DNA of 32,104 nucleotides from Candidatus Kerfeldbacteria bacterium. GTDB lineage: Bacteria; Patescibacteriota; Patescibacteriia; Veblenbacterales; UBA10138. Location of the stretch: assembly GCA_016217875.1 (NCBI GenBank), contig JACRFN010000080.1, forward strand, positions 1-32,104. Direction: 5' to 3'. How positions within the stretch are numbered: position 1 is the first letter of the stretch; each line of letters begins with the position of its first letter. The notes beneath the pieces were generated by a model. It worked only from the letters and a program-made list of their open reading frames with translations, ran no database searches and was not told the origin of the DNA. Below are positions 1 through 32,104 of the stretch, piece after piece. Made by a program: the position numbers and the translations under genes.

Positions 1-760
1 GGCCGTAACGTGCCAGGGTGCGGCTTTCGCCTTGCAACCTCACCATATCCGCCACGGTGGAGATAGCCACGAGGTCCAGTAGCCACTTTTCATGCGATTC
101 GCGTTCCAGAGGCGGCAGCTGACAGCCCTCATAGCGAAGCAGGCCTTGGACAAGTTTAAAAGCCACACCACCGCCAGATAGGTATCGGAAAGGATAAGTT
201 TCGCCCTCAAGACTTGGGTGAAGAATGGCATAGGCTGGAGGCAGAGTATCCTGCGGCTGGTGGTGGTCGGTAACAATAACATCGAACCCCAGTTCATTGG
301 CATAAGCTACCTGCGCCACATTGGCCACACCGCAATCACAAGTAATGAGCACCCTCGCGCCCTTATCAGCCAAATACTTTACCGCTTCTTTATTAAGCCC
401 ATAGCCTTCCCGCTCGCGGTGAGGCAGATAAACCTCTGTTTGAGCGCCGAGTTTTTTAAGCGTAGATACTACAATAGCCGCCGCGCACACTCCATCGGCA
501 TCATAATCGCCATACACGGCCACGGGTTCCCCCGCCCCTACCGCCTCATATATACGCTCCACGGCTTTACGCATATGACGGAAAAGGTACGGATCATGTA
601 CGTCCTGGCTCCAGTCGGGATTTAAAAATTCATCTATGGCTGTCTGTGTTTTAACCTCTCGATTCCACAACAGTTGCAACAAAACAGGATCGATTTCTGG
701 GAACGACCCTAAAACCTCTGGAGAGACTGGCTCGGCAACTTGCCAACGCTTAGTTGTCAT
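1..760 (-). CDS. recJ: Single-stranded-DNA-specific exonuclease RecJ, N-terminal part (rest of gene lies beyond the left window edge)
   Basis: Absent from the ORF track because it is open at the window edge. My translation of the minus strand from ATG 760-758 gives MTTKRWQVAEPVSPEVLG...VAVYGDYDADGVCAAAIV...VLITCDCGVANV...DVIVTDHHQP...LSGGGVAFKL...LDLVAISTVADMVRL. These are the DHH-family motifs in RecJ order. The frame stays open to nt 2. ATGA overlap with the korB stop (760-762). Confidence 0.85.
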   Translation of the reverse strand, partial: MTTKRWQVAEPVSPEVLGSFPEIDPVLLQLLWNREVKTQTAIDEFLNPDWSQDVHDPYLFRHMRKAVERIYEAVGAGEPVAVYGDYDADGVCAAAIVVSTLKKLGAQTEVYLPHREREGYGLNKEAVKYLADKGARVLITCDCGVANVAQVAYANELGFDVIVTDHHQPQDTLPPAYAILHPSLEGETYPFRYLSGGGVAFKLVQGLLRYEGCQLPPLERESHEKWLLDLVAISTVADMVRLQGESRTLARYG

Positions 761-1647
761 CAGCTTAGTGCTTCCATCAACGACGTAATATCAATATCCT
801 CTAGCGATTGCTCAACCAGGGCCTGATCTTTGATTTGCGGCAGTTCGTCCTCATAAGTTGAGCGTTCCTCCTGATAAAAAAGCCCAGTCGGAATCCTATC
901 TACCCGCGCTTCGTCTATCAACTGTTGGCTGGGCCATTCCATGGCCCGGAGCATGGCCGCCTGTTTATCTTTGGAGTCGTGACCCTCTTTGTCTAATTCG
1001 TAAACGCGATCGTAAAACCAATGGAAAGTGTTGTGATGGTTAAACGTTACACATGGTTGCATCACATCCACCAAGGCAAAGCCTTTGTGTTTCATGGCGC
1101 CAACAATTAACTCAGTCAACTGCTTAACATTACCAGAAAACCCACGGGCCACGTATGTAGCGCCAGCAAGTATAGCCATGGCTATGGGGTCAGCCGGTAT
1201 TTCTACTAAACCAAAGGGCGTAGATTTGGTCACCATGCCTTTTTCCGAGGTGGGTGAGGCCTGCCCCTTGGTCAGACCGTAAATTTGATTGTCGTGCACT
1301 ATGTAGGCTAAGTCCACATTGCGGCGCATGGCGTGCAAGGCATGCCCCAAGCCTATGCTATAACCATCGCCGTCACCACCGACGGCCAGCACCTGAAGTT
1401 TGTGATTGGTGAGCTTGATGGCGGCGGCGGCCGGGATAGTGCGTCCGTGTAGGGCGTGCCAACCGTAGACATTAAGAAACGAGGCCATGTTGCCAGAACA
1501 ACCGATGCCGAAAACAGCGGCTATTTGGTGCGGCTCTAGCCCCTGCGCCACAAAGGCGTTTTTAATGGCTGTCCAAATGCCAAAATCACCGCACCCCGGG
1601 CACCAGGTGGGAAATTGTTTGGTTTCAAAATCTTTAACGGTGGACAT
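760..1647 (-). CDS. korB: 2-oxoacid:ferredoxin oxidoreductase, beta (TPP-binding) subunit
   Basis: 295 aa. The N-terminus FPTWCPGCGDFGI and the GGDGDGYSIG TPP-binding motif are typical of OFOR beta subunits. 2-oxoacid substrate not determinable from sequence. Confidence 0.9.
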   Translation of the reverse strand: MSTVKDFETKQFPTWCPGCGDFGIWTAIKNAFVAQGLEPHQIAAVFGIGCSGNMASFLNVYGWHALHGRTIPAAAAIKLTNHKLQVLAVGGDGDGYSIGLGHALHAMRRNVDLAYIVHDNQIYGLTKGQASPTSEKGMVTKSTPFGLVEIPADPIAMAILAGATYVARGFSGNVKQLTELIVGAMKHKGFALVDVMQPCVTFNHHNTFHWFYDRVYELDKEGHDSKDKQAAMLRAMEWPSQQLIDEARVDRIPTGLFYQEERSTYEDELPQIKDQALVEQSLEDIDITSLMEALS

Positions 1648-1654
1648 AATTACT

Positions 1655-2581
1655 TCATTTAAATTTTACCACGATTGGAGCATGATCGCTCTCTATAATA
1701 AAAGCTTCTTTGCTGGGCTCAATACCATCTTGATCATTAAGAGATTTATTCATAATACGCACACTAGCAACATTTTTACTTATGTTATTTGAAATTAACA
1801 TATGATCAATGAGTCGTTTAACGCCCAGTGTAAGTTTGGAGTATCGCTTTGGTGGAGGGATGCGCTCGCAAACATTCTCTAAATTTCCGCCAAACATCGC
1901 TTCATCACCTCTTATGGCTTTAACTGTCGGACTAAGTTCGGTGTCGTTATAATCTCCGGCAATTACTAATTGTATATTGGGCACAGATGTTATCAACTCA
2001 TCCACAAACGAACGAAGTGCCCGCGCCTCAGCTAACCGAGCTAACTCAGCTCGAATGTAACCATCACAGACATCAACTTGGCTCTGTGGTTCTTGTTGAT
2101 GACCAGCCGTATCAGTAAGGTAAGTTGGATTTGAACTCTTGAAATGAACACCTATAATGTAAAGCGGAAGTTTATTATATGTTGTTTTTGCTAAAATATA
2201 CGCTCTCCTCTGCGTACCCTTAGCACCATCTGTCTTTGAATCTTTGATACTTAATGGCGGCAACGACGGTACAAGACGGATAGATTCACAACTGCATGAT
2301 AAATTTCTCCCAAATAGTAGGCCATTTGCAATTCCGCGACGATCAGGTTCAGCCACGAACATATCGTACTTCCTGGGTAGCGCCGCAGTAATTTTTCCCA
2401 AGACCTCTGGTGAACCAACTTCTTGTAGTACGATAATGTCAGCTTTAAGCGATGCGATTACTTTAGTTAGGTATTTGGTGCGCTTAGCAACAAAGTCCTC
2501 ATCGTAACTAATTGTCTTGCTATAATGCTGCCACTCGCCACTACCGAACATATTCTTTAGGTTTAGTGTTGCGACGATCAT
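1655..2581 (-). CDS. Endonuclease/exonuclease/phosphatase (EEP) family protein
   Basis: 308 aa. EEP catalytic landmarks in order: ATLNLKN (N-terminal Asn), IIVLQEVG (Glu), AGDYNDT (Asp/Asn), ESDHAPIVVKF (C-terminal Asp-His). Sits between korA and korB with 3-nt and 7-nt gaps. Confidence 0.8.
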   Translation of the reverse strand: MIVATLNLKNMFGSGEWQHYSKTISYDEDFVAKRTKYLTKVIASLKADIIVLQEVGSPEVLGKITAALPRKYDMFVAEPDRRGIANGLLFGRNLSCSCESIRLVPSLPPLSIKDSKTDGAKGTQRRAYILAKTTYNKLPLYIIGVHFKSSNPTYLTDTAGHQQEPQSQVDVCDGYIRAELARLAEARALRSFVDELITSVPNIQLVIAGDYNDTELSPTVKAIRGDEAMFGGNLENVCERIPPPKRYSKLTLGVKRLIDHMLISNNISKNVASVRIMNKSLNDQDGIEPSKEAFIIESDHAPIVVKFK

Positions 2582-2584
2582 ACT

Positions 2585-4360
2585 TTAGACACTTCCAGTA
2601 TTAATTGCGGACACTATCTCTTCGGGATGTATCGGCCGGCCGTCGTACTTTAAGAGTTTGTCAGTAATATCAATCCCTGTTCGCTCACGAATAAGCCCGC
2701 CGAGCTGGCCCGAGTAGTTATTTTCAATCAAAAGGCGGTGTTTGGCCTGGCGCAGAGCAGCGTCAACTTCTTTTATCGGGAATGGCTCAAGTAACCTGAT
2801 TTGCAAAAAATTAACACTCAAACTCTTACCTGCCTCGCCGGCAGGCAGGCTCTTACTTTCTAACATCTTCATAGCTTCCAGTATCGGCCCTTTCATAGAA
2901 CCCCAACCCACTATAGTAACATCAGCCTCTTTAGGACCATACAGTTTAACCGGCTCAGGCACGTCGGCCCGGGCAAACTGCAGCTTGCGCATACGCTTGT
3001 CCATCATCAGCTTTCTCATAGCTGACTCTTCGTTGGATAACCCGCTCGGCTCATGCTCGTCGCTGTTGGCCACAAATACACCGCCCGGCGTGCCTGGAAT
3101 CACGCGAGGGCTTACGCCGGTCTTGGTATCAGCGTAACGTTCAAACCTCTCGTTGGGCTGGCGGCCCGTCACATCAGCCCACTCTCCCCTATCAATTTTT
3201 AAATTATCTGTCTTAAAAAAGGGCAGAGTCTGCCTGGCCTCGGCCAGATATTTATCTGTCAGAATAATAACCGGCAATTGGTACTTTTCTGCCAGGTTAA
3301 AGGCCTGGAAAGCCAGCTCAAAACATTCTGCCGGATCGCCTGGCGCCAAGATAACGCGCGGGAAATCACCTTGGGCCGCGTGAAGCACAAAACGCAAGTC
3401 GCCCTGCTCAGTCCAAGTGGGCAAGCCCGTAGCCGGCCCAGGTCGCTGGGCCAGCACGATAACAGCTGGCGATTCTACCATGCCTGCTAAACCAAGCGCT
3501 TCCACCATTAGTGAGAATCCGCCGCCGGAGGTGGCGGTCATAGCCCGCACGCCAGCGAAGCCAGCCGCGGCCACCATATTCATGGCCGCGATTTCATCTT
3601 CTGTTTGCTTGACTACTAAATTATATTTCCGCTCGCTGTTTGCTAAATAATTAAAAATAGACGAGGCCGGGGTCATAGGATAGGCGGCGCAGAATTTGAC
3701 TCCAGCCTTAATAGCGCCTATGGCTATGGCCTCATTGCCGTTCACCAGCAGCCGCCGGCTGTCTTGGGGATGCACTTCCAATTTATAATTAAATTTATCT
3801 TGGAATTTTTCCGCCACATAATCATACCCTGCCCTGGCTGCCGCCACGTTCAGCTTTATTATAGTCTCGCCCTTTTTCTTAAAAGCCCGAGCTATTAACT
3901 CGCTTAAATAATCAAAAGGAAATTGTACCAAAGCCAAAGAGGCTGCCACCGCCACGGTATTGCGCATCACTTTTTCTCCCCCCGCCTGCTTGGCCAGAGT
4001 CTCTAAGGGTACGGGGAAGACGCTAATGTCGCCACGCTGACAGGAGTAGGTTCTTAAATCTTTATAGTCAAGGTCAAAAATCAATCCCCCGCCAGGTATT
4101 ACTTCCGCTAAGTGCCTGTCTGCCGTCTCCAGATTCAGGGCTATTAGCAAATCAATTTGCGAGGAATGTGATTGGACATTGTCTTGGCGCACCCAAACCT
4201 GATAGGTGTTGTGCCCGCCGCGGATCAGCGAAGGGTATTCAAGATAAGCAAAACTCTCCAGGCCGCCATGAGCACAAGCATAACCAAAAATCTCCCCGGC
4301 CGAAGCTATGCCGTAGCCGGCTTCGCCGCCTATTTTCCAATTTAGATTATTGATTTTCAT
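2585..4360 (-). CDS. korA: 2-oxoacid:ferredoxin oxidoreductase, alpha subunit (gamma-alpha fusion type)
   Basis: 591 aa. N-terminal WKIGGEAGYGIASAGEIF is a gamma-domain signature. It is followed by the alpha core NGNEAIAIGAIKAGVKF.AAYPMTPAS...TSGGGFSLM. Partner of korB. Confidence 0.9.
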   Translation of the reverse strand: MKINNLNWKIGGEAGYGIASAGEIFGYACAHGGLESFAYLEYPSLIRGGHNTYQVWVRQDNVQSHSSQIDLLIALNLETADRHLAEVIPGGGLIFDLDYKDLRTYSCQRGDISVFPVPLETLAKQAGGEKVMRNTVAVAASLALVQFPFDYLSELIARAFKKKGETIIKLNVAAARAGYDYVAEKFQDKFNYKLEVHPQDSRRLLVNGNEAIAIGAIKAGVKFCAAYPMTPASSIFNYLANSERKYNLVVKQTEDEIAAMNMVAAAGFAGVRAMTATSGGGFSLMVEALGLAGMVESPAVIVLAQRPGPATGLPTWTEQGDLRFVLHAAQGDFPRVILAPGDPAECFELAFQAFNLAEKYQLPVIILTDKYLAEARQTLPFFKTDNLKIDRGEWADVTGRQPNERFERYADTKTGVSPRVIPGTPGGVFVANSDEHEPSGLSNEESAMRKLMMDKRMRKLQFARADVPEPVKLYGPKEADVTIVGWGSMKGPILEAMKMLESKSLPAGEAGKSLSVNFLQIRLLEPFPIKEVDAALRQAKHRLLIENNYSGQLGGLIRERTGIDITDKLLKYDGRPIHPEEIVSAINTGSV

Positions 4361-4602
4361 GGGGGTATCTCTTTAATTTTATTCAAGGCCTGGCCTAATT
4401 TTAAGGCAATTATTACCACCAAAACGGTAACCAACACGGCATAAGCAAACTTGGCCCAGATAGCCGACTGGGTACCAAAGATTTCTTTAAACAGCGATTG
4501 AATGGCATCGTTCCAGGCCAGGGCCGCCACCAGGCCGAAACCGGCCGTAGCCAGCTCTGATACTTTTTGTATTATTTCCCGCTTAAGAGATTGCTGGCTC
4601 AT
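4357..4602 (-). CDS. Small membrane protein (DUF5654-like), translationally coupled to korA
   Basis: ATG at 4602 (MSQQSLKRE...); the track extends to GTG 4620. Two hydrophobic segments (ATAGFGLVAALAWNDAI and FAYAVLVTVLVVIIALKL). The stop TGA 4357-4359 overlaps the korA ATG (ATGA). Family assignment is from memory of similar ~80-aa proteins and is tentative. Confidence 0.5.
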   Translation of the reverse strand: MSQQSLKREIIQKVSELATAGFGLVAALAWNDAIQSLFKEIFGTQSAIWAKFAYAVLVTVLVVIIALKLGQALNKIKEIPP

Positions 4603-4619
4603 ATAAGCATTATTATACA

Positions 4620-5357
4620 CTATTGCTCGTATTTACGCCGCTGCCCTTTAAGGCTGGATGATAACTTACGTGCTAAAGCTGATTTATGCCAGCCATATGG
4701 ATCAGCCATATATATAGAACCGAGCTTTAATAATTCCGGGGTTAAAACACCTTTGTTCAAAAATGCTTTACATAATTCCTGCCTGGTCACACAGGCCTTT
4801 AATGTTATGTGCCTGCCGGCCAGCCATTTCTTTAATTTACGCCAGTTGGAACGATTCCCCTGACCACTTATGTAAAGCAATAAAATATGCGTAATATTCA
4901 GGCCATCGCGGCGTGCTTGCCTGACCATTTGACGTTTGGTACTGCCCAACAGCAAAGTATCGTCTATCAAAACCGCGCGGGCACCGGCCCGATAAATACC
5001 TTCCACCGCTCTCTTAGTTAAAAAATGTTTACGTTCCTTGCGCACGTACACGAACGGTTTATTCAATTTATCAGCCACCAAAGCGCCCCAGGCAATACCA
5101 GCGGTCTCAGCTCCGGCCACGACATCAACTTTATACTTTTTAGCTTCGCTGGCTAAGGTAGACACAATAGCCTGCCTCAATTTTGGTAAAGCTACGGCGC
5201 CACGAAAATTGAAATAATAAGGTACCCAATAGCCCTGGCCATGCTTAAAGGGGCCCCAGGCAATCACTTGCGGGTATCGTATTATGATTTTAAGCAGTTT
5301 TGATTGTACTGAGGATGGCATCAACGTCTTGAAACTGGTGAATTTTATCCCATACAT
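4620..5357 (-). CDS. Type I phosphoribosyltransferase (orotate-PRTase-like) with C-terminal extension
   Basis: 245 aa. PRPP-binding loop VLIDDTLLLGST is preceded by VDVVAGAETAGIAWGALVA and an N-terminal hood-like GPFKHGQGYWVPYYFNFRG. ATG 5357 or 5321; either start overlaps the upstream LOG-like gene (stop at 5290). Confidence 0.7.
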   Translation of the reverse strand: MYGIKFTSFKTLMPSSVQSKLLKIIIRYPQVIAWGPFKHGQGYWVPYYFNFRGAVALPKLRQAIVSTLASEAKKYKVDVVAGAETAGIAWGALVADKLNKPFVYVRKERKHFLTKRAVEGIYRAGARAVLIDDTLLLGSTKRQMVRQARRDGLNITHILLLYISGQGNRSNWRKLKKWLAGRHITLKACVTRQELCKAFLNKGVLTPELLKLGSIYMADPYGWHKSALARKLSSSLKGQRRKYEQ

Positions 5358-5919
5358 CAGCTTGAATAGCCTCTTTACTGTGCAGTAATTCTAAAACATC
5401 CCACCAGTATTCATGCACCCACAACTGCGGCGGCAAAGCGTTTTGCTTTTGTAATGATTTAATCCAACCAATACAGGTTATCAACTCGTCTAGCGTGCCC
5501 ACTTGCCCGGGAAAAACCACCACCACCGGCATTATGGCAATAAGCATTTTACGGGTCTGATAAGAATTTACTATGGCTTTAGTGCCAAAATGAGTTAACT
5601 CATGATAGGGGCAGGCGATACCTAAGGTTATATCAGGCTCAGCTTCAGTCACGGCTAACATAGTGCCGCCGTTCTCACCCCCGTTAACTAACACGCCACC
5701 CCGCGACGAGACGCCAGCGGCTAGCTTTTGCGCTTCATAGCAAATGGGATGCGCTTGCGGCAGACTGCCGCCGCCAGAAACAGACACCACCAACCCATCG
5801 GCTTTCACTTGAGCCTCGCCTGAGGCTACGCCCTTCATCACCGCTACTAAACCCGCGGTATTCTTGACTTGGCCTTCTTGGATGACCACTCCGGGCACTG
5901 TGCCAAATAGTTCGCTCAT
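5290..5919 (-). CDS. LOG / TIGR00725-type Rossmann-fold nucleotide-binding protein (lysine-decarboxylase-like family)
   Basis: 209 aa. Contains VNGGENGGTMLAV (GGxxGxM-type) and VVFPGQVGTLDELI (PGGxGTxxE-type), the two signature motifs of the LOG superfamily. ATGA overlap with the upstream PRTase stop (5916-5919). Confidence 0.65.
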   Translation of the reverse strand: MSELFGTVPGVVIQEGQVKNTAGLVAVMKGVASGEAQVKADGLVVSVSGGGSLPQAHPICYEAQKLAAGVSSRGGVLVNGGENGGTMLAVTEAEPDITLGIACPYHELTHFGTKAIVNSYQTRKMLIAIMPVVVVFPGQVGTLDELITCIGWIKSLQKQNALPPQLWVHEYWWDVLELLHSKEAIQADVWDKIHQFQDVDAILSTIKTA

Positions 5920-6467
5920 ATAAATTTTCCCCCTTGTAATTGTTTAACTTTTTCAAACCAAGCCCATTTAGTTTCGCTTCCCGGGCCGTTCCACGAGGAG
6001 CGATTATCTATAGAGTCGACGGCTATTTTACACATCTGGGGAGACAAATAACCGTATTCATTAAGTAGCCGATACCAATCAGTCCAGGTACATAAATAAT
6101 GTACCTTAATTCCCTTGCTTTGGATAATCTTCCTACTACTATCTTGTCCTGGGATAAAAGCATCACAGACTACCACAATATCAGTAACCAGGCCGCCGCT
6201 TTGTTCAATATTGGCGATAAATTTAAGCTTATTCTTGCCTGTCACGTAAGAATCATCTATTAAAGCCACGTGTTCTCCTGGATTCAATACTCCTTCTACG
6301 GCATAACGCGGCGGGGCAGGTCTATCCTCACGCACATAACACATAGGTATCTTGGTGACCATGTATACTGCCGTGGCTAAAATTATTCCCGTAGTTTCGC
6401 CACCAACCACCTTATCTATCTTGAGTTTTTTAACTATAGCCCCCATCTCTTCAGCCAGCACCTGCAA
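5916..6467 (-). CDS. Type I phosphoribosyltransferase (PRTase), N-terminally short paralog with C-terminal extension
   Basis: 183 aa from a TTG start. Contains VVGGETTGIILATAV and the PRPP loop VALIDDSYVTGKN. It lacks the roughly 45-aa N-terminal hood present in the 4620-5357 paralog. Only 24 nt separate it from the ackA stop. Confidence 0.7.
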   Translation of the reverse strand: MQVLAEEMGAIVKKLKIDKVVGGETTGIILATAVYMVTKIPMCYVREDRPAPPRYAVEGVLNPGEHVALIDDSYVTGKNKLKFIANIEQSGGLVTDIVVVCDAFIPGQDSSRKIIQSKGIKVHYLCTWTDWYRLLNEYGYLSPQMCKIAVDSIDNRSSWNGPGSETKWAWFEKVKQLQGGKFI

Positions 6468-6491
6468 AGTGTCCGGATAACTATAAATCCG

Positions 6492-7649
6492 CTATTTAAC
6501 TGATACCTCCCGCACGATGGCGAGTTCTTCGTTGGTGGGAATGACTAGTACTGGAATGGTCTTAAGTGTCGGCAGGCCGTTCATAATTAAGTTACGCACC
6601 ACTTCGTTTCGCTCGCCAATGCCGCCGGTAAAAACAATGGCGTCCACCCGGCCCAAAATGGCTGCGTAAGCGCCAATGTATTTTTGCACGCGGTACAAAA
6701 ATACTTTTAGCGCTAAACGCGCTTGTTTTTTCTCTGCAGCGCTTACCCGGCCGATGGCCTTAAACCCTAAAACTTCGTAACCAGCCCGCACCAGCACCTC
6801 GCGCATGTCTGCCACCCCGCTCACACCTTTTAAGCCGCTCTCTTTCTGAAGTAATTCGTCAAGTTTATTTAGGCTTAATCTATTCTGTTTCAATAAATAA
6901 ATAATTACCCCTGGGTCTATATCTCCGCCCCGGGTGCCCATCACCAAACCCTCCAGTGGAGTAAACCCCATAGAGGTGTCCACCGCCCGCCCAGCCCGCA
7001 CCGCTGTCAGGCTGCAACCTGAGCCAAGATGACAAGTAATAAGGTTCAAAACCTCCAAAGGCTTTTGCAGCTTCCTTGAGGCCTGCCGAGCCACCAAGCT
7101 ATGGGAAATGCCATGAAAGCCGAAACGCCTGAGGCCGTACTTTTTAACCAGCGCTTGAGGTAGGGCATATTCGCGCGCCTGCTCGGGCAAACCGGCAAAC
7201 CAAGCAGTATCAAACACAGCCAGGTGACGTGCCCGGGGCAAAAATCTTTTAGCACTTATAGTCACCTCAAGTTGTACTGGGTTATGAAGTGGAGCCAAAG
7301 AATTATAACGGCTTAACTGTTTAATAACACTAGCCGTAAGCACGGTCGCTGAATTAAATTTAATTCCACCATGAACAACACGATGGCCGACGATTGTTAC
7401 TAAATTAAGGTCAATTTTGTGCCAAGCTAAAAGTTTAAGCACGTAGCCAAGGGCCGCACTGTGATTAGCCAAAGCAATATTTTTTACTGATGGCTTGCCT
7501 CTCAGGCGCCATTCGGCAAAACTGCCCCCAGCGCCTATCCTTTCACAAACTCCTCGTCCAATTTCCAACAAAGACTCTGGCTCAAACAAAGCCCACTTCA
7601 AGGTGGCGCTGCCGGCATTTAAGACCAAAATATAGCTGGCGTTTGGCAT
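6492..7649 (-). CDS. ackA: Acetate kinase
   Basis: ILVLNAGSATLKWALF at the N-terminus; later HRVVHGG, FDTAW, FGFHGISH and VFTGGIGE. This is the canonical acetate/propionate kinase motif set. I prefer ATG 7649 (2 nt after the pduL TGA) over the track's TTG 7655. Confidence 0.9.
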   Translation of the reverse strand: MPNASYILVLNAGSATLKWALFEPESLLEIGRGVCERIGAGGSFAEWRLRGKPSVKNIALANHSAALGYVLKLLAWHKIDLNLVTIVGHRVVHGGIKFNSATVLTASVIKQLSRYNSLAPLHNPVQLEVTISAKRFLPRARHLAVFDTAWFAGLPEQAREYALPQALVKKYGLRRFGFHGISHSLVARQASRKLQKPLEVLNLITCHLGSGCSLTAVRAGRAVDTSMGFTPLEGLVMGTRGGDIDPGVIIYLLKQNRLSLNKLDELLQKESGLKGVSGVADMREVLVRAGYEVLGFKAIGRVSAAEKKQARLALKVFLYRVQKYIGAYAAILGRVDAIVFTGGIGERNEVVRNLIMNGLPTLKTIPVLVIPTNEELAIVREVSVK

Positions 7650-7651
7650 AA

Positions 7652-8227
7652 TCAATCAACTATGGCGCCCCGCTCGCCGCTTTTTAATCCGGCCGCATTG
7701 GCTTCGTCTGTATCTATCATAAAAGACAGCTCATCAACACCCTCTCGACTGCATACAAAAACATCATGCCAAGTCACAGGCCTGGCGCCGTCTATTTTAA
7801 TACTTATCACATCACCGTGCTTTAGGCCCCAAGCCCGGGCTTGAGTGGGATTAATGTGTAAATGACGTTGAGCCACTATCACACCTTGCTCAAGCTCAAC
7901 ACTGCCAGCCTTACCTTCAAGGCGTGCACCCGGAGTACCAGCCAGAGTTCCTGATACTCGCAACGCCACAGGCAAACCAAGCAGACGGCAGTCAGTAACC
8001 GATAATTCAACTTGTGTGGCTGGCCTCAGTGGTCCTACGACGCGGCAGGCCAGCTTACCCTTGGGCCCAACAATGGTTACTTTCTCCTCAGCCGCAAACT
8101 GGCCAGGTTGTGAAATTTGACGCGCCAGATGAAGCTCTGATCCGGCGCCAAAAAGTTTAGCCAGGTGTTCTTGACTTAAGTGGACATGACGGGCCGAAAC
8201 TTCAATCGTAACCTCGCGCTTTGACAT
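7652..8227 (-). CDS. pduL: Phosphate propanoyl/acetyl-transferase, PduL type
   Basis: Two PduL repeats are present: IEVSARHVHLSQEHLAKLFG and VIVAQRHLHINPTQARAWGL. I prefer ATG 8227 (MSKREV...); the track starts at TTG 8239. It overlaps the 3' end of the PfkB gene by 26 nt in another frame. Confidence 0.85.
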   Translation of the reverse strand: MSKREVTIEVSARHVHLSQEHLAKLFGAGSELHLARQISQPGQFAAEEKVTIVGPKGKLACRVVGPLRPATQVELSVTDCRLLGLPVALRVSGTLAGTPGARLEGKAGSVELEQGVIVAQRHLHINPTQARAWGLKHGDVISIKIDGARPVTWHDVFVCSREGVDELSFMIDTDEANAAGLKSGERGAIVD

Positions 8228-9197
8228 ATTGACGTTCAAAAGACTTAAGCTGTGGTAGGGTCAGCAATCCACGCTGGGCTCCAACCTGAAGTATGACTGA
8301 GCTGGAATTAAGCATGCCCCAGCGCATGGCCTGTTCTATCCTGCCGCCAGAACTCACGTAGCCAGCCAACCAACCAGAACCGAAACCATCGCCGGCGCCT
8401 GTAGTATTAACCAGCTCAACCTCCAGAGAATGGTGATAATACACCTGCCAGCCGTCGTAAAAATGGGCACCTTTAGCGCCTTCGGTCATTAAGACATTCT
8501 TAGCGCCTGATCTATGCAAGGCCTCAAGTAGGCCTGCAGTCGTACCGTCCCTTAATTTAAGATCGCGAGCTAAAAATTCAGCCTCGGCGTGGTTTAAATC
8601 AAGTATGGTTACATATGGCAAAAGCCTGCGCATGGCTCGGCTATCCTCGAGCTGCTTAGTGCCCGGGTTCCAAAATACACTTTGTTTATTCTCTTTAGCG
8701 GACTTGAATAAAGCCAATAGTTGACTGGACCAACGTGGCGATGCCAGAGACGTAACGTAAAACCAACTGCCGGGCACTGGTAGACTGCTCGGTATTTTTA
8801 GATTCTTAGCCGCGCCGCGCGCCACAAAAGCCACGTGGTCACGCGGTCCGCCGGTAGTGACCACAAAAGATAATGGCGTTGTCTCGGCGCTGTCACGTTG
8901 AAGGCGGTTAGTAACCACGCCCTTGAGGCGTAGATTCTTAACTACTTCGTCCCCGCGCCAATCCCTACCTAATCTAGTAATAATGGTGGCTGACAAACCC
9001 AAGCGAGTCAGTCCGACGCTGACGTTGGCCGCTCCCCCGCCGAAACCATAGGTGACGTCTTTGGCATCAAGTTTTCCGCCGTAGGGAAAGGCTAAAAACC
9101 GCCGACGCCGCCTGGCGGCTGACAATAATTTAGCCTCAGGAGTGGTAAAAAGAACGTCCCAAGTAGCGCTACCAATAACAAACACGTGGTTAACCAT
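8202..9197 (-). CDS. PfkB-family carbohydrate/nucleoside kinase (ribokinase-like)
   Basis: 331 aa. Contains GFGGGAANVSVGL (N-terminal GG motif) and NTTGAGDGFGSGWLAGY (C-terminal PfkB signature 2). Substrate unknown. Confidence 0.8.
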   Translation of the reverse strand: MVNHVFVIGSATWDVLFTTPEAKLLSAARRRRRFLAFPYGGKLDAKDVTYGFGGGAANVSVGLTRLGLSATIITRLGRDWRGDEVVKNLRLKGVVTNRLQRDSAETTPLSFVVTTGGPRDHVAFVARGAAKNLKIPSSLPVPGSWFYVTSLASPRWSSQLLALFKSAKENKQSVFWNPGTKQLEDSRAMRRLLPYVTILDLNHAEAEFLARDLKLRDGTTAGLLEALHRSGAKNVLMTEGAKGAHFYDGWQVYYHHSLEVELVNTTGAGDGFGSGWLAGYVSSGGRIEQAMRWGMLNSSSVILQVGAQRGLLTLPQLKSFERQYVKARGYD

Positions 9198-9246
9198 ATA
9201 ACAAATTGTACCACAGGCGAGGGCCTAGCCACTAGCCGCCGGCCAC

Positions 9247-9255
9247 TGCTATAGT
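9247..9255 (+). promoter_or_regulatory. Candidate extended -10 promoter (TGcTATAGT) for the only plus-strand gene
   Basis: TGCTATAGT at 9247-9255 lies 8 nt upstream of ATG 9264, which would imply a near-leaderless transcript. No convincing -35 box. Confidence 0.3.
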
Positions 9256-9257
9256 AA

Positions 9258-9614
9258 GTGTGTATGCTACTTATTTGGTACAACCGAATTATTGGGCTTG
9301 TTCTCTTTCTGTTGGGCTTGGCAGGTTTTTTTATAGTAAAAATACCCAACTTCGTTCAACTGGACTTATTCCAAAGCTTTGTCTATCTAATTTTTGGGGC
9401 TATAGGACTGCAGCTGGGCTGGGCTCAGGCCCAAAATAAAACGCGCTCCAGGTACGCTACGGCCACCGGGCTCTTGGGGCTTATATTTTTAGGCTTCGGG
9501 CTGACGCTACCTAACTTCGGCGATATCTTTCACTTGGAACTACCAGAACATGTTGGCCACGCGATTCTTGGCCTGACCGGCTGTATCGTAGGTGATTTAG
9601 GTAAAAAACGATAA
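9258..9614 (+). CDS. Small integral membrane protein, function unknown
   Basis: 118 aa (GTG 9258, or ATG 9264). Several hydrophobic spans (IIGLVLFLLGLAGFFIV, FVYLIFGAIGLQLGW, GLLGLIFLGFGL, GHAILGLTGCIV). The only plus-strand CDS in the window. Confidence 0.55.
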   Translation: MCMLLIWYNRIIGLVLFLLGLAGFFIVKIPNFVQLDLFQSFVYLIFGAIGLQLGWAQAQNKTRSRYATATGLLGLIFLGFGLTLPNFGDIFHLELPEHVGHAILGLTGCIVGDLGKKR

Positions 9615-9665
9615 ACTTTCATTGCCCAAACAGAGCACTGAACCCTGTTGGAAATTAAGCTTAAA

Positions 9666-10022
9666 CTACTTCAACGCCTGGTGCAGCGCCTCCAGCGGCA
9701 AGAGAGCACACCTGACACGATTGGGCCCTAGTTCAACGCCCACTAATTTAAGTAGCTCTTCTTTTTTTAAGGCCACGACTTCGGCCAGAGTTTTAGCTTG
9801 AACAAATTCCGCCAGCATATCGGCGGCGGCTTGCGATAACACGCAACCCTCACCCATCCACCGCGCCTGAACAATTTTATCATCTCTGGTCTGCAGGTAA
9901 AAAATCACACTGTCGCCGCAGGACGGATTCGCCGCCGTGCTACGCTTGTCGGCAGCCTTAAGTTCGCCCCGATGCTGCGGATGCTTATAATGATCCAGAA
10001 TATTCTGCTGATAAAGATCCAT
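9666..10022 (-). CDS. sufU: SUF-system Fe-S cluster assembly scaffold/sulfur acceptor SufU (NifU/IscU-like)
   Basis: 118 aa. Contains NPSCGD, GEGCVLSQAAADM and RVRCALLPLEAL, giving three conserved Cys in IscU/SufU spacing. Last gene of the suf cluster. Confidence 0.85.
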   Translation of the reverse strand: MDLYQQNILDHYKHPQHRGELKAADKRSTAANPSCGDSVIFYLQTRDDKIVQARWMGEGCVLSQAAADMLAEFVQAKTLAEVVALKKEELLKLVGVELGPNRVRCALLPLEALHQALK

Positions 10023-10060
10023 AAATAATTAGCCACTGGTTCCTAGCTATTAGCCAATAA

Positions 10061-11275
10061 TTAACTAAACAACCGTTTAGCTTTTTCAATACCTTCAATC
10101 AAACGATCAAAATCTTCTTTACTGTTGTAGATGGTGGCGCTGGCGCGGGTTGTGGCCGATATGTTGTACAGACGATGCAATGGCTGGGCGCAGTGATGCC
10201 CGGAGCGTACCGCAATATTAAGATCATCCAGCACACTGGATAAATCATGAGGATGAACGCCAGCTATGGTAAAAGCAAACACCGGACCACGATTTTGCGG
10301 CGTGCTGGGCCCGAGCAGATGCAAACCTGTCACGGCTAAAAGTTTAGGCAAGGCATAACGCGTTAACTCGTCTTCATAAGTCATATAATCTTGCCAACCT
10401 AAACTCATGACAAACTCAAGGGCCGCGCCCAAACCTATTACTTCGGCAATGGCCGGGGTGCCGGCTTCAAATTTAGCCGGTATATCAGCCCAAGTTGAAT
10501 CATCCCACTGCACTTCGTTTATCATACTGCCGCCGTACTGGAAGGGCGGTAAATCTTCAAGCCTGGCTCGCTTGCCATACAGCACACCCACGCCTGAGGG
10601 GCCAAACACTTTGTGCCCGGAAAAAGCCAAAAAGTCACAATCCAGAGTTTGCACGTCAAGCGGCCTGTGACTCGCCATTTGCGCTGCGTCTACCACCACC
10701 AGGGCGCCTAAAGCGCGAGCCCGTGGAATTATAACCTTGAGTTCGGTGACAGTCCCCAGCACATTCGACATTGCGCTCAAGGCTACTACCTTGGTCTTAG
10801 TGGTAAGATACTCATCTAACTTATCCAGATCCAATCTGCCGTCTGGAGTCAACGGTAAAAAACGTACGGTAAACCCATAACGTTTACCCATTTGCTGCCA
10901 AGGCACCAAGTTGGCGTGATGTTCAAGCTGACTCAGCAACACCTCATCTCCCGGCTTAAGCCGCTGGCTATAAGTTTGGGCCACCAGATTAAGCGCTTCA
11001 GTGGCGTTGCGGGTAAATATTATCTCCTCAAGCTGTCGCGCCTGGAGGAAACGAGCAGTTATGACGCGAGCGTTTTCATAAGCAGTGGTAGCCGCCTCCG
11101 ACAAGCGGTATATGCCGCGGTGAACATTAGCGTAACTGGTGCGATAACAACGGTCTATCGCTTCTAAGACCGCGGCAGGTTTTTGGGTAGAGGCGGCGTT
11201 ATCCAAAAAAGCCAGATTTTTATTAACTGGCTCGGCAAACACGGGGAATTGCCTGCGTATATTATCCGACAACAT
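10061..11275 (-). CDS. sufS: Cysteine desulfurase, SufS type (class V aminotransferase)
   Basis: 404 aa. Contains YANVHRGIY, FSGHKVFGPSGVGVLYG (PLP-binding Lys) and RSGHHCAQP (catalytic Cys loop). Confidence 0.9.
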   Translation of the reverse strand: MLSDNIRRQFPVFAEPVNKNLAFLDNAASTQKPAAVLEAIDRCYRTSYANVHRGIYRLSEAATTAYENARVITARFLQARQLEEIIFTRNATEALNLVAQTYSQRLKPGDEVLLSQLEHHANLVPWQQMGKRYGFTVRFLPLTPDGRLDLDKLDEYLTTKTKVVALSAMSNVLGTVTELKVIIPRARALGALVVVDAAQMASHRPLDVQTLDCDFLAFSGHKVFGPSGVGVLYGKRARLEDLPPFQYGGSMINEVQWDDSTWADIPAKFEAGTPAIAEVIGLGAALEFVMSLGWQDYMTYEDELTRYALPKLLAVTGLHLLGPSTPQNRGPVFAFTIAGVHPHDLSSVLDDLNIAVRSGHHCAQPLHRLYNISATTRASATIYNSKEDFDRLIEGIEKAKRLFS

Positions 11276-11281
11276 AAACGG

Positions 11282-12001
11282 TTAGTAACCGATTAAACCA
11301 CGTAACCGCGGCGACAACCCTGCCAAAGCCGGCTCCAAAAAAGCCGTAGTCAAAAGTTTTTCTGCCGCCAGACGATCCAAGCCTCGGCTCTGTAAATAGA
11401 ATAACTCTTCCGGAGACAGTTTGCCAACCGCCGTGCCATGTGAAGCCTTAACCTCATCGGTTAAAATCTCAAGCTTAGGTACCGACGTAGCCCGGGCCTT
11501 ATCCCCTATGAGCAAAGCTTTATCAGACAGATAGGTGTCCGTACCGGTAGCCTGTGGAGACACCTTAAGCAGGCCCCAAAATTCGCCGGCCGAGTTATCG
11601 GCCTGGACTCGGCGACTAACGACACGGCCAAAGGTTTGGGGGGCTAAATGTTCAAAAACATTCTCCACATAAATCTCCGCTCCTTGACTGGCCACTAGAG
11701 CAGTCTGTTCCTTAACTTTGGCGCCACGGCCAACTAGCCTTATATAGCTGAAAAATTTTGTGGCTGCTTTGGTCTTAAAAGCCACCACCACAGTCAGACT
11801 GCTGTCCTGAGCTACGCTGGCCTGAAGATTAAAAACCGACGGCAATGACGACAAGACCAGTAGTAAACTGGCCCCGGGTTCAACCTCCACGGTGTATTGA
11901 TTGTTAGTTGGCTTTGCTAAAAAAACTTCCTGCCTGGTACGGGGTGGAATCAGTATTTTAGCGCCCGAACTAAATTGTCTGGCAGGGCTGGCGGCGGTCA
12001 T
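11282..12001 (-). CDS. sufD: Fe-S cluster assembly protein SufD (short form)
   Basis: 239 aa. The C-terminal part ASHGTAVGKLSPEELFYLQSRGLDRLAAEKLL matches the SufB/SufD family C-terminus. Located between sufB and sufS. Confidence 0.75.
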   Translation of the reverse strand: MTAASPARQFSSGAKILIPPRTRQEVFLAKPTNNQYTVEVEPGASLLLVLSSLPSVFNLQASVAQDSSLTVVVAFKTKAATKFFSYIRLVGRGAKVKEQTALVASQGAEIYVENVFEHLAPQTFGRVVSRRVQADNSAGEFWGLLKVSPQATGTDTYLSDKALLIGDKARATSVPKLEILTDEVKASHGTAVGKLSPEELFYLQSRGLDRLAAEKLLTTAFLEPALAGLSPRLRGLIGY

Positions 12002-12004
12002 AAT

Positions 12005-13405
12005 TTATCCCACACTCCCTTCCATTTCCAACTCAATCAACCTATTTAACTCCAAGGCAAACTCCATAGGCAGTTCTTTGGCCACCGGCTCAATAAAGCC
12101 GGCCACAATCAAGGCGGCGGCTTCGGCCTCTGTCAGGCCGCGCGAGCGCAAGTAAAAAAGCTGCTCCTCACCCACCTTGGACACTGTGGCCTCGTGTTCC
12201 ATACTTACGTCATTAGAATCTATTTGCATGGTGGGGTAAGTGTCTGAGCGTGAATCCCCGTCTAACAGCAAGGCATCGCATCTTACTTTACTGCGTATGT
12301 TCATAGCCTGAGGGGCCACCTTAATTAGGCCACGATAGCTGGTGCGGCCGCCGCCGCGCGACACTGACTTGGACACGATATTGGAACTGGTGTCGGAAGC
12401 CAGATGTATGGCCTTGGCCCCGGCGTCCTGATGCTGGCCTGGGCCGGCAAAAGCCAGTGACAGCACGTCAGCCCGGGCGCCCCGCTCTTTCATAACTACG
12501 CAGGGATATTTCATGGTTACCTTGCTGCCGAAATTTCCATCCACCCATTCCACCACTGAGCCCTCGTAGGCCACGGCCCGTTTAGTCACCAGATTATATA
12601 CATTATTGGACCAATTCTGTATGGTGGTGTAACGCACCCGCGCATACGGCTTGGCTATAATCTCCACCACCGCGCAATGAAGTGAATCTACGGCATAGAC
12701 CGGCGCGGTGCAACCCTCCACGTAATGAACAAAACTGCCCTCCTCGGCCACAATCAGGGTGCGCTCAAACTGGCCCATGTTGCGGGCGTTAAGCCTAAAA
12801 TATGCCTGCAGTGGTATGGTGACGTGTACACCTTGGGGTACATAAACGAAACTGCCACCGCTCCAAACCGCTGAGTTTAAGGAAGCGAACTTATTGTCTT
12901 TCAGTGGTACCACCGTGCCAAAATATTGTTTCACTATCTCGGGATGACGCCTCAGGCCCTCATCCATATCAAGAAATATAACGCCCTGGTGCTGCCATTC
13001 CGCTTTGAGATTGTGATACACGGCCTCAGAATCATACTGCGCCCCCACCCCGGCCAAGAGCTTGGCTTCGGCTTGGGGAATACCCAGCTTGGTAAAAGTA
13101 TTTTTAATCCGCGCCGGGACGTCATCCCAGGTTTCAGCCCGCCTGGCTGACGGTTTTAAATAATAACAAATGCCGTCAAAGTTAATGCCTCCAAGATCAG
13201 CTCCCCAGGTTGGCAAAGCGGCCGTCTTAAACAACTCCAGGGCCTTAAGGCGCAATTGCCTCATCCAACCAGGTTCATTTTTGACAGCTGATATTTCCTC
13301 AACGACCCTGGCGCTTAAACCTGGGGGTATGGCATACACTGGTCTCAACTTGTCATGGAAACCGTATTCATATCGGCTGCCGATTTTTAAATCAGACTTA
13401 GCCAT
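12005..13405 (-). CDS. sufB: Fe-S cluster assembly protein SufB
   Basis: MAKSDLKIGSRYEYGFHD... from ATG 13405, an 8-nt ATGGCTAA overlap with the sufC stop. Typical SufB core (FERTLIVAEEGS.VHYVEGCTAP...EHEATVSKVGEEQLFYLRSRGL). The track's 13444 start adds 13 aa inside sufC. Confidence 0.9.
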   Translation of the reverse strand: MAKSDLKIGSRYEYGFHDKLRPVYAIPPGLSARVVEEISAVKNEPGWMRQLRLKALELFKTAALPTWGADLGGINFDGICYYLKPSARRAETWDDVPARIKNTFTKLGIPQAEAKLLAGVGAQYDSEAVYHNLKAEWQHQGVIFLDMDEGLRRHPEIVKQYFGTVVPLKDNKFASLNSAVWSGGSFVYVPQGVHVTIPLQAYFRLNARNMGQFERTLIVAEEGSFVHYVEGCTAPVYAVDSLHCAVVEIIAKPYARVRYTTIQNWSNNVYNLVTKRAVAYEGSVVEWVDGNFGSKVTMKYPCVVMKERGARADVLSLAFAGPGQHQDAGAKAIHLASDTSSNIVSKSVSRGGGRTSYRGLIKVAPQAMNIRSKVRCDALLLDGDSRSDTYPTMQIDSNDVSMEHEATVSKVGEEQLFYLRSRGLTEAEAAALIVAGFIEPVAKELPMEFALELNRLIELEMEGSVG

Positions 13406-14153
13406 GTGCCTCAACAAAATTACGATAACCGCTGCGTTCCACACGACGGGCTAATTTGCTGTCACCTGAAGCCACTATTTTGCCTCCGGTCATAATGTGC
13501 ACCTGATGGGGTTTAAAATAACGAAGCAACCGTGGATAATGTGTGATAACCATAATACTCGTGGTGGCGGCTATTTTTTTGAGCGCTTCCATAACGGTTT
13601 TCAGGGCATCTAAATCCAAACCGGAGTCAGTTTCATCCAAAATCGCCAGGCGCGGTTTTAAAACCATCAATTGCAGTATCTCAAAGCGCTTCTTCTCGCC
13701 GCCCGAGAAACCATCATTCAAGCTACGTTGCAGCAGATCTTCCCTAAACCTGAGGATTTTAATATTTTTTTCCAGTACTGGGCGGAAATCCTTGGCTGAC
13801 AATATTGGCTCGCCGCGAATTTTGGCTTGCGCATTCCTGGCACTGCGTAGAAACTGCTCCACTTGCAACCCCGGGACGGCTGGCGGGTACTGCCAAGCCA
13901 AAAAAAGCCCCCGCGCGGCTCGGGCGTCAGGTTTTATTTCAGTCAGGCGGCGGCCGGATAAATTGATATGGCCAGATGTCACTGTGTAGGCAGGATGACC
14001 CATTATCACCTGAGCCAAAGTCGATTTACCAGATCCGTTGGGCCCCATAACGGCATGAATCTCACCTGTTTTAATTTTAAGATTCAGCCCCTTGATGATC
14101 TCCTTACCCTCTACTGCCACGTGAAGGTTTCTTATTTCTAAAAGTCTGGGCAT
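13398..14153 (-). CDS. sufC: Fe-S cluster assembly ATPase SufC
   Basis: 251 aa. Walker A GPNGSGKST, ABC signature FSGGEKKR, Walker B LAILDETDSGLD. Confidence 0.92.
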   Translation of the reverse strand: MPRLLEIRNLHVAVEGKEIIKGLNLKIKTGEIHAVMGPNGSGKSTLAQVIMGHPAYTVTSGHINLSGRRLTEIKPDARAARGLFLAWQYPPAVPGLQVEQFLRSARNAQAKIRGEPILSAKDFRPVLEKNIKILRFREDLLQRSLNDGFSGGEKKRFEILQLMVLKPRLAILDETDSGLDLDALKTVMEALKKIAATTSIMVITHYPRLLRYFKPHQVHIMTGGKIVASGDSKLARRVERSGYRNFVEAHG

Positions 14154-14163
14154 GCCGCCGGTA

Positions 14164-14766
14164 TTACTTTTCCAGGCGAGCGGCTACGGTCGGCCAATTG
14201 ACCACATTCCACCAGGCCTCCACGTATTCAGGCCGACGGTTCTGGTACTTGAGGTAATAGGCATGCTCCCAAACATCCAAACCCAGCAAGGGCTTAAGAC
14301 CTTGTGAGATAGGGCTATCCTGATTAGCGGTTGTCACAATACTTAGCTCACCGGATGAGTCAGCTACCAACCAAGTCCAACCACTGCCAAACAACCCTAA
14401 AGTTGCTTTGGTAAAAGCTTCTCTAAACTTTGTCCAGTCGCCGAATGACTTAGCCAGCCTGGCTGCCAGTTCACCTTGCGGCTGGTCGCTGCCGCCTGGT
14501 TTCATTAAAGTCCAAAACAACGAATGGTTGTAATGGCCGCCGCCGTGATTACGCACGGCCGTACGAATAGCCTCGGGTGCAGAATCAAGCGAAGATAAAA
14601 GCTCCTCTAGACTTTTATTTTGCAACTCGGGTGCCTGCGCTAGTGCTTCATTAAGTTTAGCCACGTAGGCGGCATGATGTTTGGCGTGATGTATCTCCAT
14701 GGTCTTGGCGTCGATATAAGGCTCGAGCGCGTCGTAGGCGTAGAGGAGGTTGGGTAAGGCAAACAT
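14164..14766 (-). CDS. sodA: Superoxide dismutase, Fe/Mn family (Mn-type signature)
   Basis: 200 aa. Contains HHAKHH and [20 protein letters not shown] and TTANQD are the Mn-type variants of the discriminating motifs. Metal specificity is still an inference. Confidence 0.88.
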
Positions 14767-14801
14767 AAAACAATAAATTAATAATAAATTTTAAGTAGAA
14801 G

Positions 14802-15236
14802 TCAGGGTTTAGATGGCCAATCTACCACCGTTATAGTCGGCAGTATGTCAGCCAGGGTATACCGGGCCAATAGTCCATACAGTTTGCTGTGCACTTTTTG
14901 ATAACCAGTTTTACGCTCGCAGGCCGCCTGGCGCTCGCAACAGCGACCGTCGTGAGTACAGCGTACCGGCTCTAGCTCACCCTCCAGCGCGCGCAGTACA
15001 TCGATGAGTTTAAGCTTACCAGCTGGCTGGGCCAAGGCGTAACCACCCACCTTACCTTGACGGCTGACCACCAGATGCCCGGCAAGCAACCGGCGGGCTA
15101 AACGTTCCAGGTACTTAAGCGGCAAGCGTCGCTCACTGGCTACCGTAGCCAGGCTGGCGTACTGCCCCTTGCGTAAACCGGCCAAATAACCCACCAAAAG
15201 CAAACCATAATCGCCGCGGGCTGAAAGTTTGAGCAT
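14802..15236 (-). CDS. Rrf2-family transcriptional regulator (IscR/SufR-like, Cys-rich cluster-binding region)
   Basis: 144 aa. N-terminal winged-helix MLKLSARGDYGLLLVGYLA...LKYLERLARRL, followed by CTHDGRCCERQAAC as candidate Fe-S ligands. Heads the sod-suf gene string. Confidence 0.8.
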   Translation of the reverse strand: MLKLSARGDYGLLLVGYLAGLRKGQYASLATVASERRLPLKYLERLARRLLAGHLVVSRQGKVGGYALAQPAGKLKLIDVLRALEGELEPVRCTHDGRCCERQAACERKTGYQKVHSKLYGLLARYTLADILPTITVVDWPSKP

Positions 15237-15251
15237 AAATTAAGTATAGCA

Positions 15252-15278
15252 AAACTCCTACCTTTTGGGTAGGAGTTT
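15252..15278 (-). terminator. Hairpin after the CDGSH gene (candidate intrinsic terminator)
   Basis: Perfect 11-bp stem: aaactcctacc (15252-15262) pairs with ggtaggagttt (15268-15278), 5-nt loop. On the minus-strand RNA the 3' arm runs into UUUUGCU. Lies 25 nt past the CDGSH stop. Confidence 0.5.
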
Positions 15279-15302
15279 ATCAACAAGCTCAAACAGCTGT
15301 AA

Positions 15303-15497
15303 TTAAGCGGTTTCTTGGCGGTGGCCTTCGTCGTCGTAAACGTAAGTCTTGCCCTCGTTCTCGTCCTGGGTTTTGGTGTGGGAACCATCGCAAAACGGCT
15401 GATTCTTGGATAGGCCGCACATGCAAATCCAAACAGATTTGTCCTGCGGTTTGACCTCCATTGGCCCGTGAGCCGTTTTTTTAATCAGTCGCGCCAT
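15303..15497 (-). CDS. CDGSH-type iron-sulfur domain protein
   Basis: 64 aa. [16 protein letters not shown] is the C-x-C-x(8-10)-CDGSH signature of mitoNEET-like 2Fe-2S domains. Confidence 0.85.
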
Positions 15498-15531
15498 AAA
15501 AAATAATGCGGTTAATGATTACATCCTTATC

Positions 15532-15561
15532 ATCATATCACTTACACGTTTTATCTGTCCA
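15532..15561 (-). promoter_or_regulatory. Candidate sigma70-type promoter for the CDGSH gene
   Basis: Minus strand: -35 TGGACA (15561-15556), 18-nt spacer, -10 TATGAT (15537-15532), about 35 nt upstream of ATG 15497. The -35 box overlaps the end of the 36-nt palindrome by 2 nt. Confidence 0.35.
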
Positions 15562-15595
15562 CCATTTACCCTTTCGCGCGAAAGGGTAAATGGTG
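15560..15595. promoter_or_regulatory. Perfect 36-nt palindrome P1 (operator- or hairpin-like)
   Basis: caccatttaccctttcgc|gcgaaagggtaaatggtg: 18+18 nt, no mismatch. Lies between the ArsR-like stop (15609) and the CDGSH start (15497). Related to P2 at 15902-15931. Confidence 0.7.
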
Positions 15596-15608
15596 AATTC
15601 TACCACAA

Positions 15609-15887
15609 CTACGTCAACTGCCTAATAAGTTTAAGTAACGACTTCAAATGGAATGGCAAATCGTCATTAAGTTGATATAGTCCTGAATATCTATTTTGAT
15701 AACGCTCAAGAAAACCACCCTGGCGCAGCATGATGAGATGTTTTGAAGTTGACTTAAATGACAAATGTATAGCGGCCGCCACATCACCTACTGACTTTGA
15801 TCTACCATTTAACAGCAGTTCCATAATTTCTATACGTTTCCTGGCGGACAGCAAACGACACGACTTTTCCAGTTCGGTTATTTTCAT
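15609..15887 (-). CDS. ArsR/SmtB-like winged-helix transcriptional regulator
   Basis: 92 aa from ATG 15887, preceded by GGTAGGAGGT (SD) 5 nt upstream. KRIEIMELLLNGRSKSVGDVAAAIHLSFKSTSKHLIMLRQGGFLE is an ArsR-type HTH. The track's 143-aa version (to 16040) overlaps the upstream gene and has no RBS. Confidence 0.75.
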   Translation of the reverse strand: MKITELEKSCRLLSARKRIEIMELLLNGRSKSVGDVAAAIHLSFKSTSKHLIMLRQGGFLERYQNRYSGLYQLNDDLPFHLKSLLKLIRQLT

Positions 15888-15901
15888 ACTACCTCCTACC
15901 T

Positions 15902-15931
15902 CATTTACCGATTCGCGCGAATCGGTAAATG
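15902..15931. promoter_or_regulatory. Perfect 30-nt palindrome P2, relative of P1
   Basis: catttaccgattcgc|gcgaatcggtaaatg: 15+15 nt, no mismatch. Starts 15 nt upstream of the ArsR-like ATG. Shares the outer arms CATTTACC/GGTAAATG and the centre TCGCGCGA with P1. The inner stem differs by two compensated pairs (CT..AG versus GA..TC). Confidence 0.7.
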
Positions 15932-15945
15932 CTAAATTTTTAAAA

Positions 15946-16890
15946 TCAAAGGGTGGTGATGGGGCGGGATTGGGTAATGTAGAATTTACCGCTGGCTTGC
16001 GCCCACTCAATGTCGCAAGGAAAACCGTAATGTTTTTCAATGCCGAGGCAAATTTTGGCTAAGGCAATTATCTCCTTACCATTCAGCTTTTGTTTGGATT
16101 TTTTGTTGGCCGCCACTTTTTTCCAAACATTGCCTCCGGTGGATTTACCTTGCATGAATTTTACCTGCTCAGCTACGTTCACATCCATAAGCGTGAGGTG
16201 TTTCTTATCAATAACATAAGAGTCGGGCGTTATTTGTCCTGATACTATGGCTTCGCCCAAACCAAGCCCTGCCTCAATGATCATTTGATTCTTATCCTTA
16301 GTTACCGGATGCACAGTAAAAGCAATGCCGGCAATCTCGGACTGCACCATGGCCTGCACCACCACCGCCACTGAAACTTTGGCTTTGTGCATTTTTTTCT
16401 CGTGGCGGTAGAAAATAGCGCGCGGCGTGAAAAGCGAGGACCAGCAATCTTTAACGCGCTTCAATAAAGTCCTGTCAGTCGTATTCAAATAAGTTTCCAA
16501 CTCCCCTGCCCAACTTGCCTGGGTTGAGTCCTCGGCCGTGGCCGAAGAACGCACGGCCACATACTTGGCTTTAAGTTTTTTAAACTCGGCCGTTATCTCT
16601 TTAGCTAAATCTTTTGGCATACGGGTGTCGTGAATAAGGTCGCGAATCACCACTGAATACCTTTCCACTGAATTGATGTCTTTATATTCAACCTTTTTCA
16701 ACTGAGCCTCGATATCTACTTCCAAGTCAGTCTCGTGCAAAAATCTGTCAAAAGCACTGGCCAAAATGACAAACCCCGGCGGCACCGGAATGCCGGCTTG
16801 TGTCATCTCGCCCAAACTCGCCCCCTTGCCACCGGCCAAAGGCACATCTTTTTTAGAAATTTTACTGAATGACAAGATGTACTTTACCAT
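15946..16890 (-). CDS. Stand-alone PEP synthase / pyruvate phosphate dikinase N-terminal ATP-grasp domain protein (PPDK_N only)
   Basis: 314 aa. DVPLAGGKGASLGEMTQAGIPVPPGFVI, VAVRSSATAEDS and VAVVVQAMV, ending at the canonical domain end CDIEWAQASGKFYITQSRPITTL followed by a stop. There is no swivel or TIM-barrel domain, and only 58 nt remain before the next gene. Confidence 0.85.
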   Translation of the reverse strand: MVKYILSFSKISKKDVPLAGGKGASLGEMTQAGIPVPPGFVILASAFDRFLHETDLEVDIEAQLKKVEYKDINSVERYSVVIRDLIHDTRMPKDLAKEITAEFKKLKAKYVAVRSSATAEDSTQASWAGELETYLNTTDRTLLKRVKDCWSSLFTPRAIFYRHEKKMHKAKVSVAVVVQAMVQSEIAGIAFTVHPVTKDKNQMIIEAGLGLGEAIVSGQITPDSYVIDKKHLTLMDVNVAEQVKFMQGKSTGGNVWKKVAANKKSKQKLNGKEIIALAKICLGIEKHYGFPCDIEWAQASGKFYITQSRPITTL

Positions 16891-16899
16891 ATCAAGCTT

Positions 16900-16928
16900 A
16901 ATTTACCAGATATAACAAATATTGACAA
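16900..16928 (-). promoter_or_regulatory. Candidate promoter for the ATP-grasp gene (near-leaderless)
   Basis: Minus strand: TTGTCA (16928-16923), 17-nt spacer, TAAATT (16905-16900), then 9 nt to ATG 16890. No SD sequence is visible. Confidence 0.3.
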
Positions 16929-16970
16929 AAAATAAAACGACCAGAGGTGTTGTAATCACTTCTAGCCGTC
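16927..16970 (-). terminator. Intrinsic terminator after the M29-like gene
   Basis: Minus-strand RNA: a 12-bp stem with 1 mismatch and 2 G-U pairs (CGGCUAGAAGUG / CACCUCUGGUCG, plus-strand arms 16957-16968 and 16938-16949), a 7-nt loop, then UUUUAUUUUUU (complement of 16927-16937). Begins about 22 nt past the stop at 16992. Confidence 0.6.
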
Positions 16971-16991
16971 TGAATTTATATAGTTGAATAT

Positions 16992-18296
16992 TTAGTACTC
17001 CTGTGGCTCACCTTTTTCAATAAATTTAAACATTGAGCCATCATTCCGTTCGCATTCTACTGTGACTTCTCCACCCGAATTCAAGCCTATAACCATATCA
17101 CAATGGACTGTAGCGGAATTGAAATTCGGCGTTCCAGGCTCACGACCGAATGAACCATTACTTCCGACCGCAATATGGACTGTTCCATATTTCTTCTCTC
17201 CCTCGGAGGAGCCCCAATATTCACGCGGCTTGGCTTCCAGGGCTCGTCTATTTGTGCCTACACCAAATTCTGCTAAACGATAGGCATCGTTGTGTCTGTT
17301 ATTACCACTATCAAGATACGCGACCCAAAGTTTCTTGGCCTCGGTACTCCCTTCAACCCTTACCACCTCACCATTCTGGATAGTTAACCGAAGCGGCTGG
17401 CCCTTGTCCAAAATATCCTGATTAATGTTACCGCCACATGGCCCATCAACAATCAAAATACCATCTGACCCTTGCCAGTCGGGAGAACATGACCATTCGC
17501 CTATTGGGTAATTTGACAATTGGCCTGGTTTGTTAAGGCGACCATCCTCTAATTCCATATATTCAGGTCTAACCTTAAGCCATAGGTCAGTTCCTAGTTC
17601 GGTAGTTATGTGAACTCTATTCACATCACGCATCAATTTTTGTATCTTATCCGCACGTTCACGCAAAACCTCAACATTTTCCAGTACGGCACCTTTAGTC
17701 AGTATGTCGTAAGGGTTATGACCCTTGGTTATGGAAATGATTCGACTACGAGTAGACTTGGCTAACAATTTCATCTTTTTGTAGGAAGAGTCTGGCAAAC
17801 GACCGTTTAACTCCCGTAGCCTTTGTGGGGAAAGTCCAGACCATCCTTTATTGACGGTCTGGGTAAAAGTAGGTGAACTTAATATTTGCTCAATTACCGA
17901 ACGTTCGACTGCGTTACCCCTTATGGCTGTCCCGGTTTCCGATGAATGAGAACGGGACATTGAAGTAACTATAAGTACCGGACGATCCAACATCTTTTTA
18001 CCAATAGTCTCGCCTAGTGGAGTGGCAGACTTAGGTGAAGCCGGAATTACATATAATTCATAACCTCCAGCGGCACGTGGGTCTTGTGAAGTCCTCTGTT
18101 CAAGCTCTTGCTGTATTGACTCTATAAAAGATTGATTTAATTCCATGACCTTGGTATCTGTAACCACCAATAGACTCTCTTTGGTCGGCTGAAAATCAAA
18201 ACAATCAATAATATTCTTGGCAGCAAGCCTCAGGCGCTCTTTGTTTTCAAGCTCCGATGTTTGTTCGTTAGATAACGATTCTTTTCCTAAAGTCAT
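16992..18296 (-). CDS. M29-family (AmpS/PepS/aminopeptidase T-like) metallopeptidase homolog
   Basis: 434 aa from ATG 18296 (GGAGG 6 nt upstream); the track starts at TTG 18329. The C-terminal region LAEFGVGTNRRA...EKKYGTVHIAVGSN...NSATVHCDMVI matches the M29 metal-ligand pattern (E.G.GTN / GTVH.A.G / H.D). Confidence 0.6.
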   Translation of the reverse strand: MTLGKESLSNEQTSELENKERLRLAAKNIIDCFDFQPTKESLLVVTDTKVMELNQSFIESIQQELEQRTSQDPRAAGGYELYVIPASPKSATPLGETIGKKMLDRPVLIVTSMSRSHSSETGTAIRGNAVERSVIEQILSSPTFTQTVNKGWSGLSPQRLRELNGRLPDSSYKKMKLLAKSTRSRIISITKGHNPYDILTKGAVLENVEVLRERADKIQKLMRDVNRVHITTELGTDLWLKVRPEYMELEDGRLNKPGQLSNYPIGEWSCSPDWQGSDGILIVDGPCGGNINQDILDKGQPLRLTIQNGEVVRVEGSTEAKKLWVAYLDSGNNRHNDAYRLAEFGVGTNRRALEAKPREYWGSSEGEKKYGTVHIAVGSNGSFGREPGTPNFNSATVHCDMVIGLNSGGEVTVECERNDGSMFKFIEKGEPQEY

Positions 18297-18332
18297 AAAT
18301 TCCTCCAAATTATGCAATTTTGTTTTCAAAGT

Positions 18333-18361
18333 AGATTAACATAGGGGGTGGAAAAAGTCAA
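18333..18361 (-). promoter_or_regulatory. Candidate sigma70-type promoter upstream of the M29-like gene
   Basis: Minus strand: -35 TTGACT (18361-18356), 17-nt spacer, -10 TAATCT (18338-18333), about 37 nt upstream of ATG 18296. Confidence 0.4.
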
Positions 18362-18372
18362 AATAGTTATAT

Positions 18373-19209
18373 TTATAGTAGGCTTCGATTTATCCAAGCC
18401 GCTGTAGAAATTATCGGCCAAAACCAGTTGACGTTGTTGCGCGGCGAATCATCATAGAACGACCCTTCATCTAACATAGGACAACAAACTAGCGTCCAAC
18501 CACCTAAATAAACTAAACCTTTCAACCACGTGTTAGCAATCATACCTATGGAAGGAACAATGAGATTACAACCTTCCCACACCGCCCGCTCGTATTCTAT
18601 GTAATATTCTGTGACGTCATAACCCTTACCGCGTAGAAATTCAGCCGCCTCCTCGCAGTATTTGGCTATTTCTTCCAACAGACCAAATTCACCCACACGA
18701 CCACTAAGCCTTCTGGTACTGGCGACGCCGATTTTGGGGATATAACCTAAATCAGTAAGCCACCTAGCTGCTCGCTCTGCCTCAGCCTGCTTTTGCTCAA
18801 GTGTTAAAGAATTATAATTAGAAGGACTCGAAATAGTAAACCATTGCCTATCCTTAGCTATGGTAAGAGGCGTAAATTTGAACTTTGGCTCGGGTCGTCC
18901 CAACGCTTCCACATACACTTTGTGAGTATAAGAATCTTTTAGTTGCCCGCGAACAAAGCCTTCTACTCTACCTTCTTTGACTAAGTCAACAATAACGTGG
19001 CTGGCCTCGTCGTCGTCTTTGGTGGGCATGCAATTCAATCCTTCAATTTGGCAACCGACCACCGTCAAGTCAGTGTAATTTTGCGCCTGACGCAGACTGT
19101 CAACCACTACTGGCTCCGGCCGCCAGATACCAATAGCAATCCGACGCTGCTTTTGCTGCGCTTCTTTTAAAAACCGACTTTGAATTTCGCTAAGTTTATC
19201 ATCAGGCAT
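18373..19209 (-). CDS. Phosphate acetyl/butyryl-transferase (PTA_PTB)-family-like protein, paralog 2
   Basis: 278 aa from ATG 19209 (track: TTG 19215). LVKEGRVEGFVRGQLKDS resembles the Pta/Ptb G-x-ADG-x-V-x-G motif. IVPSIGMIANTWLKGLVYLGGWTLVCCPML resembles the C-terminal P-D/S-x-x-x-GN-x(n)-GP-x-L region. Clear paralog of 20527-21357. Confidence 0.45.
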   Translation of the reverse strand: MPDDKLSEIQSRFLKEAQQKQRRIAIGIWRPEPVVVDSLRQAQNYTDLTVVGCQIEGLNCMPTKDDDEASHVIVDLVKEGRVEGFVRGQLKDSYTHKVYVEALGRPEPKFKFTPLTIAKDRQWFTISSPSNYNSLTLEQKQAEAERAARWLTDLGYIPKIGVASTRRLSGRVGEFGLLEEIAKYCEEAAEFLRGKGYDVTEYYIEYERAVWEGCNLIVPSIGMIANTWLKGLVYLGGWTLVCCPMLDEGSFYDDSPRNNVNWFWPIISTAAWINRSLL

Positions 19210-19225
19210 AATCAACGGTGAATAG

Positions 19226-20524
19226 TTAACGTTTAGTTAATAATCTCACCTCACCTCTCTTAGCGTCAACCTCAACAAGATCACCATCCTTAAGCACCTT
19301 GGTAGCAACTTTAGTGCCAATAATGCAAGGTTTTTTCATCTCACGCGCCATGATACTCGCATGGCATGTTATACCGCCCTCATCAGTCACGAAAGCCGCG
19401 GCGCGTTTCATAGCTATAACAAATGATGGGAAGGTCATTTGGGTAACTAAGATATCACCTGTTTTTACCTTATCCAATTCGTTAACATACTTAACCACCT
19501 TAACAATACCGCGCAACTTACCAGGGTATGCTATCGTACCGCGCACCTTGGTGGTGGTAAGACTCATCTTGGGTAAAATCGGTTTACTAAAGAAGGCTAT
19601 ATTACCGCGCCAAGCCGCCGCTGTAAGATTGGATGAGTAAAAGTGGGGATTACCTGCCAATAAATCATGGATTGAACAATCCCTAAGTTTTTCAAAAGGA
19701 ATATTATATCTATCACCTACAGCGCGTATAACCGGCCTGGCCAAGAACATAAACTCATATAACACATCCGTCCGTAGAGTACGGAAATAGACAAGTTCCT
19801 GTACCACTTTGACTAAAGGGCGTAATGGCACTGGCACGTAAACTCTGGTTTGAATTGGCTTATTTTTTTGTCGTTTTAATTCCTCTCGCTTCTCTTTTAA
19901 ATCCTGCAAAGTAAACCCCGGCGAAAAACCGTCACGAGCTCTCATCCAACTGTATTTATTAAGAATGGTATACAAATCATTATTACGTCGTAGTGCCATC
20001 TCAAAAAGTGCGTACTTATTTTTCTTTATTGGGAAACTAATGTCACCAATGAATTTATCGATGTCGCCTTTAACATATTTTGGCACTTGACGTTTGAGCT
20101 CTTCAGTATAGATATCCTCGAACCCGTGAGCCAGCCAGATATATGACGTAATAGTAGTCAAAATCTTATACAATTCTGCTAGTTTATCTAACGAGTTAAC
20201 TCGAGCCCTTAAGAGCTTATTGATACGCATTTTGTTCTCACGGTAAAACGACTCACAGGAGCTAGAAACCTTAAAAATTGTGACGCCATGTCGTAGATTA
20301 TCACGCAGTTGGTCAGCAAAATCTTTATTTATATCCTGGCTTAACTGCCAACTGTGATTTTCAAATAGCCAAGCCTTCAACTCAGCATTAACTCCAGCCC
20401 ATTTCATGTACCGCCGTGTCATACCGTCCTTGAACAGCGACAGAATAAAGGCTCTAAAAGGACGCTCCATCCAAGGCGTCCAAGCGTAAGAAATTATATT
20501 TTTTTTAATTTCTGGCAAGGTCAT
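19226..20524 (-). CDS. Phosphohistidine swivel (PEP-utilising enzyme mobile) domain protein, paralog G
   Basis: 432 aa. C-terminus GTIAYPGKLRGIVKVV...GDILVTQMTFPSFVIAMKRAAAFVTDEGGITCHASIMAREMKKPCIIGTKVAT..GDLVEVDAKRGEV. N-domain is the most divergent of the set. Confidence 0.8.
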   Translation of the reverse strand: MTLPEIKKNIISYAWTPWMERPFRAFILSLFKDGMTRRYMKWAGVNAELKAWLFENHSWQLSQDINKDFADQLRDNLRHGVTIFKVSSSCESFYRENKMRINKLLRARVNSLDKLAELYKILTTITSYIWLAHGFEDIYTEELKRQVPKYVKGDIDKFIGDISFPIKKNKYALFEMALRRNNDLYTILNKYSWMRARDGFSPGFTLQDLKEKREELKRQKNKPIQTRVYVPVPLRPLVKVVQELVYFRTLRTDVLYEFMFLARPVIRAVGDRYNIPFEKLRDCSIHDLLAGNPHFYSSNLTAAAWRGNIAFFSKPILPKMSLTTTKVRGTIAYPGKLRGIVKVVKYVNELDKVKTGDILVTQMTFPSFVIAMKRAAAFVTDEGGITCHASIMAREMKKPCIIGTKVATKVLKDGDLVEVDAKRGEVRLLTKR

Positions 20525-20526
20525 GA

Positions 20527-21357
20527 TTATGACTTTTCTTTATTAACCATCGCCACGCAATGTACAATATGCCAAAAGAAATCTTTCTCATTACGACTGC
20601 CATCCTCATATGACACTCCTAAATCCAAATAAGGACAAGAAATGGTCTGCCATCCTCCTAGGTATACAAGCGCCCTGAATAACGCATTACCCACTAAACC
20701 AATTGACGGAATAATTAAATTGCTATGTTGCCAAACTGCCGTTTCGTATTCAAAAAAATATTCGGTTACATCATAACCACGCTTACGTAGGTAGATGGCT
20801 AGTTGTTTATTTGTCTCTGCTAAATCATCAAGCAATTTATACTTACCAACATGGCTCGTAGTACGCAGGCTGGACATCACACCAATTTTGGGAACGACTC
20901 CCAAATCTTCCTCCATATACTTAATAATCCTATCTACTTCATATTTCTTATCATCAATAGTCATGCCATGATAAATAGAACTGGTACTGGCCACAAAACA
21001 GTATTCTCCTTTCTTGAGCACTGCTGGACAGATTTTTCTATTACTTGGTAACGGCTCTTTGTTGAACTGGCGATGAAATTCATCAAGGGTAAAAGAGTCC
21101 TTTACTTGACCTCGCACTATACCGTCTACCTTTCCCTCTTTGAGGAGCCGGATGATAATTCTACTGGCTTCATCATCGTTTGGTTCAACAATATTCTCAA
21201 ACCCATCAACTTTAGCACCCACTATTACCAAATCGGCATACTCAGACGCTCTCTGTAGACTATCTAACGTTTCGGGAATAGGCCGTAAAATACCAATAGC
21301 TACCTTTCTTTTGGTAAGTTTGGCCTTATCAAGAAACGCTTGGGAAAGATCCAACAT
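20527..21357 (-). CDS. Phosphate acetyl/butyryl-transferase (PTA_PTB)-family-like protein, paralog 1
   Basis: 276 aa. Contains LLKEGKVDGIVRGQVKDS and IIPSIGLVGNALFRALVYLGGWQTISCPYL. Collinear with 18373-19209 (KVAIGILRP/RIAIGIWRP, DDEASR/DDEASH, YDVTEY). Confidence 0.45.
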   Translation of the reverse strand: MLDLSQAFLDKAKLTKRKVAIGILRPIPETLDSLQRASEYADLVIVGAKVDGFENIVEPNDDEASRIIIRLLKEGKVDGIVRGQVKDSFTLDEFHRQFNKEPLPSNRKICPAVLKKGEYCFVASTSSIYHGMTIDDKKYEVDRIIKYMEEDLGVVPKIGVMSSLRTTSHVGKYKLLDDLAETNKQLAIYLRKRGYDVTEYFFEYETAVWQHSNLIIPSIGLVGNALFRALVYLGGWQTISCPYLDLGVSYEDGSRNEKDFFWHIVHCVAMVNKEKS

Positions 21358-21368
21358 AAACTTATGAA

Positions 21369-22196
21369 TTAATCATTATATATAAAAATTGGCTCAGTAT
21401 AATAACGTATCTGGTTGTGTGATAAACGTTGCTCCAGCAATTTACGCAAGAATCTATTTTTTGTTGTGATACTGCGCCGGGAACGCACTATCTCGAGTGG
21501 TATGTCCAAACGTAATATTCTGCCCTCTATCGCATGTCTAGTTATACCACTAGGCATATAAATACCGAGTCTGACTGCTTTAATTACATCAATTTCTCTA
21601 AACGGCATAAAAACAAAAAGCGGGCGCGCCTCAGGGTATTCACGACGCAACTCTTTGTAATCAATACCCAACACTCGGAAAAATTTATAACGTCCTTTAT
21701 AAACCTTAACCGCCTTATCAAGCGCCTGGATTTGCCTAGTAAAATCCCGACCAGCGTCTATACACCACGTCGTACGGCCGTCAACAACATAAAGCACTAT
21801 AGCGCGCCGCTTAAGCAGCCGGCGGGCCTTAAGTAGGGTGGTGGCATAAACTTTGGCACCTGTCGCACGCCGTAAGGCCGAAAAAAGCCTACGCCCACCA
21901 GACAAACCGGTTACCAAATGATTCCAGGTCATAAGCCTAACTTCAGTACCGCCATACCTCACTATCTGAACCGGTATCTCTTGGTAGCCTAGTTGTTTGA
22001 AAACCGTCGTGCGGTTGGCACCATCCAGCACTATGTACTTTTTGCCCCCAGCCGTAGGTGCCACCATGGGAGGATTGGTAAAAACCTCGGCTCGCGATAT
22101 GATGCGCTTAAGCTTAGCAATGCGCGCCGAATCAACCTCCTCATGAAGAAGTAACCTATCAAGCTCAACAAACTTTATTGTCGGTAGATTATTCAT
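21369..22196 (-). CDS. ParB/Srx-fold domain protein (SerK-like kinase architecture)
   Basis: 275 aa. The N-terminal FVELDRLLLHEE...KYIVLDGANRTTVFKQLGY fits the ParB/sulfiredoxin fold (DG-x-x-R box, here DGANR). The C-terminal VFMPFREIDVIKAVRLGIYMPSGITRH resembles, from memory, the archaeal serine kinase SerK C-domain. Confidence 0.5.
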   Translation of the reverse strand: MNNLPTIKFVELDRLLLHEEVDSARIAKLKRIISRAEVFTNPPMVAPTAGGKKYIVLDGANRTTVFKQLGYQEIPVQIVRYGGTEVRLMTWNHLVTGLSGGRRLFSALRRATGAKVYATTLLKARRLLKRRAIVLYVVDGRTTWCIDAGRDFTRQIQALDKAVKVYKGRYKFFRVLGIDYKELRREYPEARPLFVFMPFREIDVIKAVRLGIYMPSGITRHAIEGRILRLDIPLEIVRSRRSITTKNRFLRKLLEQRLSHNQIRYYTEPIFIYND

Positions 22197-22223
22197 TGCC
22201 TAATTATGATTTATTGATAAGTC

Positions 22224-23237
22224 CTAGCCCTCTATATTATCCCCTTCTCCGGGAAATTTAACCCTTTTATATTCAACAGACCATTGTTTAGACCCTCTAT
22301 CATATGTATAACACGCATACTCGCCGGGTAGCGGATAAGGATCCTTGGCGCCAACCTCCTTTTTCTTTTGCCACAATGGACCACTGTGAGTCACAGCCAC
22401 AACTACCACCTTACGGTCACCTATCTTTTCTTTGGGTAAGGTACTAACAATTTCCTCAAGCGCCTTATCAGAACGACGCGCTACATCAACAGGAGTGTCA
22501 TATGGCTTATCTGGGACAGGTGTGTCGTCTGTAGCACCTAAGACACCAGTACGCTGTTCAGCCTGTGTAAGTTCGGCTGCCCAAATATGCATTAATTCCT
22601 TACCACCCTTTAGACTTTTGGTACTTTCACCAGTTCTTTCATTAACCACCTTACGTAGTTCAACCAACAATGACTTTGGTACATCAAGGTCACCCAACTC
22701 CTTATGCGGTTCTAAACGTAACGAAATTATGTCACGATTCGACGCCGATCGTTCACCTTCTTCTATCAATCTATCGAAACGGGCAGTAGCTATATCAATG
22801 GTATACTCCGAGCGCGGCTGTCCGCTTCCTACCCATACCACAGCTGCCTTGTCGCCGGCATTTTGGTAAAGCTCCTCAGCCAAAGCCACGGCCCGAAGCG
22901 TCCCCCGTGGCGATAGTGATTTTTCAATAAAATCGTCCACCTTAAGTTCGGCGCGTCCATGGCTTTCTGGTTTACGCTTTAAATAACCGCCTTTTTCCTC
23001 CCAACGCTCAATATCAGCAAAAACATTAGCCAAAGCTTGCTCTTGCTGTAAAATTTTAGCTGTCTGTAGCTGACTAACGCCTTGCTCAAGAAGCTTTTGA
23101 ATTTCAGTTCTAAGTTTAGTCCGCGCCTCAGCATAACGCTGAATTTCTTCCGGCCCCCTCAGCTCGGATTTATCCATATGACGGATTTCACGGATCTCTG
23201 ATAAATCTATTTCTGGGGGTACCTCTTTTTTAAGCAT
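22224..23237 (-). CDS. Hypothetical protein, weak histidine-phosphatase (PGM-like) superfamily features
   Basis: 337 aa. IREIRHMDKSE (RH), SLSPRGTLRAVALAEEL (L-S/T-x-x-G-x-x-Q/R-A motif), GQPRSEYT and VVVAVTHSGPLW (second His) occur in the order expected for branch-1 histidine phosphatases. However, about 85 aa of charged, coiled-coil-like insert separate RH from LSPRG. Confidence 0.3.
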   Translation of the reverse strand: MLKKEVPPEIDLSEIREIRHMDKSELRGPEEIQRYAEARTKLRTEIQKLLEQGVSQLQTAKILQQEQALANVFADIERWEEKGGYLKRKPESHGRAELKVDDFIEKSLSPRGTLRAVALAEELYQNAGDKAAVVWVGSGQPRSEYTIDIATARFDRLIEEGERSASNRDIISLRLEPHKELGDLDVPKSLLVELRKVVNERTGESTKSLKGGKELMHIWAAELTQAEQRTGVLGATDDTPVPDKPYDTPVDVARRSDKALEEIVSTLPKEKIGDRKVVVVAVTHSGPLWQKKKEVGAKDPYPLPGEYACYTYDRGSKQWSVEYKRVKFPGEGDNIEG

Positions 23238-23256
23238 AAGCGTTATAGACTAGCGA

Positions 23257-24786
23257 TTAGTTAACTAGTTTTACTATACCTGTTTCAGGAATTAATTCTA
23301 TCTTATCACCATCATGAAAAACTGACGTAGCGATTTTGGTACTAATAATGCAAGGTATTTTTAACTCGCGTGAAATAATGGCGGCATGACAAGTAAGCGC
23401 TCCTTCGTTAGTAACGATTCCCTTCACCTTGCGAAGTATAGGTACCATATCTGGTGAAGTCATCATGGTTACTAATATATCTCCCTGACGCACCTTGCGA
23501 ATTTCCTTAGCCGTCATTAAAATGCGCGCCGTGCCTTGAACATGACCATGGTAAACAGTCAAACCACTAACGTAGCTTTGTTTGCTAGCCGAGGTCTTAG
23601 GGAGCTCGCGCTTTATATATTGCCTAGCAGCTACTCCTGTCAGAACTGACTCTTTACCGTGCTTTAGAATAAGAACGGCCAGCTGATGACGGGCGTTGAT
23701 AACCGGCCGTGGTGGAAGTACACCTTTTTGTAAAAATAATCTTATTTCACGAGCAGTCAACACCATCAATTCTTTGTTTAGCAAACGTGCCCGACGTGCT
23801 ACTTCAGTATAAAGTTTTTGCAAACGATAATTGCCATAACCTTGCATATAGCCAAACTGTGTGCGAAGCGAAAGGTAAACCCCAAGATAGCCTAGCAAAC
23901 GCCTAATATGTAAAGGAGGGTTAACCTGCTTAATAAGGTCACGACGCCGCTGTTGGACACTATCTGACTGGTTTTTAATCTCGCGACGACGTACTAAATA
24001 CCTTTTACTAGTAGTCAAATTAATTAATCTGGTCAAGAAATCTTTTGGTGTCCAAGCGGGCCCCTCAATAAACACAGGTAACCAGCAATAATTTGAAATG
24101 TGTTTATTGAATTTTCTGGCAAAGGTCGGATAACGGTCGGCTAGCGTACCAATAAGCTTAGACTGTCGTTTTACTTTTTTAAGTAAAGGTAAAAGCCCGC
24201 GAGTTTTTACTACCCCGGCCGCCAGGTTAATCAATTGTTTTTCCTCTTTTATGCCCAGTGTTCCTCCTTGCGGCACAATAAGCTGGCTTAAGAATTGGTC
24301 TAGCAAATCATCAGTAAGCGCCTTACCAGACTTAGCCAGCTTTAGTTTAAGCCATCGTCTTACGTCTCGCGCCAAAGCATTACTTAGTACCCTGGTACTA
24401 ATAGGGCCATAAGCCGCAAATAGCTTATAAGTATTAACGGCCTGATTAAAAACAGCTAAAAGCTGACGATTTGTAAGTTGCCTGATTTTAAGACTGTCAA
24501 TAATACGACCCATCTGAACCAACAGCTGCTCACGAAGCTTAAATTGTCGCAAATTTTCCTTAACAAAGTGGTCACTATGAGAAACTTTACGCGCCAGATA
24601 GTCAGTGAGCATTTGCATCTCCGCGGCCAAACAATAGCCACCTCCTATACCAGGTTTGAATATCGCCATACGCTCTGTGTAGCCACGGCCAATAAGGCGC
24701 TTAAGATCATAAGACATCGACTCGTGATGAATCGAGCCTGATAGGACAGAGAAATTTCTAGTGCTCTTTTTCTCCCATTTGTCCAT
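23257..24786 (-). CDS. Phosphohistidine swivel domain protein, paralog F
   Basis: 509 aa. C-terminus GLTVYHGHVQGTARIL...GDILVTMMTSPDMVPILRKVKGIVTNEGALTCHAAIISRELKIPCIISTKIAT..GDKIELIPETG. Confidence 0.85.
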   Translation of the reverse strand: MDKWEKKSTRNFSVLSGSIHHESMSYDLKRLIGRGYTERMAIFKPGIGGGYCLAAEMQMLTDYLARKVSHSDHFVKENLRQFKLREQLLVQMGRIIDSLKIRQLTNRQLLAVFNQAVNTYKLFAAYGPISTRVLSNALARDVRRWLKLKLAKSGKALTDDLLDQFLSQLIVPQGGTLGIKEEKQLINLAAGVVKTRGLLPLLKKVKRQSKLIGTLADRYPTFARKFNKHISNYCWLPVFIEGPAWTPKDFLTRLINLTTSKRYLVRRREIKNQSDSVQQRRRDLIKQVNPPLHIRRLLGYLGVYLSLRTQFGYMQGYGNYRLQKLYTEVARRARLLNKELMVLTAREIRLFLQKGVLPPRPVINARHQLAVLILKHGKESVLTGVAARQYIKRELPKTSASKQSYVSGLTVYHGHVQGTARILMTAKEIRKVRQGDILVTMMTSPDMVPILRKVKGIVTNEGALTCHAAIISRELKIPCIISTKIATSVFHDGDKIELIPETGIVKLVN

Positions 24787-24828
24787 ATACTATACAATAT
24801 AACTCAATGTTTAAGTTGGCCGTGAACA

Positions 24829-26241
24829 CTATAGTTTTCTCACCTTTCCCTGCCTTAAGTCAAGTTCTACCTTATCCCCTGTTTTTAAAATTTTGCTGGC
24901 TGTTTTAGTGCCAATTATGCACGTAACGCCTAACTCGCGTGCGATAATGGCTGCATGGGAAGTAATGCCACCCTCATCTGTAACAATGGCAGACGCCCGA
25001 CGCATAATAGTAACGAAATCCGGCCTGGTCATGGTAGTTACTAAAATGCGTCCGGTTTTGAAGTTATCACGGTGCGGATCAAGTACTACCTGAACCACAC
25101 CTTTAAGTCTGCTCACCGGAGCCGAGGCTACCTGGCCTTTTATCTCGCTCCCCTGCTTTTTGAATATGGCCCGCCACAACCGCCCAGCAGATACGCCGGT
25201 AATAAACTCGTCGCGTACTCCATTATGTTCCCTAACAACTACATAAACGGAAAACTTCCTCCGCGCGGCGAGTGCTGACATTGTGGGTAGTACTCCGCGC
25301 TTTAATCCGGCTACAGCTTCCTCAGTTGTCATATACTTTACTTGCCACAGCGGACGCGATAGCCTGCGAGCTATAGCACGTGCATACGCTTCCAAGTACC
25401 AATTAACAATAAGCGCCGTGTGCTTACGCTGGTCTATCCAACCAGCCCACCAGCAAAGCAACCTAAATGCCGCGCGTAGATCGGTTGACAACTTATACTG
25501 CTGAAGTACCATTGACCGAAGCCCGGCTGCTCGTCTTACTTTCGTGCCTAAACTCCTCAACTCCTGTTGTAACTCACGCTTAGATTTATTTTGGCATAAG
25601 TGTCGCAACTGTTGCCACACAGTACCCGAATTAAACGGGCGGCCCTCTCGGTAGTTCGATAACAGCCAAAGGTAGTGATTTGCGAATGATGCTATTCGTT
25701 CTTTAAACTCAGACGACACCTTATGTAAAGATGCAGTCTTTCTCACCGAGCCGTACCCACGAATAGCTAACCTTAATAGCGCTTGATGCTGTTCCTCCAT
25801 AAAGCTAAGCTGCTTGGGCGCAGATAAGGCAATAGCGATATCGTTCAACTGTTCAGTAGTAAGTTTGGGTAGTTCGCGTTTTAACAAACCCGGCAGCTCT
25901 TTAGTACCAAAAACGTCAGAGCTTTCCTGAACCCAGGTATATCGCCAGTGATCACGTACTAAATCACTGAAATGCTTAAATGAATGTGCCAGTTCAAAAT
26001 TTTTTAACTTGGGCGCAATCTGCACAAAAGCCCTACCCCACCGTTCTATGGCCGTAGCTACCCTCTTCCAGGCGTTGTACCTGCTAGTTTGATATGACCA
26101 GTTTTGGTTTGAGCGCCGTAGCACGTGATGCCAGACCTTCAGCTTTTGGCTCTCCGGAGTTTCCTCGTAGACAAAATCCTTTTTGAAAAAACAAAAGATG
26201 ATATTGGGTAGCTTAGGATGCCAATATCGTGACTGTTCCAC
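24829..26241 (-). CDS. Phosphohistidine swivel domain protein, paralog E
   Basis: 470 aa from a GTG start. C-terminus GQVASAPVSRLKGVVQVV...GRILVTTMTRPDFVTIMRRASAIVTDEGGITSHAAIIARELGVTCIIGTKTAS..GDKVELDLRQG. N-domain motifs HYLWLLSNY and GWIDQRK. Confidence 0.85.
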   Translation of the reverse strand: MEQSRYWHPKLPNIIFCFFKKDFVYEETPESQKLKVWHHVLRRSNQNWSYQTSRYNAWKRVATAIERWGRAFVQIAPKLKNFELAHSFKHFSDLVRDHWRYTWVQESSDVFGTKELPGLLKRELPKLTTEQLNDIAIALSAPKQLSFMEEQHQALLRLAIRGYGSVRKTASLHKVSSEFKERIASFANHYLWLLSNYREGRPFNSGTVWQQLRHLCQNKSKRELQQELRSLGTKVRRAAGLRSMVLQQYKLSTDLRAAFRLLCWWAGWIDQRKHTALIVNWYLEAYARAIARRLSRPLWQVKYMTTEEAVAGLKRGVLPTMSALAARRKFSVYVVVREHNGVRDEFITGVSAGRLWRAIFKKQGSEIKGQVASAPVSRLKGVVQVVLDPHRDNFKTGRILVTTMTRPDFVTIMRRASAIVTDEGGITSHAAIIARELGVTCIIGTKTASKILKTGDKVELDLRQGKVRKL

Positions 26242-26336
26242 AAATTACCGCATCCACTGACAAAAAAGCGGCACACCAGGACACCCCTCACTCCACCAAG
26301 TATCCCGTTTCACGCTTTTTACCAATTCTGTAACTT

Positions 26337-27785
26337 TCATAGCTTTGTCACCAACCCTTTTATAGCATCCACCCTTACCCTATCCCCTGTTCTTAGTACC
26401 TGGGTGGCTATTTCGGTACCCACCACACAAGGAATACCGAGCTCGCGTGAAACTATAGCGGCGTGCGAAGTAATTCCACCAACATCAGTTACCACAGCCG
26501 CTGCCTTACGCATAGCCACAATAAAATCAGGTGAAGTCATAGTGGTGACTAAAATATCACCTGACTTCATTTTACCCGCCTCTTTAGGTGAAAGAATAAT
26601 ACTAACACGGCCCACCACCAGACCAGAGCTTACTACCTGTCCCCTAAGCTCAATTTCCTTTGCCGACCTGGTCTTGACTTGATACTTATCAAATATTATG
26701 CGAGCCTTATCCCCAAAAACATAGCGAGTCGGCTTCTTAGGGTCCCATATGACCACAAAATAACGTTTCCGCTGTGTTATTTCACTTACAGATACCTTAA
26801 TTTTGTTTTGCGCTAACTGAATAACATCGCGGAACGTATAATAATGCAAGTCACCAAAATTAACTTTATACCTTCTGGACAACTCCCGTAAAATGACGTC
26901 AATAACATGATTGGCTTGAAAAATGTAAGATTTTCTACTGTCTTGCCACCAAATGCAAAATGCCAGTCTTCGCGCGATTTTGAGGGTTGTTTTGCCTAGA
27001 CTCAATTTTTTTACCAACCCTTCTTTAGCCAGCCGGGAGGAACGAATTGAACCGGCAACACTTCGTAACTTACGACGTGCCTCTTCTTGGCGAGACAGAC
27101 CCAAGAGCCGCTTTTTAAAATACGATAGCGGCAGCACGCGCGTATTGTGATAGCTATTCAGCAACCAATAGTACCGCTGTTGGTGTTCTATCAGCTTACG
27201 TGCTAGAAGCCGCTTATCCTTAATTGCCCGTAAGCGCCATAAATCGCATTCCTCTTGTTGGTAAAATGACAATTGTTCAGGCGCCGACAACTTTTCTATA
27301 ATAGCTACTTCATCCTGCTGACGGACTAATTTACGTTCAATGCCTTTTTTAAGCAACAATTCGCCTCCAAAACTGGCTATCTCAGGAAGCAGCCCTACCC
27401 CCCAAAACCTGCGACTGTAAAAATTGTACCAATTATAAACGGTGGAATATAACTTCTGATTCGTAAGTGACCTAAGATAAGACGGCTGTAGGCGACTATT
27501 TAAAGAAACAAAATTTTTTACAATACTTTGCCACACTTGATATGACTTTCTAAACGCTACATCATGTAATATAAACCGTGTAAATACCTTTTCCGCGTGA
27601 GAATACAAATCACTGTGATCAGTAAGGTAAGTAAATCTGTCACTAACATACGATATTAGGCTCAACGGCCAGCCTGGGGAAAATAGCGCCCTATTAGCCG
27701 ACAGTCCTTCGTACCAAGGGTCGGGATATATGGGCCGGCCGTCTATCGGCCCCCAGCGCCATAATTTTCTTTTGGGATTAATCAT
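26337..27785 (-). CDS. Phosphohistidine swivel domain protein, paralog D
   Basis: 482 aa. C-terminus GQVVSSGLVVGRVSII...GDILVTTMTSPDFIVAMRKAAAVVTDVGGITSHAAIVSRELGIPCVVGTEIAT..GDRVRVDAIKG. N-domain motifs QQRYYWLLNSY and WWQDSRK. 8-nt ATGATTAA overlap with the HAD-like stop. Confidence 0.85.
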   Translation of the reverse strand: MINPKRKLWRWGPIDGRPIYPDPWYEGLSANRALFSPGWPLSLISYVSDRFTYLTDHSDLYSHAEKVFTRFILHDVAFRKSYQVWQSIVKNFVSLNSRLQPSYLRSLTNQKLYSTVYNWYNFYSRRFWGVGLLPEIASFGGELLLKKGIERKLVRQQDEVAIIEKLSAPEQLSFYQQEECDLWRLRAIKDKRLLARKLIEHQQRYYWLLNSYHNTRVLPLSYFKKRLLGLSRQEEARRKLRSVAGSIRSSRLAKEGLVKKLSLGKTTLKIARRLAFCIWWQDSRKSYIFQANHVIDVILRELSRRYKVNFGDLHYYTFRDVIQLAQNKIKVSVSEITQRKRYFVVIWDPKKPTRYVFGDKARIIFDKYQVKTRSAKEIELRGQVVSSGLVVGRVSIILSPKEAGKMKSGDILVTTMTSPDFIVAMRKAAAVVTDVGGITSHAAIVSRELGIPCVVGTEIATQVLRTGDRVRVDAIKGLVTKL

Positions 27786-28428
27786 GGTGATTCAATAAAT
27801 ACTCCTCACTATCCCTCAATTGCCCCAGATCACCTATTTTATAATAATCATCAGAAATCTTCTCGAGTGGACTATTATTATTACTTAAATTATAAACTCT
27901 AAACTTAAATTTAGCTGATAGATTTAAGCACTTCCTAGCGGCCTTTATAAAAAACTGGCAATTAGCTGACTTGTCGTCAGTATAAACTACGGCATCAAAT
28001 CCTTGCTTTATTTTTTTACTAATTAAATCAACCAACATGGCTTTTGTTTTCACATTGGTATTGCCATAATCAAAAGTGCTGCAAATTTCCGCAATGTATG
28101 GCCTGACATCAAAGCCGTATTTGTTTTGTAATTGTACTGCCCGCCAATCTATTTGTTCTTTATTACCGGTAGTAAATACTCCATTATTTTTTGTCCAACT
28201 TAATACTTCCTTAAAACCGTCGGCAATCGATAAATTATATAAGCCTTCTTTATAAGGCTTCTCATAAGCTAACTCATACTCTAAAGGTGTCACGCTAACC
28301 AGTGGCTTTTGGTACAAATTAATAACATAATCATCATAAGTATCAAAACCAGATAATTTTTTGTTCCACTTTTCAATAAAAAGAGTATCGGCTAGATCCC
28401 AGAGATAAAAAATTTTAATAATAGGCAT
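27778..28428 (-). CDS. HAD-superfamily-like hydrolase with atypical motif I
   Basis: 216 aa. IFYLWDLADTLF (motif I-like, DLADT instead of DxDxT), GVFTTGNKE (motif II Thr), and a later Lys plus VVYTDDKSAN (motif IV DD). Confidence 0.45.
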   Translation of the reverse strand: MPIIKIFYLWDLADTLFIEKWNKKLSGFDTYDDYVINLYQKPLVSVTPLEYELAYEKPYKEGLYNLSIADGFKEVLSWTKNNGVFTTGNKEQIDWRAVQLQNKYGFDVRPYIAEICSTFDYGNTNVKTKAMLVDLISKKIKQGFDAVVYTDDKSANCQFFIKAARKCLNLSAKFKFRVYNLSNNNSPLEKISDDYYKIGDLGQLRDSEEYLLNHHD

Positions 28429-28429
28429 A

Positions 28430-29866
28430 TTAATTATGCTTTAATACCGTCACTACCCCATGATTAGCATTAACTTCCACATAGTCACCGTTCTTCAAAG
28501 CTTTAGTGGCAATTTTTGTACCAATAATGCAAGGAATGGCTAACTCGCGGCTAATAATAGCTGCGTGACAAGTAACACCGCCCTCATCAGTCACAATCGC
28601 CGCGGCTTTTTTCATAGCTGACAAATATTCCGGGCGTGTCATAGAAGCAACCATAATATCTCCTTGTTTGATGGCGGCGATGTCTTTTAAGAATCTACAA
28701 ATTTTTACCACGCCCATGACTCGCCCACTGTTGGCTACCATACCCTCTATAGTCAAAACCACTGAATCTATACGTGCTCTAACTGAATGATAAAATTTTT
28801 CTAACAATTTAAATTCATGACCGCTTACTAAAATTTCCTTTTTGTAACTAATCCAATCAAAACAACCCTGGCGCCGCTCAACTAAAATCGGCCGGAGTTT
28901 TTTCAGCTCACTCAAATCCTTCAGCTTTAATAATTCAAAAGCTGCCAGGTACTGAAGATTAACTACTGGCATTGATAACCGCCGACTAATCTCGTTAATT
29001 ATTATCTGAGTATGATAAATTGCTTTAAAAATATTAACCTTTCTTTGGTCTTGCCAGTCGGCTACCTCCACTATTAATTTGACGCATTTATTTAACTGCT
29101 TATCTCGGCGCGACAAAAAATTATTTACTGTTGGTTTAAGAATTTTCTTTTGCTTGGATAACTGCCTAAGTCGGTAAAGTAAATACTTAGCATCAACCGT
29201 CTTTGAGCCAGTGTAATTGGTTCTAAACCAATAATATTTACTAACATGCTGTTCCAACCGCTGTTCTAAAAGCTTTCCCTTGAATCTACCTAATCTTTTT
29301 AGCTCAACCTCTTCCCGATTTATAAACGATGGTTTATAAAAATTCGCCAAACCTTGCATCTTTTTATTAACCTCAGCTGTTGAGTATTGTTTTTCTAAAT
29401 ATTTTTTTAAATCAGTTTCTAAACCAATACTGACAATTTCAATGACGTGTGATAAATCGATTGATTCCATCAAACTATGTCCAGCCTTGATAAACCAACT
29501 CAACAGCTGCTGATCACTAAGATTTTTTATGTCGGATGATCTTATTATTTCAAACCAGGGTTCATAAGCGCTAAATATTCTATTGTACTGCCGCCTAATT
29601 TTAATTAAATAGGAAAAACTATCATACATCCGTCGTTTCATGATACGCCATAGTTTAGCAAAATCAGCTGCATCATAACTCCCTTCGGCGTAATTATTTT
29701 TGTAATAAAACAAATAGGGCGAATAATTGAAACCCAAATACTTTTTCATGCGATACCCGCTGGCCGCAGCGGTCGTCAAATATAAAGGCACGGCATTAAG
29801 CCCTTGAGTTAACCAGGATTTTTTAAATAACTTTTTAAAAAAATCTATTCTCGTCTTTGAGTTCAT
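28430..29866 (-). CDS. Phosphohistidine swivel domain protein, paralog C
   Basis: 478 aa. C-terminus GMVANSGRVMGVVKIC...GDIMVASMTRPEYLSAMKKAAAIVTDEGGVTCHAAIISRELAIPCIIGTKIAT..GDYVEVNANHGVVTVLK. N-domain motifs KYYWFRTNY and DWQDQRK. AT-rich gene. Confidence 0.85.
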   Translation of the reverse strand: MNSKTRIDFFKKLFKKSWLTQGLNAVPLYLTTAAASGYRMKKYLGFNYSPYLFYYKNNYAEGSYDAADFAKLWRIMKRRMYDSFSYLIKIRRQYNRIFSAYEPWFEIIRSSDIKNLSDQQLLSWFIKAGHSLMESIDLSHVIEIVSIGLETDLKKYLEKQYSTAEVNKKMQGLANFYKPSFINREEVELKRLGRFKGKLLEQRLEQHVSKYYWFRTNYTGSKTVDAKYLLYRLRQLSKQKKILKPTVNNFLSRRDKQLNKCVKLIVEVADWQDQRKVNIFKAIYHTQIIINEISRRLSMPVVNLQYLAAFELLKLKDLSELKKLRPILVERRQGCFDWISYKKEILVSGHEFKLLEKFYHSVRARIDSVVLTIEGMVANSGRVMGVVKICRFLKDIAAIKQGDIMVASMTRPEYLSAMKKAAAIVTDEGGVTCHAAIISRELAIPCIIGTKIATKALKNGDYVEVNANHGVVTVLKHN

Positions 29867-29867
29867 A

Positions 29868-31364
29868 CTATTTTCGCTTTAATACAGTCACTACCCCATG
29901 ATTAGCATTCACCTCCACAATATCACCATCTTTTAACACCTCGGTGGCAATCTTGGTACCTATAATACAGGGGATACCGAGTTCGCGTGAGACAATAGCG
30001 GCGTGGCAGGTTATTCCTCCTTCATTGGTCACAATGGCGGCCGCCTTTTTTATTCCCATAATGTAATCCGGCCGTGTCATAACCGCCACCAAAATATCGC
30101 CTGGTTGTATCTTTCCTACCTCACGTACTGAATTCAATACCTTTACCGGGCCGACAACACGACCAACCGAAGCTGATAAACCGCGAATATCGCGGACCTC
30201 GTCGCTGTGCTTTTGGGGGAACATCAATATACGCAAGCGCTCTACCTCACGCCTGGTAGCAACGTAGTAACCGCCGCGCCACACTACAAAAGCGCAGTTT
30301 TGTCTTCGTTGTCTGAGCTCTAACTGCGCAGGCTTCCCATGCTCAAACCAATACTCAACCTCACTGGGTAAGAGATACTTAGTAAACTCAGGGTCCAGCC
30401 CACGACGCCGCGCCATGGCGCCCAAGATTTGCGTACCCAAGTGGATGTTTAAAAAAGTTGATCTCTTGCGCTCATCCTGCCACCAAGTAAAGTCCTCAGA
30501 TATCTTGAGTAACGTACGTAAAAAGCGTGAAAATTTATACTTCTTAAAAATTACTGTCTTGCGCTTGGCATTGGTACGCGACGCATCACGAAGCTGTTGA
30601 TACTTAAGACGCAGATTGGCTCCCGACTGCTTCCATAACGTGATTTCCTTCCTGAAGTATCCAACGCTCAGTACCTTCGCTGTTATGTAGTTATTTTTAA
30701 TCCAAAAGTATCTCTGCTGATAGCGCTCAAGCTCCTGCCGGCTAACACGCGGTTTGAGCGCGAGCTTAAGCAGCTCCATTTCGGCCTCATTAATGAACGA
30801 CTGTCGTACCGGCGCCGTAGCAACGCTAAATATCTCGGTGAAATTGGACTCCTTGCTTAATTTACCGACTTCTTGGCGTAATATGGCGGCAATATGCTCG
30901 TCAGTGCCCAGGGCGAAATGATCAATGATGGCCGAAGAGGTAACCCGACGGCGAAATAACTGCCGGTAATGTAAATAGAAGGCTAGGAGTTCTTGGTCGC
31001 TCAAACGCTTCAAAATAGCGGCATTGAAAGTATTAAAGAAGTGCTGGAAAGCCATTTCATCCTTACGCCAGGCACGCAAAAGCTTGGTGCTGATACGAAG
31101 GTCGCCCTTGGCCAACCGCAACATTACCGTCGAGCCACGCTTGATGTCGGCCATATCAAGGTACCAATCACCCTTGCCACTCGGTGTAAAAAAGCTGACG
31201 CGGACATCGGCCTCGGTGCCTTTTGGCTTGCGCGGCTCACGGTCAATTTCCGCCTCGGCTACGGCGTACAAGTACATGGGCGAGCCGTCAAAACGCTGGT
31301 GGTACCACTGATGCCCCTTTGCCAGCTTTACGACTTTCCGCGGTATGGTAGAGGTTTGGGGCAT
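29868..31364 (-). CDS. Phosphohistidine swivel domain protein, paralog B
   Basis: 498 aa. C-terminus GLSASVGRVVGPVKVL...GDILVAVMTRPDYIMGIKKAAAIVTNEGGITCHAAIVSRELGIPCIIGTKIAT..GDIVEVNANHGVVTVLK. N-domain motifs QQRYFWIKNNY and WWQDERK. Confidence 0.85.
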   Translation of the reverse strand: MPQTSTIPRKVVKLAKGHQWYHQRFDGSPMYLYAVAEAEIDREPRKPKGTEADVRVSFFTPSGKGDWYLDMADIKRGSTVMLRLAKGDLRISTKLLRAWRKDEMAFQHFFNTFNAAILKRLSDQELLAFYLHYRQLFRRRVTSSAIIDHFALGTDEHIAAILRQEVGKLSKESNFTEIFSVATAPVRQSFINEAEMELLKLALKPRVSRQELERYQQRYFWIKNNYITAKVLSVGYFRKEITLWKQSGANLRLKYQQLRDASRTNAKRKTVIFKKYKFSRFLRTLLKISEDFTWWQDERKRSTFLNIHLGTQILGAMARRRGLDPEFTKYLLPSEVEYWFEHGKPAQLELRQRRQNCAFVVWRGGYYVATRREVERLRILMFPQKHSDEVRDIRGLSASVGRVVGPVKVLNSVREVGKIQPGDILVAVMTRPDYIMGIKKAAAIVTNEGGITCHAAIVSRELGIPCIIGTKIATEVLKDGDIVEVNANHGVVTVLKRK

Positions 31365-31366
31365 AA

Positions 31367-32104
31367 TTAAAGCTTTCTGATTACTCCTTTATTGGCGTCA
31401 ATCTCAACCATATCACCATCGCACAACGATGATATTAGATTCTTCACCCCCACCACACATGGTTTATTCAACTCGCGCGCCACGATGGCGGCATGGCTGG
31501 TTAAGCCGCCAGTTTCGGTCAGTATGGCCTTAGCCTGGCGCATGATGGGTAAATAATTAACGTTAGTAAATGGTGCCACCAAAATAGTACCTTTTTTAAA
31601 CTTTGGTATGTGTGAAATGTTGAGAATAATTGAAGCCTGGCCCACTACCTTACCAGGCGAAGCCGGCAAACCTTTTAACGATTTACTGACCATGTCTTTC
31701 AACAACGACAAATATTTTTTACCACCAGGCGATATTTGTCCATCAGTCATTAAATAAACGGCTGACTTGTCCCGCTGGGGCCAATTATCTATTTTATTTC
31801 CGGCTAATAAGCCAATTATTTCTGTCGGCCTCAATTGATAAATCTTTCTAAGCTGACTAAGACTATAACGCGGATACCGCCAAGCAATTAACCGCCTAAT
31901 AAATATGTTAACTTTATTAATCACTTCTTTTTTACGTTCATTATACAAGTACATCAGCTGATGAATATTTTTAATTTCCCGACGTAAACCCACCGGCAGC
32001 GCGGTGGTTATCTTGTTTATCTCACTTATTCGGCGGTGCGCTGCTTGCAACTGAGAACGATATTCATCCAACTCGCCTTTAATTTCCTTCAGCTGGGCTG
32101 TTAA
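31367..32104 (-). CDS. Phosphohistidine swivel domain protein, paralog A (5' end beyond the right window edge)
   Basis: The frame is open from 32104: ...LTAQLKEIKGELDEYRSQ precedes the track's TTG at 32071. C-terminus GLPASPGKVVGQASII...GTILVAPFTNVNYLPIMRQAKAILTETGGLTSHAAIVARELNKPCVVGVKNLI..GDMVEIDANKG. YLYNERKKEV aligns with the WWQDxRK motif of B-E. Confidence 0.8.
   Translation of the reverse strand, partial: LTAQLKEIKGELDEYRSQLQAAHRRISEINKITTALPVGLRREIKNIHQLMYLYNERKKEVINKVNIFIRRLIAWRYPRYSLSQLRKIYQLRPTEIIGLLAGNKIDNWPQRDKSAVYLMTDGQISPGGKKYLSLLKDMVSKSLKGLPASPGKVVGQASIILNISHIPKFKKGTILVAPFTNVNYLPIMRQAKAILTETGGLTSHAAIVARELNKPCVVGVKNLISSLCDGDMVEIDANKGVIRKL

Follow-up and report, generated by a model that had tools for sequence, protein, structure and literature searches.

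The window analysed here, a stretch of 32,104 nt from a probable ultra-small (CPR) bacterium, carries on its minus strand a dikinase-type operon in which one ATP-grasp subunit probably serves at least seven swivel-domain paralogs, i.e. a one-to-many system of the rifampin phosphotransferase (RPH) type. This sequence-based reading draws on what was observed here: the arrangement of the domains, their homology to RPH, the preservation of the catalytic motifs, synteny conserved between loci, a dedicated grasp lineage, natural gene fusions and a one-of-each pattern of modules. The interpretation offered in the original prediction is supported, its domain, structural and co-occurrence tests each having come out as foreseen. 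Split dikinases are already established as 1:1 pairs, namely CreHI, HpeHI and the phenylphosphate synthase PpsAB that had been named as a precedent (PMC12167813). What is new is a modular, one-to-many version that extends across CPR and DPANN and comes with phosphohydrolase-fold, PTA-fold, SbnI-like and M29-like accessory genes.

Organization of the operon

Fourteen genes are tightly packed in the cluster, with intergenic gaps of -8 to 101 nt: one PPDK_N ATP-grasp gene, seven paralogs with a swivel domain, and six co-directional genes interleaved with these, which the original inventory overlooked while listing the other eight correctly. A hairpin (15902-15931, no strand assigned), formed by a perfect 13-bp palindrome 15 nt beyond the ATP-grasp stop codon and separated from Rrf2 by a 709-nt gap, marks the probable end of the operon. 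GC3 varies mosaic-like from one adjacent gene to the next in the cluster. No aromatic-catabolism genes lie near it.

The last gene (15946-16890, like all genes described here on the minus strand) encodes the ATP-grasp subunit, in which PF01326 (E 1.8e-95) spans residues 17-313 of 314 and the Pfam search found no second domain. The protein keeps the GGKG, VRSSATAED, ETYLN and DIEWA motifs and ends in YITQSRPITTL. It is 57-73% identical to the other grasp domains that stand alone or are fused to modules, against 37-46% for about 45 grasp domains of canonical PpsA, and the array-linked grasp forms a lineage apart from PpsA. It also matches HpeI (9goj, 2.6e-52).

All seven paralogs carry PF00391 at the C-terminus as the sole Pfam domain over threshold, and all keep G(G/A)xT(C/S)HA(A/S)I with the carrier His, as well as T(D/N/E)xG(G/A)xT(C/S)H, which fits the dikinase catalytic motif T/S-x-x-G-G-x-x-x-H. 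Paralog A (31367-32104; PF00391 E 6e-26; GGLTSHAAI) is partial, since its N-terminus lies past the window edge, and comprises the end of the N-domain plus the swivel. An N-terminal substrate domain followed by a swivel makes up paralogs B (29868-31364; 498 aa; 1.1e-25; His454), where the substrate domain is RPH-type, C (28430-29866; 478 aa; 7.2e-25; His434), D (26337-27785; 482 aa; 5.2e-26; His441), where it covers residues 1 to ~372, F (23257-24786; 509 aa; 1.4e-21; His467 in GALTCHAAI) and G (19226-20524; 432 aa; 2e-25; His388), where it is shorter. Paralog E (24829-26241; 470 aa; 5.5e-23) likewise consists of a substrate domain, with an N-domain HMM match of its own, and a swivel with His429. 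Among the window paralogs identity is 48% for the swivel domains and 17% for the N-domains. A Pfam profile search of all window products gave no match to PF02896, the PEP/pyruvate TIM barrel. Thus the central claims of the original prediction, a lone PPDK_N protein and seven PF00391-only proteins with an intact carrier His and no TIM barrel, hold with their coordinates, and the E-values lie well outside anything that chance would give.

Automated pipelines label these proteins PEP synthase or PEP-utilizing enzyme, as might suit decayed ppsA fragments or pseudogenes left by gene fission and duplication. The probability of such an origin is close to nil, and we regard it as refuted: the ORFs are intact, the His is invariant, the AF2 folds are of high confidence, the N-domain family numbers 4,197 clusters at 50% identity, orthologs are conserved in both domains of life, and stand-alone grasp orthologs (310-329 aa) occur in many lineages. 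The NCBIfam scores for PEP synthase/PPDK are at most 338 bits for the grasp protein and at most 126 bits for the paralogs, and no window protein reaches the equivalog cut-offs (TIGR01418, 739.75 bits; NF005057, 598 bits).

Relation to known dikinases

When modelled with AF2 (pLDDT 93), paralog D has RPH as its sole full-length Foldseek match (E 7e-15, TM 0.58-0.60), and hhalign aligns the paralog with the RIF-binding plus swivel region of RPH over 447 columns (99.6% probability, E 5e-23). The N-domains are thus substrate-binding domains, as the original prediction had suspected, and homologous to the rifampin-binding domain of RPH. This also excludes their being degenerate ATP-grasp or TIM-barrel remnants, which that prediction had raised as a possible refutation. 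The second phosphotransfer site of RPH consists of E667, R666 and K670 (PMC4844700). In the substrate domain of paralog D the residues W280-Q281-D282-x-R284-K285 are invariant, and the sequence alignment places D282 in register with E667 and K285 with K670. Arg666, however, pairs with Gln281, and the family-invariant Arg284 pairs with P669, i.e. at +3, so that the equivalence of the two active sites is only partial. RPH (5FBS/5FBT/5HV1) has the same three domain types as the window proteins but joins them in one chain with one substrate domain, whereas the window genes are split.

HpeHI of Rhodococcus, CreHI of Corynebacterium and PpsAB of Thauera share with the window the division into a separate ATP-grasp subunit and a subunit in which an RPH-type substrate-binding domain is followed by a C-terminal swivel with the catalytic His, and are presumed to convert ATP to AMP, Pi and a phospho-product through His~P (PMC12167813). 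They differ in that each grasp gene is paired with a single partner gene (1:1), that the substrates are phenolics of aromatic catabolism and that the substrate subunits measure ~600 aa. Here one grasp gene accompanies 5-11 different modules of ~430-510 aa or, as a fusion, is joined to 2-8 modules, and the system occurs in CPR bacteria and DPANN archaea. Two positions before the His, the window swivels have the PpsA-type Thr, in contrast to the Met of HpeH. By sequence, the grasp and swivel domains come closest to archaeal PpsA (8a8e; grasp E 1e-70, swivel 2e-46), but enzymes of the PpsA/PPDK type contain the PF02896 TIM barrel that is absent anywhere in the cluster, where the substrate domain precedes the swivel.

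Arrays and fusions in other genomes

A single PPDK_N-only gene (310-329 aa) adjoins an array in eight independent loci of Patescibacteria and DPANN archaea. These are the window, with a grasp-to-module ratio of 1:7 or more, and L001, L003, L005, L006, L009, L093 and L094, with ratios of 1:5 to 1:11; a few 1:1 pairs occur elsewhere (L008, L013). The same grasp lineage is also found in single-ORF fusions with eight modules (L017, 3,761 aa), four (L027, 1,994 aa) or two (L018, 1,233 aa). Single-chain relatives exist as well (L061, 836 aa), and about 17 multi-module proteins are among the best 150 N-domain matches. The co-occurrence that had been proposed is strong in these loci and fusions, and it breaks down in four arrays (L015, L026, L085, L089) with no ATP-grasp gene within ~10 kb; linkage is thus frequent, not obligatory.

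Paralogs B, C, D and G have nearer relatives in other genomes than among their own neighbours. The N-domain of B scores 198 bits against L009, in another genome, versus 65 bits at best inside its own array, and that of G scores 192 bits against the Nanoarchaeia locus L026, its closest relative, versus 25 bits inside the array. Paralog D belongs to the most widely spread orthogroup of all (OG0, 13 loci), with homologs in Patescibacteria and DPANN, B to OG1 (10 loci) and C to OG2 (7 loci); E and F had no clear orthologs within the limited sample of loci compared. Only one within-array orthogroup duplicate was observed among 113 modules in 20 arrays, i.e. arrays hold "one of each" orthogroup.

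This pattern bears on whether the modules form a battery for inactivating xenobiotics or antibiotics, each being an RPH-like resistance kinase directed at a different toxin from the host or the community. RPH is indeed the closest solved structure, rph-like genes were counted as resistance determinants in a survey of CPR genomes (PMC8651080), and the GC3 mosaic between adjacent genes suggests module exchange. Nevertheless, we consider a resistance role improbable, since identical orthogroups are found again, one copy to an array, in bacteria and archaea alike, together with conserved, metabolic-looking accessory genes, a combination more in keeping with a core function than with sporadic resistance. 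Furthermore, the N-domain is just 16-21% identical to the RIF-contacting domain of RPH, and the NCBIfam RPH model (NF041857, cut-off 999 bits) is missed widely, scoring 285 bits for the grasp protein and 52-62 bits for the paralogs, in the latter over the swivel region only.

Accessory genes and possible function

The interleaved gene at 27778-28428 shares 8 nt with the beginning of paralog D and encodes a divergent HAD-fold protein (x216) with no Pfam match. Its family comprises 38 CPR proteins in which D11, T15, T86-T87-G88, K127 and D151 are invariant, and its AF2 model (pLDDT 95.7) has the HAD enzymes 2g80 and 4dfd as best Foldseek matches (TM ~0.5). From its modelled Rossmannoid fold and motifs I-IV we assign x216 to the HAD superfamily, although phosphatase activity is not assured because the D+2 general acid is Ala; orthologs lie within arrays L001, L085, L093 and L094. 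The product of 22224-23237 (x337) is a divergent His_Phos_1-like protein with long insertions (PF00300 E 0.0033, under the curated cut-off) and with EIRHM and VTHSG motifs, and its RH motif lines up with that of His_Phos_1 proteins in arrays L001, L005, L027 and L087.

At 21369-22196 lies a gene of the SbnI/SerK-like free-serine-kinase family, with a ParB/Srx fold (NCBIfam SbnI 1.5e-25; PDB 6nr6 4e-16 and 5x0b 1e-8 over the full length) and orthologs in L009 and L085. Two genes encode Mmp4/MtxX-like proteins with a phosphate-acyltransferase-like fold: protein a (20527-21357; TIGR03270 2e-17; PDB 9nzy 3e-6; PMC12978539), with orthologs in L085 (373 bits) and L009, and protein b (18373-19215; TIGR03270 8e-13), 42% identical to a and with a separate ortholog of its own in L085. 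Finally, 16992-18329 encodes an M29-aminopeptidase-like protein (PF02073 1.3e-8, C-terminal half). Its orthologs are neighbours of the L009 array (369 bits) and of the fused gene of L018. The accessory proteins may process phospho-products or reset carriers.

His_Phos_1 and LMWPc (LMW-PTP) proteins recur in arrays, and PTA_PTB or Mmp4-like genes are found in the window, L009, L085, L087 and L089, Hexapep genes in L007, L087 and L088, a methyltransferase in L088, a radical SAM enzyme in L087, and M20 and OTCase-like genes in L023. Such recurrent transferases and hydrolases, and multi-module megaproteins that look like assembly lines, could suggest a line of biosynthetic activation. In the prodiginine-condensing enzymes PigC, RedH and HapC, which share the grasp / substrate domain / swivel layout and of which PigC and RedH are among the NCBIfam matches, phosphorylation can be used for activating a substrate toward condensation. 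By analogy, the modules would activate an oxygen of a carbonyl, hydroxyl or carboxyl group for condensation or transfer by phosphorylating it, leaving no stable phospho-products, and would build or remodel, with the PTA-fold, Hexapep, methyltransferase, peptidase-like and phosphatase genes, one complex product (envelope or cofactor-like). We think this unlikely: CPR and DPANN arrays share module orthogroups but carry different accessory sets, there is no carrier protein or obvious scaffold gene, and the PigC/RedH models score 54-68 bits, far under their cut-offs of 1300-1350. Moreover, those enzymes are single-chain and belong to the specialised metabolism of Proteobacteria and Actinobacteria.

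The recurrent phosphatases could also be taken as resetting a protein phosphorelay (SixA-like His_Phos_1 and LMW-PTP), in which the swivel proteins, like Enzyme I of the PTS, with which they have the swivel domain in common, would carry phosphate to protein targets. That is very improbable, as the cluster has no HPr-like or EIIA-like gene and no membrane component, a PEP-utilisers_N domain is absent at significance (the sole PF05524 match, 13.5 bits, is on x337), and the N-domain has its homolog in a domain that binds a small molecule, part of whose phosphotransfer site it keeps. The PTS is a functional analogy only: one energy coupler, Enzyme I, feeds phospho-His to many substrate-specific modules, the Enzymes II, but the donor is PEP rather than ATP, the specificity components are unrelated, and Enzyme I matches the window proteins in the swivel region alone.

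For the one-to-many dikinase we envisage that the 314-aa subunit would bind ATP and that the C-terminal swivel of each paralog would dock on it, its His accepting the beta-phosphate with release of AMP and Pi. The swivel would then swing back to its own N-terminal, RIF-binding-domain-like domain, where the conserved Asp282/Arg284/Lys285 site may assist in handing the phosphoryl group on to an acceptor bound there. What we infer from the comparisons above is that phosphotransfer occurs in trans, that ATP yields AMP plus Pi, and that the acceptors are distinct. As each paralog falls in a different conserved orthogroup, its most likely role is to phosphorylate or activate a cytosolic small molecule other than those of its fellow paralogs. 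One point against this scheme is that phosphatase-fold genes occur in the same operon, so that futile cycles would be expected unless these act at other steps. Another is that HpeH alone, without its ATP-grasp partner, can move phosphate between substrates (PMC12167813), so ATP-independent roles of the paralogs are conceivable.

A wider and more doubtful reading is that of a hub shared by CPR and DPANN, in which His-carrier modules, forming a standard set without redundancy, are charged by one grasp, in trans or fused, and each module traps or activates a different scavenged metabolite (cofactor precursors, nucleosides, sugars, prenols and carboxylates being candidates). If so, the hub would substitute for many of the conventional kinases that are seemingly missing from the reduced genomes of CPR and DPANN organisms, and would have spread between both domains by horizontal transfer.

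Gene content and layout of the cluster

The window has all its large ORFs on the minus strand, and a Pfam scan of their products agrees exactly with the domain calls of the original prediction, namely one CDS encoding PPDK_N alone, seven CDS with a phosphohistidine swivel domain, and no TIM barrel. The 314-aa ATP-grasp protein encoded at 15946-16890 (-) has PF01326 (PPDK_N; E 1.8e-95, residues 17-313) as its sole domain, retains the nucleotide-site motifs GGKG, VRSSATAED, ETYLN and DIEWA, and ends in ...YITQSRPITTL*. Each of the seven paralogs on the same strand, A (31367-32104, partial), B (29868-31364), C (28430-29866), D (26337-27785), E (24829-26241), F (23257-24786) and G (19226-20524), carries a single C-terminal PF00391 domain (PEP-utilizers swivel; E between 1e-21 and 5e-26), and the motif G(G/A)xT(C/S)HA(A/S)I, carrier His included, is present in 7/7. 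No window product matched the PEP/pyruvate TIM barrel, PF02896.

These genes belong to a cluster of 14 co-directional genes with intergenic gaps of -8 to 101 nt, in which six accessory genes that the original prediction did not mention are interleaved among the paralogs. The ATP-grasp gene closes the cluster, and beyond it come a perfect 13-bp hairpin (15902-15931) and a gap of 709 nt. At the opposite end the window cuts into paralog A, and the array may therefore continue outside it. Sigma-70 promoter and terminator scans of the window gave background counts, that hairpin alone being noteworthy. We found no tRNAs, no convincing transmembrane segment in any of the 14 cluster proteins, no PADLOC match to known defence systems, and no match in an Rfam gathering scan of the window and five array loci, hence no riboswitch or other RNA hint at a ligand.

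Among the accessory genes, x216 (27778-28428, -) belongs to a CPR-only family of 38 proteins, whose orthologs also sit inside four other arrays (L001, L085, L093 and L094). The only structural matches of its model (pLDDT 95.7) are HAD-superfamily enzymes, and HAD motifs I-IV are invariant, with the D+2 acid replaced by Ala. A second gene, x337 (22224-23237, -), encodes a divergent His_Phos_1-like protein; clearer His_Phos_1 genes occur in or beside arrays L001, L005, L027 and L087, and further phosphohydrolase folds are found in other arrays (HD in L005 and L094, LMW-PTP in L003 and L087). An SbnI/SerK-like kinase-family protein, two distinct Mmp4/MtxX-like PTA-fold proteins and an M29-like protein make up a CPR set that co-recurs in L009 and L085, while archaeal arrays have a separate shared accessory set that includes PTA_PTB and Hexapep proteins. 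Speculatively, the phosphohydrolase-fold and PTA-fold proteins might serve in downstream processing or resetting. The two Mmp4/MtxX-like genes (18373-19215 and 20527-21357) are 42% identical to one another and match separate, closer orthologs in L085 (369 and 373 bits), pointing to an ancient a/b pair that may form a heteromer. The Mmp4/MtxX fold has been determined structurally in a paper that gives the fold without a function and reports methanogen MtxX beside undecaprenyl-PP synthase (PMC12978539).

Third-position GC content differs sharply between neighbouring genes only 1-2 nt apart within 19226-31364 (0.30 in x216, 0.36 in C, 0.56 in B) and is uniform in the flanking SUF, SOD and Rrf2 genes (0.50-0.59), a contrast that suggests a mosaic array whose modules differ in history. 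The flank itself (760-15236) encodes anaerobe core functions, with PFOR alpha/beta-type subunits, acetate kinase, a PduL-type phosphotransacylase and a PfkB kinase, together with NifU, SufS/D/B/C, Fe/Mn-SOD and an Rrf2 regulator; the SufB ORF as listed overlaps SufC by 47 nt, probably because an upstream GTG was taken as its start.

Relationship of the modules to rifampin phosphotransferase

The paralogs are homologous to each other in their N-terminal regions, which have a W-Q-D-x-R-K motif in common and in which certain Trp and Arg residues are invariant. When an AlphaFold2 model of paralog D (pLDDT 93.1, pTM 0.91, 45 input sequences) was compared with the PDB by Foldseek, the only full-length matches were to rifampin phosphotransferase (RPH; 5fbt, 5fbu, 5fbs and 5hv1), at E 7e-15 and a query-normalised TM of 0.58-0.60 over about 560 columns, all other matches covering the swivel domain alone. 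Similarly, hhalign aligned the N-domain/swivel family profile to residues 321-867 of RPH with 99.6% probability (E 5e-23, 447 columns), the reference being the 867-aa RPH-Lm sequence from a plasmid collection, in which R666, E667, K670 and H825 were verified. A phmmer bridge from the N-domain to RPH through a single-chain relative (L061) failed to align the middle domain. The N-domains are thus substrate-binding domains of the RPH/HpeH type. One could have supposed instead that they are decayed ATP-grasp or TIM-barrel remnants, the finding that would have overturned the original prediction, but the homology to RPH in both searches rules this out, and an origin of the modules by ppsA decay is refuted.

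In RPH the second phosphotransfer requires Arg666 and Glu667, with Lys670 close by (PMC4844700). The hhalign alignment pairs D282 of paralog D with E667, K285 with K670 and Q281 with R666, and the family-invariant R284 lies three residues on from Q281 in the same helix; judging from this alignment, the site appears to be retained in part in the module family. By analogy, the window system may work like RPH and like the split dikinases HpeHI, CreHI and PpsAB. Its split genes, the out-of-register Arg666 and scores below the NCBIfam cut-offs nevertheless set it apart from a bona fide RPH. That the modules form a battery for inactivating xenobiotics, as RPH kinship might tempt one to assume, we consider improbable. 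Nor is the system a PEP synthase or PPDK, since it lacks the TIM barrel and again falls below the NCBIfam cut-offs.

Its closest described counterparts are HpeHI, CreHI and PpsAB, in which a stand-alone ATP-grasp subunit works with a subunit composed of an RPH-like substrate domain and a swivel domain; in such split dikinases a His-to-Gln substitution kills activity and the subunits associate merely transiently (PMC12167813). The window ATP-grasp protein matches HpeI (PDB 9GOJ) at 2.6e-52, and the system has the architecture that defines this two-component subfamily, save its 1:1 stoichiometry. All split dikinases described in the literature are 1:1 pairs of aromatic catabolism. We found no description of such arrays from CPR or DPANN in the searchable literature, where rph-like genes of CPR are tallied in one resistome survey (PMC8651080). 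What was already known is the split 1:1 dikinase, and what is new is that one ATP-grasp accompanies many modules, either in trans or fused in cis, and that this is conserved across CPR and DPANN.

Arrays and fusions in other genomes

Paralog D has thousands of homologs, about 480 aa long and with PF00391 as their one domain, in Patescibacteria and DPANN archaea (Woesearchaeota, Nanoarchaeota and others), under no other source names than "PEP-utilizing enzyme" or "phosphohistidine swiveling domain-containing protein". The best homologs of the window proteins belong to Patescibacteria, which suggests the same affiliation for the window. When an N-domain-only profile was searched exhaustively, the matches fell into 4,197 clusters at 50% identity, of which 2,553 had E <= 1e-10; about 17 of the best 150 matches were multi-module proteins. 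One protein, P0052, is a two-module fusion; a hint of an epimerase fusion in it (PF02350, 26 bits) was rejected, being below the 30.6-bit cut-off and overlapping the swivel domain.

The association of a PPDK_N-only gene with swivel arrays, which the original prediction had proposed as a check, was borne out by conserved gene context in a similarity-based sample of about 20 arrays. One such gene adjoins the array in each of seven further loci: L001 (Patescibacteria; five paralogs, 322 aa), L003 (archaeal, between Nop5 and fibrillarin; five, 310 aa), L005 (Nealsonbacteria; about 11, 329 aa), L006 (titled "uncultured Gammaproteobacteria"; 10, 313 aa), L009 (Buchananbacteria; 6-7, 315 aa), and two loci sampled independently via x216, L093 (eight, 311 aa) and L094 (at least six, 314 aa). 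It was not found within about 10 kb of arrays L015, L026, L085 and L089, and eight more arrays are cut by locus or contig ends. Several TPA_asm MAG records (L006, L014, L019, L031 and others) hold CPR/DPANN-type arrays under the title 'uncultured Gammaproteobacteria bacterium', labels that look unreliable.

The same components also occur in cis. A 3,761-aa ORF of a woesearchaeote (L017, 2681-13966) encodes one ATP-grasp domain followed by eight swivel-containing modules, and shorter ORFs encode ATP-grasp plus four modules (1,994 aa; L027, 6935-12919) or two (1,233 aa; L018, 7967-11668); a fourth, of at least 2,937 aa and at least eight modules, has its N-terminus off the locus (L082, 1-8814). 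None of these four loci contains N bases. The ATP-grasp is N-terminal in fusions and usually the last gene in split arrays. The window ATP-grasp is 57-73% identical to other stand-alone or module-fused ATP-grasp domains, archaeal fusions included, versus 37-46% to some 45 canonical PpsA-type domains in the same scan, the exception being the divergent archaeal protein of L003 (43%). On these identities, the array-linked ATP-grasp is a dedicated lineage.

Within the window the N-domains share a mean identity of 17% and the swivel domains 48%, the pattern expected if a common docking partner constrains the swivel while substrate domains diverge. N-domain-only matches of B, C, D and G score 190-228 bits in other genomes versus at most 65 bits in their own array, and the best match of G is in a Nanoarchaeia locus. 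Clustering of 139 N-regions into orthogroups gave a single within-array duplicate among 113 modules in 20 arrays, with D-type modules in 13 loci, B-type in 10 and C-type in seven. By this measure the arrays are one-of-each module sets, a pattern that speaks for acceptors differing from module to module and tells against both dosage amplification and recent tandem duplication.

Several features of the surroundings deserve mention. Nop5 and fibrillarin genes are normally neighbours in archaea; in one Woesearchaeota-like lineage a whole array lies between them (L003:9257-21431, L088:7936-21431). Type IV secretion/conjugation-type genes (PrgI, TraC-like, TraG/DUF87/TrwB-like) flank CPR arrays (L001:19887-21458, L093:1-2224), and small Pol-beta/MNT-like nucleotidyltransferase and NYN genes between paralogs (L007:6753-7708, L005:13147-13716, L023:2249-2902) are probably toxin-antitoxin-type or selfish insertions. 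Some arrays have nucleobase/nucleoside salvage genes near their ATP-grasp end: at L093:18058-20642 the ATP-grasp gene adjoins genes for a PNP_UDP_1 nucleoside phosphorylase and a phosphoribosyltransferase, and a phosphoribosyltransferase and a LOG-like protein are encoded at 4620-5919 of the window, about 10 kb downstream. At L086:8161-13525 a lone D-type paralog lies between UbiX/UbiD and the large and small AcnX subunits, with 5-nt gaps on either side and GHMP kinase and AA_kinase genes nearby, a neighbourhood that we take to resemble the archaeal modified mevalonate-pathway cluster. This hints at a possible isoprenoid link, a lead only, since no such UbiD/AcnX neighbourhood was seen in L003 or L085-L089.

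A proposed one-to-many dikinase

Architecture, homology, synteny, fusions and the orthogroup pattern are all observed, and the reading that they best support is a one-to-many RPH-type dikinase. Charging in trans, the stoichiometry and distinct acceptors would follow from the mechanism of the family. The ATP-grasp subunit would bind ATP, and its beta-phosphate would pass to the swivel His of each module with release of AMP and Pi; the swivel would then swing back to the substrate domain of its own module, where a module-specific acceptor would be phosphorylated at the D282/R284/K285 site. One may also consider that the modules form a PigC-like activation or biosynthetic line, which is unlikely but heads the alternatives when these are ranked by confidence, ahead of the xenobiotic battery. 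A protein phosphorelay, in which the phosphate would be handed between proteins, seems very improbable and ranks above ppsA decay only.

With a one-to-many dikinase, a single nucleotide-binding domain would serve up to 8-11 swivelling phospho-His modules, extending the dikinase paradigm from one-to-one to one-to-many, both in trans and in cis. The finding is also a reason not to label these genes ppsA or rph resistance in metabolic reconstructions and resistome surveys, and it provides a directly testable protein set for substrate discovery, consisting of one ATP-grasp subunit and orthogroups D, B and C. [quoted passage not shown] Since the system occupies 15-20 kb of such a reduced genome, is conserved across two domains, has a one-of-each repertoire and is labelled "PEP synthase / PEP-utilizing enzyme", it makes a strong candidate for a core activity that has been overlooked in both groups.

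Follow-up and report, generated by a model that had tools for sequence, protein, structure and literature searches.

Tandem paralogs with a C-terminal swivel domain in a Candidatus Kerfeldbacteria genome: probable acceptor halves of two-part dikinases sharing one ATP-grasp subunit

The stretch of 32,104 nucleotides from a Candidatus Kerfeldbacteria genome analyzed here (contig JACRFN010000080.1; hereafter, the window) encodes seven paralogs, A to G, in which a domain that the initial annotation could not assign to a family precedes a phosphohistidine swivel domain. Patescibacteria (CPR) have genomes of ~1 Mb and a very sparse metabolism. Nevertheless, ~10 kb are spent here on 6-7 paralogs of a single enzyme module, and in relatives, the number of copies reaches eleven. 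This raises the question of what the N-terminal domain (N-domain) is and what an array of such genes could be doing in the cell. The coordinates of all ORFs were confirmed, and all are located on the minus strand (Table 1). Paralogs G and A lie outside the range 23257-31364 to which the N-domain had originally been traced. The start of paralog B is placed at 31364 rather than at Met71 selected by the gene caller because the orthologs, 490-500 aa in length, align across the entire protein.

Table 1. Features of the paralog array and associated genes in the window
Feature	Coordinates	Strand	Description
Paralog A	31367..32071	-	234 aa; truncated copy: N-domain reduced to its final ~100 aa (from the YNERK motif on), followed by swivel
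Paralog B	29868..31364	-	498 aa; N-domain aa 1-~385 (30210-31364), flexible linker ~381-395, swivel His domain aa ~396-498 (29868-30179)
Motif ii of B, SFINEAEMELLKL, aa 189-201	30762..30800	-	translation confirmed; aligns with RPH arm-2 segment N-I-T523-S-Q-M-G527-L-E-L-L
Motif iv of B, WWQDERK, aa 294-300	30465..30485	-	translation confirmed; proposed phosphate/His-binding motif, counterpart of RPH block 9 (Y-R666-E667-Y-P-K670)
Phospho-carrier His codon of B (H454, in GGITCHAAI)	30003..30005	-	translation confirmed; aligns with His825 of RPH
Paralog C	28430..29866	-	478 aa; N-domain and swivel
Accessory gene within the array	27778..28428	-	216 aa; HAD-phosphatase-like motifs read from the sequence
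Paralog D	26337..27785	-	482 aa; N-domain and swivel
Paralog E	24829..26241	-	470 aa; N-domain and swivel
Paralog F	23257..24786	-	509 aa; divergent N-domain and swivel
His-phosphatase-like gene	22224-23237	-	cluster gene near G
SbnI/free-serine-kinase-like gene	21369-22196	-	cluster gene near G
MtxX/Mmp4-like gene	20527-21357	-	flanks G
Paralog G	19226..20524	-	432 aa; most divergent N-domain (320 aa) and swivel (PF00391); MtxX-like gene on each side
MtxX/Mmp4-like gene	18373-19215	-	flanks G
M29-peptidase-like gene	16992-18329	-	cluster gene near G
Stand-alone ATP-grasp subunit	15946..16890	-	314 aa; PF01326, E 1.8e-95; proposed ATP-binding partner common to all paralogs

The swivel domain (PF00391) closes every paralog ORF (Pfam E-values from 1e-21 to 5e-26; aa 419-490 in B) and is the only part of the full-length proteins that is recognized by Pfam and NCBIfam. 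The catalytic histidine is intact in all seven paralogs, six of which contain the signature T-x-x-G-G-x-T-[C/S]-H, with G-A replacing G-G in F. In sequence, the swivel is closest to that of PEP synthase (E 6e-46 against 8a8e), and identity between paralogs is 43-67% in the swivel vs 19-29% in the N-domain. The PEP/pyruvate-binding TIM barrel (PF02896) was not detected by Pfam in any paralog, and the Pfam scan identified no HPr-like domains or carbohydrate-binding modules (CBM).

The N-domains, which range from 320 aa in G to 399 aa in F, had been described as collinear and sharing short motif islands (i to iv), and this description is borne out: all the quoted strings are present and aligned in register, and local Smith-Waterman comparisons of the N-domains of B, C, D and E give z-scores of 14-27 against shuffled sequences. 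N-domain-only BLASTP among these four yields E-values of 1e-7 to 1e-10, with the exception of the C-E pair (0.02). Judging by these sequence comparisons, the N-domains of B-E are clearly homologous. The N-domain of F is linked via E (z 8.4) and homologs from a related genome (z up to 15.8, to Y1); furthermore, phmmer matches F to family members at E-values of 1e-23 to 1e-198. The link of G and A is indeed weaker, as originally suspected. The N-domain of G shows no significant pairwise match to the other paralogs and is connected by profile-profile comparison only (G-like profile vs family profile: hhalign 98.9%, E 2e-17, 282 columns), and the N-domain of A is a ~100-aa remnant that aligns to positions 269-372 of the family HMM only (15.5 bits). 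The counterpart of paralog A in the closest relative is reduced to 77 aa, with Tyr in place of the catalytic His. A profile of six N-domains retrieves 4499 clusters at 50% identity from 1.84 billion proteins (2934 at E<=1e-10), mostly 470-525 aa long.

In an alignment of 159 family sequences, the conserved columns (one residue in >=70% of the sequences) fall in the motif islands i-iv (L126; L182, P185, S189, F190 and L198; H215, Y219, W221, N224 and Y226; W295, Q296, D297, R299 and K300), with additional conserved positions at E316, R320, E335, R353 and G371. The blocks between the islands are poorly conserved, in agreement with the initial picture of islands separated by variable stretches. 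D297, R299 and K300 are found in 86-94% of the sequences, and S189, F190 and L198 in 82-84%. The N-terminal 110 aa are among the least conserved parts across paralogs but, within B orthologs, are as conserved as the remainder of the protein (55% vs 51%). This combination of variability between paralogs with conservation among orthologs suggests that this region might contribute to substrate specificity.

The initial annotation also called the domain fast-diverging, which fits the paralogs, old and divergent as they are, but not the orthologs. The B orthologs are 40-69% identical over the full length across Patescibacteria classes, and the N-domains of D and E are, respectively, 51% and 45% identical to their nearest relatives (orthologs D1 and X1 in L001). 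In the syntenic cluster that is closest to this one, C, F and G lack counterparts at the ortholog level, and thus the membership of the array turns over. Synonymous sites are saturated because the closest available ortholog is ~64-69% identical at the protein level.

The N-domains alone match no Pfam or NCBIfam model, so that the original failure to assign them to a named family stands; a known fold and superfamily and a known two-component dikinase architecture could, however, be identified. The AlphaFold (AF2) model of B is confident, with a pLDDT of 90.3 at full length and of 92.8 when only the N-domain is modeled. In a Foldseek search of the PDB with full-length B, the sole whole-model match is the rifampin phosphotransferase (RPH) RPH-Lm (E 5e-13, TMq 0.54-0.58), whereas pyruvate phosphate dikinase (PPDK), pyruvate kinase and Enzyme I (TMq ~0.19), as well as PEP synthase, cover only the swivel. 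With the N-domain of B alone, the top six matches are all RPH-Lm entries (E 8e-4 to 7e-3, probability 0.99-1.0, 403-432 columns), with TMq of 0.36-0.46, that is, below 0.5, and the best non-RPH match has an E-value of 0.11 and TMq of 0.13. The profile of the N-domain family aligns with that of the RPH rifampin-binding domain over 308 collinear columns (B 43-376 to RPH 382-758; hhalign 83%, E 9.1e-6) with a score of 46.2, compared to 16-28 for reversed or block-shuffled controls. Significance was reached only with the 159-sequence profile. With a 32-sequence profile, the local alignment is collinear but not significant (E 0.15), and the 32-sequence alignment compared to a single RPH sequence is aligned from RPH residue 699 onward only. 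Searching PDB sequences with a profile built from six N-domains produced no match, and in the PDB profile search, the alignment with 5fbs reaches ~65 aa upstream of the swivel. Three NCBIfam alignments, those of D with NF004880, of C with RedH and of D with PigC, seemingly reach past the swivel into the N-domain, but they disappear when the swivel is removed and were not used as independent evidence. Altogether, with TMq below 0.5, an hhalign value under the >95% level and no Pfam or NCBIfam match, the N-domain alone provides moderate evidence for the relationship with RPH.

The N-domain is best explained as a mostly helical, Patescibacteria-specific domain that is probably related, very distantly, to the drug-binding domain of RPH. 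The N-domain, whose sole structural relative is this domain of RPH, is best read as an acceptor-substrate-binding domain facing the swivel His, which supports the substrate-binding role originally proposed. This placement does not amount to assignment to a characterized family with a single function, given that the wider RPH-like superfamily acts on many different small molecules, including rifamycins, phenol, cresol, hydroxyphenylethanones and prodiginine precursors (PMC4844700, PMC12167813).

The profile alignment with RPH changes the interpretation of the motifs, which had been taken for a scaffold. In the hhalign residue map, Q296, D297 and K300 of motif iv correspond to R666, E667 and K670 of RPH, and I191 and E195 of motif ii correspond to T523 and G527, all parts of the RPH phosphotransfer site (PMC4844700). 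Thus, at least motifs ii and iv appear to be more than scaffold. D297 and K300 are missing from F and G, with motif iv of F reduced to L-S-L-R-T where R299 is the sole residue kept, and the chemistry may differ in some copies.

The paralogs share with RPH-Lm (PDB 5FBS/5FBT/5FBU/5HV1; PMC4844700) the order of substrate domain, linker and C-terminal swivel as well as the motifs equivalent to T523/G527 and E667/K670. However, RPH is a single 867-aa chain comprising ATP-grasp, rifampin-binding and swivel domains, whereas in the window, a gene of its own encodes the ATP-grasp. The substrate domains are ~12-13% identical, and the rifampin-contact residues are not recognizable. The possibility that the paralogs are rifamycin-inactivating RPH was rejected given the scores against the RPH models NF041857 and NF000283 (51-88 bits, swivel region only, vs the cut-off of 999), the split ATP-grasp, the Gln that faces RPH R666 in the N-domain family, and the Gln336/Gln337 block of RPH that cannot be confidently aligned. 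A newer Pfam model, PF27448, tags the RPH-family proteins retrieved with the central domain of RPH but is not recorded on the Patescibacteria homologs. An assignment to PEP synthase or PPDK fails as well: the ATP-grasp and swivel are closest in sequence to PEP synthase and the His~P chemistry of the swivel is the same, but PEP synthase and PPDK contain the PF02896 barrel, their swivel is central rather than C-terminal, the acceptor fold differs, and Foldseek matches are limited to the swivel. PTS Enzyme I, with its HPr-binding subdomain inserted in the swivel and a C-terminal TIM barrel, was similarly discarded (swivel-only match with TMq 0.15-0.20, none with the N-domain).

The portion of RPH that is missing from the paralogs is encoded on the same strand at the end of the cluster. 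The stand-alone ATP-grasp protein is 38% identical to RPH-Lm residues 1-316, retains the equivalents of K22, R117 and T136, and ends exactly at the boundary of the RPH ATP domain, with the same QSRPITTL terminus. Its best NCBIfam models, NF005057 (E 1e-100) and NF004878, identify it as belonging to the PEP-synthase/RPH type, and its stand-alone homologs are 70-88% identical across Patescibacteria. A related 88-kb contig contains the same cluster with one ATP-grasp at its end. Among 38 genome loci, most contain several (up to 11) same-strand genes that combine the N-domain with the swivel; the stand-alone ATP-grasp is present in 17 of the 38 and never in more than one complete copy, a count that covers ~10 kb around the arrays.

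This organization resembles that of the characterized two-component RPH homologs, HpeHI of Rhodococcus, CreHI of Corynebacterium and the phenylphosphate synthase PpsAB of Thauera (PMC12167813), in which a separate ATP-grasp subunit is paired with a subunit consisting of an RPH-like substrate-binding domain followed by the C-terminal swivel, with a presumed ping-pong mechanism via His~P. The differences are also pronounced. Those systems have a 1:1 subunit ratio, whereas here one ATP-grasp accompanies 6-7 (elsewhere, up to 11) substrate subunits, which are 470-510 aa long compared to ~640 aa. The swivel is of the PEP-synthase type, GGxT[C/S]H, with Thr at a position where HpeH and RPH have Met. 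Furthermore, the host is a fermentative patescibacterium, and no aromatic-catabolism genes are found nearby. NCBIfam models of the PRK08296 type, which we take to be PpsA-like, match only the swivel of the paralogs and show no detectable similarity to the N-domain. HpeH, CreH and PpsA are ~45% identical to each other, and on sequence grounds, the putative acceptor subunits described here appear to be a separate, far more distant family. A Rhodococcus plasmid candidate for a two-component HpeH-like gene proved to encode a fused 881-aa protein.

Taken together, these observations suggest that B-G are likely to be the acceptor halves of two-part small-molecule dikinases that share one ATP-grasp subunit. 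Each of these paralogs would be an "H-type" subunit, in which a flexible linker connects the substrate-binding domain to the C-terminal phosphohistidine swivel, and the single stand-alone ATP-grasp protein would be the "I-type" subunit. By analogy with RPH, PpsAB and HpeHI, the swivel His of a paralog would dock in trans on the ATP-loaded ATP-grasp subunit and take the beta-phosphate, with the release of AMP and Pi. The swivel would then return onto its own N-domain, where D297 together with R299/K300 of motif iv and the S189-F190...E195 segment of motif ii would position His~P for transfer of the phosphate to a small molecule bound in the N-domain cleft, at a hydroxyl or comparable group. This cleft could be built largely from the paralog-variable parts, especially the first ~110 aa, so that one slowly evolving ATP-grasp subunit would serve 6-7 acceptor subunits of differing specificity. 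The identity levels of the ATP-grasp (70-88%) and the swivel compared to that of the N-domain are suggestive of such a hub-like role of the ATP-grasp subunit.

Several alternatives to small-molecule dikinases have to be considered. The acceptors could be polymers or proteins, for instance, cell-envelope glycans, as in the case of glucan water dikinase (GWD), or a phospho-relay partner, as in the transfer from PTS Enzyme I to HPr. Both polymers (GWD; PMC13553574) and proteins (Enzyme I) are known acceptors of dikinases with swivel domains, and the N-domain resembles the HPr-binding subdomain of Enzyme I in being largely helical. Nevertheless, this possibility appears unlikely given that structural matches of the isolated N-domain are limited to the rifampin-binding domain of RPH and include no Enzyme I or carbohydrate-binding-module structure, that no HPr-like or CBM domains were found, and that the polar motifs equivalent to the small-molecule phosphotransfer site of RPH are conserved. 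Alternatively, the paralogs could be ATP-dependent condensing enzymes (ligases) akin to PigC, RedH or HapC, in which a carbonyl or hydroxyl group of one substrate is phosphorylated solely to prime it for joining to another substrate, without release of a phospho-product. Both PigC and RedH are members of the RPH-like superfamily, and NCBIfam alignments of the full-length proteins reach somewhat past the swivel (C aa 252-476 to RedH 652-879; D aa 294-479 to PigC 692-879). However, these ligases are fused three-domain proteins of ~880 aa, the scores of ~50-78 bits are far below the family cut-offs of 1300-1350, and the N-domain alone produces no match. Considering also that the cluster contains no biosynthetic genes, such as those for pyrroles or polyketides, and that seven secondary-metabolite ligases would be unexpected in a small fermentative genome, this alternative is quite unlikely.

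Yet another possibility is that the system runs mainly in reverse, with host-derived phospho-metabolites charging the swivel His and the ATP-grasp subunit converting AMP and Pi or PPi to ATP, the direction in which PPDK operates in some anaerobes; the role of the array would then be energy harvesting. In bacteria and protists, PPDK works reversibly and forms ATP (PMC5371819), phosphate exchange between substrates is catalyzed by HpeH on its own (PMC12167813), and the organism is fermentative, with genes for acetate kinase, PTAC and PFOR in the window. The ATP-grasp, however, belongs to the PEP-synthase/RPH type, for which the forward reaction hydrolyzes the gamma-phosphate and is regarded as essentially irreversible. 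The HAD-like and His-phosphatase-like genes of the cluster fit the turnover of phospho-products. Predominant reversal is very improbable. Finally, the shared motifs could reflect nothing but common descent of a helical scaffold, with most copies being non-catalytic or decaying and lacking distinct ligands. Paralog A is a stump with a relative's counterpart devoid of the catalytic His, part of motif iv is missing in F and G, and the array membership differs between close relatives. This scenario is extremely improbable in view of the conservation (40-69% identity) that the full-length orthologs of B, D and E show across the classes of Patescibacteria, the intact catalytic His in all copies in the window, the large number of clusters of mostly uniform protein size, and the charged residues that are conserved in >85% of the members. 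Besides, ~10 kb of dead genes are rarely kept in tiny genomes.

Small-molecule dikinases with a shared ATP-grasp subunit thus appear to be the preferred interpretation. Such split-dikinase arrays are most likely typical of tiny-genome Patescibacteria and not yet described: literature searches revealed no description of these arrays in CPR and turned up a single related study, a resistome survey in which rph-like genes are counted (PMC8651080). In CPR surveys, such genes should not be counted as rifampin-resistance (rph) or PEP-synthase genes. Instead of the annotations "PEP-utilizing enzyme" or "hypothetical protein", there is now a testable hypothesis of multi-substrate phosphorylation with one shared ATP-grasp. 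Two-component dikinases were delineated as a subfamily only recently, and the known cases all come from the aromatic catabolism of a small number of cultured bacteria. This subfamily would gain a much larger and more divergent clade, with >4000 clusters at 50% identity that are missed by the current Pfam and NCBIfam models. For enzyme engineering, these proteins present a naturally occurring series of related scaffolds whose specificities presumably differ.

A more speculative scenario, which is conceivable but somewhat short of probable, is that the arrays constitute a hub-and-spoke phosphorylation battery of Patescibacteria, in which one highly conserved ATP-grasp "charger" serves up to ~11 tandem, specificity-diversified acceptors. 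Each acceptor would have its own metabolite to trap or activate, obtained by scavenging from the host or from the environment, and the recurrent HAD-like phosphatase and MtxX/phosphate-acyltransferase-like proteins would process the phospho-products. If true, this would be an unrecognized core metabolic strategy of ultra-small symbionts and would involve a new family of >4000 sequence clusters. With regard to the accessory genes, the 216-aa protein shows no match in Pfam, NCBIfam or PDB, and a PDB search with the His-phosphatase-like protein gave nothing useful. Homologs of the 216-aa gene are present in 12 of the 38 related arrays, and MtxX-like genes are co-located in 10 of the 38 loci.

The genes of the window form a single run on the minus strand. 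Seven paralogous proteins, A to G, each contain a C-terminal PEP-utilizers swivel domain (PF00391; E-values from 1e-21 to 5e-26), and one stand-alone ATP-grasp protein is encoded at the end of this same-strand cluster. The phospho-carrier histidine is intact in all seven paralogs, in the context GGxT[C/S]H (with G-A in place of G-G in F). In the database, B is called as a protein of 428 amino acids (P0001) that begins at Met71. The true start is the ATG at 31364 because the orthologs span all 498 amino acids and residues 9-70 fold confidently.

Paralogs, ATP-grasp protein and neighboring genes
Feature	Position	Strand	Length (aa)	Domain or remark
Paralog A	31367-32071	minus	234	PF00391
Paralog B	29868-31364	minus	498	PF00391
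Paralog C	28430-29866	minus	478	PF00391
Protein between C and D	27778-28428	minus	216	HAD-like motifs WDLADT, FTTGN, VVYTDDK
Paralog D	26337-27785	minus	482	PF00391
Paralog E	24829-26241	minus	470	PF00391
Paralog F	23257-24786	minus	509	PF00391
SbnI / archaeal free L-serine kinase homolog	21369-22196	minus		ParB-like fold; PDB 6nr6, E 4e-16; inside the cluster
MtxX/Mmp4-like ("methanogenesis marker protein 4")	20527-21357	minus		Flanks G; paralogous to the next
Paralog G	19226-20524	minus	432	PF00391
MtxX/Mmp4-like	18373-19215	minus		Flanks G
Stand-alone ATP-grasp	15946-16890	minus	314	PF01326, E 1.8e-95
ArsR-like HTH	15609-16040			Directly downstream of ATP-grasp
CDGSH iron-sulfur protein	15303-15497			Downstream of ATP-grasp
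Rrf2 regulator	14802-15236			Downstream of ATP-grasp

The region upstream of the swivel (hereafter N-domain) had been described in the initial annotation as a shared domain marked by four short motif islands (i to iv). This observation is confirmed: all the quoted motifs are present and align in register, and the N-domains of B to E, compared without the swivels, show similarity well above chance (Smith-Waterman z-scores of 14-27; BLASTP E-values from 1e-7 to 1e-10, except for C-E, with 0.02). Paralog F joins the family via E (z 8.4) and via relatives encoded in a second genome (z up to 15.8). The weaker membership suggested for G has no pairwise signal but is recovered by comparison of a profile of five G-type sequences with the family profile (98.9%, E 2e-17, 282 columns). 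For A, it holds for approximately the last 100 residues of the N-domain, from the YNERK motif onward; the rest of the domain is missing, so that A is a stump consisting of this portion and the swivel. The counterpart of A in the closest relative (locus L001, 9771-10004) comprises only 77 amino acids, with the catalytic His replaced by Tyr. It appears that A, which heads the array, is a copy in decay.

A profile of six N-domains, run against 1.84 billion representative proteins, retrieved 4499 clusters at 50% identity, mostly 470-525 amino acids long. In the multiple alignment with database homologs (159 sequences), the columns in which one residue is present in at least 70% of the sequences correspond to the four islands, with E316, R320, E335, R353 and G371 (B numbering) conserved in addition; between the islands, conservation is poor, as had been noted. 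Four database proteins of 900-2300 amino acids (P0363, P0364, P0366 and P0367) contain 2-4 copies of the N-domain. They may be real tandem fusions, or else gene calls with read-through, as could result from an alternative genetic code. The arrays in four related loci (L019, L026, L027 and L031) encode swivel proteins of about 480 amino acids whose N-domains are missed by the family HMM; further, more divergent N-domain subfamilies probably exist.

The conclusion that the N-domain cannot be assigned to a family stands with respect to the curated Pfam and NCBIfam models, none of which matches A to G upstream of the swivel, and single-sequence HMM methods applied to the N-domain alone give no match either; it does not hold for structure and profile comparisons, which place the domain with rifampin phosphotransferase (RPH). 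In the confident AlphaFold2 model of B (pLDDT 90.3, pTM 0.86), a mostly helical N-domain is predicted to be connected to the swivel by a low-confidence linker (~381-392). With full-length B as the Foldseek query against the PDB, the Listeria enzyme RPH-Lm (5FBU/5FBS/5HV1/5FBT) is the sole whole-chain match (E ~5e-13, TMq 0.54-0.58); the alignments with PPDK, pyruvate kinase and Enzyme I are confined to the swivel (TMq ~0.19). With the N-domain modeled alone (B residues 1-392, pLDDT 92.8), the six top matches are all RPH-Lm (E from 8e-4 to 7e-3, probability 0.99-1.0, TMq 0.36-0.46 over 403-432 columns), and the next match has an E-value of 0.11 and TMq of 0.13. Comparison of the family profile (159 sequences) with that of the RPH rifampin-binding domain (41 sequences) using hhalign aligns B 43-376 to RPH 382-758 over 308 collinear columns (83%, E 9.1e-6), with a score of 46.2 compared to 16-28 for reversed or block-shuffled templates. 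In a PDB profile search, the alignment with 5FBS runs approximately 65 residues upstream of the swivel. Structure and profile thus agree on a specific, collinear relationship that is remote, with ~12-13% identity and a TM-score below 0.5 for the N-domain alone.

The ATP-grasp protein shares 38% identity with residues 1-316 of RPH-Lm and contains the equivalents of K22, R117 and T136. Thus, the window encodes the three domains of RPH, with the split falling precisely on the first of the domain boundaries. A comparable organization is known in the two-component dikinases HpeHI, CreHI and PpsAB (phenylphosphate synthase), in which the I/B subunit is an ATP-grasp protein and the H/A subunit combines an RPH-like substrate domain with a C-terminal swivel; HpeH by itself catalyzes the exchange of phosphate, and the association of the two subunits is no more than transient (PMC12167813). 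The array proteins share this architecture but lie outside those sequence families; similarly, the N-domain has the fold of the rifampin-binding domain, but the array proteins do not belong to the RPH sequence family. By analogy, we propose that they work like HpeHI, CreHI and PpsAB. Across Patescibacteria, the identity of the stand-alone ATP-grasp is 70-88%; between paralogs, identity is 43-67% for the swivels versus 19-29% for the N-domains. This pattern fits a single shared partner on which many swivels dock.

The islands had been regarded as a conserved scaffold, a view that has to be revised for at least two of the four. In the profile-profile alignment, motif ii (S189-F190-I191...E195) corresponds to N-I-T523-S-Q-M-G527 of RPH, and motif iv (W-Q296-D297-E-R299-K300) to Y-R666-E667-Y-P-K670. 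In RPH, E667 forms hydrogen bonds with the phospho-carrier His825 and with T523, the phosphate is held by R666 and, through Q337, by K670, and the G527Y substitution blocks rifampin binding (PMC4844700). Motifs ii and iv therefore belong to the phosphotransfer site. The position of R666 is occupied by a conserved Gln in the N-domain family, and the neighboring R299 may take over its role. In paralogs F and G, motif iv has lost its Asp and Lys and only the Arg is kept (...L-S-L-R-T and ...R-T-L-R-T, respectively); the two may constitute a subgroup that differs in its chemistry. In RPH, rifampin is contacted mainly by residues 336-387, where the binding domain begins; by collinearity, and with low confidence, these residues correspond to the N-terminal portion of the N-domain. 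In the 159-sequence alignment, this portion ranks with the most poorly conserved stretches when paralogs are compared; within B orthologs, it is as well conserved as the remainder of the domain (55% versus 51% identity; 57% versus 45% for E). Variability between paralogs combined with conservation within B orthologs is what a specificity region would be expected to show.

We propose that the paralogs and the ATP-grasp protein together form a one-to-many two-component dikinase. The ATP-grasp subunit would bind ATP, and the swivel His of one of the paralogs would take the beta-phosphate in trans, with release of AMP and Pi. The swivel would then swing back to its own N-domain, where D297, R299 and K300, together with the S189-F190 elements, would position the phosphohistidine such that the phosphate passes to a small-molecule acceptor in the variable cleft. 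The data show the fold and homology, the exact split, that the catalytic residues are intact, the synteny and the ratio of genes; from these, we infer transfer in trans, small-molecule acceptors and distinct specificities of the paralogs. Polymers or proteins as acceptors seem unlikely given that the exclusive structural match is the small-molecule domain of RPH. That the paralogs are condensing enzymes of the PigC/RedH type is quite improbable because their scores are far below the cut-offs of that family, and operation in reverse, with formation of ATP, is very unlikely for an ATP-grasp of the PEP-synthase/RPH type. Conservation across classes makes it highly unlikely that the paralogs are non-functional duplicates.

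The closest relatives of B are proteins of 490-500 amino acids with 40-74% identity, all from Patescibacteria (Uhrbacteria, Kerfeldbacteria, Kuenenbacteria, Buchananbacteria, Magasanikbacteria and others). Among 38 genome loci (10 kb on each side of B orthologs), most contain several same-strand genes for N-domain-swivel proteins (up to 11), and 17 encode the stand-alone ATP-grasp, never in more than one complete copy. The same cluster is found on an 88-kb contig of a relative, where a swivel-only stump is followed by the counterparts B' and C', a gene encoding 214 amino acids, D', another three paralogs, a HAD gene and, further on, a copy of the G type flanked by two MtxX-like genes. An M29-like gene and one ATP-grasp come next, and then Rrf2, SOD and Suf. 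The N-domains of B, D and E have orthologs in this relative (64%, 51% and 45% identity, respectively); C, F and G have none in its syntenic cluster. The family is old and constrained, but array membership turns over, and the term "fast-diverging" is thus apt only in part.

What is new here is a very divergent and very large patescibacterial clade of the acceptor subunit, of smaller size and with a PEP-synthase-like swivel that retains the Thr, and, above all, the occurrence of acceptor subunits in tandem arrays (up to ~11 copies) alongside a single ATP-grasp subunit in tiny genomes. A more recent Pfam model, PF27448, is annotated on the RPH-family proteins that a search with the RPH central domain retrieved, and has no record on the patescibacterial homologs. 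Our literature searches found no paper describing such arrays; a survey of the CPR resistome merely counts rph-like genes (PMC8651080). We conclude that the array is a real feature.

Several accessory genes are compatible with phospho-metabolite chemistry, without identifying the substrates. The 216-aa protein with HAD-like motifs shows no family match and is kept in 12 of the 38 related arrays. The MtxX-like proteins, with a phosphate-acyltransferase-like fold, adjoin arrays in 10 of the 38 loci and hint at acyl-phosphate chemistry; such genes are unexpected in a bacterium. A His-phosphatase-like gene and the gene for the SbnI/free-serine-kinase homolog are also located within the cluster. 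The ArsR-like, CDGSH and Rrf2 genes, followed by SOD and SufCBD/SufS, are a separate Fe-S and oxidative-stress module. The window additionally encodes a fermentative core (760-9197), consistent with a patescibacterial (Uhrbacteria-like) origin, that includes PFOR subunits, acetate kinase, a PfkB kinase and a phosphate propanoyltransferase of the PduL type.
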